Assembly: GCA_040954595.2 (NCBI GenBank)
Contig: CM082598.2
Coordinates: 6,649,097-6,713,096 of the forward strand
DNA: 64,000 nucleotides
Direction of reading: 5' to 3'
DNA from: Balanoglossus misakiensis
Taxonomy: Eukaryota > Animalia > Hemichordata
Of this stretch, positions 1-64,000 are shown one piece after another. The notes below the pieces were generated by a model. That model did no database searches. It saw only the letters and a list, made by a program, of their open reading frames with translations, and had not been told where the DNA came from. Made by a program: the position numbers and the translations under genes. Positions within the stretch are counted from its first letter, which is position 1; the number at the start of each line of letters is the position of its first letter.

Positions 1-2940
1 CGGAGCGTTTTTGTCAAAGTAGGCTAGGGTTGTTGCTTTGGCTAAACTTGCCTTCAGCTCTGCAAATGCTGATTTCTGTTCTGGACCAAAATGGAATGGC
101 ACGTTCTTTCTGGTGATTCTCCTCAGCGGTTCTGAGATGGTTGCGAGGCCTGGTATAAAACGGCTACTGTAACTAACCATGCCCATGAAGCTTCTGACTT
201 CAGATACATCTCTCGGTTCTCTGGCCTCCAATACGGCTCTAACTCCGTCTTGGGTTGGTCCTATGCCCTTCTGTGACAGTAGTATTCCCATGAAAACAAG
301 GTCATCCATGTTGAATTGACACTTTTCACGGTTCAGTGTTAGACCACAATCGTGTAATCAGGTTATGACTGCAAGTAAACTGCAAGTAAAATGTGTTTCC
401 TAGTCACACCCATGTACTATCATCAGATATGTTTTCTACACCATCAATGCCTGCCAGAGCTGTCGCAATTTCGTGTTGATACTGTTCACTCGCTGAACTT
501 ACACCAAATAGCAATCGTTTGTAACGATACAGTCCGGCGTGTGTGCCGAATGTTGTGATCTCACAGGATTCTGGCGTCAGCTCCAACTGGTGGTAACCCC
601 ACTTTAAGTCTAGTTTGCTGAACACTTTGGAACCGTTCATGTTCTGTAACAGCTCATCTACGGTACGGATAGGGTGTCTGCCGCGTATGATCGCTTTGTT
701 TGCTCTGCGCATGTCAATGCATAGTCTGATGTCACCTCCTGATTTTGGCACTACAACGACTGGGTTGACCCATGGTGTCGGCCCGTCTACTGGTTCAATA
801 ATCCAAATCCAGTAGCTCTGTTATTTTCGCCTCTACCTTTTCTCTCAATTTGAATGGTGTTCGCCTCAGGGGTTGTGCTACACGTTCTACGGAGGGGTCA
901 ATGTGAAGTTTTATTTGCTTTGTGTTGAGCTTGCCCACACCAGTAAAGACATCCGGGTACTGTCGCTGTAAGCGGTCAGCCATGTCTGTTACTGTTGCGA
1001 TGTGGCACCAATACCAATTTTCAGTACACCCAATTTTGTCGATGTGTCCTTGCCGAGTAAAGGTATGCCTTTGCCTTTAATGACTAGGAATTCAGCATTG
1101 GTGATGTTTCTGCCCAACTTTACTTCACAGGTGAAACTGCCCTTGACGGTTAGGGGTTGGTTTGATCCATATGGGTACAGTTTTCGTCCGCATGTGTTGG
1201 CCTGTGATGCACATCTGATCTGTTGTCGCTTTAATTGCTCCCAGGTCGGCTCATCAATAATGTTGCCAGTTGCGCCTGAGTCTACCAACATTTTCAGGTT
1301 TACACCACCAACATGGACATCAAGTGTGTTTGAGTTCTTACCACTGTTGACAGTGAAGGCGTAATCGGGCGGTGTTGGGCTGCTTTGCGGCTCTTCGACC
1401 ACATTGACTTCTGATTTGACCTTTGACCTGCATACTTTGGCAAAGTAATTCTTGCTGTCGCATTTCTTGCATGTCTGGCCTCTTGCTGGACATTTGGGAT
1501 CGCGACCAAAGTGTCCTGTCAATCCACAGCGATAACAAGTTTTATCTCTTGCTGGTTTTGTATCTTTATCTTTCTCATGTTTCTTTGCTTTCTGTGTACG
1601 GCGTTTGCTTCTATCAGTAAGTCTGTTGACAGTTTCCCTGTCTTCTCTCTTTGCTGAAAGAGCAGCCATTTATACCTCCACTTTCTCGCACTGATCGGCT
1701 ATTTGTAGGGTACGTGCTAAGGTCAATGCTTGGCCTTCTTCCAATAACTACCGGCGTACGTAATCTGACGAACATTTATTCAGCACTGCGTCTCTGATTT
1801 GATTGTCTTTATCACCTCCGAAGTTACAATCACTGGCAGCTTTACGTAGGCGGGTGACAAATTGAAGTACGGTCTCACCTTGCTTTTGTGTGGTTTGATG
1901 GAATGTCTGTCTGGCAAACGCAGGGTTGACTTGGGGCACAAAGTAGGTGTTTAGCACTGTCATGGCTCTGTTATACTCTGTGACTGTTCCCGTATCTGAC
2001 AAAGTTGTTAAAATGTCCTGTACGTCTGGACCGGCTAAATGCAACAACAAAGCTCCCCGCCTTTGTTTCGTGGAGTCGTCATTAAGGCTGCATTCACAAA
2101 CACCTCTGGAGGTGGGGGGGGGGGGGAATTGAGGGGGGGGGGATTTGAAAAAATTGAGGGTATGTAAGGGGGGATTTTAAATAATTTAGGGACTGAAATG
2201 GGGGGGGACTTGAAAACTTTGACGACTAAATATTTATTTTGAGTCCACAAAAATGCAGTTTCGCGCCCTTTATTTTACAAAATTTTTAATGTGGGAGGGG
2301 GACACCCCCTCCCACACCCTCCATTCATCAACACCTTTCAATCATTGACTGGTTTATCTAGTGTCCCAGGACAGGGGACTTGCCCCCACCGCATGATAAC
2401 TTTGAGCGGCGACGGTTAAATTTGTCCTGCACAACATACCGGTAGTTGAGTTAATTTGCTTTAGCCGGGTTCATAAAAATGCAGCTTTGAGCTCTGTATT
2501 TTATAAAATTTTCTTACGTGGGAGGGGGACACCCCCACCCACACACACCCCCTTCAATTCTCGGTTTACAATGTCTCCCAACACAGAATACATAAAAACA
2601 ATGTTCAGTTGTAATACCCACTGATGAGGGGAAACATCAGTTTCAAATTCTGTTCATGGAAGCGCTGTTTTTCTTTTTTACAAGATAGATAGGTGATGTG
2701 TTTTGCTGTGTGAAAGAAAATGGGGGGGGATTTCAAAATTTTGGCAGTTCGGAAGGGGGGATTTGAAAATTAGCGGTAAAAAAAATTGAATTCTCCCGCC
2801 CCCCCCCCCCCCCCCTCCAGAGGTGTTTGTGAATGCAGCCTAATTATCAAACCGTTTCCATCGGCGTACAGTTCAAATCATCGCTCCCATCGTGGCCCCA
2901 GGGTTGACAGATTAGTATAGCAGTCGAATTTTGGAATCGG
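1..2940 (-). pseudogene. Gypsy gag-pol pseudogene (interrupted by a MITE at 2086-2840)
   Basis: Reading across the MITE gives PIPKFDC..TLGPRW..FELYADGNGLII/NDDSTKQR..LLLHLAGPDVQD; multiple in-frame stops and frameshifts. Confidence 0.88.
2086..2840. mobile_element. PIF/Harbinger-type (Tourist-like) MITE, copy 1
   Basis: TIR GGCTGCATTCACAAACACCTCTGGAGG / CCTCCAGAGGTGTTTGTGAATGCAGCC; TAA target duplication at 2083-2085 and 2841-2843. Confidence 0.92.
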
Positions 2941-2980
2941 GCGCGGGTTTTTTAATCTTCCTTCAAGGATGTGGGTGAAA

Positions 2981-2992
2981 TACTCGTCGCCA
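2981..2992 (-). promoter_or_regulatory. Primer-binding site (TGGCGACGAG), complementary to the 3' end of tRNA-Ser(GCU)
   Basis: TGGCGACGAGTA lies 1 nt after the LTR end; the first 10 nt match the typical metazoan tRNA-Ser(GCU) 3' end ...CTCGTCGCCA (recalled, not searched). Confidence 0.75.
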
Positions 2993-2993
2993 G

Positions 2994-3231
2994 TGTTATG
3001 TACCGCTTCTCACGGTATATGTGTTTATACGTGTCAGTCGCTCTGACTTCGTAAATTAGAGGACACTCCGAATTGAATCATGAACACGAACATGTATTTA
3101 TTGCTTGCACACAAGGTGGACTACAAGTACAAGAGAGAGTATCAGAACGAGGCTATATGTCCCATACTGCCATGCGTCTGGAATGTACCAAAGTCAATAC
3201 AGGGGGATCAGAATACATCTGATACACTACA
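2994..3231 (-). repeat. 5' LTR (238 bp) of the Gypsy element
   Basis: Minus strand reads TGTAGTG...CATAACA (TG..CA termini) and contains AATAAA (~3097-3102). Beyond 3231 the sequence matches the intron unit seen uninterrupted at ~18985-19050. Confidence 0.85.
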
Positions 3232-3402
3232 AATACCATTAACTGTTGGTTAATATTATCCACAAGGGAGTTTGTGATGACAATTTGTTTGTTTGTTTGT
3301 TTGTTTGTTTGTTCATTCATTCGTTCATTTTAAGAAATTAACCTCATGTGACATTACAGTTTTATTGACATCCTCATCATGCTCCTCCTTCATTACTTAC
3401 AG

Positions 3403-3501
3403 AATGGAGATACCCCTTTGCACAATGCAGCAAGGTTTGGTGATGAAGGCCATGTCAGATTGTTATTGGAACACGAAGCTGATGTGACCATACAAAACAA
3501 G
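3403..3501 (+). CDS. Ankyrin cassette exon A1 (NGDTPLHNAARFGDEGHVRLLLEHEADVTIQNK)
   Basis: 99 nt, phase 0/0, cattacttacAG|...AAG|GTaaat. Confidence 0.9.
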
Positions 3502-6500
3502 GTAAATACCAACCTGATTTCTGCAGGTTAATTCTATCAGTATGGAAAGATTTATTCATTTATTTTTTCGTTTGTTTGTATGTGTGTGCTTGTTTTTTTG
3601 TTTAAAGAAAATTACACATTGCGTTTAATTTTTGTGACATTATTCTCATGCTCCTCCTTCATTACTTACAGAATGGAGACACCCCTTTGCATTATGCAGC
3701 AGGGGATGGTGATGAAGGCCGTGTCAGATTGTTATTGGATCACGAAGCTGATGTGACCGTACAAAACAAGGTAAATACCAACTTGACTTCTGCAGGTTAT
3801 TTCTGTCAGTATGGAAAGATTTATTCATTTATTTTTTCGTTTGTTTGTATGTGTGTGCTTGTTTTTTTGTTTAAAGAAAATTACACATTACGTTTAATTT
3901 TTGTGACATTGTTCTCATGCTCCTCCTTCATTACTTACAGAATGGAGACACCCCTTTGCATTATGCAGCAGGGGATGGTGATGAAGGCCGTGTCAGATTG
4001 TTATTGGATCACGAAGCTGATGTGACCGTACAAAACAAGGTAAATACCAACTTGACTTCTGCAGGTTATTTCTATCAGTATGGAAAGATTTATTCATTTA
4101 TTTGTTTGTTTGTTTAGGAATCCTCACAGTATGTTTCAAATGTTATGACATTGTTCTCATGCTCCTCCGCCATTAAGGCTGCCCCACACGAGAGAAATCA
4201 GCTGAGCAAAAAGTCATTCGAGGAATTTTGCTCAGCAATTTTCCTTCCGTGTGCGGGCAATTTTTCCTGATCTTTTTACTTTTGCGCCGCGGATCACAAT
4301 ATTCAACATGTTGTATATTGTTTTTCCTCACGAGGAAAATTACTCACTGTGTGCGCCGAACAAAGTAATTTTACTCACGTATCTAGCCTAATTGCGCATG
4401 CGCCGGCATCACTTGACGACGATACCAACCTGACTTCTGCAGATTAATGCTATTAGTATAGAAACATTTATTTATTTATTTGTTTGTTTGTTTGTTTAGG
4501 AATCCTCACAGTATGTTTCAAATGTTATGACATTGTTCTCATGCTCCTCCTCCATTACATACAGAAATACTCACCAGTACGGTGTGGGCAAGAAATTAAG
4601 TTACTCACAATGAAAATGCTTCATAATAATGGATGACCACAGACAAGTTCTCTACCTCTGATAATGATAACAGTAATTTAGGCACTCTATGCAAGTCAAA
4701 ACACAGTATTTCACTCAAACAAACACTTTCTGAACATTAATGATCACCAAAGTCATCTCTAGTCATTAGTCTAAACAAAGATTTCCCATCCATGTAAATT
4801 TTCTGGTCTCATGCAGATCTATACAAATTGATCCAAATCAGTTTTTCCCTCAAAACTGTCAAGATGAATAAAGGCACAATCTACTGTCTGTATTTTCTTT
4901 GTAACAGACCTGATGAGAGACAGACATTGTAAAAATTATAAATTTCATGAAAAGAGATCATTGTTTAAAAGATTAAAATCAAATTTTCATCAAGCCTCTG
5001 GACTAAAATCATGAGGATATCTATCAAATACATTGGTCTGGCTATTTTACCTTCTATGGTTTGCAGCTTTTGAAATTGTTCATCGTTATGAGGAAATTTA
5101 TCTGTTATCTCTAAACAAAGTCAAATTGAACATTCTGACATGGTGGACCTATTACACACAATGCATTCATTTAATTCAACTCTATCATTTAAAGCTACAT
5201 TGACGTGGAGACATCCAACTCAAAAACATGTGTCACGGCCACCATGATCCCATTTAGGGATTACACAGAAAGAGTCTACACCGGAGTACATATACAGACA
5301 CACACACACATAGAGAGATCAATAGGCAAACACTGCCTGACCCATAAGCTGCCAATGGCATGTGAAATGTACATAGACCAAGTAGAACAGCTGGTCTCTT
5401 TAACAGTTAGCCAGTTATGTAAACATGCAGGAATTTGATGTATACAAATCTCAGAGGGGTGCATTTTTGTATTACAAAGAACTATGTACTGGTAATTGTT
5501 CTTATTGAGATAAAAATTGTGGTATGAGACAAAATATCCTACAAAATATAAAAGTTCCAAATTACCTATGATTTGATTCCATAGTATTTCTAAAGAAACC
5601 AATCTCATTAACTTACACTCGAATTTTACAGTAATCAGCCATACAGAATACACTTTCAGAGAAATATAATTTTTTATCAAAATTGGAAAATATGCTCCCA
5701 AAATACAAGATATTGCCCCCACAAAACATTGACACTTTAATCACCATGACAACTCACCCAGGAACCTTCAAATCAAAATTCAAAGCAATGGGGGTAGAGG
5801 GTTCTGAGAAAAAGTTTAACCAAAAGTACACTAAATGTATTGAATTCTTCACGTTGATTTGAAAATACATACATGCAAATCTTACTTGGGGTACCCCTAG
5901 GAACATGTCTTCCAAATTTCAAAGCAATCTGACAAGCAGTTATAGAGAAACCTATTTGATCAAAAAAGGCAAAAATGATAAATATGCAAATTTTGCAACA
6001 ATTTAAACAAAATTATGGTAACTCAGATCACATATATGAAGCTTCATACTGAATTTCAAAGAAGTCAGCGGATCAATTCTGGAATAGTAAATTTTTTTAC
6101 CAAAAATGTGACAAAATGCATAAAGAGTAGAAAATTCACACTACTAGTATTAGCTCAAAACGTACAGAACCGTGTGAACACAACTTCCATCCTGCTTGTA
6201 TGATATGAGAGTAAAAATATCGCCAAAATAATAAATGGTGAACACCGATTATTCATTTTGGCGAGTTTTTCACTCTCCCGCGAGAGACTTTGTTCCTTTA
6301 ATATTCATGAGTTTACTTTTCTTGTTTATATACACTCTTATAAAGATTGGCTATTACATCAAGTTGACAACCCCCGCACAAGTACATCATGTACATAAAC
6401 AAAAATAGTCTAGTGTGTGGAGCCGCCTCCCCTTTTTACAGGAAGTACTTTCGAAATATTTTTATGCAATCAGTCCACACTCATGATCAGTTTTGTGTCA

Positions 6501-9500
6501 GAATTATACCGTAGTCATAGCAACATTTCGAGTAAGACTTTACCAGAAGAACTTGTTTTTGTTGCGGCTCTGATTGGGGCCATTTAAAACTGGGGTTTGT
6601 TTGGCGACTTTTAGGACCGAAGGAGGGAAGCGCAGCCATGGTCTCATCACACATGCCATGCGGGGGGACTTGCTAGGGGGGAGGGTGCTTGTTGACAGTG
6701 CCGAGAGGAGTCGGCCAGTTTGAGCTTGTACTTCAGGCCGAATAGCGCAGTGCCGACCCTATTTACCTCTTATCAACTTGATAAAATATAATACATTGTA
6801 ACATTAAATTGATCAGTCTGACAATTTTTTTCATCAGTCTGAGCAACACAGTGGCGGCGTTTGGATTCCTCTTTCTCTTGGAAGTCGCTCAAGCTTATAA
6901 AACATGAGGTCTGTGCAGCTCCGCTCCTCAGCTTCTCATCACTGTCCGTCACTTACCCAATCATTTCAAAGGGGCGATCAAGATGGCCAGAACAGCCAAT
7001 TTTAACCAACCATGCAGGTTCAAGAACCTGAGAAAATATGCTAAAAGCATGCATAGATATATTGAAGAGATAAACATTGGGAACAATAGGATTAAGGGAG
7101 GTGTGACTGGTCCAATCTGTTCAGTTTTAGTGTGGGGCACGGCTGGAATGGTTACACAAATGTTCTTGAAAGTTAGTGCTACTGTGGCTTTCAATGGAAT
7201 CTCTTATGAAGAGTTTTGTTACTTTTGTTTGTTCTTGATATGTCATGAAAAGAATGACTGCATTCAGTGTTTCATTGCATTTAATTTCATTTGCCACACA
7301 TTCCCATTGGCCACAGTGTCCACTCAAGTCTTGCGTTGGTTATTAGACTTTTTGATGCAGTGCGATGGAGAAAGGGAATCAGTGTTAACTTTCTTCAGAT
7401 GATTTTTTGTGTGAAATTCATTTTTTTTATTTAAACGCTATTTCTACAAATAACTAGTGACACCATTGCACAACTCTACTTGATATTGTTGGACCACTCA
7501 GTAGAAATTTATTTTGTGGATGATTGATTTATCCCTTGTCACATAAAATTTCTCTGTTATTTCCCCTTTGATCAACATTGTCCAGTCTGCACAGCTTGGC
7601 TACTTTGTGCTGAGAACAGTCTGATGCCCTCCTACAGGAAATAAACAGTTTGGATAGCACAGATGTTTGATCTGTTTCTACGTAAATCTTCACACCTCTC
7701 AAATTTGTCATCATATTGGAGATGAGATGTGATTATTCCAAATTGGCCATTGTGTCTTCTGACAATTCTACTATACGTCACTGTAGTTGTTGTTTAAATC
7801 TTCTTCTATATTGTGTAGGTTGTAAAAATAAATTGGTCCCATTCAGGAAATGTTCACTAACATTACATCACTGTCAGTTGTGTTGTGTTCATTCTTCGAT
7901 AGAAAATCATAAATAAAGTTCAGTTTAAAATTGGTGTATTGGTTATCCGTAATGTTATTTGTTTTGCAAATTGTCAAATTTGAGTTTGTTTGTGAATTAT
8001 TGGGAGTAACTTTTCTTAATGTATCAACTGGCAGATATTTCGTCGGAATTTATTTAGCTTGTTAATATTATCCACAAGGGAGTTTGCGATGACAATTTGT
8101 TGTTTGTGTGTTTGTTCGGTCGTTCATTTTAACAAATTAACCTCATGTTACATGTTACAGTTTTCTTGCCATCCTTATCATGCTCCTCCTTTATTACTTA
8201 CAGGATGGAGACACCCCTTTGCATTATGCAGCAAGGGATGGTGATGAAGGCCGTGTCAGATTGTTATTGGAACACAAAGCTGATGTGACCATACAAAACA
8301 AGGTAAATACCAACCTGACTTGTGCAGGTTAATTCTATCAATGCAGATTAATTCTGAAAGTATGAGCTTTCTCAATAGTCCCAAATTCCACTGTAGTTTT
8401 CGTGGTAAATTGTGTCTGGCATTCAATGTATCTATTTGTCCATTGTCCTTTGAATCAAAACTACTCCCTCTGTCGAGTCAGGTGTTGTACAGACACAGGC
8501 AAGTATTGATTCATGATGATGATGTGATTGTCTCTCCTATCTCTGAGACATTTGATCTCCACTGTCAGCAATTTGGGGTTATGAGAAAGTGGGATTGGCT
8601 CCGGCATCTACCAACACCTGTCTTGTCGAACATAAGAATGCTGTTGTTTTTTACATTGTTTATCATAATTTTTTTGTGTTTTAAATAATAACCTCATTTT
8701 TGGACACTGATTTCTGTCTGTCCGTCTGTAGACAGATTTTGTTCCACTCATAACTTGAGAGAAATTGAATCCAATGATATGAAATTTGATATGTAGCATT
8801 GTTATGATAAGATCTAGATCTGATTAGATTTTGGTGGGTGTGGCTCATTAAGTAAATGCTCATTTGCATATTTAATGATGTCTTGTGATTAGGCCATATC
8901 TCCATAAATACTCAATCAAATTTAGTGGAACTTTTTTCATAATTTTTACATTGCTCATTACCAACAATATGATGAAAGTTTAGTGGGTTTCACTTAATTA
9001 ATTCTCATTTCCAAAATTAATGAATTAATGAAATTAGGCTATAGCTCAAAACTGTCTCAAGCAAATTTGGCGCTGTGCTAGAGGGACTTCATAATAATAA
9101 AAAAATATTTAATTCATGAATATTTCTGTGAACAACATCGTGAACACTGATATTTGTGTGATCGGTGCCAAGTATAACTAATACATTTTGTTACATAGTC
9201 CCATCTAGCGGTGAGAATTATCTCAACTTTGGATCTGATACTCTCTCAGTCAGTCATGACAGTTTTTCCCCACATAGATTTAGACGTGGTGGGTATGGCC
9301 GATTTGCCTCAAATCACCAAGTCTATTAAACGGACAAATATATCTCTCTCGCTGTCCTTTTTCCATTAATTATGTTTCATACAAGACACCGTTAATATTA
9401 TTCTACATGTGTATATGTAGTGAAGGAATGTTCAACCACACACAACTTCCATCCTGCTTGTATGATATGAGAGTAAAAGTCTCGCCAAAATAATAAATGG

Positions 9501-12500
9501 TTATTCATTTTGGCGAGTTTTTCACTCTAGCGAGAGAGAGACGTTGTCCCTTTAATATTCATGAGTTTACTTTTCTTGTTTACGTACACTCTTATAACGA
9601 TTGGCTATTACACCAAGTTGACCACCTCCTGCACAAGTACATCATGTATATAAACAAAACAAGTCTGGTGTGTGGAGCCACCTCCCCTTTTTACAGGAAG
9701 TACTTTCGAAAAAAAAATTATGCAATCAGTCCACACTCATGACCAGTTTTGTGTCAGAATTATAGTCATAGCAACATTTCGAGAAAGACTTTACCAGAAG
9801 AACTTGTTTTTGTTGTGGCTCTGATTGGGGCCATTTAAAACTGGGGTTTGTTTGGCGACTTTTAGGACCGAAGGACAGAAGCACAGCCATGGACACATCA
9901 CACATGCCATGCGGAGAACTTGCTGGGGGCTGGGGTACTTGTTGACAGTGCCGAGAGGAGTCGGCCAGTTTGAGCTTGTACTTCAGGCCGAATAGCGCAG
10001 TGCCGATGCTATTTACCTCTTATAAACTTTATAAAATATAATACATTGTAACACTAAATTGTTCAGTCGGACGATTTTTTTCATCATTCTGAGCAACACG
10101 GCGGCAGCGTTTGGATTGCTCTTTCTCTTGGAAATCGCTCAAGCTTATAAAACATGAGGTCTGTGCGGCTCCACTCCTCAGCTTCTCATCACTGTCCGTC
10201 ACTTACCCAATCATTTCAAAGGGGTGATCAAGATGGCCAGAACAGCCAATTTTAACCAACCAGGTTCAAGAACCTGAGAAAAGGTGCTCAAAGCATGCGA
10301 AAGATATATTGACGAGATAAACATTGGGAACAATAGGATTAAGGGAGGTGTGACTGGTTCAATCTTTTCAGTTTTAGTGTGGGGCATGGCTGGAATGGTG
10401 ACACAAATATCCTTGAAAGTTAGTGCTACTGTGGCTTTCAATGGAATCTCTTATGAAGAGTTTTGTTGCTTTTGTTTGTCCGTGATATTTCATTAAAATT
10501 TTTCTTCCCATGGAATGACTGCATTTCAGTATTTCAGTGTCTTACCACATTCCCATTGGCCACAGTGTCCATTCATGTTTTGCTTTGGTTATTAGACTTT
10601 TTGATGCAGTGTGAGTGTTAACTTTCTTCAGATGGATTTATGGGGTGAAATTCAAGTTTTTAGCTCTGCAGTCAGAGACGCGGAGCTTATCAGATAGGTG
10701 AACTCTGAGTTGTCATCCGGCGTATGTCGTCCGCCGTCCGTCAACATTTTTCTTCTTTTGTCTTCTCAGAAACCTCTGTTCCAATTGATTGGAAATGTTC
10801 TATGCAGCTTCCTTTGGGTGACTTAAGTCAATTTTTCTCAAATTGTGGTGAAATTTGCATATTGTATTTCTGGGGCAATTTTCCCGTATTTGGTCAAAAA
10901 TCATTTTTTTGTCTTCTTCTCTGAAATAGCTGCTCCAATTAATTGGACATTTGATATGCAGCTTCCTTGGGGTGACCTTAGTTTGTTCAAATTGTGGTTA
11001 AATTTGCATATTTGTACTTTTGGGACTATTGAAAAAGGCTCAACCATGTGTGTATGTCTATCCACCACACCTTCTTATTTTCTACCATCTATATATGTTT
11101 GCTTGTTGAATATTCAGCTTCTCATCATAACCTGCATGCTAACTGGTTACCTAATCATTTCTGCAACCCATTACAGTGGAGCTCTATCGGACGCTAGGTC
11201 GCTTGTTTTATTTAATCATTTTTTATACAGATAAATACCGGTAATGACATCGTTGCAAAACTCTACTTGATATTGTTGGACAACAAGTGGAAATATATTT
11301 TAATGATGATAGATTTATCGCTTGTCACATAAAATTTCTCTTTAATTTCCCCTTTGATCGATATTGTCCAGTGTGCACAGCTTGGCTACTTTGTGCTGAG
11401 AACAGTCTGTTGCCCTCCTACAGGAAATAAGCATAGTTTGGTTAGCACAGATGTTTTATCTGTTTGTTCATAAATCTTCACATCTCTCAAATTTCTCTTT
11501 AATTTACCCTTTGATCAATATCGTCCAGTCTGCACAGCTTGGCTACTTTGTGCTGAGAACAGTCTGATGCCCTCCTACAGGAAATAAGCATAGTTTGGTT
11601 AGCACAGATGTTTGATCTGTTTGTTCATAAATCTTCACATCTCTCAAATTTCTCTTTAATTTCCCCTTTGATCGATATTGTCCAGTCTGCACAGCTTGGC
11701 TACTTTGTGCTGAGAACAGTCTGTTGCCCTCCTACAGGAAATAAGCATAGTTTGGTTAGCACAGATGTTTGATCTGTTTGTTCATAAATCTTCACATCTC
11801 TCAAATTTCTCTTTAATTTCCCCTTTGATCGATATCGTCCAGTCTGCACAGCTTGGCTACTTTGTGCTGAGAACAGTCTGTTGCCCTCCTACAGGAAATA
11901 AGCATAGTTTGGTTAGCACAGATGTTTGATCTGTTTGTTCATAAATCTTCACATCTCTCAAATTTCTCTTTAATTTCCCCTTTGATCGATATTGTCCAGT
12001 CTGCACAGCTTGGCTACTTTGTGCTGAGAACAGTCTGTTGCCCTCCTACAGGAAATAAACATAGTTTGGTTAGCACAGATGTTTGATCTGTTTGTTCATA
12101 AATCTTCACATCTCTCAAATTTCTCTTTAATTTCCCCTTTGATCGATATCGTCCAGTCTGCACAGCTTGGCTACTTTGTGCTGAGAACAGTCTGATGCCC
12201 TCCTACAGGAAATAAGCATAGTTTGGTTAGCACAGATGTTTGATCTGTTTGTTCATAAATCTTCACATCTCTCAAATTTCTCTTTAATTTCCCCTTTGAT
12301 CGATATCGTCCAGTCTGCACAGCTTGGCTACTTTGTGCTGAGAACAGTCTGATGCCCTCCTACAGGAAATAAGCATAGTTTGGTTAGCACAGATGTTTGA
12401 TCTGTTTGTTCATAAATCTTCACATCTCTCAAATTTCTCTTTAATTTCCCCTTTGATCGATATCGTCCATTCTGCAAAGCTTGGCTACTTTGTGCTGAGA

Positions 12501-15500
12501 ACAGTCTGTTGCCCTCCTACAGGAAATAAGCATAGTTTGGTTAGCACAGATGTTTGATCAGTTTCCACATAAATCTTCACATCTCTCAAATTTCTCTTTT
12601 ATTTCCCCTTTGATCGATATCGTCCATTCTGCAAAGCTTGGCTACTTTGTGCTGAGAACAGTCTGTTGCCCTCCTACAGGAAATAAGCAAAGTTTGGTTA
12701 GCACAGATGTTTGATCTGTTTGTTCATAAATCTTCACATCTCTCAAGTTTCTCTTTAATTTCCCCTTTGATCGATATCGTCCAGTCTGCACAGCTTGGCT
12801 ACTTTGTGCTGAGAACAGTCTGATGCCCTCCTACAGGAAATAAACATAGTTTGGTTAGCACAGATGTTTGATCTGTTTGTTCATAAATCTTCACATCTCT
12901 CAAATTTCTCTTTTATTTCCCCCTTGATCGACATCGTCCAGTCTGCAAAGCTTGGCTTCTTTGTGCTGAGAACAGTCTGTTGCCCTCCTACAGGAAATAA
13001 ACATAGTTTGGTTAGCACAGATGTTTGATCAGTTTCCACATAAATCTTCACATCTCTCAAATTACTCTTTTATTTCCCCTTTGATCGACATCGTCCAGTC
13101 TGTACAGCTTGGCTACTTTGTGCTGAGAACAGTCTGATGCCCTCCTACAGGAAATAAACATAGTTTGGTTAGCACAGATGTTTGATCTGTTTGTTCATAA
13201 ATCTTCACATCTCTCAAATTTCTCTTCAATTTCCCCTTTGATCGATATCGTCCAGTCTGCACAGCTTGGCTACTTTGTGCTGAGAACAGTCTGATGCCCT
13301 CCTACAGGAAATAAACATAGTTTGGTTAGCACAGATGTTTGATCTGTTTGTTCATAAATCTTCACATCTCTCAAATTTCTCTTTAATTTCCCCTTTGATC
13401 GATATCGTCCAGTCTGCACAGCTTGGCTACTTTGTACTGAGAACAGTCTGATGCCCTCCTACAGGAAATAAGCATAGTTTGGTTAGCACAGATGTTTGAT
13501 CTGTTTCTACATAAATCTTCACATCTCTCAAATTTCTCTTCAATTTCCCCTTTGATTGACATATGCATCCAGTCTGCACAGCTTGGCTACTTTGTGCTGA
13601 GAACAGTCTGATGCCCTCCTGCAGGAAATAAACATAGTTTGGTTAGCACAGATGTTTGATCTGTTTCTACATAAATCTTCACATCTCTCAAATTTCTCTT
13701 TTATTTCCCCTTTGATCGACATTGTCCAGTCTGCACAGCTTGGCTACTTTGTGCTGAGAACAGTCTGATGCCCTCCTACAGGAAATAAACATAGTTTGGT
13801 TAGCACAGATGTTTGATCTGTTTCTACATAAATCTTCACATTTCTTAAATTTGTCGTCATATTGGAGATGACATGTGATTATTCCAAATTGGCCAATGTT
13901 TCTTCTGACAATTCTACTAAATGTCACTGTAGTTGTTGGCTAGATCTTCTTCTATATTGTGTAGGTTGCATAAATAAATTGGCCACATTCAGTAAATGTT
14001 CACTAACATTACATCACTGTCAGTTGTGATGTAATCATTCTTTGAAAGAAAATCATAAAAAGTTAAGTTTAAAATTGGTTATGCGTAATGTTATTTGTTT
14101 TGCAAATTGTCAAATTTCAGGTTGTTTGTCAATTACTGGGAGTAACTTTTCTTTCTGTATCAACTGGCAGATATTTTCACAGAATTTATTTAGCTCGATC
14201 GTTTAAGTACATGTATAAAACTGAATTATACATCTTGTGTTTAGAGTGGATACAGTTTCTGTTTGAATGCCATAAGCGAGTTTGCGATGACAATTTGTTG
14301 TTTGTTTGTTTGTTCATTCATTCATTCGTTCATTTTAAGAAATTAACCTCATTTGACATTTCAGTTTTTTTTGGACATTCTCATCATGCTCCTCCTTCAT
14401 TACTTACAGGTTGGAGACACCCCTTTGCATCATGCAGCAAGGGTTGGTGATGAAGGCCGTGTCAGATTGTTATTGGAACACGAAGCTGATGTGACCATAC
14501 AAAACAAGGTAAATACCAACATCACTTCTGCAGGTTAATTCTATTCAGGTTAAAACTGTATTGACCAATCAGCACGCTCGATATTAATGTCCAATCACAG
14601 CCATGCATTAAATGGCCTTTACCTGACCCCTTTCGTGAGTGTAGCGCCAGCAGCGGGAGAAAGGGGGCAGGGTACCAGACTAAATACCAACCTAATTTCT
14701 GCAGCTTAATTCTATCAGTATGGAAAGATTTATTCATTTATTTTTTTGTTTGTTTGTATGTGTGTGCTTGTTTTTTTGTTTAAGGAAAATTACACATTAC
14801 GTTTAATTTTTGCGACATTATTCTCATGCTCCTCCTTCATTACTTACAGAATGGAGACACCCCTTTGCATGGTGCAGCAAGGGATGGTTATGAAGGCCGT
14901 GTCAGATTGTTATTGGAACACGAAGCTGATGTGACCATACAAAACAAGGTAAATACCAACATCACTTCTGCAGGTTAATTCTATCAGTATGGAAAGATTT
15001 ATTCATTTATTTGTTTGTTTGTTTGTTTAGGAATCCTCACAGTATGTTTCAAATGTTATGACATTGTTCTCATGCTCCTCCTCCATTAAGGCTGCCGCAC
15101 ACGAGAGAAATCAGCTGAGCAAAAAGTCATTCGAGGAATTTTGCTCAGCAATTTTCCTTCTGTGTGCGAGCGATTTTTCCTGACCTTTTTACTTTTGCGC
15201 CGCGGATCACGATATTCAACATGTTTGAAATTTTTTTCCTCACGAGAAAAATTACTCACTGTGTGCGCCGAACAAAGTAATTTTACTCACGTATCTAGCC
15301 TAATTGCGCATGCGCCGGCATCACTTGACGACGATACGAACCTGACTTCTGCAGATTAATGCTATTAGTATAGAAACATTTATTTATTTGTTTGTTTGTT
15401 TGTTTGTTTTTGAATCCTCACAGTATGTTTCAAATGTTATGACATTGTTCTCATGCTCCTCCTCCATTACATACAGAAATACTCACCAGTACGGTGTTGG

Positions 15501-18500
15501 CAAGAAATTAAGTTACTCACAATGAAAATGCTTCATAATAATGGATGACCACAGACAAGTTCTCTACCTCTGATAATGATAACAGTAATTTCACTCACTT
15601 TCTGAACATTAATGATCATCAAAGTCATCTCTAGTCATTAGTCTAAACAAAGATTTCCCATCCATGTAAATTTTCTGGTCTCATGCAGATCTATAGAATT
15701 TGATCCAAATCAGTTTTTCCTCAAAACTGTCAAGATAAGTAAAGGCACAATCTACTGTCTGTATTTTTCTTTGTAACAGACCTGATGAGAGACAGACATT
15801 GTAAAAATTATAAATTTCATGAAAAGAGATCATTGTTTAAAGATTAAAATCAAATATTCATCCAACCTCTGGACTAAAATCATGAGGGTATCTATCAAAT
15901 ACATTGGTCTGGCTATTTTGCCTTCTATGGTTTGCAGCTTTTGAAATTGTTCATCATTATCTGTTATCTCTAAACAAAGTCAAATTGAACATTCTGACAT
16001 GGTGGACCTAATACACACAATGCATTCATTTAATTCAACTCTATCATTTAAAGCTACATTGACGTGGAGACATCCAACTCAAAAAAATATGTCACGGCCA
16101 CCATGGTCCCATTTAGGGATTACACAGAAAGAGTCTACACCGGAGTACATATACAGACACACACACACATAGAGAGATCAATAGGCAAACACTGACTGAG
16201 CCATAAGCTGCCATTTGCATGTGAAATGTACATAGACCAAATAGAACAGCTGGTCTCTTTAACAGTTAGCCAGTTATGTAAACATGGAGGAATTTGCTGT
16301 GTATACAAATCTCAGAGGGGTGCCTTCCCCATTACAAAGAACTATGTACTGGTAATTGTTCTTCTTGAGATAAAATTTTTTTGTGGTATGAGACAAAATA
16401 TCCTACAAAATATAAAAGTTCCAAGTTGCCTATGATTTGATTTCATAATATTTCTAAAGAAGCCAGTCCCATTAACTTACAACTCTAATTTTAAAGTAAT
16501 CAGCCATACAGAATACACTTTCTGAGAAATTTAATTTTTTATCAAAGTTGGAAAATATGCTCCCAAAATACAAAACATTGCCCCCCACAAAACATTGACA
16601 CTCTAATCATAGGTTTTGTCAATCATCATGAGAACTCACCCAGGAACTTTCAAATCAAAATTCAAAGCAATGGGGGTAGAGGGTTCTGAGAATTAGTTTG
16701 ACCAAAAATACACTAAATGTATTGAATTCTTCACGTTGATTTGAAAATACATACATGCAAATCTTACTTGGGGTACCCCTAGGAACATGTCTTCCAAATT
16801 TCAAAGCAATCTGACAAGCAGTTATAGAGAAAACATATTTGATCAAAAAGGCAAAAATGATAAATATGCAAATTTTGCAACAATTTAAACAAAATTATGG
16901 TAACTCAGATCACATATATGAAGCTTCATACTAAATTTCAAAGAAGTCAGCGGATCAATTCTAGAATAGTAAATTTTTTTACCAAAAATGTGACATAATG
17001 CATAAAGAGTAGAAAATTCACACTACTAGTATTAGCTCAAAACGTACAGAACCGTGTGAACACAACTTCCATCCTGCTTGTATGATATGAGAGTAAAAAT
17101 CTCGCCAAAATAATAAATGGTAAACACCGATTATTCATTTTGGCGAGTTTTTCACTCTCCCGAGAGAGACTTTGTTCCTTTAATATTCATGAGTTTACTT
17201 TTCTTGTTTATATACACTCTTATAAAGATTGGCTATTACATCAAGTTGACAACCCCCGCACAAGTACCTCATGTACATAAACAAAAATAGTCTGGTGTGT
17301 GGAGCCGCCTCCCCTTTTTACAGGAAGTACTTTCGAAATATTTTGATGCAATCAGTCCACACTCATGATCAGTTTTGTGTCAGAGTTATAGTCATAGCAA
17401 CATTTCGAGTAAGACTTTACCAGAAGAACTTGTTTTTGTTGTGGCTCTGATTGGGGCCATTTTAAACTGGGGTTTGTTTGGCAACTTTTAGGACCGAAGG
17501 ACGGAAGCGCAGCCGTGGTCACATCACACATGCCATGTGGGGGACTTGCTAGGGGTGGGGGTGCTTGTTGACGGTGCCGAGAAGAGTCGGCCAGTTTGAG
17601 CTTGTACTTCAGGCCGAATAGCGAAGTGCCGACCCTATTTACCTCTTATAAACTTTATAAAGTATAATACATTGTAACATTAAATTGTTCAGTCAGACGA
17701 TTTTTTTCATCATTCTGAGCAACACGGCGGCAGCATTTGGATTGCTCTTTCTCTTGGAAATAGCTCAAGCTTATGACACATGAGGTCTGTGCGACTCCGC
17801 TCCTCAGCTTCTCATCACTGTCCGTCACTTACCCAATCATTTCAAAGGGGTGATCAAGATGGCCAGAACAGCCAATTTTAACCAACCAGGTTCAATAACC
17901 TGAGAAAAGGTGCTAAAAGCATGCAATAGATATATTGACGAGATAAACATTCAGAACAATAGGATTAAGGGAGGTGTGACTGGTCCAACCTGTTCAGTTT
18001 TAGTGTGGGGCACGGCTGGAATGGTTACACAAATGTTCTTGAAAGTTTGTGCTATTGTGGCTTTCAATGGGATCTCTTATGAAGAGTTTTGTTACTTTTG
18101 TTTGTTCTTGATATGTCATGAAAAGAATGACTGCATTCAGTGTTTCATTGCATTTCATTACATTTGCCACACATTCCCATTGGCCACAGTGTCCACTCAA
18201 GTCTTGCTTTGGTTATTAGACTTTTTGATGCAGTGTGATGGAGAAAGGGAATCAGTGTTAACTTTCTTCAGATGATTTTTTGTGTGAAATTCATTTTTTG
18301 TATTTAAACACTATTTCTACATATAACTAGTGACACCATTGCACAACTTGATATTGTTGGACCACTCAGTAGAAATTTATTTTAATGATGATTGATTTAT
18401 CCCTTGTCACATAACATTTCTCTTTTATTTCCCCTTTGATCGACATCGTCCAGTCTGCACAGCTTGGCTACTTTGTGCTGAGAACAGTCTGATGCCCTCC

Positions 18501-20756
18501 TACAGGAAATAAATATAGTTTGGTTAGCACAGATGTTTGATCTGTTTCTACATACATCTTCACATATCTCAAATTTGTCATCATATTGGAGATGAGATGT
18601 GATTATTCAAAAATCTTCTGACAATTCTACTAAATGTCATTGTAGTTGTTTGCTAAATCTTCTTCTATATTGTGCAGGTTGCAAAAATAAATTGGTCCCA
18701 TTCAGGAAATGTTCACTAACATTACATCACTGTCAGTTGTGATGTGTTCATTCTTTGATAGAAAATCATAAATAAAGTCCAGTTTAAAATTGGTGTATTG
18801 GTTATCCGTAATGTTATTTGTTTTGCAAATTGTCAAATTTGAGTTTGTTGGTGAATTATTCGTAGTAACTTTTCTTTTTGTATCTACTGGCAGATATTTT
18901 GTCAGAATTATTTTACCTCGTTAAAATGCATGTATAAAACTGAATTACACATCTTGTGTTTAGAGCCGATACAGTTTCTGTTCAAATGCCATTTACTGTT
19001 GGTTAATATTATCAACAAAGGGAGTTTGTGATGACAATTTGTTGGTTGTTTGTTCATTCAGTTGTTCATCTTAAGAAATTAACTTGTGTGACATTTCAGT
19101 TTTCTTGACATTCTCATCATGCTCCTCTTTAATTACTTACAGCATGGAAACACCCCTTTGCATTATGCAGCAGAATGTTTTCGTGGTGAAGGCCGTGTCA
19201 GATTGTTATTGGAACACAAAGCTGATGTGACCATACAAAACAAGGTAAATACCAACCTGACTTCTACAGATTACTTCTATTGGTATAGAAACATTTATTT
19301 GTTTGTTTATTTGTTTATTTAGGAAACCTAACAGCACGTTTCAAATTGTATGACATTAATTGTTCTCCTGCTCCTCCTTCATTACTTACAGGATGGAGAC
19401 ACCCCTTTGCATTATGCAGCAAGGGATAGTGGTGAAGGCTGTGTCAGATTGTTATTGGAACACGAAGCTGATGTGACCATACAAAACAAGGTAAATACCA
19501 ACATCACTTCTGCAGGTTAATTCTATCAGTATGGAAAGATTTATTCATTTATTTGTTTGTTTGTTTGTTTAGGAAAACCTCAGAGTATGTTTCAAATGTT
19601 ATGACATTGTTCTCATGCTCCTCCGCCATTAAGGCTGCCGCACACGAGAGAAATCAGCTGAGCATAAAGTCATTCGAGGAATTTTGCTCAGCAATTTTCC
19701 TTCCGTGTGCGGGCGATTTTTCCTGATCTTTTTACTTTTGCGCTGCGGATCACGATATTCAACATGTTTGAAATTTTTTTCCTCACGAGAAAAATTACTC
19801 ACTGTGTGCACCGAACAAAGTAATTTTACTCACGTATCTAGCCTAATTGCGCATGCGCCAGCATGACTTGACGACGATACCAACCTGACTTCTGCAGATT
19901 AATGCTATTAGTATAGAAACATTTATTTATTTATTTGTTTGTTTGTTTGTTTGTTTGTTTGTTTGTTTAGGAATCCTCACAGTATGTTTCAAATGTTATG
20001 ACATTTTTCTCTTGCTCCTACTCCATGACATACAGAAATACTCACCAGTACGGTGTTGGCAAGAAATTAAGTTACTCACAATGAAAATGCTTCATAATAA
20101 TGGATGACCACAGACAAGTTCTATACCTTTGATAATGATAACAGTAATTCAGGCACTCTATGCAAGTCAAAACACAGTATTTCACTCAAACAAACACTTT
20201 CTGAACATTAATGATCATCAAAGTCATCTCTAGTCATTAGTCTAAACAAAGATTTCCCATCCATGTAAATTTTCTGGTCTCATGCAGATCAATAGAATTT
20301 GATCCAAATCAGTTTTCCCCTCAAAACTGTCAATATATATAACGGCACAATCTACTGTCTGTATTTTTCTTTGTAACAGACCTGATGAGAGACAGATATT
20401 GTAAAAATTATAAATTTCATGAAAAGAGATCATTGTTTAAAATATTAAAATCAAATATTCATCCAACCTCTGGACTAAAATCATGAGGGTATCTATCAAA
20501 TACATTGGTCTGGCTACTTTGCCTTCTATGGTTTGCAGCTTTTGAAATTGTTCATCGTTATGAGGAAATGTATCTGTTATCTCTAAACAAAGTCAAATTG
20601 AACATTCTGACATGGTGGACCTAATACACACAAAGCATTCATTTAATTCAACTCTATCATTTAAAGCTTCATTGACGTGGAGACATCCAACTCAAAAAAA
20701 TATGTCACGGCCACCATGGTACCATTTAGGGATTACACAGAAAGAGTCTACACCGG

Positions 20757-20820
<64 letters not shown>

Positions 20821-23800
20821 TCAAAAGGCAAACACTGACTGAGCCATAAGCTGCCATTTGCATGTGAAATGTACATAGACCAAATAGAACAGCTGGTCTC
20901 TTTAACAGTTAGCCAGTTATGTAAACATGCAGGAATTTGATGTGTATACAAATCTCAGAGGGGTGCCTTCCCCATTACAAAGAACTATGTACTGGTAATT
21001 GTTCTTCTTGAGATAAAATGTTTTGTGGTATGAGACAAAATATCCTACAAAATATAAAAGTTCCAAATTACGTATGATTTGATTCCATAACATTTCTAAA
21101 GAAACCAATCCCATTAACTTACAACTCGAATTTTAAAGTAATTAGCCATACAGTATACACTTTCTGAGAAATGTGATTTTTTATCAAAATTCAAAAATAT
21201 GCTCCCAAAATACAAAATATTGCCCCCCCCCCCCAATAAAAAAAATTATTATACACCGACTGCTGTAACCTATGGAGTTCCGTAATACAATAATTCGCGG
21301 TATCACCGTACAATAATTATTCAAATGAGGACGCGGAGTCCAATAACACCAGGGTTATTGGACGCATTGTGACTTTGACCTCACAGGACTGGTGATCAAT
21401 GTAAACAATGATGATATTAACCCAACTCTGACGAAAATTTATATAAAAAAGTACACAGCCGTTATTAAACAAAATTAGTGGTGACCCAAGATGCGAAATA
21501 AGTCAAAATCCACGCTGAAATTTCAGTCAAAAGAATCTGTGAACGAACAGGCGAGCGCGTTCATTTCAAGTTCCAGAACGAGCTCAGCGCAAGCAGCGTA
21601 GAACGTCGCGCGCGAGACAGGCAGTTCGACACTAGCATCACCTGATGCGCGAGGTGAAGGCGCGTTCGATATGCAAATTACATCATGGCGGCGTCTGAAA
21701 ACTAGAAAGTCCGACAGCGGCCTATTTATTCTTTATCCTTCATCATGGACGTCCGGAAAAGGTGTACAATAATAAGGTTATTCACAAAATACCGGGATTT
21801 ATGTCCTCATACATCGTACGCTTCGGTATTGTCCTCGACGCTGCGCGTCTTGGACAAAACCTGCGATGCACGATGTACTCGGACATAAATCCTGGTATTT
21901 TGTGAATAACCTTATTATATTGACATTTTAATCATAGGTTTTGTGAATCATCATGAGAACTCACCCGGGAACCTTCAAATCAATATTCAAAGCAATGGGA
22001 AAGAGTTTGACCAAAAGTACACTAAATATATTGAATTCTTCACGTTGATTTGCAAATCTTACTTGAGGTACCCCTAGGAACATGCCTACGAAATTTCAAA
22101 GCAATCTGACACGCGGTTTTAGAGAAAAAACTATTTAGTCAAAAAAGGCAAAAATGAAAATATACACATTTTGCAACAATTTAAACAAACCTATGGTGAT
22201 TCAGATCACATATATGAAGCTTCATACTAAATTTCAAAGAAGTCAGCTGATCAATTTTAGAAAGAAGATTTTTTTACCAAAATTGTGAAAAAATGCATAA
22301 AAAATAGAAAATTCTCATTATTAGCTCAAAAACATACAGAACTGTATGAGGTTAACACAAGGTACATGCATACCAATTTCCAAATCAATATGACCAGTGG
22401 TTGTTGAGTTTCTGAGTTTTGACCGATTTCTCGTTTTACCCAGCTAATTTGCATATTTTGGCAATGACAACTTCATTTGAACAAACTCCTATCTACAGCC
22501 CTTAATGCATCTGCACACCAAATATTGAGGTGATATGCGCAGCGGTTTTCAAGTCATTGATGTGGATGAACACACATCCATCCATCCATCCATCCATCCA
22601 TCCATCCATTCATGCAGGTTTGAATTGTTTGAAACTTTCTTTTACTTTTTAATTTGAATCTGTGTCACTTTAATAAATAATTATCTATCTATCATAACCA
22701 AATGGGACAAAATGATATAAGCACCCTAAAAACTATCATGCACACCTTATCTTTTTGTACCTCTTACACCGTGTTGTCTGTTTTTGTTTCTTTGATAGGA
22801 TGGCAACACAGTACTCCACATGGCAGCAATGGGCAGACCGTCTTGGAAGGATTATGGTAAAGTCGTGAAACTATTGTTGCAATATGGTGCTGATATTGAC
22901 TGCAAGAATAAGGTACAATCTTCCACTTTTTTATTCCACGACATTCTATGACACATACTCCAGACCTACACCATGTGTTCTGATCAACTCCCATTTTGTC
23001 AAGTAGTTAATATTCATAATCTTTGAAATTGAAATGCACAATTTTATAAAATTCTTGAAATTGCCTGAACACTATCACTCCAAAATGAGTTTGCACAATG
23101 GTCCACTTTCCATTGTAGTTTTCATGGTAAATTGTGTCTAGGATACAATGTATCTATTTACCATTGTTCTTTTAATCAAAACTATCCCTCTATCAGGGCA
23201 TGGTGTTGTACAGTAAGGTGTTGACCCATGACGGTCAATGCCAATCCTATCGCTGAAACTTTCTATCTCTGTTTTCAGCGATGTGGAGAGCATATTTCTG
23301 TCGGCCTCCAGCATCTGCCAACTCCTGTCTGTCACCTAATAATCTAACAATTCACAATAAGGAGGGTTGTTTTTCATTGGTTATGCTCTATCTTATTTGG
23401 GTTTTAAATAATACTGTACTTTTGGTAAGAGTTTTTGATACAATGTGATGGAAAAGAGGAATCAGTGTTAATTTTCTTTAGGTGATTGTTGATTTTGTGA
23501 AAATCAGGTTTTGTTCACTATTAAACATGTCACTTGATGTGGTTATTTTTTTCATGAAAAATTTAAGACAATTATCTTTAAATTACATTATAATTTAATG
23601 AATTTTGATTTATGGTTATCTGTAACATTATTACTACTTTTATAAATATTAACATCATAATTAATGTTTCAATTCTTTTTATCCCAAATAAATAAGACTG
23701 GAAAGACACCACTTGATGTCGCTGAAAATGAGTCTAGTAAGGAGGTGCTGTCGGATTACATTCAGGTGAGTGAAATATTTATATTACGATGAATTTTAAT

Positions 23801-26800
23801 AATATACAACCTGAAGTGTGCTCATTCTGATTCATCTTGAATTAAAAGTGACCACATTTATATCGATATGATATAAATTATGACTTAATGTGGTGTCACT
23901 CTTAATGTACTCTCCAAACCCACAAATAAAATTGTATTTTGTGATTTATTTATTCCAGAAACGAAACGAGTACAATGTCCTGATGAAGGAATCAGGTATG
24001 GAATGTGACATTTTAAAGTTGTTCTTTGCTGGAGATGGTGGAGTTGGTAAGACTACATTATTGGAGTCACTTCAGAGGGTATGTTAATATTTTTTTTTTG
24101 ATTTGCGTAAAAGGTCTTAGCTAGTAGGCCATATTACAATATATGAGGGTTGTTTGTGTGAAAGTTTGCAAACTGGTTAAAATGATGGGCTAGAGTAAAT
24201 TCTTAATGAAAAACCCTTACTCACTGTCCTAAAATGTGTTTTGTGAAGCAAACGATGCCTTTCATGAAAAAAACTGCATGTGAAGAAAAATTGTCGCAAC
24301 TGATTCAAAACAAACGATTGGCAGAGTAAAAGCGCAATACTTCACATGCAAAATATTTTGTGCGCCAGCGATATTAAGAAAATATTTAGACAAACATTTG
24401 TAATCTCATCGCATATAAAGAAACTGCTGTAGATCGGAATGCCACATGTGAATGTATCAATATGTGACACAGGATAATTAAAACATATGCTTGGTAGATG
24501 AAATTTTGTTGTATTTTGGAAATATGGGCTTGAATTGTGAAAGTTCATAGCATTTTTTCAAGCCTTTAAAGAGGGTGGGATTGAGATTGTATTTCATTTG
24601 TTGTTTGTGTGTTTTGATTATCCATGGCCCCTGAAAAGGGAATATTGTAGTCACACATTTTACAGCTATGATTTTGTATGTCTCAGTCATATTGGAACAA
24701 CTCTGCATGCATCTTTAGTTTAAATTAACTCTATTTAAATGTATTGTTTAAAGGGACAATGTTTCTCTGGCTGCCCTTTTTCGATTAATTATGTTTGATA
24801 CAAGACACTGTTTATGTTATTCTACATGTGGATATATAGTGAATCAACGTTTGACCACACACAATTTCCATACCACTTGTAGAGATGAGGGTGAAACACT
24901 CGCCAAATTGAACAATCAGTCTCTACCGTTTATTCATTCTGGGGAGATTTTTACTCTCATATCCTACAAACGGGATGGATGTTGTGTGTGGTCAAACGTT
25001 GATTCACTATGTAGCCACATAACAAAAATGGTGTCTTGTATCAAACATAATTAATGGAAAAAGGGCTGAGATAGAGAGACTTTGTCCCTTTAATTTAATT
25101 CCTCAGGTTAGCTAGTGCAGCTTAGACAATTTAATGAGGTCTGATGCAGAGTCACAAGCAAATATGGTTATGCACAAAGACCAGAAAACTCAAAATAACT
25201 AGAATTGGTTTTCTTTCACTCCCCCTTATCAAAGATTAAAGAAACAACCCTGGAATCTGAAGAACGTGAACACATTCCCACACCTGGTATTGATGTCAAA
25301 AGTGTTCATATTCCTGACGTAGGAAATGTCAGTGTTTGGGATTTTGCTGGCCAGGCTGAGTATTACGTCACTCATAACATGTTTCTGGGAGCACCCAATG
25401 CTGTCTCCATATTGGTGTTCAAAGCTACAGACGAGAATGGTAAACTCAACACCTTTGAACGTGTGTTCCCACAGGTAAGAATCTTCACAGTAAAGTTAGA
25501 CTGTATATCTGTATGTTTTGCATTGTTTATCACTTATCAAAATTTATCTGCAGGAATGGAAAATATAGCTGTTTGAGTAAATTTATTCCATGTGCAACAC
25601 TATCTCAGTCACCATTCATGGCTTTTTGATAGAGTTGCAGATATTTCTATAATTAGTCTCCTGCAGAACCAACATGCCATTGTTGTTCAATAATTATTTC
25701 ACACCGTGTATCTGATAGCTCCATATATTACCTGAATCATGAGAAATCTCATATTGAGATTCAATTCATGATCTATTTGACTCATTGTCACAGTTGGCGA
25801 CTGATACTGTTTCTTTCTGTAAAAATGAGATTGTACATAAAGGCTGGTGGCCTAAAGTACTGAATAAAGCTTATTATTATAATTCATGATCTATTTGACT
25901 CAAAATTAATATTTATCACAAATATTCTCATTTGTAGATTTTGTTTTGGTTGCGGTTTCTGAAAGGAACAACCCACATGGACAGGTATTCATTTGATAAG
26001 TCAGGTGAAGGCTATGATAAACCAGTGGTGATGTTGGTTGCAAGTCGAGCTGATAGGTTAAAGAGAATCGATATGGCTCTAGGTTAGTGTTGTCAGCTTT
26101 TTCATATACACTGTCTCAAACGATATCTCTCATTTGTTTGTATGTATGTATGTATGTGTGTGTGTTTGTGACAGTGTGTGTGTATGTATGTATGGATGTA
26201 TACATGCATGCATGTATGTACGTACATACATGCGTGTGTGTTTGTATGCATGTATGTTTGTTTGTGTCATCTCACCATGCTGTCAGAAACTGAATACTTA
26301 CCTTGAGTAGAACGTAGTTAGTTGATTCACAAATGAAAGTTTGAAAATATTCGTAAAAACATTTAACCCTTTCACCACCATGATTCAGTCCAAACCAATT
26401 GTTTTCTATGGTAAGGTTGGACCTCTAAAGAGGGAACTGGGGGTGAAAGGGTTAATGACTATTTTATGCCCAATTGACAGAAAGGTTGTGGCTTAGTTTC
26501 TGCATATGGAGTTATCTGGCAATTAATATTATCATCTCTTTATAATTTACAGCTAATCATTTGCTGAAGGACGTTCTGACAGAAGCACAGAAAATGTTTC
26601 AAGATTATTTGGACATAGTGAATGCCATATTTTTGGTGAATTGCCGTGATTCTACAGACAGTGAAATGAAGAAACTCCGTGACTGTTTATATCAGAAAAA
26701 GGTAAAAAAAATTCTCTGTAGTCATTTGCCTCTTAATTGTTAAGTTTTATCAGCTCAAATACACTATAGCACTGCAGTATTGGTGTACAACTACAAGATT

Positions 26801-29800
26801 CATGAAGAATATATTTCTGAATGTGTAAAACATAACATCCTCATCATGTTGTACAAGTATTAGTTGATATCAGAATTTCTGGCAAAAGTAAAATTTTCAG
26901 TAATTACAAATAAAAATAATGTTGGTTGGAATGCATTGTTATTATAATTATGTAAAAACCCAGTCAAATGGTTGTGAGATGCTTTGTACAAAATTATCAA
27001 TTATGAAAATGTTGAAACAAGATAGGTCTGTTCAACTGAAAACCAGATATTGTATTTAAAGCAAATGCCAACTTGTGAAAACAATAATTGATTTGCCACG
27101 ATACTTCTTTGGTTCCCTGCCCCCATGTATACTACAGATATTTTCGACATAAATTCTCATTGGATAAATACAATTATATGCTTCATTTTTTTGTTAGGTC
27201 CCATTGGTATTAAACCATGGGACCTTATGGGATCGGTTGCGTCTGTATGTATAGATGGATGGATGTATGGATGGATGGATGGGAGTATGGATGTATGGAT
27301 GGATGTAAGTCTGTATGTCCGTCCATATCAAGAACTTGAAAACCGCTGCGTGTATCACCTTGATATTTGGTGTGAAGATGCAGGCTGGGCTGTAGATGGG
27401 AGTTTGTTCAAATGAAGGTGTCATCGCCAAAAAATATGCAAATTAGCAGGAAAAATGTGAATTTGGTCAAAACTCAGTAACTCAAGAAGTACTGGTCAGA
27501 TTGCTTTGCAAAGTGGTGTGTATTTACTTTATTGAGTTGTTTTAATTAGGCAGGAAGTTCCTGGTGTGATAGATTTACACAGCAAATTCCTGAATGATTA
27601 CATAACTGGCTAAGTTTTAAAGAGGCCAGCTGTTCTATTTAGTGTATGTACAGTACATATGCCATTAGCAGCTTATGGGCCAGTCAGTGCTTGCCCATTT
27701 ATCTCTTGCTATGTGTGTGTGTCTGTCTGTCTGTATATGGCCATGAACGCCGGTGTAGTCTCGGTTACCCAGACCCCCCTGCTTCTTCCGTTGGGCACTC
27801 CAGAAAGAGGGTCTGGGGAAACCCCATAGACAAATCTCCGGGCAAAGATGGCCGACTCGGGACAAAAGCGATGCATGATGGTCAACATTTATGACATACG
27901 ATATTATGATATGACGATATTAGAAAACTATTTACCAAACTTCTCTTTCTCTTTTCAATTTGTAGACAGTTTCAGCAGGTCTAGCACGTCTCAGCATGTA
28001 TTTTTAATGTTCGAGTCTGCAACCATCATGCATCGCTTCTGTCCCGAGTCGGCCATCTTTGCCCGGAGATTTGTCTATGGGGTTTCCCCAGACCCTCTTT
28101 CTGGAGTGCCCAACGGAAGCAGGGGGGTCTGGGTAACCGAGACTAACGCCAGTGTAGACTTTTTTGTGTGTAATAACTCAATGGGACCGCCGTGTCCTTG
28201 ACGCGATTTTTTCAAATACGAGATTTGCAGGGCCGGTCGTGGTTTTATTTAATATTTCTTTTTTTGTGACACAGTCCCTAAATTGACTGAATATTAATGT
28301 TTGGCTACTTCCAATTATTTCATGTTATCACTTTATTTTTAATCGTAGAAAGTGAAAATGCTTCCAAGCGTGTGTGCCAAGATAATGGAAAAGAAGAGGG
28401 AATTATATGATGACTTCCCAGCTCTTTACTGGACAGAATATGTGACAAGAATCAAAGAAATATACCCCACGATTGACAAAAGTTTCTTACAAAAAGCCAC
28501 CAACTATCTGCATGACATAGGAGAGGTCAGTAACAAGAAACAACACGTTGCTCATCCATTCTCTTATAGTATAAGTTCTAGAATGAGTGTATGTGATATA
28601 TCAAACTTGACAAATTGAAATGATCAGCATTTAATTCAGTTGATGTGTAAAAGAGTTACAGATTGTTCTATGCATAACAATTTCTCGTGTTACTTTTCTT
28701 GTTTACAGCTTTTGTTTGTGAAGCAGTCATCTCCAGAAAGAAAAGATGTCGTGGTATTGGATCCAAACTGGTTGTGTTACAGGATGTTTGGACCAATGTT
28801 GGCTACCCCTTTATTTGCACAATTCAGTTCCAGGTTCAAGAGAGATTGTTTTCAGTCAATGGACAAGATAGAAGATGTACTTGGTGAAGGTGTAAACAGC
28901 GAACTCATCGTCGACCTTCTAGAAGATTTTGAGCTTCTCTGTCAAGCACATGATATCACAGAGACTGGAGAGAAACTTTTCGTCATACCAGGGCTTCAAG
29001 ACGACGATATGCCTGAAGGTCAATGGGAAGTGAGTCGAACGAAGACCACCTACCTTGGAAGACGTTTTGAATGCCACGATGAAACAGATTCCTTCACAGC
29101 AGGCTTTTTCCCAAGATTACAGACCCGTCTATATAAGCATTTCACAGAGCTTGGCCGTCGGCCCAGTGGCTTATGGAAAAATGGTATCAAAGTGTGCCAT
29201 GATGTTGAAGGTCTTGTCGTTATGACCAATGGCAGAAGGGCAGTCAATGTATGCATACGAGTTGAAGACAAGAAGTCGATTGGTAAGGGTTACAAGCTTC
29301 TTGAGATGGTTTCCAAAGACATACAGGATGTCTTCTCTATCGCATGTCCAGGCAACAGGATGAATCAGCTTATCCTGAGTGCAGATTCTCTTGCAAACCA
29401 CAGCAACATGGAAAAAGTAGAGTTTTACACTCTTGATGACATGCTACGTGCAGAAGACACTGGGAAGAAAGTGTACAACACAAAAGTTGGTAAAGAAGAA
29501 GATGTTTGTGACCTGCTTTGTCAAGGTCATGACACAACGATCTTACGAAAGAAGTGGAAACGCTGTGATATCAAATGGATGCTTGAAGATACCAGACACA
29601 AAGTGACCATGAGAATGGACATCGAGCGTGGAGACCCTTCTTTGCACTATGCCAGCATGGCCGAATGGATGGGCATAAAATACACGGATGTGCGGACATT
29701 TGAAGAACAAGCTCGTCGCACTGGCCGACCAGTTACAGACTATATCTTCGAAGAGTGGTGTCGCAGATGGATGCAACAACATCAAAGTGGAAAAGCCACA

Positions 29801-30082
29801 ACTACAGCTGCAGGTGCCAGAGCCATGTCACATGACATAGATGCCACCAAAGGTCGTATGGCAAAAATGTCACTGTCGTCAACATCGTCACCCCCGCAAG
29901 ATTCAAGTGAAGAAGCGAAGGCTCAGAAAACAGCAAGACAGAAGTATCCACGTGTAGAGGGACCCCTCTACGAAAGCAACTTTGAGAATCTGTTGGCAAT
30001 TTTCAAGACCATGGGAAGAGACGACATGGTAACATTGATTGAAGAAATGTTTGCAGACATTGCGAAAACACAAACGAAATGA
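3403..30082 (+). CDS. Ankyrin repeat - ROC - COR - death domain protein (DAPK1-like ROCO), 5'-partial; 16 exons in window: 3403-3501, 3672-3770, 3941-4039, 8204-8302, 14410-14508, 14850-14948, 19143-19244, 19392-19490, 22799-22912, 23697-23765, 23959-24078, 25235-25474, 25938-26082, 26553-26701, 28349-28525, 28709-30082
   Basis: All exons have AG/GT boundaries and compatible phases; joined they give 3183 nt (1060 aa plus TGA) with no internal stop. Motifs: ANK TPLH repeats; G1 GDGGVGKT, G2 PTPGI, G3 WDFAGQ, G4-like ASRAD; COR (YLHDIGE, VVLDPNWLC, GFFPRLQTRL, LWKNG); C-terminal death-domain-like helices. No start codon in the window. Confidence 0.9.
3672..3770 (+). CDS. Ankyrin cassette exon A2 (NGDTPLHYAAGDGDEGRVRLLLDHEADVTVQNK)
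   Basis: 99 nt, phase 0/0, same splice flanks. Confidence 0.9.
3941..4039 (+). CDS. Ankyrin cassette exon A3 (identical to A2)
   Basis: 99 nt, 269 bp downstream of A2, identical exon sequence. Confidence 0.9.
4177..4421. mobile_element. One-ended transposon fragment (GGCTGC.. after TAA) occupying the place of an ankyrin exon; copies at 15090-15333 and 19633-19876
   Basis: Starts inside the conserved acceptor flank (ctcctcc..cattaa|GGCTGC) and ends at the conserved donor-side flank (ataccaacctgacttctgcag). Confidence 0.7.
8204..8302 (+). CDS. Ankyrin cassette exon A4 (DGDTPLHYAARDGDEGRVRLLLEHKADVTIQNK)
   Basis: 99 nt, phase 0/0, conserved flanks. Confidence 0.9.
10658..11208 (+). mobile_element. 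HINE/DINE-like (Helentron-associated) non-autonomous element
   Basis: Begins ttttTAGCTC, has a GTCC-type microsatellite and a duplicated internal core, ends GAGCTctatcggacgctaggtcgcttgTT; absent from the paralogous sites at ~7420 and ~18295. Confidence 0.65.
11332..13850 (+). repeat. Intronic tandem satellite, 157-bp unit x16
   Basis: The tttgatc landmark recurs at 11353, 11510, 11667 ... 13711; single monomers at ~7546-7703 and ~18414-18573. Confidence 0.95.
14410..14508 (+). CDS. Ankyrin cassette exon A5 (VGDTPLHHAARVGDEGRVRLLLEHEADVTIQNK)
   Basis: 99 nt, phase 0/0, conserved flanks. Confidence 0.9.
14548..14681. mobile_element. Half of a TAGTCT-terminated MITE abutting an orphan ankyrin donor-side flank
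   Basis: cctgacccctt..gtagcgc..ggggcagggtaccagacta resembles the right TIR of the MITE at 61317-61703; followed by aataccaacctaatttctgcag. Confidence 0.65.
14850..14948 (+). CDS. Ankyrin cassette exon A6 (NGDTPLHGAARDGYEGRVRLLLEHEADVTIQNK)
   Basis: 99 nt, phase 0/0, conserved flanks. Confidence 0.9.
19143..19244 (+). CDS. Ankyrin cassette exon A7 (HGNTPLHYAAECFRGEGRVRLLLEHKADVTIQNK)
   Basis: 102 nt (one-codon insertion after helix 1), phase 0/0. Confidence 0.9.
19392..19490 (+). CDS. Ankyrin cassette exon A8 (DGDTPLHYAARDSGEGCVRLLLEHEADVTIQNK)
   Basis: 99 nt, phase 0/0, conserved flanks. Confidence 0.9.
20760..20818. repeat. (CA)n microsatellite
   Basis: About 29 CA units, versus about 6 in the paralogs at ~5298 and ~16158. 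Confidence 0.95.
21247..21918. mobile_element. Non-autonomous element with short internal inverted repeats plus a long terminal hairpin (possibly Crypton-type)
   Basis: tattatacacc (21248) / ggtgtacaata (21761) inverted pair, then a ~146-bp hairpin at 21771-21916; absent from paralogous sites ~5730 and ~16590. Confidence 0.65.
22799..22912 (+). CDS. Divergent ankyrin exon A9 (DGNTVLHMAAMGRPSWKDYGKVVKLLLQYGADIDCKNK)
   Basis: 114 nt, phase 0/0, tttgatAG|...AAG|GTac. Confidence 0.88.
23697..23765 (+). CDS. C-terminal capping ankyrin half-repeat exon (TGKTPLDVAENESSKEVLSDYIQ)
   Basis: 69 nt, aatAAG acceptor, CAG|GTGAGT donor; GKTPLDVA cap motif. Confidence 0.85.
23959..24078 (+). CDS. ROC exon with P-loop (KLFFAGDGGVGKTTLLESL)
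   Basis: 120 nt, phase 0/0, G1 motif. Confidence 0.92.
24752..25089. mobile_element. TTAA-flanked MITE (Kolobok-like); partial relatives at ~6177-6302, 9329-9555, 17060-17183, 56999-57310, 63285-63535
   Basis: TTAA|AGGGACAA...TTGTCCCT|TTAA with long imperfect TIRs. Confidence 0.75.
25235..25474 (+). CDS. ROC exon with G2/G3 (PTPGIDV...VWDFAGQAEYYVTHNMFL)
   Basis: 240 nt, phase 0/0; ROC-typical WDFAGQxEYYxTH. Confidence 0.92.
25785..25880 (+). mobile_element. Severely 5'-truncated LINE 3' end with 22-bp TSD
   Basis: Perfect direct repeat aattcatgatctatttgactca (25763-25784, 25881-25902); insert ends ggctggtggcc..AATAAAgc(tta)n, like the LINE tail at ~33725-33765. Confidence 0.8.
25938..26082 (+). 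CDS. ROC exon (ILFWLRFLK...PVVMLVASRADRL)
   Basis: 145 nt, phase 0/1; WL..L and G4-like VASRAD. Confidence 0.87.
26367..26451. mobile_element. 85-bp TTAA-flanked mini-MITE (piggyBac-like CCC termini); copies at 56434-56517 and ~59444-59528
   Basis: TTAA|CCCTTTCACC...GGTGAAAGGG|TTAA. Confidence 0.8.
26553..26701 (+). CDS. ROC C-terminal exon (..FLVNCRDSTDSEMKKLRDCL..)
   Basis: 149 nt, phase 1/0; G5-region NCR. Confidence 0.85.
27756..28145. mobile_element. MITE with ~125-bp TIRs and 9-bp TSD (Mutator-like)
   Basis: TAGTCTCGGTTACCCAGACCCCC.. / ..GGGGGTCTGGGTAACCGAGACTA; TSD acgccggtg / acgccagtg (one mismatch). Confidence 0.85.
28349..28525 (+). CDS. COR-A exon (LPSVCAKI...ATNYLHDIGE)
   Basis: 177 nt, phase 0/0; COR motif YLHDIGE. 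Confidence 0.88.
28709..30082 (+). CDS. Terminal exon: COR plus death domain
   Basis: 1374 nt open; VVLDPNWLC, FPRLQTRL, LWKNG; death-domain-like YASMAEWMGI..PVTDYIFEEW..FENLLAIFKTMGRDD; TGA at 30080-30082. Confidence 0.92.
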   Translation, partial: LLFVKQSSPERKDVVVLDPNWLCYRMFGPMLATPLFAQFSSRFKRDCFQSMDKIEDVLGEGVNSELIVDLLEDFELLCQAHDITETGEKLFVIPGLQDDDMPEGQWEVSRTKTTYLGRRFECHDETDSFTAGFFPRLQTRLYKHFTELGRRPSGLWKNGIKVCHDVEGLVVMTNGRRAVNVCIRVEDKKSIGKGYKLLEMVSKDIQDVFSIACPGNRMNQLILSADSLANHSNMEKVEFYTLDDMLRAEDTGKKVYNTKVGKEEDVCDLLCQGHDTTILRKKWKRCDIKWMLEDTRHKVTMRMDIERGDPSLHYASMAEWMGIKYTDVRTFEEQARRTGRPVTDYIFEEWCRRWMQQHQSGKATTTAAGARAMSHDIDATKGRMAKMSLSSTSSPPQDSSEEAKAQKTARQKYPRVEGPLYESNFENLLAIFKTMGRDDMVTLIEEMFADIAKTQTK

Positions 30083-30190
30083 ACAGATAACATCATGGGC
30101 ATAACAAGTATTTATTTTGTTATGTAAATTTGCCACCATTATAATTTCTGGGGCAAACACTGGTGTTTAATCTGTCCTCGTCTCGGTATG

Positions 30191-30665
30191 CCTATGGACA
30201 TATCACATGGACATGACTGCAAAATGGACACAGGTCATTTATGAAGTCAATGTGAACAACTTTACTTGAAGTCAGTACATTGTAAACAGAATACCAGAGT
30301 TTTAATATTTTGTCTGATCATAATATGTCTATAGACACATCACGTACATGGACATGAATGCAAGAATTGACACAGATCATTGATGAAGTCAATGTGAACA
30401 ACTTCACTTGAAGTCAAAACATTGTAAATAGAATACCAGAGTTGTAATTATTTGTCTGATCACAATGTGTCTATAGACACATAACGTACATGGACACAAA
30501 TGCAAGAATGGACACAGATCATTTATGACGTCAATGTGAACAACTTTACTTGAAGTCAGTACATTGTAAAAAGAATACCAGAGTTGTAATAATTTACCTG
30601 ATCACAATGTGTCTATAGACACATCACGTACATGGACATGAATGCAAGAATGGACACAGATCATT
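30191..30665 (+). repeat. 142-bp tandem repeat x~3.3 in the presumed 3' UTR of the ROCO gene
   Basis: ga(a/c)gtcaatgtgaacaac recurs at 30243, 30385, 30527. Confidence 0.9.
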
Positions 30666-31748
30666 CATAAAGACGATATCTTGTCAAACGAGAAAAAAAT
30701 CTACTTAGCAAGTTCATATTGCGGTATGGTTTTGTCCATTTAATTAAGCTTCCTTTATTTGCAAAATATCTACTCAGAAATTTCATAAGCACAATAGCTT
30801 ATCCCGGAACTATATTCAGTTTTTTGGAGTTGATTGTCAGGTTATTAATTTTGCAGATTTTCATGAGAGATTTCTTTGAATTAAGTACTTGCCACAAATA
30901 TTAGTATTCATTTCTATTTTTCATGTTAACCAGAAAATTGCTAATGTGGAAGACTGGTATTGTTTTCCAAGGCATTTTGTTATCCAGTACACATACATTT
31001 TTTGTTTTCTTTTATCAAATAATGTATGATTGATGCTCTTAGGATGAAGATATTATTAAAGCTTGCCATGCTGAAATATTCATTTTATGTCTCTTGTAAA
31101 CATTCCTTCGCCCAGTAGTCCATTGGACAAATTCATGGAAAATTTCAAAATACATTTTTGACATCAAAAAATCATAACTCATATTTGAGATTTTAAAGAT
31201 TTTTTTTTTATTTCACGGCGAACTGCCCAGAGAGGCAAATGTAAAATATTGAATTTCTTTGACAGAAATCATAACATTATGATATAAATATATCTGGAGT
31301 GACCCTCAATTTATGATTTCTGAGATGAGTATACCTTAAGAAGTTTCTTCGGCAATGCATTGAGAAAAAAAGGTAGGACTGGCAATAGAAAAAAATGCTG
31401 TAAACAAACAGTGGGGGAAAATAACTGGGTCACATACACTTAGGACCTGCCAAGTGGTGTATGCCCCTTTTGTAAGTCTAGCGCCCTCACACAGCCATTA
31501 TGAATTTAAACTCAAAGCGCGGCCAATGAGGAAACACCTGTGGCGCTTTCTTACTACAATTTTCAGAATACTAGCAACAAACGCCAAACTAGCAACACCG
31601 TATTTCTTTGCTGGGACCGACACGTTATCTCTAAAATTGTAACAACGTCACAATTTAGTAGACAAAGAGGCGCCCCCCCCCAATCCCAATTGCGCAGTTG
31701 AGAGAGACGTGTCGACTCGAACTCGGACGACGAAAGTTGTTTAGCATG

Positions 31749-32510
31749 TCTGGGCCCCTAATTAATAATCGTATCTGGGCCCCTAATTAATAATCGTATC
31801 TGGGCCCATAATTAATAATCGTACCTGGGCCCCTAATTAATAACCGTATCTGGGCCCCTAATTAATAACCGTATCTGGGCCCGTAATTAATAACCGTATC
31901 TGGGCCCGTAATTAATAACCGTATCTGGGCCCCTAATTAATAACCGTATCTGGGCCCCTAATTAATAACCGTATCTGGGCCCCTAATTAATAACCGTCTC
32001 TGGGCCCCTAATTAATAACCGTCTCTGGACCCCTAATTAATAACCGTCTCTGGGCCCCTAATTAATAACCGTATTTGGGCCCCTAATTAATAATAGTATC
32101 TAGGCCCCTAATTAATAACCGTATCTGGGCCCCTAATTAATAACCGTATCTGGGCCCCTTATTAATAACCGTATCTGGGCCCCTAATTAATAACCGTCTC
32201 TGGGCCCCTAATTAATAACCGTCTCTGGACCCCTAATTAATAACCGTCTCTGGGCCCCTAATTAATAACCGTATTTGGGCCCCTAATTAATAATAGTATC
32301 TAGGCCCCTAATTAATAACCGTATCTGGGCCCCTAATTAATAACCGTATCTGGGCCCCTTATTAATAACCGTATCTGGGCCCCTAATTAATAACCGTATC
32401 TGGGCCCCTAATTAATAACCGTATCTGGGCCCCTAATTAATAACCGTATCTGGGCCCCTAATTAATAACCGTATTTGGGCCCCTAATTAATAATCTTATC
32501 TGGACCCCTT
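31749..32510. repeat. 25-bp minisatellite (TCTGGGCCCCTAATTAATAACCGTA) x~30
   Basis: Exact 25-bp period; the pattern of variants repeats at 200 bp. Confidence 0.96.
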
Positions 32511-33724
32511 AACATATTTTCTCTTCCTCAGACAGCTGTTGTATACACTGGCCATCCCAAATACGTTTCTACGGTACTACCCACTTTTTGAAGTTTTGGT
32601 AAAGAGGGCTGATGTCAGTTTGATACTGAGACACGCGCTTTGCCATTATATACAGGCAAGAAATTGGCAGAGCTGGACGAAATCCCGTCCCTTCTTCAAC
32701 CATCGTCAACCATCAACCAACACCCCACCAGACCCAAACGAACGTGTTCTCCCCATTATTGGGAGACGTGATAAGGGGTTAATCCAATGAAGGAATATAC
32801 AGGCATTCGGTTCGGTAGACCATAAGGCTGAGTAGCAATTCTCTGGAGAAAGTCAATGTGGGGAACATTTAATATCACGCCGAACGCATTATTGTCCTTC
32901 GACTGAAGTGGAGTCTATTATTAATCCTCTGCGTTTATATGCCGACTGACAGAGATGATAACTATTACATTTACATGGATTACTTGTCAAAAATCAAGAA
33001 AAGAAAGAACTGGACAGCTTCCGTTGAGAATATTACGGCATATGATAAATGCTGAAACAACGCATTAAGTATTTTGTTTGTGTGTTTGGAGGGGGGGGGG
33101 TACATTTCCTGATGAATATCAATATAAAAAAAATTAAGTCTATCAAAATAAAAATTTTGTCCGTCAAAATTACAGTTGCCTCCAAAATTTCAGTTTGCTT
33201 TGGGGAAAATACAATCTCATAAATATTAAAGATATCGTCTGGAAAAATAAAAGTTTAACTTGTTTGTGGCGTGTAGTATTCTCTCTATTAGATTGTATTT
33301 TAGATTTTTGAGGAGACCACTACCTTAGGCTTGAATAGTCGACGTCTTCGCTTCATAGTTTTGACCGTCAAATCTACAAAACGAAGACTTTAGGCCTAGA
33401 GACGATCTCTTATATGCCTAATCAAAATTGTCCTTGAAACAGTGTTATTGATAAAGGTATGTTTGCCAGCTATGCCCGCTGTTCTTGGTACATTTTGTTC
33501 TTAGTGCAATTCTGGTAATTAGTTCTGAAATTCTTGTGAAATTCAAATGAGCATTTTCGGAGATAGCCGTTGAAATATTGATTCGCGTTATATAGTGCGT
33601 TACTTAATTTTCCAGTTGTATGATGTATCAAACAAGTCATACTCATAGGTCAAACTCCCCTGAAACCAACCAGGCTTCACCGGGTATATTTTCTTTAGGC
33701 CAATGTTTAGGAAAGGATTTAATC

Positions 33725-34365
33725 GATAATAATGTTTATTGTCTCTTAGGCCACCGGCCAATATGACAACTGCATGATAAGCTATATTATAAAACGAAAT
33801 ACAGCAACAACAAAAAGAAACATTAGGTCACCTTCAAGTTCAAGCTTTCATGAAATATATTCTTTGCTCAAAATCATGGCTTTATGGACAAATTTGCCAA
33901 GATTACTTAACACTGTTGGCGACATTGAACTCATCAGTGTGAAAAATTTATCTTCATAAAAAGACTCAGAGCTGTCATGTTGTAATAAATATCTTAAGCT
34001 TTGATACAATGGACATAAAAATATTACATGAAATTCATCCTCCATACCTCCTGTACATATTTCACAGATTCTATCTTCAATGTCAATGTTGGCATAGCTG
34101 TCTTTTCTGGTTCAAACATGCTTTTAAAATTACGATATGTACGAAGCCTGTCTTTCTTACATACTTCACTGTACCACTCTTGTTTGTAAACATCGGAAAG
34201 TCATTGTTAAACTCACTTATAAAAGATGAAATATCTCCCACCCCTTGTAATAACCAGACAATGCCAAACCCGTATGAATAAAGAACATGGTTAATCTCTG
34301 TAGCCCATGATGTGTGCCCATTTTCATCCATTGTAAACAACAATTTGTACGCATGCGCAGCCATC
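33725..34365 (-). mobile_element. Degenerate 3' end of a LINE (CR1/L2-group-like)
   Basis: SWATEINHVLYSYGFGIVWLLQGVGD and EDEFHVIFLCPLY; 3' end ggccggtggcc..AATAAA(ttat). Confidence 0.8.
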
Positions 34366-35108
34366 CTGTCATCTGTGAGTTCAGTGAGAATTTTTGAGTC
34401 AGTTGTGAATAAACAACTCATCCATTATCTTGAGACAAAGCACGTTCTCCTGGATACACAATTTGGGTTTCGTAAAAAAATACAACACCAAGCTGGCCCT
34501 TGTTGACTTAGTTTCTGATATCAGTGACTGCTTAGATAGCGGTTCCATCACCTTTGGCATTTTCATTGACTTCAAGAAAGCTTTTGACACCATCAATCAT
34601 GACATCTTAATCCATAAACTTCATCATTATGGCATCAGAGACATTCCATTACAATGGTTCAGTAATTATTTGACAAACCGGCAGCAATCAGTTATTATTA
34701 ACAATGTGTCATCTCCATACTCACAAATACAGTGTGGCGTTCCACAAGGATCAATACTTGGCCCAGTTTTATATTTAATTTACATCAACGACATCGCCAA
34801 TTCAACGAAAGCCTTCCACTTCCGCCTTTTTGCAGTCGATACCAATCTGTTCAAGTTCATCAATAACCACCACATTGACCTTACACAAACTAACTCTGAT
34901 TTCTGCAAAGTCTGTGATTGGTGCCGGGCTAATAAACTCATTATCAATGCTGACAAAACAAATTATATGATAGTGAAAACATCCCGCAAACATGTAGTCA
35001 TCAATGGGACTTTAGATATTGACGGGAAAAGTCTAGATTGTGTCCCATCAGCCACATACTTGGGGGTCACCCTCGATCAAAATATCAACTGGAAAACGCA
35101 TATCCAGA
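34362..35108 (+). mobile_element. LINE reverse transcriptase fragment (CR1/L2 group), inactive
   Basis: QFGFRK, FIDFKKAFDTINHDIL, GVPQGSILGP..YIND; catalytic motif degenerated to FAVDT; frameshift near 34480. Confidence 0.9.
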
Positions 35109-35829
35109 GGTGTTTTTTTTGCCAACTCTGTTTTTGCTCCTACTTGCGAGGCAGCCAGCCATGTCAACTGTGTGTACGTTAGCGTGCACACGGTGGCTTC
35201 TGCTACTGGTGACTTGAGTCTCTGACGTCACACTGCATATCGAGATCGACACTATGCTGCTGCGCGATAAGTGAAAGTGAATAAAAACGACGCAAATCAC
35301 TCATGTTTTTCACACAGATTTTATTAGAATCTCTCTACAAGGAAGGTGTCGGTTCACTTTAAAGATAACATTCCATCTGTCAGTGAATTCTTATGTATGG
35401 GACCATTACTCAGACGTGTGTGTGGACAGACTTTATTTCATGTCAATTCAGTGTTCTCTTTATCCATTGATCCAGCAGGGACAAGGTTAATTGCAATGAC
35501 AATATTTGCTTGAATAATCAGTAATAGGACACACAATTTCACCACTTTCTGTGTTTAAGATAGCTCAATGTACAAAGTTGTTCTAAGACAATCGTACAAT
35601 CTGATAATTATGTTGATAAAATACTTAAACCACAGCTTATTGTCATCGCTACAGGTTTGTTCCATTTACACAAATTTGTTATACTTTCAAGTCACCGTTA
35701 ATGTAATGTTTCCTTTTGAAATCTTGCTGTATGTACGTTTTCCACATTGAACACGATTGGAACTATTTTGGGATAATTGCATGGTAATAAACTCCATCAA
35801 ACTCTTTGTAGTCTCTACACTTGAGATAT

Positions 35830-37887
35830 TTAGGGGACCAAGCGCCCTCAGGCGCTTGGTCCCCTTCTGTTATTGCTGGAGTTTTTCTTCTTTCTTCTTG
35901 AGTCGTTTTTTTGCTCCCGTTTTTCTCAAAATCGACGTGGCCTAGGACCTTGAAATTTGGCACGGTGATTGGGGCCCATGAGTACTGGTGCACCTGCCCT
36001 TTGAATTTGTAATTAGTCACGTGACTTGGTGGCTATAATCGCGCGAAATTTTCAAATTGACCTAATTTGCACGTTAATGGGGGCATATACATTCTTTTCG
36101 CGATTTTTGTAGACCATGTGGCCAAAATCCACTGTGCCAAATTTCAAGGTCCTAGGCCACGTTGATTTTGAGAAGAAGATTTTTGTAATATTTTTTGCAT
36201 TTTTTGGTGGGCTGAGGACGAACACTGGGGCATCGGACTTTGAACGTCATTACGTAATGTTGTGGAGATCTCATTTATAGCAGGCGGGTTGCAGTAGTCC
36301 TTGGAAAATCGGCTGAAATACGTAAACAGACCAGTGATTATTTTCCACGGAATGAATTTTGGGACAACACATTATCGGAGTTCAGGCTGTGTTAGGGCGT
36401 TTTATTGAATTACGCTGAGTTTGTTAGCTAATGCCGTTCAAATGTTGCTATCCAGACCCGGCTACACTAGTTAACATTCAATGTAATGCGGCGGCGGACT
36501 TTGACCCTCAGTCGCTAATGTTGTGGGAGGTTTCATCATTAGCATGGTAGTCACATGTAGTGGATAGTAGTTCGGGAAATTGGCCGAAATACGTAAGCAG
36601 ACCAGTGATTTTCTTGCACGAAGGGAGTATGGTACCATCAGAGATCAGGCTTCGTTGCCGTTCAAAAGTTCCTACTTCAGTCATGACGTTGCAACTGGAC
36701 GTTCAGTATTGGGTTTGGCCCGCAGGTGGCCGTGGGGGTTATCAGGTCCCCCGTAATGGCACGCAGCTTCATGCAGCTGTATGGGACCAAAATAATACGC
36801 CCGATTCGGGGGTCACCTGCGTCACCGTACCTGCGTAACTCTATTATGTGCATGCGTAATTGTGGGGTCAATGAAAGGGATGCTAGCGTGGTATTTGTTG
36901 CACATGGATCAATATGAAGTCCGATTTTCCTGTCAAGTTGTGGGCGACCTTATGTGACATTTCACCTACTTTTGCTTAAGTGAATAACAGCAGATGCATG
37001 CAGCTTTGGCGTGGTGGGGGGGATATACGGATGGGACCATAATGATATACCAAAGGCGGGGTCACCTGTTGCACCTGCCTAAGTCATTGATTTTGTACAT
37101 TTAATTGGACACTAACCAACAGGGCGATATGTGTGGTTTTTGTTCCACAGGGACGAATGTAAGTGTCAGTTGGTTTTTGCCCAAATGTATAAGGTGATTT
37201 GGATGCCCTCTGTCGTACAGTGCCATATCCCAGCACGTTGTACAGGTGCAGCTTTGGTATTTGGAGGGATGAAACTATCATAAAATGCCAAATACAGGGG
37301 GATACCTGTGACACCTGCTTGATTCATGTATTACGTAGGCAAAGGGAAAGGGCTGCAAATGTAGGATTTGTTGCACATGACTTAAGCAGGAATGAAATTT
37401 TTTTTGTCAAATATTTGGGTGACCTCAGGTGTCCATTGACCTGCTTTCCATATGTTAGCATGCACATCATATATAGCCAGGTGTTTGGAGGGGTAGGGTA
37501 GGACCCTCTGCGTCATGAAATGCTAAATTCCTGGGGCCACCTGTAACTTACTTGCGAAACTCATTATTATGGCCATATATAATTTGACCAACCCAAAGGG
37601 CGAGGATTTTCTGTTGTCTTCAATATGAACCAAATAAGAATCCTAATTTTTGGGTACCCTCACCAGACCTTTGAAGTACTTACTGAAGTACTTACAACGG
37701 AGAAGTTCACCTTTGGTTGTTGTGTTTGTACTTGTAGGACATGCATTTCGGGTGGTTGCCTACTTCCCCATATCTCAACATCGAGAGCAAATACAGCCTA
37801 CGCATTGGAATGGTACAACCCTGAATGGATTCTAATGGTTATTAACTCTATGCTTGGGCCCCTTCAATGCTGCTTGCAGCTTTAATT
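35830..37887 (+). mobile_element. ~2-kb HINE/Helentron-like non-autonomous element
   Basis: 5' hairpin aggggaccaagcgcc-ctca-ggcgcttggtcccct; 3' gcttgggccccttc..aatgctgcttgcagctttaatt (subterminal IR plus short palindrome); degenerate internal repeats. Confidence 0.6.
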
Positions 37888-38845
37888 ATCATTTTGTTCT
37901 GCTTTGTTTTGGTCAAACAATGACAGAAATACCACAATCTGTCCAAGTACAACAAAGACTAATAGTTTAGTAGTATTGCACACATTTTATTGGTATGCAA
38001 TTATCCCAAAATAGTTTCAATCATGTTATTTTGTTTTAAAGAACTAAATGTGTGAATTATCAAGCTTGTAAATTCACCTCACATACCATCTATCACATTT
38101 ATCCCCACACAGCAACTGGCCCAGTTGGATTATTCACTCTAATCTGATCCTTTTGTTTGGGATGTTCTTCATGTAAAAGCAGCCCTACTTTGCTTTAATC
38201 ACATTCTTTCCTAAAATATGTTAACATATTGGTCAATCCCTAGTGTTTCAGTGTGAAGGTAAACTTGTATGGTGAATAGAAGAGCGCCAAACAGAGGTGT
38301 TAACAAGTGCCTGTATTGGCCACGTGTAAACCTGTGTCAGGGACAGCTGTCATGAATAAGACAACTTTGTTTGTATTGAATTATTTTAGAACATACTGAA
38401 TTTACCCCTCATTTGAACTCTCTGTTTATGAGTCTTTCAAACAGTAAAAAAATTTCAGAGTTTCATTACTTCATTTCTGTTTTAATGTGGCCATCTCTGT
38501 CATGAAATGTTAATAATCAAGCAATATGGAAAGAAGCCAGTGGTTTTCAATAGTTAAGGCAGCTGTATACTGACAGAAATATATTTTCATATCAGGTATT
38601 GTGTTTTATATAGTAAAGTTTTGCTAATTTACTTCATTAGAACATCATTTATCTACCTATGCTTACTGTTTCTAACATTCGTTTTAGAGTATACATGTAT
38701 CTGCCAACAGAAAAGTAATTAAAACAGTTCAGAAATGTTTATTGAAAGTTTGATAATAATGGTGTAGTTTATGACATTGGGATTCTTATATCAAAAACTG
38801 TGAATTCATAGAATTCAAACACATCTTCCATACAAGTTCATTTAA

Positions 38846-39199
38846 GGATGTACGCGCAGAACATAAACTGGTAAACTGCGCGCACCCATCTTTTCCCCAC
38901 AGGATTACATTGATAACTGCTAGAAAACAAATTTAATAGTCAAATAAAATATAGGGGTCACCGCGCTCTTCTTCGAGATAAATTGCATTAAAAATTTGGC
39001 CCATAGACAAACCATTGGGGGAAAATGTTGAGTCAGCATTTTTCTTCTAATATCGACTATATTCATGGCTCTGTATTTCATAAATAAGCACGGTGACCCC
39101 TTTATTTTATTTCAGATTTTCATTATAAATACAAATGAGAACCCAAACATCGACAATTAAAAAAATGACAATACTTTTAATTTTATTGAACGTACAACC
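38846..39199. mobile_element. TTAA-flanked MITE (Kolobok-like)
   Basis: TTAA|GGATGTACG...CGTACAACC|TTAA; internal inverted pair aggggtcaccg / cggtgacccct. Confidence 0.7.
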
Positions 39200-41299
39200 T
39201 TAATAGCACCATTTTTTATTCATGTTTAAACTGATAATTCATGGGCAATTTTCTTTTGTGTTCATTTTGTAAGTCTAATTGTGGATTGTAACTTAAACTT
39301 TATTGCCACTTAAACTGTATTATCATGATGATGAAATGTGCAAGAAATTAATGAGTTTGAACAGACCTGAAATCTAAATATTGTGATGTGACAAACCTAT
39401 TGGATATACCTATGGAGCAATTTGGCAATTAAATACTCGTTGTGATGTATTTTGTAACTTTTCATTAAAATTACAAAAGTTCTCACATTGGCAGCATGAA
39501 ATATCTCATCTCAATAAATACTTATTTTTTCAATATTAGGATTCTATAGTATATCAGAGAGCATGTGCTGTTAAAGAACATATGTTAATCTAAAATATAC
39601 CTTGGTGAAATGAAAACCAGTAACCCGTTCAGAAATTTGCTCTATGTTGCAGTTGTATGGTTGACTTGCTGTAAAGGTTTCTAACTTATATATATGTATG
39701 TTGTGTTCTATCTAATTGTTTTGTAATAAATAAATAAAGGGAAACTTGCATGGTCAACTGTATTAAATAATGTGAAATGCGTAAATTGTTATTCTGTTAA
39801 CAAGACAAATGTTTCCTCGGTCAGCATTTTGAATGTTCGAAGGGCCCAGTGTGTGAAGAAATAACACCATCAACACATTTCCTGAAAAGCAACAGATAAC
39901 CCCTTCTGATTTCGTGAAATTGAATTTTCAACATTTTGACATGTAAATCAGTATATTCATCCAAGTGTGATTGGCAAAGATATGAAATAATGGATATCAA
40001 TTAAAGAGGCAGTGGCTCTTGATATGAATAATTGAAACAGCTGGAAATTAAAATGTCAACTGTATCAAAAACATTGGACAATGTTGAGATTTATACTAAA
40101 TCAATTGAACTATTATATAAGCTAAGTGTTTGTGACCCTGATGTATATTATGACCAACTTGTAATCTCCCTTAGCAGTAGAGACCTCTGATATTTCTAGC
40201 CTTGCCATCACCACCCAAATAAAAATGTACATATTAAAACTAAACTCTCTGGCATTCAATCAGTAACACAAGATCATATCAACGATTGATAAGGGGAAAG
40301 ATACTCTGCAGCCTCCAGACTAGGATAATGTCTACACCTGTCAAATGACACCATGGAAACTTGCAATGAGAGACAATTTACCGCTCATTTTCAACCTAAA
40401 GAATGCACTTATTTTGAGGAAATTAGACACAAAACATTTCCATTTACAACATCTCGAAGAGAATGAGGTATCAACATAAAGGCACAGAAAGTCTTTTTCT
40501 TACAGTTTTTAACTCATCAGTGTAGTCTGTTGCCATATTTAACTTTGAAAAGATGTTGGTCACATCACAAGATCAAATGTGATGGGCACTGTGAATGTGG
40601 CTGGTTTGAACCAATTCAGAAAACAGGGGAGTCAAACTGGTTGTGAGTTTAGAGAATCTATTTCATGAGCCGGATTTTTTGAAAACGTAACCCCTGCGTC
40701 ATTCCCTATCTTAAATTAAAATGACAGTCAGTTCAAATGTAATATCTTGTGGCCATTATCACTTGAGCACAAGTTACTTTAACTAAGTTTTTCGAAGGAT
40801 ATATTATCTCTTGAACACATGCCTAGAAAATCGCAAGACGCACAAGACAGCTCACAAGCTGCACCAGCCCAACGTGGCTACATCTTTACTGACTGTCCAT
40901 CTTTACTATAATGTGCGTCATGGCAATATGCAGCTATGATCTATCTTTATTTGACCTCTCCATTTTTGCAACTCTTTTGCATACTAGTTATCCATGTCAA
41001 TCTTGACTTCGCTCCAAAACAGTTACGCATAGTAACAAGACAAGTAAAGAAGACACACCAGGAGCTTTGATTTTATCACCCTCATTTCCTCTGTGTCAAT
41101 GTTACATAACTGCAGCCCTAACGCAACTAACCAACTATGAGGGGGTTTATAGGAAAAAGTCACGTGACTATTTTCAAAATGGTAGCTTATTTATGTTGTT
41201 GCGCTAACCTTCCGAAAACACGTGCGATTTTGTCCGATTAGAGAATCTCTACCTTGAAATGACAAGACTATTGATAAAAAACATCCCACCTTTTTGAAA

Positions 41300-44200
41300 T
41301 CTCTAGACTTGACAGTGTTTCGGATAATATTCTTTGGATTCACTTAAATCCACCGGAGAATAGCACTAGGGGTTACGTTATTGCTGTTGTCTATAAATAT
41401 CCTCATGGCTAATCTATACATTCAAATGAATTAACATTTGATATCCTTGAGGATGAACTTGCAAATTTCAGAGAAGCTAACCATCTTGTAAATTTATAAT
41501 TTGTGGAGATCTAAATGCTCGTACAAGTGACAGACCGGATTATATCGAGAATGATGACAACCACCATATTCCGGTGGGAAATGACTATGAAGGTGATTGT
41601 GTGTTACCGTCCCGACTAAGTATTGATAAGATTGTAAACTCTTATGGTAGGCGTTTGTTACAATTTTGCATTTCTACTGGTTTTAGAATTTTGAACGGTC
41701 GAAAAGGCGACCCAAGTAATTTCTATACATGTATTACCGAAAAAGGATGCAGTATTGTAGACTACCTCCTTATACATCAAGATGATTTTGCCTCTGTAAT
41801 TAATTTTAAAATTGGCAGTCGTACAGAATCAGACCATATGCCACTGATTTTTACTTTACCAAATTGTCTTAGTAATATTCTCAATGAGAATGTTGGTGAT
41901 ACGTTAAACTCTGACATATTGGTAAGTACCGTTAGCAGAACGTACTGGAATAGTCATAAACTACAGTCATATCTCAATCTTTTGGACTCAAACTTAATAC
42001 GGGATTGTATAGAAAATATTGTACACCATATTGACAGTGGAGACGCTGACTCTGCTATAGTTCGCCTGAATGACATCTTTGATGCTGTGTCTTCTGATTT
42101 TCACAGAAATCATTGTATAAAAAATAATAACAAAAGCAGTAAAACTTGGTTTGACTATGATTGCAAACAAGCAAAACGAACGGTCCAAAAAATGCTGAAC
42201 AACTTTAGAAGATCTCGTAGACGTAGTCTAGAGGATCTTAATATCTATTACGATACCAAGAAATCTTACAAGAAGCTAATTAATCACAAAAAGAAGGATT
42301 ACAAACAAAATGCATTGGAGGCCCTCCTAACCGATGCTGCAAATAAAAACTCATTTATGTTCTGGTCAAAGTTTAAAGACTTCTCACCAGGCCCATCCAA
42401 AAACATAGACAGAGCTTCTTGGTTTGCTTACTTTTCTGAGTTATTTAACCCAACCATTGTATCTGATACAGAGTTTGACAATTTCCACGAGGCAGCCAAA
42501 TCCTTGGTTGAAGACATTGGCCATTTTGACAATAATGACCAAGACATTGACTGTAGCATACTAGACGAACCCATTACAATGGGTGAGGTCACCTCTAGCA
42601 TCAATAAATTAAAATATAATAAAGCACCAGGTTACGATGGAATAGTGGGAGAAATTTATAAAAATGCACCCCCAATATTTCCAAATATCTTGTGTAAGCT
42701 TTTTAATTTACTTCTTTCTAAGGGTTTATTTCCAAAAGACTGGATAAAAGGGATGATCTCCCCATACATAAGAAAGGAGATCGTGAAAATCCAGGTAACT
42801 ATACAGAGGGATTAACCTTCTCCCTGTACTTGGTAAAGTTTAGTGTTCAATTGTATGTAATAGACTTGATAAGTGGTTTCAACAGTATCATGAAATCTCA
42901 GATGTACAATCAGCATTTAAAAAGAATAGAAGTACTATTGACAACATATTTATTCTAAATACTATTGTAAATTACTACCTATCACAACGTAAAGGCAAAG
43001 TTTTTTGTGCTTTTATAGACTTCGAAAAAGCCTTCGATCGTATCCAACACTATTTGTTATTTTATAAACTTATGAAAGTTTGTCTCAAGGGAAAGCTTTT
43101 CCGCTGTTTAATGTCCATGTACACAAATGTCCAAGCATGTGTCCGTTCACCTCATGGTATAACAGAATTTTTCTATTGTAAGTGTGGCCTACAACAAGGC
43201 TCTGTAATTTCACCACTCCTGTTTTGTTTCTTTGTAAATTACATGGAAACTGAACTGAAAACAGAGCATTCTTCTGGTGTTTTTATCTCAGGAATTAATT
43301 TAATATTGCTACTTTTTGCTGACGATCTTGTCTTGATGAGCTGCACAATGATATGTTTGCAGAGATTGCTAAATAAGCTTTCGGAGTATTGTAAAAAATG
43401 GCAACTGAAAGTGAACCATGGTAAATCCAAAATTGTAGTTTTTAGACGAGGAGGAGTCCTTAAAAATTGTTATAAATGGTATTTGAATGGAGAAAAACTT
43501 GATACTGCACCTTATTATAAATACCTTGGTTTATTAATGTCTAGTAGTGGGGAGTGGTACATGGCTCAGAAAACACTGGCCACTCAAGCCAGTAAAGCTG
43601 TGTTCGCATTAAAGCGCCACTTTGCAAACTTAGGGGACATCCCCCTTAATTATGCACTTAAAATTTATGATTGTAAGATTCTTCCGATTCTTAATTATGC
43701 ATCGGAAATATGGGGATTCCATAATGCACATGATGTTGAAAAAGTAGAAAATAATTTCCTGCGGTCTATTTTATGTTTGAAAAGAAATACTCCAATGAGT
43801 GCCATTAAGGCCGAGACTGGTCGTCCTGGTCTTTTGTATTATCGTCATATCAGAATACTGAAATACTGGCTAAAATTGCTCAAAACTAGACCAGGTAGTA
43901 TCTTGTCAACTTGTTATAAAGTACAATGTGATAAAGCAGAAAAAATATGCATTGTTGGGCACTACAGGTAAAACAACTGTTATGTAATATGGGTTTTTCA
44001 GAAGTGTGGATGCAACAGGGAGTCACAAATGAAAATATTTTTTTAAAAATTTTCAGAGAGAGATGTAAGGATGTACAAATGCAAATTATCATGTGCGATG
44101 TTAAATCCATCCCGAAATTATTCACTTATAGTCGTTTCAAATCTAGCCCACACATGGAGGAATATTTGTGTATTATTCAACACAGGGGTTTTAGAGCAGC

Positions 44201-44627
44201 ACTGACCCGTTTTCGTTTATCAAGTCATACCTTGCGTATAGAACAGTCAGATGGGAAAGGATAAAACCCCCAAGACCAGAAAAAACATGTCTCATATGTA
44301 ATAATGGCCAATTGAAGACGAGTATCACATGTGTTTTATCTGCCCAGCTTATACAGATTTGCGGGAAAAATTTATCCCAAGCTTTTTCCTAAATCCTCCT
44401 GTAGAATATAAGTTTCACAAACTCATGTCAACAAATAACAAATATTTATTACACCAATTGAGTAAATACATTCTCCTTGTTTTTACAAAAGAGAGATAAA
44501 TTGTTACAAGGGTACACACGAGTAAATGCTTTAATGGCATGACATATTATTGTATTTCTATTTTGTATTTAAAGGGCCAATCGGCCATATATATACTGAA
44601 TAAACATATTCAATTCAATTCAATTCA
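41300..44627 (+). mobile_element. 5'-truncated LINE (APE endonuclease + RT + C-terminal EDExH..CP region), frameshifted
   Basis: IICGDLNART, SIVDYLL, SDHMP (EN); KAPGYDG, FIDFEKAFD, QQGSVISPLLF, LFADD (RT); EDEYHMCFICPAY; 3' AATAAA plus (ATTCA)n tail. Confidence 0.92.
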
Positions 44628-47600
44628 TATTAAGCATGGTGGGATTTGGCTGTGGACGTGTTTCCCACGATCGACCGAGAATGAAAGTATACCAGCCCGT
44701 ATCTCAAAAATATTTGAGGTTGCATGATAATCTTCACACCGCAAGTTAGGTAATTTATCAGTTTAAAGCTGTGTGAAATTTGAAGTGTTCCGAACGTTTT
44801 ATATAAAAGTGTTGCACTTTCTCGTGAACCCTTCATTTTCCAGTGAACGTGACTTGTTGTGACATTTTTCAAGTTTACCTATCTGTATCTCAAGAAAAAT
44901 TTAAGGTTGCCCGACAATTTTTACATCGCGAGTTAGGTCTAACGCTGGGCAAAATTTGAACAGTTTAGCAAGTTTTACAAAAAAGTGTGGCACTTTCTTG
45001 TGAACCATGCACTTTCCCGTGACGTGGCTCGACTTCCACGAATCGTGCAGGGGCACCCAGTGTACACAATGTAGACTACGCGATTTGTTTTGTCCAGTGA
45101 TAATGAAACTTAGCTATACTTTCTTGTATATTTTAGAAGTTTTTTTTATAATAAAATAAATAAATTAGCGTATCTGACTGTAAAACTGTGCATGACTCTG
45201 CTCCTACACGTATATTTCTACGCCTTGCAATGTCAATTTTCAGTGCATTATTGCCGATGCTACGGCCGGGTGCTATGGGCACTGTTAGCTCTGCTTGGCG
45301 GGGCTGCGTGTCTTATTACCGCAGACGTACACACAAAGCCCCGGCTGCCATGCAGAGCTACGGACACTGTGTACATGCAGGTATGTCCGCGGCACATCTT
45401 GATTGCCACAGTGATTCATATTTTGAAGACTTGAGAATAGTGTCAAACGTACAGAAATGATTGAAGTTGTGTTTATTGATAACAAGCTTTTGCAATTTTT
45501 GATCAGTATTCTGTTACACATAACACCGACTGACCGTCTATGGTGGTACGAGGGAAATCCTCAACTAGCCCCCCCCCCCCCCCCCCCCCCCCCCCCGTGT
45601 GACTTAGCCTTTCACTCTCCACAAACTGATCAATACGGGGGGATAGGGGCAGTACAAGATTTATACGCTAAAACACAGCGAAAGTGCTAGCCAATTTCGA
45701 CACAATGCAAATTTGATTTTCGACGTCGACGATACAACCCGGCCAACTACATGCACAGCTATGAGCTACACCGAGGCTGTTGTGTCACCATCCGGGCTGA
45801 ATTTAAAAGGAGCGCTTGAGGGAAGACCTCAGGGGGTTGCATCGTGATTTGTTTTAATTTTGTTACACAATATATCGATTTTAGTTAAAATTATGTCTAA
45901 ACTTAAAAATTACTGTTAAATAAAAGTGCGGCAGTCCGTAAAAACCCTGAAGTACGGCATGTTTTGATTTTAGTTGTTCTTAGGGTCATTCTGTAAGTCG
46001 CTATTTTCTGCAAAGAAAACATGTTTTTCCAACAAAAAACCACACAGATGTGTAGTTTAGATCTGATTTTGGCCATTTTATCAATTTGAGTCATTCAACT
46101 GCCGTCCTTGCTTGTTAACTTGGCATTAAACAAGCGCGGGACTTTCGCATGCCACTTTCAGTTGGGTGTATGACAGAACGTTGAGGGCGTCATCAGACTA
46201 GACACCTTGGCAATTACAGTGAAATTGCTGACCTGCGTTCGGGCTGACTGCGACACACTTGATGACACATCTTCAAAACCACTTCCATCATTGCAAACTC
46301 AAATTTCCACCTTGTATTGATGGTCACCTTATTTGTATTTAAAATGAAAAAGAAGAAATGTACAGACAATATCGCGTTACAGTTTATCGATCCAACGCTT
46401 TATTTATTTATTTTAAATTCCTTTAGGCATCAGGGGTTGTAATATGCCCCAGGGAGAGGGGGAGGATAACACTGTCCGCAGAGGGGGGGGGGGATAACAC
46501 TGTTTGCGGAAATTTTGATTTTATTGCCCCAACTACTGAAGAGAAGACATTGATCCAATGTGAAATTTCAAAGTTGCAATTTCTAATGAAGGAGAGTAGG
46601 GCAACACATTTTGATGTGTTATCAACGGTCTTTGATTTCTTCAGCATTGATCTTCAGACTATCTTACCCATGCAACCAGGTTTTCAATAATATATTGTCA
46701 GAACACTGCAAACGTCATGATACAACATCTATGTTATTGAAACAACTAAAAAATAACATCTAATTCAATTACACATCCTAATTGAAGTCAGCTAAATACA
46801 ACTGAAAAATAGAAAAGGTCACCCAAAATTCAATGGACTGCTGAGTTTTTTCAGTAGTTTTACAGGAGTAGTTGAGCTTTTAAATGACATTTATTGAGGT
46901 TCTTCCATTGAATAGATTTCAGTGTTTCAAAGTATTTTCTGGAAGTGTACAAACCATGATACATTTGTTATTCTCTGAAAATAAAAAGTGAAACAGAAAT
47001 TTTAAAAATAATGTGTCAAAAGTCAGATTTAAATCGCTGTGTCACAACGCAGTCAAGTATGAGTCTGAAGCTATATTGCTAGCAAGTCTCTACATTTAGT
47101 TAAACAAGATTCTGCAGATGAAACACAGAACTTGAAAATTAATAAGTTACGACTCATGTCCCATTAGAGTTGTCATTGCTTTATGAAAATAAGATAGTGA
47201 TCATTTTCTTCTTCTTTGTATCCAAAAATAAACCTCACACACTTTAACATGTCAAATTGAAAAATTTGGAGAATAATTTTTCTCAAACACTATTTGAGGC
47301 ACATACGGATACATACTTAAAGGCATAATTTGAAACCCAGGGGCTGAACTAATTTGCATACTGAAGGTCACGAAAGGGGAAGCCTCCTCATTGCGCAATT
47401 TTAAACAAAACTGCCTCTATATGTTCTACCCTTTTGCTTGTTCAATAGTATAAATCACAGGAATCTTCTCAGAAATTCAGTCAAGTTGACAAAGATCTTT
47501 CAGTGTGTGTTACAAATAACTTCAGAAATTACACGCTTTGCATGAGATTTTACCACTCTGAACTCGACACATGAAATGAGCCAGAATTGTTAATCCTCTT

Positions 47601-50420
47601 TAAGTAATCACAGTCTCCTTTTTTAATCACTTGTGTTTGAAATTGCTCTTTACATAATTTCCATAACTTCAAAAAATAAAACAGACAATTGACAGACTTT
47701 GCTCTGATTTACATTCTCTAAAAGACAGCTGGGATATTTTCACCAACATGCTTTTCCCAAATGGATATTAGTTTCATCAAAACTCCACCTTGTAATCTGT
47801 GTTATGCAACACAAATTATACAAATCCCTGATCAATATTTCAATGAAAAACAAAGCACTTACACAATGTACACGGTAAATGTCAATTAGGAAATATATTC
47901 TTGTAAGAATTGAGGACTAATGGTTGAAAGATCTGTAATGGCATGTTCATGATTTCAAGGCATCCTTTTTACAACAGAAATACATGTATGTTTTGAAATG
48001 ACACAACACTCTTGTACATTAATCTCATTAAGGAATTACATGTTGAGATGAATTTTGCTTTCCAGCTGTCAAGCTGTGGTAATTTTGGCTGTACCAAGAG
48101 AAATAAATTAAGTAGAAACAAAGTTACACGTGTTTGGAGTAGAGAACTTTGTAAAGTCAGATCCCTTTTAAAGCTCCAATAGCTGCCACTTTTTACACGT
48201 ATTTCATTCAACAACATACATTTTGTATTTCAATTTTTTTCTAATCTGAAGTTCACAGGTGATACCATTTTGAATTTGTGGAGTTTCTAACACCCATGTG
48301 CAGATACCATGATAGTTGTGTACTCTTGCATCAGACAACTGAATAAACATGTGCCACACCTGTTAATTATCTAAATATACAACCACAATCAGGGGTTGAT
48401 AATATGCTTTGTAGATACCCATCAGTTAGGTCATATATATGAACCATTCCTAGTTTGAAAGTAAACTCATGAAAATAATGCAAAAAAATGGCATATATTG
48501 CCAAAAATGCGAGCATTTTGTGTGTCATTTTCAAAAGCCCAAGTTCTGAAATAAAGTCACCCCTTATTTACATTTGTCCATATATGGTAAAATGGTGTGT
48601 TTTAGTCTGTGGCTTTGAATGACAGTAAAATGGCATTGTTTTTCCATGGCCATCCACTGAAAATCTGTGATTTGCTAGAAGTCAACTGTCCAATTGGTCA
48701 CTGCAGCTAAATTTGCACAGGTGACTTCAAGAGATTGACATCAAAGGATATCTTGGGGACTGTGATCAGCTGCTGTCATCATACACACTTTTCTGGTTGA
48801 GCTTTTCCGGTTTATTTGATACACTCTCATTGAAATCTTTGCAGACATCTTGAAGTCTCATCTCCTGTTAAAATGATAAAAAGGATTGAGCAAAGTTCAC
48901 ATCAAAATAGAGGAAAAATATTCACCTATCTATTATGTTGTTGATTGATTCATTACAAGGCGTACATTAAGAACTGTCCCTCATTTGACTTAATAATCCA
49001 AATTACACAAACAATAAACACATAAATTTTATTGTTATTAATGAAAATACTGGTAGAGTTGATAAGCCGAATACTGGACATTTTAAACATATCTCAATTT
49101 GCAAATATAGAACTGGAAGTGAACTTAGTATCAATACCCAAACAACATTAAAATCACACACTCTTTTTTAAAACTCCAGACCAAGGTAAAATAATTGCCT
49201 GAACATTTTTCATCAGATCCCTTCAATATTTCCAAACACTTCTTGAACACAAATCCAAAATCCAATGGTCACATAATCTAATCCAAACACATCCTTCAAA
49301 TAAATCCATGTCATATAATCCAATCAAAGCACATATTTCAAATACATCTACATCTATTGTCAGCAAGATGTGGAAATGAAATCCTCTAGAGCTACCACTT
49401 TTTAGCATTAATTTCCAACTTTAATTAGTCCATCTAAATAAGCTTACTTAGGTATACATGAACACCTTATCGATGCCCGATTATGACTGCATGTTGCAAT
49501 TTGAACACTTTTGTATATATTAAAACGGTGCCGCACCCATTTCATCAGCCTCCATACAAACAGTACGCAGCTATCGTGGTATGCATCGCCAAGAGATGAC
49601 AAACTGATGCAAATGCAAGAAATATGGCTTAAGTTGAGGATTTAGAGGATAGGGAATATATATTTGAAGTATTTTATTGTGGAAAAATGTGAAATTTGGC
49701 AGCTATACAGGCTTTAATAGACAGGCATTGAAATGACTTTACAAACAAATTTTCCTTGACTTTTTAAGACAGACAGAATCAACCCACAGTCAGCCTAAAG
49801 TATATAAACTATTACAAAATGTTAATCAAATGGAAAATTCTCAAAAAAATTGCTTGGCCACTCATTTGATTGCATTTTTTCCATTTCATATTTTAGGCAT
49901 GGTATATCAATATAATTTGTTGTGTTGTGTATATATTATGCTTGAAAACCAATTGACGGAAATATTAATTTAGAATAATGGTTATATTTTGAGAAATCAC
50001 AAAGATTTCTTACATCACTCCCACATCATTGGTTGCCTAGCAACATACATTCACCCTCCCAGCAAATTAATATCCTAAATGAGAAGTATCATGTGGAGAG
50101 GATCATGCAGTCACATAATCTTTGATTTGTACCATCCACCATTTCATTGTAGGCTTTGTCATAAAGGTGTTGTTTGGATTTCTGGCAGTTTGTAAGGTGA
50201 TATGAGAAATGCATTCCTTTCTGGCAAAAGACAACAATATGTACTGTAAATTAATAGCTGGAATCATGATGATGATGATGATGATGATGATAATAAATAT
50301 TATTTTTTTAAACAATATAGCATTCCTCGTTGATGTTTGCCGATGTTGAAAATACTGTAAAAGAGATCGCCCAGCGTCTGACACCGTAAAGACACACAGC
50401 TCTGCCAAGCAGAGCTATTA

Positions 50421-51201
50421 GGCTGCATTCACAAACACCTCTGGAGGGGGGGGGGGGGCGGGAGAATTCAATTTTTTTTACCGCTAATTTTCACATGCCC
50501 CCCTTCCGAACTGCCAATATTTTCAAATCCCCCCCTTCCGAACTGCCAAAATTTTGAAATCCCCCCCCCATTTTCTTTCACAGAGCAAAACACATCACCT
50601 ATCTATCTTGTAAAAAGAAAAACAGCGCTCCCATGAAAAGAATTTGAAACTGATGTTTCCCCTTATCAGTGGGTATTAAAACTGAACATTGTTTTTATTT
50701 TTTAAGTACATATATTTGTATCCTGTGTTGGGAGACATTGTAAACCGAGAATTGAAGGGGGTGGGTTTGAAAGAAAATTTTCTAAAATACAGAGCTCAAA
50801 GCTGCATTTTAATGAACCCGGCAAAAGCAAATTAACTCAACTACCGGTATGTTGGGGAGGACAAATTTAACCGTCGTCGCTCAAAGTTATCATGGGGTGG
50901 GGCAAGCCCCCTGACCTGGGACACTAGATAAACCAGTCAATGATTGAAAGGTGTTGATGAATGGAGGGGGTGGGTGTGGGAGGGGGTGTCCCCCTCCCAC
51001 ATTAGAAAATTTTGTAAAATAAAGGGCGCGAAACTGCATTTTTGTGGACTCAAAATAAATATTTAGTCGTTAAAGTTTTCAAGTCCCCCCCTTTCAGTCC
51101 CTAAATTATTTCAAATCCCCCCCCTTACATACCCTCAATTTTTTCAAATCCCCCCCCTCAATTCTCCTGCCCCCCCTCCAGAGGTGTTTGTGAATGCAGC
51201 C
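50421..51201. mobile_element. PIF/Harbinger-type MITE, copy 2 (opposite orientation to 2086-2840)
   Basis: Same TIRs; TTA target duplication at 50418-50420 and 51202-51204; interior is near-identical reverse complement of copy 1. Confidence 0.92.
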
Positions 51202-53317
51202 TTACATTGGTGCCTGCAATCTGCACGTGGCTAAAACGGCACATATTCTAAGTTGTGCGTTTAATATATCAGTATTACAATACCTTCATTTTGCAGATGT
51301 GTTGTTTTCATGTTCGCGGAAAACTTCTTTGCCATTATCGGTTTTAAACCACAGCATCAGGTGAATCTCAATTTTTAAGAGCAGCGCTGTTTACAAATCG
51401 GGGTCAAAGGTTATACAAGAATAACTATGTACAGTTGGTATTTTTCGGATGTACCTTTGGCCTTGGCCAAGGTCTATAAATTGTTTTTGACAACACATAT
51501 TATTAAAGCTTATCCTTTACTGAATTTATCTTTAGCTTATAGCGATGGGTATGTTGCTTAATAGTTATTTTAACAACGCCAACTAAGCTGGCGCTGGATC
51601 GAGGGTACAGGACTATCCTAGGTCAAGGGTCAATCGTGAACGTTTTGGTCGCGAATCAGCTGATCTTTTACAACAGCGTGTTGCGCCCCTTTTTAAAATT
51701 TCTCATGAGTGGAGACGTCAGTGAAAGAACATATTTCGGATAATGGAGCATTCTTGGCAGTGTTTTCAAAGGGTTTCGCAACCTTTCTACATGGGACGCG
51801 GCGGCGCTTGGCAGAACTTTGCGAGGTGGTCGTCATCACAGGTCGCACTGTAGTTGAGAGAGAGAGCCATGACACTGACAGAGCCGGGTGAGTGATTGAG
51901 ATCCTGGATCAGTTGCCGTCACTCAGATCACTAGACATTCTCTCTCATTAGGGTGTAGCTACGGTGTTGCCACGGGACCTACGACGTTTTATCGTGACGT
52001 CGGTGTTGCCCCGACCGGCCAGGGAAGTATATCAGATATGATGAGAGTCCAGTGATGACATGGCTTTATGCAGTCGCTGTGCCTGTCGATAAAGGAAAGG
52101 AACAGTACAACGCGCAGCCAGTGTGATTAGCATCGCGTCCACATGACGTTCTATAGTTTTGGACCTTGAGCAAGACTACATGACAGACATCGCCAGGGTC
52201 AATGACGGGCGGGCAGATATGTGTGACACAGGTCCTCCTTGCAGGTAAGTCAGTCTTAATTCTTTTACATGCTTTTCAGAGTCAGCTTTTTGAGATGGTG
52301 AGATCTCTGTTGTGTGGTTTCTCTGTGTCACCTTTAGCTCTGCATTCAGCCGGGAACACACAGACCTGTACGCAGAGCTATGTGACCTTCTGAGTCATAT
52401 AATAATGTCACATTTAGTACTACATTATTTCTATCGAAACACAGCTAGGGGGGGGGGGGGGGGGGGTTCTATTCTGGTTTCCCCCATCATAGACCCACCC
52501 GTGACCCCCACCAAAAAATCTGTAGTGAAACAACAGCCAAACCAGTGCACTATCTCACAGTCCCTCTATTACATATTGTGACTGTATAAGCTAAAAAATA
52601 AGACATTCACTTTTTGAAATAAACATTTCTCTGTTAATTATCTCTGAAAGCTTGATATAGGAGAACATTTCGGTTACTTCAATGTCACCATTGTTTTCAC
52701 TACTATCACGTAACAAGCAATTTAAATTACCTTCGCAAAAACAGTATTCTCTATGTTTTTTTGTTAACGCTTTGAGATGTCTGGCTCAAATCTGCGTGAA
52801 TGCAAGCTGTCATAACTATTGTACAAAGTAGTGTCTAGCTCGATTTTTATAATGAAAAAAAAATTCTGATAGACTAGGAATAGTAGGATTTATTCACTGC
52901 TCCAGAAGTTTTCTGAATTACAATGGCTGTCCAAAGTTGGTTTATGCACTTAACGGGACATTAGCTGTAACTTTTGGCTTTAATTGATGTACATATATTT
53001 TTGTTCTGAGTATCAATGGGAATTTCTTGTTCTACTCCAAACAGCATGCTAATATACCCATTTATACTTCACTTGTCAACATAGCCCGTGGATGTGTAAT
53101 GTTATCATTCACAGTTTTTTACTACTGTTACGTAAATATGCAACATGTCTAAAAAATATGTTTTTATAGAATATATTTATTTATTTAGAGTAAAATGTTT
53201 TTGGTGACATTTAAATATTAAGTGGATGGTATTTTATACATCAATTGTGGGTTTCAAAATATTGTTGGGAGTAGCACACGAATCTTCAGTGGCCACATAG
53301 AATTAATTTTCAACCTT

Positions 53318-53494
53318 CAGTAAAACCTGTCAAAACCAAACCCTGTGTAATCTGGAAACCTGTCTATACTGAACACCTTTTCAGTCCCTTCGACATAGAA
53401 TCACATGTTAAAAGAACCTTTACAAACTGGAAATGTCTGTAAACTGAACAATTTCTTCAGTGCCTTCAGTGTTCAGTTCAGACGGGTTTTACTG
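53318..53494. mobile_element. Short CAGT-terminated MITE (Tc1/mariner-pogo-like); similar element at 62996-63156
   Basis: CAGTAAAACCTGTC...GACGGGTTTTACTG|TA. Confidence 0.55.
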
Positions 53495-53498
53495 TATT

Positions 53499-53955
53499 TA
53501 ATTTCTCACACTCCTGGCCGCTGGGAGTGTGGGATAGGATATCCCCGACGAGTGTCAGAAATACGATCTCAGGTCCTTGGGAGTGTGAGATTCTATTATT
53601 CTCACACTCTCACTGAATCGAAAGCTGTATATGACGCGAGCGCTGATTGGTTGACAAAGAGTTATTTCTCTTCGCGCACTAAATGTTATCCAATGGCGTG
53701 ATGTGTATTACAGGCACAGAACTATAACGTGCCCCAGACAACAGTTCCAGAGTCATTTATTCAATGTTTTAACGAATTTGGCTAATTTGTGACCGTGTGA
53801 GAAAAATAATCTCACACACCAAGGACCTGGGATTGTATTTCTCACACTCAGGGATATTTTGTCCCACACTCACCTGCGGCTCGTGTGGGACAGAAAATCC
53901 CCAACTTTGTGAGAAATACGATCCCAGGTCCTTGGGAGTGTGAGATTCTATTAAT
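53499..53955. mobile_element. Double-hairpin non-autonomous element (same class as 21247-21918)
   Basis: gaaatacgatc.caggtccttgggagtgtgagattctatta occurs twice, with an inverted copy at ~53810-53848; hairpin loop cacctgcggctcgtg. Confidence 0.6.
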
Positions 53956-55029
53956 CCCAAATGTCATAGCAGCTGCCCCTTTAAAACAATTTCTTTAACA
54001 AATGTGTTTCTAATAGATTTGGTCAGGTGGAAAAGTATGTCACATACTGTTTTCACTGAACACTGATGTGGTTGCAATTTTATTGACACAAATTGAATCA
54101 CACTATGCATCACATTAGACTTAGGGGTAAACCATTTTATATTTAGGAGAGTGAAGTTTAGTTTCTACTCTGCCTATTCTCTGATGTTTTTTCTTTACTA
54201 TTTGGCAGAGGCAAAATGCAGACTAGTTATGGAAGTGTTCCTAAGTAACCATGCATAAATTATTTCTATTAATCTAAGCACAACATGTAAAATATAAATC
54301 AACCAGGTACACCCATGTCTCCCTCTACAGTAATAGTGACAATTCCTTTCATAGTACCCAACTTACTCAAGTAAACACACTTAATGTTAGCAAACAGTCC
54401 TATAGGTATAGCCTGGACCCATGTCCCATTCCTGCTGCTGGTTAGTGACAGCAGGGTTAGAAAGTGGGCCGGGAACAAGAGTATCTTACAGGCCTCTTTC
54501 ATGACCCCTGTGCTGTGTGACCTTACATCCTGGTGATTTGTTTGTATGACATCATTCATCATTCAATGTTGAACAGCTAACCTTTTCTAACAGGCAATGT
54601 TCACCAGTTTTGTTCAAGGATGAGAAAAAATGCATTGATTCAATAGCATGGTTGGTAAACTCGAAATTGTAAACTCACACCGAAAAAAAGCCAGGATGTA
54701 GAGGTCAAAAGGGGTCATAAAAGTGGCATGATATAGCACAGTTGCCAGTGGTGTAATGTTTATATGAACTGTGCAACTTCATTCATATTTCTTAGTGGCA
54801 GCAATGTTATTATAAATATAAACTGACATCTGAAATCACTTTGCGATGTCGAAATTCAGTGGGAAGAAACAAACGCCAAAAGTTACCACATTTTATACTG
54901 ACACTTATTTGTTTTGTACAGTTTACCCTATGGATCCAGCTATCATAGGATTAGGTGCAATAATTGTAGCTTTGGTGGGCTGGTTGATCGCTGACGGGCG
55001 GCTTGATCAATCATCCCATCTAGGCTACA

Positions 55030-55538
55030 ATTATTGCAGATATCATAGGAAGGGCACATTGGGAACCCCCCCTTACACATGTATAATTTTGGTGCAAATT
55101 TTGCCTTTTTGATCAAATTTTTTTTCTGTAAAACCTCTTGTCAGATTGCTTTGAAATTTGGTAGGCATAGAGATGTGTGGTTGTCAAATCAACTTGAAGA
55201 ATTCAATAGTATATTTTTGGGGTGATTTTTGCCATTTTTGGTCAAAACTCGTTCTCAGAACCCTCTACCCCATTGCTTTGAAATTTGATTTGAAGGTTCC
55301 CGGGTGAGTTCTCATAATGATTTACAAAACCTATGATTAAAGTGTCAATATATTTTTTTTTTGGGGGGGGGCAATATTTTGTATTTTGGGAGCATATTTT
55401 CGAATTTTGATAAAAAATCATATATCTCAGAAAGTGTATACTGTATGGCTGATTACTTTAAAATTTGACTTGTACGTTAATGGGATTGGCTTCTTTAGAA
55501 TTATTATGGAATCATATCATAGGTAATTTGGAATTTCT
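55030..55538 (-). mobile_element. Inverted copy of the dispersed repeat present in the ROCO introns (e.g. 21060-22150)
   Basis: Reverse complement of ...gagaactcacccgggaaccttcaaatc..aaagcaatgggg.. and ..tttcaaagcaatctgaca.. Confidence 0.7.
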
Positions 55539-58132
55539 ACAGGGCTTGCGTTTAATATTATATTTTTTACGTGCAGTGCACGCAAAGAGCCAAAAAAATT
55601 GCGTGAAATTGTATTTGAATTACGTGCAACAAAATAGCGATAGACAAGGAGGCTTTCAGATAAACATACTTGAATGAGTTCTCCCTTCATGTCTAGAAGG
55701 CCCAACACAAAAAAATAATTTACAATGTAGCCAATAAAGTACATAAACATCATGAAAGAGATCTTGTTGCAAGTGGTCCCCCCCCCCCCCCCCCCCCCCC
55801 CCCGATATGCATTAGTACAGACAAAGTATGGAATTCTTGTGTTATATCATCAAGGAAAATGACCCAGAAGCCCTACTTGCTTTGTTATATCTAATGGCTT
55901 CTGCGTGCATAAATTATAGCCCCGACACGTGTCAAGTTTGTGGCCTAGGTTACCGCACGTACATCACTGTGCATCCTGCTACAGCATACAAGCGCGCGTA
56001 CGCGTACATGTGTACAGGGCGCCTGACCGGCCAACCTTGACAAGGCGCCCCAGATAGCCTCGCCCGCTGTTATCTTTCAATGGATTTTTTTTGTGCGCAT
56101 GTCACGCAACTGTGACAAAATATTTGCGTGCACACATTGTAGTTTTGCGTTATTTAGTGTTATTTTAAATGGGTGTCACACCGATTTAATCAGCCTCCAT
56201 TCAAAGAGTACACAACAGTCGTGTTATGCATTAGCAAAAGATGATAAACTGATGTGGATACAATCAATATAGCTTAATGGTGATGATTCTAAAGCAGAAG
56301 GGTAATTGTCATTATTATCATACATACAGAGCCTGTATTTGCCACTTTCTATTGTTCTCACCAAATTTAGTGTAATAACCCCCTAAGTACCACCCTCTAA
56401 TTTTAAAGAACACTAATTATGGAAGCCCATTAACCCTTCACAACCAAGGTTCAGTCCAAACCCATTGATTTCCATTAAAAGGTTTGACCTGTATAGAAGG
56501 AACTGGGGGTGAAAGGGTTAAAGGGACGAAGTCGCTCTTTTTGACTTTTGACTCACTTGCTTTTATAAGACGTAATTCCTACCTTTAAATGTTTCATAAA
56601 ATGTTTAATCAAATCTGTCTACAATCACAGTAGACGTTGTTTACATATGCCTTTTGTTAAATGATTGTTGTTGTATTTCAAATTGTTGTCAGGAGCAGGT
56701 GAGAAATACAGTATGATTTCTGAAGGTCTGAGTACTGCATTGCACTTAGTTGGTGATATGAAGAGTTTACGATATTCAAGGTAATTAATTATGGTAAAAT
56801 TCTGAGTTTCAAGATCATTCTCTAGATATGGCCCCCACTTATTGAGGTGGTTTATCTGTTTATGTAAAGCTCACCATGTCAACCAGGAAGTGATTCTATA
56901 CAGAAAGTGGAGTACAACTAACGTGTGAAGTACATTGAAAACTGCCTAGGAAGGACACTTCAGGGACCATAAAATGTCTCCTTAATAGATAGGTGTCCTT
57001 AAAGGGACAAATTCTCTCTATCGCTGCCCCTTTTCCATGAATTAGGTTTGTTACAGGACACCATTTCTGTTATTCTACATGTGGATATATAGTGAATCAA
57101 TGTTTCACCACACACAACTTCAACCCTGCTTGTAGCCTCCGGAGTGATAAAAAAAAACACACGCCAATAATCGGTCTCTATCATTTATTCATTTTAGGCG
57201 AGTTTTTATGCTCATATCATTCAAGTGGGATGGAAATTGTGTATGGTTGAACGTTCATTAACTACATATACACATGTACATTAATGTAAAGTGTCTCTTG
57301 TATCAAACAGAAATGTGCATGTAATATTCTGTTCAAACCATTACTCTTGTCTTGAACAATCTTTCCTTAATAGAGAGGTGTCCTGATTAGAGAGATGTCT
57401 GTATTGACAGGTTTCACTGTAATATTAACATTTTCAGTTTGTTAATCCTTCTGTCTTTGCCAGAGAATTTTGACAGCAGCCACAAACTTTCTCTGCCATA
57501 CTCACAATAAGAGAAAGCTTGCACATGTGTATAAAACAGGTTATTTTCGCAAGCAATTAATTTTTGTGAAATACGCAAATATCGCGAAAATTTCCTGTCA
57601 CGAAAATAATCTGTTTTACAGTAATATTGAAGGTCAGAATGCTTTTGATGAGAGAACAATACACCAGTTGCAAAGTATCTTGACTAACATAAAAATGATT
57701 GAATTTTCTGAAGAAGATATAATCTCGCAGTTGGTGTATTGTTTCCTCATCAAAAGCATTCTGACCTTCAATATTATTCTGTTGAGCTTTACATGCAATC
57801 TGGTCTATATATGTTCAGAGGTGATGTTATCATCGATAACAGATCCTAAATACTAAAAGAGTATAAAATGTCTGCGACAGATACTTTGTTAGTTGTAACA
57901 GGTGGGAAATAAGAATTTGGATAACACAGTATTTCGGCTATTGTTGGGGGGGGGGGGTGGAGCAATAACTGATTTTGGAACCCCATGTAACACCTGTCTT
58001 AACATTAATATGACTGCATTTATGGTACCATAAGGAATGCTGACAGCAGGGTTTTCGCTAAGCGCCAGCCACCGGCCAATTGGCCGGGTACTTGCACTGA
58101 ACTGGCCGTCTACTTTTCCTTAACCCATTAGG

Positions 58133-58712
58133 GTTATTTAAGCAATAACCCCCGCCGCAGGCGGGTATACACGAGATTTGGGTACAATTCGAGACATATA
58201 GCACGAGCCGTCAGGCGAGTGCAATATGGAGCAAATTGTACCCAAATCGAGTGTATACCCGACTGAGGCGGGGGTTATTGCTAAATTATATTATATCAAC
58301 AACTGTTTTTGTGGCATATCAGTGTCATTTTCTTACCGAAACGGTGTCAGAAAGAGAAATTACGATCGTGAACCAAAATGGCGACGACGAATGTAAACAT
58401 GCGCGGCCGGGATCGAGCATTAAACATGAAGCAGACGACAAAAAGTGACAACACGGGCATCGCGCGTGGCAAAGCGACAAATATATCCACAGAGCAGTTC
58501 CAAAATAAAACGTCCGTTAATTCAACAGTATTTTTGTTTTATTTATTTGGTTTAAACACGCGCGACTGTGGTTTAACCGCACATTTTTGCTGCCGAATGC
58601 CAGTTCAGGGGCCCGTTTTACCACTGCTAGCCATGGTAAAACAGTATTTTACCATCGCTGGATTCAGCTCTCGTCCAATCAGAATCACGGACGGTAGCAT
58701 GATATAATATAA
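58133..58712. mobile_element. Hairpin-ended non-autonomous element (same architecture as 21247-21918, reversed)
   Basis: Hairpin agcaataaccccc..gggtatacac / gtgtataccc..ggggttattgct with loop gcacgagccgtcaggcgagtgc; then a tattatatc / gatataata inverted pair. Confidence 0.6.
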
Positions 58713-60846
58713 TTTTATTTTTATACTCTTTCACACTCATAAATAAGGGTTCCTACGCTCCTGGAAACTCCTGGAATTTGAAACCCCTCCTGGAAACTCC
58801 TGAAATCTCCTGGAAATTCAAAATTTCCCCTTGAAACTCCTGGAAAACCGCGAGTCACGATCGCATTTCACCGGATCGTGAAACAGTACGCGTTGCCCAT
58901 TTCACTCGGCGCACCAGTTATCTTTAGACAGGCGTCCTATAAATAGTATCATTGACATAGTAACGCACAAATTGCAACAACTAACGCAGCTCAGCGTTCC
59001 GGTCGCAACAAAATATCTAAAACTTGACAAAAGATGTAGCAACTTTTGTTAGAGGTCATGCCATGTATCCCGCGCCTGCAGAATACTTGAACAGACGGCC
59101 GCGGCAGACACCCGTGAGATCGATGTTCAGGGCAATTAGTGATGTCAAAAAGAAGCAAAAAAGGCAGGCGTTTTTTGTGTTTTTTTTTCAGCAGCAGAAC
59201 AGTAATTTCCATCAGTAATTTGTCGATTTTATCAGGACAGAAATCATTGCTTTAGGGACCGTTCAGTTTTTACGGCCGAGGGGGGGGGGGGGGGTCAAAG
59301 GTCAACATGATTGGGGGGGTCAAAGGTCAACATGTCCCCGGCCCCGCATAATTGGCCCCCTACTTTGCCAATATGGCCCTCTACTTCAAATTTTAGTGAA
59401 ACCCCTGCAGTGACAAAATGACTGGGGAACCCTGGTTACATTACCCTGATCACCACAATGGTTCAGTCCAACTGCATTGTTTTCTATGGTAAGGTTGGAC
59501 CTCTGAAGAGGGAATTGGGGTGGAAGGGTTAAAAAAAACACTGACTGACAATACTGCCAATAACAAAATGTAGTTTTCCCTTCTCTTTGCATACAGCACA
59601 CAAGAACAGAAACATTGTATATTGATCTGCAACTCTCCTCCATATCCCTTGCCAAGTCAAGATAGTATTAATTACAGTGGATTGACTGCAGATCAATTGA
59701 CTGCCATGTTGGGTAAGGTAAGCGATATAAAACATTTCATACAACACTGCCTACTAACAATAGTCATATCAATCTGACAAGGGAAGATGAAAACAAAACA
59801 TCTTTTCAAACTAGTTTACTGTGCGGACCAATTTCATTAAGCCCCATTGAACAGCTATATTTTCTTGAATTCTGGTTTTATAATTAACTTTGATTGATTG
59901 ACATGTGTTTTACATCTAAATGCATCGCTTTAGGAACATTTTCTAGTATGTATGAGATTATTAAATTGAACTTGTATATTTGCTGAGGGCAACTTAATTT
60001 TCAGTAAAGATGAGGAATGCTCAATGTTTGGATTGTCTTCAAAAAGATGACAACAACTCAAGTCTCAAAAACTCTTTGTTTTGAAGTTTGAATTGTTTTT
60101 GTTGCATCAGTAACGACTTCACATGTGGATGCCACATTTTGATTCTTAGCAAATGTTGTATTTTGACAGAGAGGAGTCCATTCCTCAATCATATCACCCC
60201 GCAAACTGCCTGAACTCCAGAAACTTAGCGACAAAGCGTGAAATACAGATGGTACCTATGAAGGATTATGCGGCTGATCCACACCACATGATACTTCTCA
60301 AAGGTTATCAACTTGCTGGTAGGTATCTGTTGCTATGCAAATATTTGCAATCATACCATCCAGATTCTAAAGTTCACAGGTCAAATATATAACTTGTTTA
60401 CGTGGCCATTTACAACCAATTCATCATTTTGTGGTTTGTTAAGATTTTCATTACTCTAAATTGGTACTTCCATAAAATGGTTGTAATATTTATCACACAT
60501 CACATATTATTATTCGCTCTTGGTTGGCTAATACTAAATATGACAGTACTTCATGACCTCTGCACATGATCTGTGCCTTACAGAAGTTATTTTCGCGAGT
60601 GATGCAGTGTATTCTGTTGCAGTACTTTCACAAGCCAAGCATATTATTCCCCATCATTTCAATGCCTGGCCAATGAATTACACATCCTCCTGAAAATTGT
60701 TGGAAGGTGGGCAATTAGTTTCCATGGTTGCATCCTGGATGAAACACTGGTACAGGTTCAAGACAAGTCTAGTGACATTGTGTGATCCACAGCAGAATTT
60801 CACATCAACTGTATAAACTTCTATTTTTTTTATGATTGTGTTTCAG

Positions 60847-62964
60847 AAAATTCTGTGTCTAGTGGTGATACAAAAGTGGTTGCGATAGTGAAACCTAAAA
60901 CCATAGCAACCACTTCAGTGTCTACAACCAATACCACAACACAGCCACTGAAACCTGCAAACAGTTACCATGGTTACAGGGCCTAGCTCTGGTATGACCT
61001 CAAATCCTGTTGAAAGTTCATCTCCAGGTAAAGACTCCAGTGTTACTTCCCAGCCATTGTCAAATTAGGTCCGCACATAATTAGACCACCAACTTGAAGT
61101 GTGAGATATAGTAGAATTATTAAGAGTATTGCCGTGTTGATCTTCAGTACAATATGAGTTAAAGTTATGTAGCACTCTGTGATCAACGAGTTGAAAATAC
61201 AGAATGAGCTTTCGGGGACATGTAGTCCCCTTCATCAGATGTACACGTAGAATGAACAGAGAAACAGAGAATCATAGGGTATTCAAAGTAGGAAATATGT
61301 GCAGGACCAGGTGCATTTGTCTGGTTCCCTGCCCCAATCCCACCGCTGGCTGCGCTACGCTAAAAAGAAAGGGGTCAGGTACTGCCCGATTGCATACCCA
61401 GAAACCTGGGAAGACCACGTGATCATAAACAAGATGGATGCCTCCACTGTCCGTACGCCAGTCAAGATTCATCCAGGCTGTTTATTTTGTTTCGTTTGTT
61501 GTAAAGTTGGAAATCGAATGATAAACATTCATGGAGGTGAAGGAGAGAACGGAAAACGAGTATCTTACAACAACTTATCAACTTTACAACTTACTGCTCG
61601 TATTTATTGACCAATGAGAGCCATGTTTACAATAGGCCGTGCCTGACCCTTTCTCTTTAACGTAGCGCAGCCAGCGGTGTGATTGGGGCAGGGGACCAGA
61701 CTACAGGTGCATCAGAAATATTTCCTACAGTGGATTTTCTATATGAGTGACTTCATGACCGCGATATTGTGCCCTTGAGCGAGGCACTTTACTTCTCATT
61801 GCTCTTGGGAGACTGGCTTTGTAGAGGTGATTTGCACCTGTTCTAGTCTTTCTACTAGACATATTTTCTGTGTTTGCGATAGATGAATTACTGTCTAACG
61901 GGAAATTTTTGTGAACTTCACGAGAACCAAAAAATGCGTATTAAAAAGTCATGTAAAAATGTTTTTCGGGGATATTGGTGCAGTTAGTGAAATATGAAAA
62001 TGCGAAATTTAATTGTAGCGTAACAGCTGTCTCCATTGATATGCGAACATTTCTTGTCACAGAAATTTCCTGTTTTAAAGTATATAAATAAATCAACTAG
62101 ATCTTTTTATTGCAGGTGCCACACCAAGTCATCTGTCACCTGGACAACCAAGTCAAATTGGAAGTCCGTCTCCACAACAACTGTCATCCTCTCAACAGAA
62201 ACTGAGTCAGTCCCAGATGCAGGACCAAGGTCAAAGGTCATCAATGCCTTTTGCCCAGCCTACCAGTTTACCCAACCAACCAGTATCCACTGTCTCAGCA
62301 AACAGAACACAACAACCCAATGTGACTGTTTCAAGTATCCCCATGAGACAATTTTGTCCACCCAGGTACAGTTGTGGTCTACCTTCTACTTTATGAGATT
62401 CAAATTAGCTGTTTCTAGTTACCCATCCTGCGAATTAAAAGCTTTTTATGACTGTATCACACAGCCTTGTCTTACCATTGTCCATACAGTACAGTAGACC
62501 ATTTTTTCAAAACGCATTCAAAACTTCTATTTTGGTTGCTAGAAACCCACTCTGTGAATGCAAAGACTCTTTTGGATAATGCAACAGACTCAGTAATCAA
62601 ATTCAATTTTTAATGTGATTAATGTTGATAAACCCTAAAACCCAATCCCTTCCAAATGTGAGTATGTGTGTTGAAAAAAGGGACTTAGAGACTTGCAAGC
62701 TCAACATCGATTCAAAAATTGAAGTCATGAATTAAAAATGGGGTTTTGAATACTAGCCTTGATAATGCTCCATATTAACTAGGTTTGTTACTCTTTTTGG
62801 ACAGGCAACTTCACCACCAAAGATGACTTCCCAGCATGCACCAGCTGTTGCACTGAAAGCCACAGAGGGTGTCATGCAAATGGCAAATGCTAGTCAGTTC
62901 AGTAAGACGCCACCAATTGCTGCTGTGTATTCTATCAACTCACAGCCACAGCAGAGATGGCCAG
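60847..62964 (+). pseudogene. Probable remnant of a multi-exon gene encoding S/T/P/Q-rich sequence (exons ~60847-61027, 62116-62365, 62805-62964; possibly 60170-60318)
   Basis: Good splice sites (tttcAG, ttgcAG, gacAG; CCAG|GT donors) and coherent low-complexity translation (..TGPSSGMTSNPVESSSP/GATPSHLSPGQPSQ../ATSPPKMTSQ..), but two exons each need a frameshift. Confidence 0.5.
61317..61703. mobile_element. MITE with long TIRs and perfect 9-bp TSD (Mutator-like)
   Basis: TSD caggtgcat at 61308-61316 and 61704-61712; TIR t.gtctggt.ccctgccccaatc / gattggggcaggggaccagacta. Confidence 0.85.
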
Positions 62965-64000
62965 GTAATGATTCACAGCCACAACGAGGTAGGTACAGTC
63001 AAACCTGTCTACAGTGGCCAGTCAAGGGACTTTCTAAACTGGCATTTATAGACAGGTGGCTTCTATAGATGGGTCAGTTAATGTGCAATGGACATGTACG
63101 TGAACTGAAACAAAGTGGCCACTATATAGAGGTGGCCACAAACACAGATTTGACTGTCATATATGTTATGTTGCCATGGCAGTCATTTACCATGAGTTCG
63201 ATTATACATTGCCAAAACCTGAGGAAAAAAATATTCAAGTTCCCCTTTTCATATTCTCCATCAATGGTATAATACGCCAGTGTCATGACCACACACAACT
63301 TCCACCCTGCTTGTAGCCACAAGAGTGAAAAAAAACCTCACCAATATGAGCAATCGGTCTCTATCATTTATTCATTTTGGGCGAGTTTTTATGCTCATAT
63401 CATTCAAGCGGGATGGAAATTGTGTATGGTTGAACATTCATTCACTACATATACACATGTACATTAATATAAAATGTCTCTTGTAACAAACATAATGGAA
63501 AAAAGGGCAGCGAGAGAGAGACTTTGTCCCTTTAATAGAAATGTGCATGTAATATTTTATTCAAACCATCACTTCTGTCTTGAATAATCTTTCCTTAATA
63601 GAGTGGTGTACTGATTAGAGAGATGTCTTATTGACAGGTTTCACTGTATTATCAACGTTTTCAGTTCCATAATCCTTCAGTGTTTGCCAGAGAATTTCGA
63701 CAGCAGTCAAAAACTTTCTCTGCCATACTCACAATAAGAGAAAGCTTGCACCTGTGTTTTACTGTTAAATTACCATACCACAAAAAAAACAGGTTGTTTT
63801 TGCGAGCAATAAATTTTTCGCGAAATATGCGAGAACCAACAAACGTGAAAATAAAAGTCGCGTAAAATGTTTTTCGGAGATAAAGATGCAATGAAATACG
63901 AGAATATGAAAATTAATCCTCGCGTAACAGTTAGGTCTTTTAATGTCGCGAAAAATTTCCTTTCATGAAAATATTCCGTTTTACAGTCCGGTAATATTGA

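What the first reader, a model, noticed from the sequence alone, without database searches (positions are those of the whole stretch)
3403..30082. Modular ankyrin-cassette ROCO gene: candidate variable 'natural DARPin' receptor coupled to ROC-COR-death domain
Seen: each ankyrin repeat is a separate phase-0 exon. Eight near-identical copies are scattered over 16 kb inside shared intron flanks and are followed by single-copy exons (A9, cap, ROC, COR, death domain). Any subset of cassettes can be gained, lost or skipped in frame. Established: ANK-ROC-COR-DD is the non-kinase part of DAPK1, death domains recruit signalling adaptors, and one-repeat-per-exon shuffling is described for LRR-ROCO genes of the brown alga Ectocarpus. 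Inference: this is an animal ankyrin analogue, a variable binding scaffold on a constant GTPase/death-domain module, plausibly an intracellular immune or non-self sensor diversified by exon copy number and/or splicing. I cannot establish from the window alone that it is undescribed.
Basis: partly seen in the sequence, partly recalled or inferred. Interest (0 to 1): 0.9.

Follow-up and report, generated by a model that had tools for sequence, protein, structure and literature searches.

The report
Acorn-worm ankyrin-cassette ROCO sensor gene
This animal gene, likely from an acorn worm, builds its binding end from eight near-identical one-repeat exons that differ mostly at the predicted contact surface, joined to a GTPase and a predicted death domain, and it likely belongs to an overlooked family of fast-varying intracellular immune sensors in marine invertebrates.

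Summary
Sixteen exons join into an open 1,060-codon frame: eight phase-0 ankyrin cassettes (seven of 99 nt, one of 102), a ninth repeat, cap, ROC, COR and a death-fold domain. The 5' end lies outside the window, behind a broken retrotransposon. The array grew by nested tandem duplication and also holds three exon-less dead cassettes. Changes concentrate on the ankyrin binding face, about 6x the synonymous rate (P=0.009) and 2-3x the intron rate; counts are small and whole-exon pN/pS is not significant. Public contigs show many more cassette variants, only frame-keeping indels, and, in one run covering only the exon, cassette-to-cassette joins that look spliced. The gene nests in an acorn-worm expansion of 'DAPK1-like' ROCOs with no N-terminal kinase; amphioxus has a parallel expansion with CARD, death, caspase and GT4 tails. 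Best reading: a germline-diversified intracellular sensor. Ligand, immune role, cassette skipping and between-individual number variation are untested. Analogues are known (brown-algal LRR-ROCO exons, fungal conserved-repeat NLRs); ten paper searches found no description of this ankyrin version. This scan noted a similar mussel gene before.

The parts
3403..3501 (+). Ankyrin cassette A1 (99 nt, phase 0-0)
   Evidence: Pfam Ank E 2e-9
3672..3770 (+). Ankyrin cassette A2
3941..4039 (+). Ankyrin cassette A3; exon identical to A2, its 269-nt unit differs at 6 intron sites
4158..4442 (+). Exon-less cassette remnant 1: acceptor flank, about 265-nt insert in place of the exon, donor flank; a bare acceptor flank follows at 4540
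6615..6800 (+). Candidate cryptic exon in the long intron (copies at 9866 and 17492); in-frame stop after 26-35 codons; end approximate
   Evidence: loose end of one contig of run X3 matches it right after an AG
8204..8302 (+). Ankyrin cassette A4
   Evidence: used as bait
14410..14508 (+). Ankyrin cassette A5
14850..14948 (+). Ankyrin cassette A6
15071..15354 (+). Exon-less cassette remnant 2 (bare acceptor flank at 15452)
19143..19244 (+). Ankyrin cassette A7 (102 nt; one extra codon in the helix1-helix2 region)
   Evidence: Pfam Ank E 6e-9
19392..19490 (+). Ankyrin cassette A8
19614..19897 (+). Exon-less cassette remnant 3 (bare acceptor flank at 20011)
22799..22912 (+). Single-copy ankyrin repeat A9 (114 nt)
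   Evidence: Pfam Ank E 3e-9; counterpart in P0254
23697..23765 (+). C-terminal capping half-repeat exon (cap role inferred)
23959..24078 (+). ROC exon 1 with intact P-loop
25235..25474 (+). ROC exon 2 (switch I and G3 motifs)
   Evidence: Pfam Roc E 6e-7; motifs
25938..26082 (+). ROC exon 3 (G4-position motif shared with relatives)
26553..26701 (+). ROC exon 4
28349..28525 (+). COR-A exon (by alignment to P0121/P0254; no Pfam hit on its own)
28709..30082 (+). Last exon: rest of COR-A, COR-B, linker, death-fold domain (about 29549-30076) with a low-confidence insert of about 48 residues (29798-29941), stop
1..3231 (-). Broken Ty3/gypsy-type retrotransposon, antisense, in the intron upstream of A1; separates the array from the missing 5' exons
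   Evidence: gag-, protease- and RT-like ORFs read by eye; the flank shared with the intron before A7 stops at 3230; LTR and primer-site edges read from the sequence (inferred)

Best explanation
This is likely an intracellular sensor gene of an expanded acorn-worm ROCO family: it carries eight near-identical one-repeat ankyrin exons whose differences concentrate on the predicted binding face, joined to a ROC-COR GTPase and a predicted death domain, and it would signal a bound foreign or altered target onward through that death domain. Shown: exon structure, open frame, nested intron-bounded duplications, dead cassettes, excess change on the face, family expansion. Inferred: unequal crossing-over and conversion between the shared flanks add, drop and mix cassettes in the germline; phase 0 keeps every product in frame; selection favours new face residues and in-frame loop indels; binding on the ankyrin groove switches ROC-COR; the death domain then recruits a death-fold adaptor or caspase. 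Splicing may add variants but is secondary until shown.
For: Face positions 2,3,5,10,13,14 (set from PMC3308923): 9 replacement alleles on 15.7 sites versus 2 synonymous on 21.3 in 6 distinct 99-nt cassettes, ratio 6.1, one-sided P=0.009. Against flanking-intron divergence: 10 observed versus 3.6 expected in 3 disjoint pairs without A7 (P=0.004; set with positions 10 and 33); 7 versus 3.1 without position 10 (P=0.037); other sites at or below the intron rate. Laying A4 on public contigs: 259 and 209 contigs in runs X1 and X2; 12 of 24 listed variant rows fall in 4 of 33 codons (positions 5, 10, 13, 14); the 8 listed indel rows all lie at codons 10-13 and, paired by equal depth, keep the frame. 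Run X3 has depth only over the exon and 3 head-to-tail cassette joins; no such join exists in the window DNA. ROC motifs intact. Top 7 fold matches are death domains, best Z 11.5, rmsd 1.8 A over 93 residues. The gene lies in a 13-row acorn-worm clade, SH-aLRT 100, quick tree. 94 of 109 hits to an amphioxus ROC-COR are Branchiostoma proteins, many with CARD, death, caspase or GT4 tails. 18 of 30 relatives with 4 or more in-register repeats have nearest-repeat identity of 0.7 or more, all 18 with a more variable face. Precedents: PMC3341825, PMC11378527, PMC13449251, PMC8195603.
Against: Whole-exon pN/pS is 1.9-2.3 and not significant (P about 0.2); the tests rest on 2-3 synonymous alleles or 3-4 pairs, and I had seen the alignment before fixing the position set. 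A more variable face is general in ankyrins: it also holds in the 11 of 12 further relatives that have no homogenised repeats, so clustering alone proves nothing. Two of the four library-type turn positions (2, 33) are invariant here. Non-face replacement sites change as fast as synonymous ones (ratio 1.08). X3 is not on record as RNA, and its contigs differ from the window's cassettes, so they may come from paralogues, alleles or intronless copies. Foldseek gave no match at E 0.001 and Z under about 13 can be a common helical arrangement. No ligand, induction, skipping or population data. The 5' end is not in view.
Confidence: 0.6

Rival explanations
1. Neutral or relaxed turnover: a non-immune ankyrin-ROCO scaffold whose phase-0 exons duplicate freely; surface residues drift while the core is held, with no selection for new specificity.
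For: Whole-exon pN/pS not significant; face more variable than core in ordinary ankyrins too; repeat-rich introns duplicate easily; dead cassettes.
Against: Face change is 2-3x the intron rate and 6x the synonymous rate; listed indels keep the frame and sit in one loop; the same pattern recurs with different repeat units in Glandiceps and amphioxus; relatives carry swapping death-fold, caspase and GT4 tails.
Confidence: 0.2
2. The repertoire is made mainly by splicing (Dscam-like or as in Ectocarpus ROCOs): each transcript picks a subset of cassettes, and a cryptic intronic exon gives short ankyrin-only forms.
For: All cassettes are symmetric phase 0 with near-identical splice flanks; one X3 contig runs from another ankyrin end through a single cassette into a sequence matching the intronic element at 6615/9866/17492.
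Against: No contig shows a skip between identifiable cassettes; the evidence is one contig of depth about 9 in a run not on record as RNA; no docking-type element was looked for; eight cassettes give a small repertoire next to the family's many cassettes.
Confidence: 0.09
3. A decaying paralogue: the retrotransposon insertion cut the gene from its promoter and first exons, and this copy is no longer made.
For: No first exon in the 3.4 kb before A1; broken element directly upstream; long end branch, 0.76.
Against: 1,060 codons and all 30 splice-site ends are intact; ROC motifs kept; the element is antisense inside an intron-type flank, so the gene may simply continue beyond the window.
Confidence: 0.07
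4. The array is inflated by assembly error (haplotypes or repeats placed in tandem).
For: A2 and A3 exons are identical; no laid contig spans the region.
Against: One intron segment occurs three times at 3.5-4.9% mutual divergence, more than two haplotypes can give; the A2 and A3 units differ at 6 intron sites.
Confidence: 0.03

Closest known systems
Acorn-worm 'DAPK1-like' ANK-ROC-COR-death proteins (Ptychodera flava XP_070550841.1 = P0254; Glandiceps talaboti LOC144450164 = P0001; Saccoglossus kowalevskii P0006, P0010)
   Same: Same architecture; 49% identity over 867 columns to P0254, 42% over 751 to P0001; P0001 has 15 homogenised repeats varying at the same positions.
   Different: Automatic annotations only; repeat unit sequences differ, so homogenisation is lineage- or gene-specific; their exon structures could not be checked.
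Brown-algal LRR-ROCO genes with one repeat per exon (Zambounis 2012 PMC3341825; Teng 2024 PMC11378527)
   Same: ROC-COR behind a repeat array, one repeat per exon, inactive exon copies, diversifying selection, proposed immune receptors.
   Different: LRR (72 nt) not ankyrin (99 nt); inverted intronic exons and alternative splicing reported there, not shown here; this gene has a death-fold tail and is animal.
Fungal NLRs with highly conserved repeats (HNWD het-d/het-e; ANK and TPR cases; PMC13449251)
   Same: Near-identical repeats with a few hypervariable positions, gain and loss by unequal crossing-over, in-frame length variants.
   Different: STAND ATPase rather than ROC GTPase; sensor C-terminal; allorecognition and length polymorphism shown there, not here.
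DAPK1
   Same: ANK-ROC-COR-death order.
   Different: DAPK1 has an N-terminal kinase (PMC4104024) and is single-copy with diverged repeats (recalled); no DAPK1 appeared among the hits that were named or scanned.
Amphioxus ANK-ROC-COR expansion, Trichoplax ROCOs (PMC4104024), prokaryotic AP-GTPase conflict systems (PMC8195603)
   Same: Expanded ROCOs with repeat sensor and death-fold or enzyme tails.
   Different: Amphioxus members form a separate clade with mostly CARD tails; the papers' passages describe LRR or TPR sensors, not ankyrin exon cassettes.

Membership tests
ROCO GTPases | ROC domain followed by COR | tested here: met
   Pfam Roc E 6e-7 and COR-B E 1.4e-8; COR-A by alignment to P0121/P0254
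ROCO GTPases | GTPase motifs present | tested here: met
   P-loop, switch I, G3 and G4-position motifs match those of relatives; motif patterns recalled
ROCO GTPases | GTP binding, hydrolysis, dimer switch | not testable with these tools
   needs biochemistry
DAPK1 orthologues | N-terminal Ca/calmodulin kinase domain | tested here: inconclusive
   5' end outside the window; no kinase exon seen upstream; 1 of 263 relatives has a catalytic-loop motif, C-terminal to a CARD; closest relatives start their ankyrins within 4-129 residues (11 of 13 with the motif)
DAPK1 orthologues | Single conserved copy | tested here: not met
   nests among multiple acorn-worm paralogues; no true DAPK1 was in the tree, so its relation to the clade is untested
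DAPK1 orthologues | C-terminal death domain | tested here: met
   predicted model matches IRAK2, Pelle, MyD88, FADD death domains, Z 9.8-11.5; Pfam below cut-off
Brown-algal exon-shuffling ROCOs | One repeat per exon | tested here: met
Brown-algal exon-shuffling ROCOs | Repeats are LRRs | tested here: not met
   ankyrin
Brown-algal exon-shuffling ROCOs | Diversifying selection on binding face | tested here: inconclusive
   face tests P 0.004-0.04, whole exon not significant
Brown-algal exon-shuffling ROCOs | Alternative splicing of repeat exons | tested here: inconclusive
   cassette joins and one cryptic-exon contig in run X3; no identifiable skip
Fungal high-internal-conservation NLRs | Repeats 80-100% identical with a few hypervariable positions | tested here: met
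   0-13 differences in 99 nt; four residues each at positions 3, 10, 14
Fungal high-internal-conservation NLRs | STAND (NACHT or NB-ARC) ATPase | tested here: not met
   ROC GTPase; NB-ARC and NACHT hits are P-loop only, below cut-off
Fungal high-internal-conservation NLRs | Repeat-number polymorphism between individuals | not testable with these tools
   contigs too short; no genome held

The most novel reading that the evidence does not exclude
Marine invertebrates (acorn worms, amphioxus, brittle stars, perhaps mussels) carry an unrecognised family of natural DARPin-like immune receptors: ankyrin exon cassettes, exchanged within and between ROCO genes and selected at the same positions engineers randomise, form a large germline repertoire, extended by splicing, that couples recognition to death-fold signalling through a GTPase switch, a ROCO parallel to NLRs.
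Probability: 0.35. Interest if true: 0.9.

Novelty: new variant of a known kind. Interest (0 to 1): 0.66.

Why it matters
How invertebrates without antibodies build specific recognition is an open question. This family is hidden under the label 'DAPK1-like', yet shows the marks of variable receptors and gives a testable unit: a 99-nt cassette with defined contact positions. If true it adds a ROCO-based receptor class beside NLRs in the sister groups of vertebrates, shows that algae, fungi and animals converged on the same repeat-cassette design with different repeats and switches, and offers natural ankyrin binder libraries.

Tried and rejected
No whole genome is held, so paralogues, upstream exons and cassette counts in this genome were not examined. 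Run search: no RNA holder listed. Whole-exon pN/pS not significant. Face-versus-core clustering rejected as proof of selection, because non-homogenised ankyrins show it too. First kinase motif screen was too narrow and was redone. Foldseek gave no match at E 0.001. Solved-structure sequence search returned only ankyrin matches in the 60 rows shown. The careful tree did not finish; the quick tree of 28 rows was used; P0103 was left out for lack of a P-loop match. tblastn of 13 relatives found no second ANK/ROC gene in the window; bases 60001-64000 were scanned by scripts but not read. Paper searches found no description of ankyrin-cassette ROCOs in acorn worms or amphioxus; the amphioxus pangenome paper PMC12373286 has no main-text mention of ankyrin, Roc or COR. 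Searches did not return a source for one-repeat-per-exon ankyrin genes, so that point is recalled. No supplements were read; source data of PMC8195603 and the trees of PMC11378527 may list these proteins. Somatic rearrangement (VLR-like) was considered and dropped: the cassettes are intact in-line exons and nothing here points to it. Look-ups of earlier findings by place and by sequence were empty.
Full report
Observation. A mismatch scan of both strands finds eight copies of one ankyrin exon, all on the plus strand. With eight further exons they join into 3,183 nt, 1,060 codons and one terminal stop; every cassette is phase 0-0 with AG/GT ends. Seven are 99 nt; A7 is 102 nt. Pairwise differences are 0-13 of 99 nt and A2 equals A3. 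Pfam places Ank on the three ankyrin exons tested, Roc on 25235-25474 and COR-B in the last exon; Death is weak, E 0.013. An AlphaFold model of the last 184 residues (mean pLDDT 75, 12 sequences) matches death domains in its top seven rows (IRAK2 Z 11.5, rmsd 1.8 A over 93 residues; Pelle 11.4; MyD88 10.2), with a low-confidence insert of about 48 residues that likely explains the weak Pfam score. Foldseek found nothing at E 0.001, though 10 of the 14 weak rows shown were death domains. ROC motifs are intact. There is no first exon in the window: a broken antisense Ty3/gypsy-type element fills 1-3231, and the flank before A1 matches the intron before A7 up to base 3230. More cassettes may lie upstream.

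How the array was built. Self-alignment shows a unit of about 4.6 kb repeated with rearrangement (3772-8338 against 14681-19280 at 91%; partial copies at 19246-21228 and 13690-14544) plus short doublings of 249-440 nt. Intron copies differ by 3.5-8.2% in substitutions. One segment occurs three times at 3.5-4.9%, which two merged haplotypes cannot explain. Three remnants keep both splice flanks but have a 265-nt insert where the exon was. Breakpoints lie in introns and phases are 0, so gains and losses keep the frame. This is ordinary tandem duplication and likely unequal crossing-over; no special recombination signal was sought or seen.

Where the cassettes vary. Positions 3, 10 and 14 each show four residues; 13, 15, 16 and 19 show three; 22 of 33 positions are invariant. 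A published library randomises 2, 3, 5, 10, 13, 14 as the exposed binding surface (PMC3308923, passages; PMC4308713, passages, gives the numbering). For 6 distinct 99-nt cassettes (A3 and A7 left out) there are 9 replacement alleles on 15.7 face sites, 8 on 62.0 other sites and 2 synonymous on 21.3 sites: face versus synonymous 6.1, one-sided P=0.009. Using flanking introns as baseline in 3 disjoint pairs without A7: 10 face differences against 3.6 expected (P=0.004), or 7 against 3.1 without position 10 (P=0.037); other sites 10 against 13.3. Against this: whole-exon pN/pS of 1.9-2.3 is not significant, the counts are small, I had seen the alignment before fixing the set, and a more variable face is seen in ordinary ankyrins as well. 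I read it as moderate evidence of diversifying selection. A2, A4, A5, A6 and A8 have no synonymous difference although their introns differ, a weak, untested hint of exon conversion.

Public runs. Five runs hold parts of 22700-30200; none is on record as RNA. Laying A4 with flanks (155 nt) drew 259 contigs in X1, 209 in X2, 12 in X3 and 1 in X4; X1-X3 are one sample. That is far more variants than eight cassettes would give and suggests a multi-copy family, but depth is not copy number. Of 24 variant rows 19 are replacements, and 12 lie in four codons (positions 5, 10, 13, 14); three mark a common subtype at positions 30-31. All 8 indel rows lie at codons 10-13 and, paired by equal depth, add 0, 3 or 9 nt. 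X3 has depth only over the exon and shows three head-to-tail cassette joins, which the window DNA lacks; I infer that X3 is RNA and that cassettes of this family are spliced together, with intronless paralogues as the alternative. One X3 contig runs from the end of a different ankyrin repeat (my reading of the loose end) through a single cassette with a 9-nt insertion into sequence matching an intronic element at 6615, 9866 and 17492, starting right after an AG; the window copies stop after 26-35 codons. This hints at short ankyrin-only or decay-bound isoforms, on one contig. X3 contigs are not identical to the window's cassettes, so expression of this exact locus is not shown.

Family. The best relatives are acorn-worm proteins annotated 'DAPK1-like': Ptychodera P0254 (49% over 867 columns, one of a five-member cluster), Glandiceps P0001, and several more from Ptychodera and Saccoglossus. 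A quick ROC-COR tree of 28 rows puts the gene inside a 13-row acorn-worm clade (SH-aLRT 100), sister to amphioxus members; hence the host is likely an acorn worm. An amphioxus query returned 109 proteins, 94 from Branchiostoma species and hybrids, with tails including CARD, death, caspase and GT4. Sea-star and brittle-star members also occur. Of 263 proteins held, one has a kinase catalytic-loop motif, and the two amphioxus proteins with a Pfam kinase carry it after the CARD. Of 30 relatives with four or more in-register repeats, 18 have nearest-repeat identity of 0.7 or more; of 12 further, mostly more distant ones only 1 does. P0001 has 15 repeats of two types varying at 5, 10, 13, 14. Repeat units differ between lineages, so homogenisation has recurred. 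No true DAPK1 was in the tree, so the family's relation to it is open.

Mechanism. Shown: structure, frame, duplication, face-biased change, family expansion. Inferred: germline gain, loss and conversion of cassettes; binding on the ankyrin groove; ROC-COR as switch; death-fold recruitment of an adaptor or caspase; an immune or non-self target. I put this at 0.6, neutral turnover at 0.2, splicing as main source at 0.09, decay at 0.07, assembly error at 0.03.

Known systems. Brown-algal ROCOs have one LRR per exon, selection and alternative splicing (PMC3341825, passages; PMC11378527, passages). Fungal NLRs have near-identical WD40, ANK or TPR repeats with hypervariable sites and length polymorphism (PMC13449251, passages). 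Trichoplax has at least 17 ROCOs with CARD and death domains (PMC4104024, passages and section 5 part 1). Prokaryotic AP-GTPases pair LRRs with variable effectors (PMC8195603, passages). Aplysia has TIR-ROCOs (PMC9334734, passages). PMC1553488 (passages) treats exon shuffling as a partial cause of repeat expansion in general. Ten searches showed no paper on ankyrin-cassette ROCOs in these animals; subscription papers and supplements were not seen. An unchecked note of this scan describes a similar mussel gene.

Verdict. Real, and a member of the ROCO family; works like the algal and fungal variable-repeat sensors but is a member of neither. New variant of a known kind, interest 0.66.

Noticed in passing
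window 1-3231, minus strand: Broken Ty3/gypsy-type retrotransposon (gag, protease, RT in several frames) with an LTR-like end of about 240 nt, inserted in the intron before A1; itself interrupted by a 760-nt element at 2083-2844 that recurs inverted at 50417-51204.
   Followed up: partly
window 11264-13890: 157-nt tandem array (about 16 copies) grown out of one segment of the duplicated intron unit; single copies at 7546 and 18416.
   Followed up: no
window 31720-32500: 25-nt tandem array of about 30 copies downstream of the gene; a degenerate 137-146 nt array lies at 30187-30672 just after the stop.
   Followed up: no
window 6615, 9866, 17492: Intronic element that one X3 contig appears to use as an exon after a cassette; would truncate the protein after the ankyrins.
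   Followed up: partly
window 29798-29941: Low-confidence Ser/Thr/Ala-rich insert of about 48 residues inside the death fold, longer than in relatives.
   Followed up: partly
window 34409-35179 and 41481-44261: LINE-type reverse transcriptase and endonuclease fragments, plus strand, broken.
   Followed up: no
window 26987-28564: One 577-nt contig in runs X4/X5 (a second organism label, depth about 2) joins 27183 to 28221, a version of the intron lacking about 1 kb.
   Followed up: no
proteins P0014-P0106 (Branchiostoma): Large amphioxus ANK-ROC-COR expansion with homogenised ankyrins of varying number and swapped tails (CARD, death, caspase, GT4, OTU, kinase), mostly labelled DAPK1-like or myosin-XVI.
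   Followed up: partly
proteins P0013, P0108-P0120 (unnamed metagenome contigs): Distant ANK-ROC-COR proteins (23-30% identity) on short to medium contigs, some with a chitobiase-type C-terminal domain; origin unknown.
   Followed up: no

What the first reader, a model, noticed from the sequence alone, without database searches (positions are those of the whole stretch)
3403..19490. Cassette variation is almost purely non-synonymous and concentrated on the ankyrin binding face
Seen across A1-A8: codon 1 aat/gat/gtt/cat (N,D,V,H); codon 3 D/N; codon 8 aat/tat/cat/ggt (N,Y,H,G); codons 11-12 RF/GD/RD/RV/ECF; codons 13-14 GD/GY/RG/SG; codon 17 H/R/C. I find only two synonymous differences in the whole set (gat/gac and cac/cat, both in A1). 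The 3' half changes only conservatively (E/D, I/V) apart from one E/K. Established: the beta-turn and helix-1 positions around GxTPLHxAAxxG are the residues randomised or contacting target in DARPins. Inference: diversifying selection on ligand specificity within a homogenised framework.
Basis: partly seen in the sequence, partly recalled or inferred. Interest (0 to 1): 0.85.

Follow-up and report, generated by a model that had tools for sequence, protein, structure and literature searches.

The report
Acorn-worm Roco gene with hypervariable ankyrins
An acorn-worm-like animal gene carries eight near-identical exons, each coding one ankyrin repeat, that differ almost only by amino-acid changes, mostly at the repeat's predicted binding face, and it likely encodes a fast-evolving immune sensor wired to a GTPase switch and a death domain, a design described in fungi and brown algae.

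Summary
A1-A8 are phase-0 exons, one ankyrin repeat each, in an open spliced frame: Ank x10 - Roc - COR - death domain. The nearest named relatives are hemichordate 'DAPK1-like' proteins. There are 21 non-synonymous against 2-3 synonymous changes. That ratio alone is not significant (P=0.09), but my site models favour a class with dN/dS above 1. This survives four trees, intron-flank calibration, CpG removal and double-hit mutations, and no null simulation with recombination (0 of 75) reached the observed statistic. Masking multi-letter codons weakens it (P 0.003-0.27). Codons 1, 3, 8, 11 and 12 are library-randomised ankyrin positions; 1, 8 and 12 recur as selected. Near-identical arrays in relatives from acorn worms, a brittle star and amphioxus vary at the same positions (rho 0.58). 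Likely role: an NLR-like intracellular sensor with a Roco switch. The pattern is known from fungal NLR ankyrins and brown-algal ROCO exons; my searches found no animal report. Ligand, expression, splicing and alleles are untested.

The parts
3403..3501 (+). Ankyrin cassette exon A1 (99 nt, phase 0-0); holds both clear synonymous differences
   Evidence: Pfam Ank E=2e-9
3672..3770 (+). Cassette A2 (exon identical to A3; 269-nt tandem unit)
3941..4039 (+). Cassette A3
8204..8302 (+). Cassette A4
14410..14508 (+). Cassette A5
14850..14948 (+). Cassette A6
19143..19244 (+). Cassette A7 (102 nt, in-frame extra codon at the end of helix 1)
19392..19490 (+). Cassette A8
22799..22912 (+). Divergent ankyrin exon 9 (38 codons, loop insertion), not homogenised
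23697..23765 (+). C-capping ankyrin-like exon
   Evidence: splice sites and frame; identity read by eye
23959..24078 (+). Roc exon with intact P-loop GDGGVGKTT
25235..25474 (+). Roc exon with WDFAGQ
   Evidence: Pfam Roc E=9e-7
25938..26082 (+). Roc exon
26553..26701 (+). Roc exon
28349..28525 (+). COR-A exon
   Evidence: compared by eye with P0157
28709..30082 (+). Last exon: COR plus a C-terminal death domain with a disordered insertion, then stop
   Evidence: Pfam COR-B E=1.6e-8; Foldseek RocCOR E=8e-9; death-domain fold Z=11.2, rmsd 3.5, 100 aligned
4157..4566 (+). Cassette scars: acceptor-side and donor-side flanks with the exon replaced by about 250 nt of other DNA, then an acceptor with no exon (repeated at 15070-15478 and 19613-20037)

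Best explanation
The eight exons are duplicated one-repeat cassettes of an ankyrin-Roc-COR-death-domain gene whose binding-face codons have changed faster than the neutral rate, likely because the ankyrin stack is an NLR-like intracellular sensor under pressure to recognise changing foreign ligands. Shown: exon anatomy, an open spliced frame, the domain order, nested duplications and cassette scars, and a site class with dN/dS about 4-20 centred on codons 1, 8 and 12 (ankyrin positions 3, 10, 14). Inferred: unequal crossing-over and gene conversion add, lose and homogenise whole cassettes, which symmetric phase-0 exons allow without frameshift; selection keeps new residues on the beta-turn and helix-1 face. 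Ligand binding would then drive the Roc-COR GTPase switch and cluster the death domain to recruit death-fold adaptors. Untested: ligand, expression, isoforms, polymorphism.
For: Selection. M2a vs M1a: 2dL 17.0, P=0.0002, w2=6.2 with intron flanks as extra neutral sites; M8 vs M8a similar. Range 10.7-25.2 over four trees, without A7, and without CpG codons or codon 1. With double-hit mutations P=0.0003-0.007. Null simulations: 0 of 75 at or above 17, 2 of 75 above 5.99, observed 18.2. A3/A6/A8 against 1,499 aligned intron columns: 10 N where 4.2 are expected (P=0.013), 0 S where 1.5 are expected. Position. The six library codons carry 12 N against 4 in ten other codons that tolerate change in natural ankyrins, P=0.003. 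Five near-identical repeat sets from four relatives vary at the same positions (Spearman 0.58, P=0.0004); their top 7 positions hold 12 of the window's 21 changes, P=0.004. Family. Relatives swap C-terminal effectors (death domain, CARD, caspase, GT4), and 0 of 19 scanned showed a kinase. Near-identical arrays with different consensus sequences sit in separate branches of the COR tree. Precedent: PMC4986451, PMC3341825, PMC11378527, PMC8195603.
Against: Only 7 distinct 33-codon sequences from one assembly. The exon-wide N:S excess is not significant (P=0.087), and without A7 the face-versus-flank test falls to P=0.09. Masking the four codons that differ by two letters, then A7's indel region and the CpG codons, gives P=0.034, 0.003, 0.14, 0.27 and 0.048; this test is harsh because it deletes whole events. 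Six of 21 changes are at non-library positions, including the conserved turn glycine. 7 of 28 informative site pairs are incompatible, so no single tree is right. The models are my own code with naive Bayes site calls, not PAML or HyPhy. Paralogous repeats generally evolve under relaxed purifying plus some positive selection (PMC5120217). Nothing here ties the gene to immunity except its architecture and analogy, and its 5' end is outside the window.
Confidence: 0.65

Rival explanations
1. There is no positive selection. The framework is under purifying selection, surface positions drift, and CpG decay, multi-nucleotide events and gene conversion inflate the apparent signal in a tiny sample.
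For: Exon-wide N rate equals the intron-flank rate (0.30 vs 0.30). Five of the 20 variable letters are in CpG context. The masked tests lose significance in 2 of 5 runs. The variable codons are also the most tolerant in generic ankyrins.
Against: Nulls with recombination and five-fold CpG never reached the observed statistic (0 of 75). Double-hit models stay significant. Equally tolerant positions off the face barely vary (4 vs 12). All four letters occur at the first position of codon 8, and three letters plus a second-position change at codon 1, among 7 sequences.
Confidence: 0.15
2. Selection is real but is not host-pathogen. It reflects a one-off divergence of new repeat copies toward endogenous partners, or self/non-self (allorecognition or gamete) recognition.
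For: PMC5120217 describes fast divergence of new repeats followed by fixation. Fungal near-identical repeat NLRs are characterised mainly in allorecognition (PMC13449251). Human DAPK1 is a signalling protein.
Against: The same positions diversify in independent arrays across three phyla, and the effector domains are conflict-type and interchangeable.
Confidence: 0.12
3. The variants are patches copied in by gene conversion from diverged cassettes of paralogous genes elsewhere in the genome, so diversity is templated rather than selected in place.
For: Changes cluster in codons 8-17. There are two-letter differences and an in-frame insertion. Sites are incompatible. A close Ptychodera relative has five members at 90% or more identity.
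Against: Imported patches should carry synonymous differences, yet third positions in the variable stretch are unchanged outside A1 and A7's indel.
Confidence: 0.05
4. The array is a decaying pseudogene or an assembly artefact.
For: No start codon in the window; a broken Gypsy element ends 170 nt before A1; A2 and A3 exons are identical.
Against: 16 exons give 1,060 codons with no stop or frameshift and canonical splice sites. 22 of 33 repeat residues are invariant. The P-loop and WDFAGQ are intact. A contig from run X1 spans from inside A7 to the start of A8 with 12 differences in 217 letters.
Confidence: 0.03

Closest known systems
Brown-algal LRR-ROCO genes (Ectocarpus, Saccharina; PMC3341825, PMC11378527)
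   Same: Roc-COR switch; one repeat per same-phase exon; repeat gain and loss; positively selected sites on the concave face; proposed immune receptors
   Different: Here the repeat is ankyrin (99 nt, phase 0) rather than LRR (72 nt, phase 2), there is a C-terminal death domain, and the host is an animal. Alternative splicing is shown in algae and untested here.
Fungal NLRs with high-internal-conservation ANK/WD/TPR repeats (Podospora; PMC4986451, PMC13449251)
   Same: Near-identical repeats with a few hypervariable, positively selected positions on the inner helix and beta-hairpin of ankyrins; linked to cell-death effectors
   Different: The switch there is a STAND ATPase with the sensor C-terminal. 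Here it is a Roc GTPase with the sensor N-terminal and each repeat is its own exon. Repeat-number polymorphism is shown there and untested here.
DAPK1 and database 'DAPK1-like' proteins of hemichordates (P0157/P0003 Ptychodera, P0001 Glandiceps, P0011/P0015/P0018 Saccoglossus)
   Same: Ank-Roc-COR-death-domain order (DAPK1 architecture recalled); the last exon is 50-52% identical to P0003 and groups with it (100/98)
   Different: No kinase in the window or in 19 scanned relatives. DAPK1's ankyrins are divergent and conserved (recalled), whereas these are homogenised and hypervariable.
Prokaryotic AP-GTPase (Roco) counter-invader systems (PMC8195603)
   Same: Fast-evolving N-terminal repeats, Roc-COR and swappable C-terminal effectors, including GT4, which also appears on the amphioxus relative P0026
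   Different: Bacterial and LRR-based, with no introns
DARPin and artificial ankyrin libraries (PMC3308923)
   Same: Constant scaffold varied at positions 3, 5, 10, 13 and 14
   Different: Engineered; position 2 is invariant here, and positions 15, 16 and 19 also vary

Membership tests
Roco proteins | Roc GTPase domain with intact P-loop and DxxG motif | tested here: met
   Pfam Roc E=9e-7; motifs
Roco proteins | COR domain directly after Roc | tested here: met
   Pfam COR-B E=1.6e-8; model pLDDT 85; Foldseek 3dpu E=7.6e-9
DAPK1 orthologue | N-terminal Ser/Thr kinase domain | tested here: inconclusive
   The 5' end is outside the window; 0 of 19 relatives scanned showed a kinase; no identified DAPK1 was in the tree
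DAPK1 orthologue | C-terminal death domain | tested here: met
   Pfam Death only E=0.015 and Foldseek E above 1, but the top 13 VIA-align rows are all death-domain entries, best Z 11.2, rmsd 3.5, 100 aligned
High-internal-conservation repeat domain (PMC4986451) | At least 85% internal similarity over at least 100 aa | tested here: met
   Majority-based similarity 0.90 over 8x33 aa, my approximation of T-REKS; mean pairwise identity is 0.83
High-internal-conservation repeat domain (PMC4986451) | Positively selected sites on the concave face | tested here: met
   Codons 1, 8, 12, mapped by alignment and PMC3308923; no 3D model of the array was made
High-internal-conservation repeat domain (PMC4986451) | Repeat-number polymorphism between individuals | not testable with these tools
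   No whole genome or phased alleles held; the short contigs do not span the array
NLR (STAND) | NACHT or NB-ARC ATPase | tested here: not met
   The switch is a Roc GTPase; it may work like an NLR but is not one
Brown-algal-type exon-shuffling ROCO | One repeat per symmetric exon, with gain and loss | tested here: met
Brown-algal-type exon-shuffling ROCO | LRR repeats | tested here: not met
   The repeats are ankyrin
Brown-algal-type exon-shuffling ROCO | Alternative splicing of repeat exons | not testable with these tools
   No usable transcript data; two RefSeq isoform pairs of relatives differ outside the ankyrins
Dscam-type mutually exclusive cluster | Docking/selector pairing or steric exclusion | tested here: inconclusive
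   No complement of one conserved acceptor-side 14-mer in 1-31000; introns are 147 nt or longer; the upstream exon is outside the window
Diversity-generating retroelement | Adenine-specific variation against a template repeat | tested here: not met
   8 invariant adenines in codons 1-17; no ninth, template-like copy in the window

The most novel reading that the evidence does not exclude
Invertebrate deuterostomes have an overlooked family of Roco-GTPase immune receptors whose sensor is a natural DARPin library. One-repeat exon cassettes are copied, lost and recombined, diversified on the binding face by selection, and possibly combined by alternative splicing into many specificities per gene, signalling through death-fold, caspase or GT4 effectors.
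Probability: 0.3. Interest if true: 0.85.

Novelty: new variant of a known kind. Interest (0 to 1): 0.62.

Why it matters
It would place the strategy of homogenised repeats with a hypervariable face, described for fungal NLRs and brown-algal ROCOs, in animals close to chordates, on a protein related to DAPK1 and the LRRK kinases. It recasts many 'DAPK1-like' annotations in acorn worms, brittle stars and amphioxus as candidate innate sensors. It also gives a direct test of whether Roco proteins are ligand-gated immune switches: swap cassettes and read out GTPase or death-domain activity.

Tried and rejected
No whole genome is held, so paralogues and the 5' end could not be searched. Sequencing runs: no RNA holder listed. 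One RNA run laid on 14000-30300 gave 19 partial reads under 90% alike; this says nothing about expression. Summed contig depths were not used as copy number. Allele-level variation of the cassettes was not obtained. A metagenome scan with the last exon found 65 pattern matches and no true relative. Three look-ups in earlier scan findings returned nothing. DGR-type mutagenesis was rejected. GC-biased conversion was not indicated: 7 weak-to-strong, 9 strong-to-weak, 6 other. No Dscam-type docking site was found. Foldseek alone gave no match at E<=0.001 for the C-terminal domain. Literature: eight topic searches listed no paper on hypervariable ankyrin exons in animal Roco genes. I judged most hits from listings only, subscription journals are largely missing, and no supplements were read; the source data of PMC8195603 and PMC13449251 may list such proteins.
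Full report
What is there. The window is animal DNA. A1-A8 are eight exons of 99 nt (A7 102 nt) with shared acceptor and donor sequences, each coding one ankyrin repeat in phase 0. Eight further exons at 22799-30082 continue the frame: a divergent ankyrin, a cap, Roc, COR and a C-terminal domain, 1,060 codons without a stop. Roc and COR-B pass Pfam thresholds. The model of the last exon matches RocCOR structures (E=7.6e-9). A model of its C-terminal 173 residues matches death domains: the top 13 rows, best Z 11.2. The start of the gene is not in the window; a broken Gypsy element ends 170 nt before A1. The named relatives are hemichordate proteins from Ptychodera, Glandiceps and Saccoglossus at 35-50% identity. 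In a COR tree of 35 rows (the window plus 34 of 158 proteins, kept for a COR match of 200 aa or more and three or more ankyrins, or as the two closest relatives) the gene is sister to Ptychodera P0003/P0157 (100/98) inside a 9-row hemichordate clade (99/95). The species is not identified.

How the array arose. Self-comparison shows nested duplications: a 269-nt tandem unit (A1-A3) and multi-kilobase units (3772-8068 against 14681-18927 at 93%; 3629-5720 against 19100-21227 at 90%). Cassette flanks with the exon missing occur three times, so cassettes are lost as well as gained. Seven of 28 informative site pairs are incompatible, as expected from conversion or repeated change.

The observation. 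The tree-free count is 21 N and 3 S, two of them unambiguous. Alone this is not significant (P=0.087), and the exon-wide N rate equals the flank rate. The signal is at site level. Using my own MG94xHKY code, M2a beat M1a with 2dL 19.7 (exon only), 17.0 (55 nt of flank as extra neutral sites) and 17.4 (CpG codons removed); M8 against M8a gave the same. Ten runs over four trees, without A7, without codon 1 and with equal base frequencies gave 10.7-25.2, w2 4-21. Codon 8 was called in all ten, codon 1 in all nine that held it, codon 12 in nine. Of 75 null data sets with no dN/dS above 1, up to six recombining segments and five-fold CpG mutation, none reached 17 and two passed 5.99; the observed value under the same procedure was 18.2. 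Multi-nucleotide mutations are a known source of false positives (10.1101/165969, search listing only). Masking the four two-letter codons and then more gave P=0.034, 0.003, 0.14, 0.27 and 0.048. Modelling double hits instead kept P at 0.0003-0.007 in 4 of 4 runs. Against 1,499 columns of paralogous intron, A3/A6/A8 show 10 N where 4.2 are expected (P=0.013) and 0 S where 1.5 are expected. I put real positive selection at about 0.8.

Binding face. By alignment to DARPin structures (consensus numbering recalled), exon codon c is ankyrin position c+2. An ankyrin library randomises positions 2, 3, 5, 10, 13 and 14 as one exposed surface (PMC3308923, passages). These are codons 33, 1, 3, 8, 11 and 12, and they hold 12 of 21 changes. 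Ten other codons of similarly high entropy in 93 of 175 non-redundant homologous repeats hold 4 (P=0.003). With the recalled set that also includes codon 31, the rate is 6.4 times the synonymous rate (P=0.001) and 2.5 times the flank rate (P=0.014; 0.09 without A7). Codons 13, 14 and 17 (6 changes) are the helix-turn-helix positions 15, 16 and 19 and are not on that list, and codon 17 is CpG decay.

Larger sample, protein level only. Among 152 proteins, nine had three or more repeat pairs at 70% identity or above. Six of these were named: Glandiceps, Ptychodera, Amphiura, two Branchiostoma species and Saccoglossus. Five clusters from four proteins had four or more distinct gap-free repeats. 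Their variability profile matches the window's (rho 0.58, P=0.0004), and positions chosen from them alone capture 12 of 21 window changes (P=0.004). These arrays have different consensus sequences, and those in the tree lie in separate branches, which suggests repeated origin; I ran no formal test. Relatives end in a death domain, CARD, CARD plus caspase, or GT4, and none of 19 scanned showed a kinase. I do not know their exon structure or dN/dS.

Mechanism. Likely an intracellular sensor: ankyrin stack, Roc-COR switch, death-domain output, with whole-exon duplication and conversion supplying copies and selection diversifying the groove. Anatomy and site-level selection are shown; sensing, signalling and any alternative splicing are inferred.

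Comparison. The same regime is described for Podospora ANK NLRs (PMC4986451, passages), for near-identical-repeat NLRs across life including animals (PMC13449251, passages and section 12), for brown-algal LRR-ROCO genes with one repeat per exon (PMC3341825, abstract and first part of the Discussion; PMC11378527, abstract, passages, section 11) and for bacterial AP-GTPase systems (PMC8195603, passages and section 15). Fast divergence of new repeats is general (PMC5120217, passages). Roco domains on TIR proteins were noted in Aplysia (PMC9334734, passages). Concave-face binding is from PMC8229355 (passages). Eight searches listed no report of this in an animal ankyrin-Roco gene. It is a Roco protein and a high-internal-conservation repeat gene, not an NLR, and not shown to be DAPK1.

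Verdict. Observation confirmed; interpretation supported with a narrower site set; new variant of a known kind; interest 0.62.

Noticed in passing
window 1-3232, - strand: Broken Gypsy-type LTR retrotransposon (gag with a stop, zinc knuckle, protease, RT fragment). An LTR-like end and a primer-binding-site-like motif near 2984-3232 were read by eye. It sits in intron sequence homologous to that before A7, so more cassettes may lie beyond it.
   Followed up: partly
window 2083-2844 and 50417-51204: A 762-nt element with terminal inverted repeats inserted in the Gypsy gag; a second, inverted copy is 85% identical.
   Followed up: partly
window 4157-4566, 15070-15478, 19613-20037, 14684: Cassette scars: flanks without an exon, an intact-looking acceptor with no exon after it, and one orphan donor-side flank.
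   Followed up: partly
cassette codons 1, 8, 12, 13, 14, 17: Six of the eight variable 5'-half codons are NNT and change only at the first two letters, which can never give a stop (6 of 10 T-ending codons against 2 of 23 others, Fisher P=0.004, post hoc). Unexplained.
   Followed up: partly
cassette codon 17: Ankyrin position 19 is Arg/His/Cys here but mostly hydrophobic in the relatives' arrays.
   Followed up: no
exons against flanks: Synonymous variation (0.08-0.12 per site) is lower than in the adjacent intron (0.30; P=0.04-0.09), suggesting exon-centred conversion or splice-enhancer constraint.
   Followed up: partly
window 11332-13852: A 157-nt satellite in 16 copies inside the A4-A5 intron; single copies lie in the paralogous introns near 7546 and 18416.
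   Followed up: no
window 24079-25234: About 11 residues present in Ptychodera P0157 after the P-loop exon have no exon that I could find here (by eye).
   Followed up: partly
window 34409-35182 and 41481-43971: Non-LTR retrotransposon fragments with reverse transcriptase and endonuclease.
   Followed up: no
window 30205-30672 and 31749-32509: 142-nt (3.3 copies) and 25-nt (30 copies) tandem repeats just downstream of the stop codon.
   Followed up: no
P0026, P0030, P0024, P0048: Relatives carry GT4-conflict, CARD plus caspase, or CARD plus death domain after COR; P0001 alternates two repeat types over part of its array.
   Followed up: partly
runs X1 and X2: Up to 9-14 different contigs cover single coding positions of the last two exons, a weak hint of several gene copies; this is not a copy number.
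   Followed up: no
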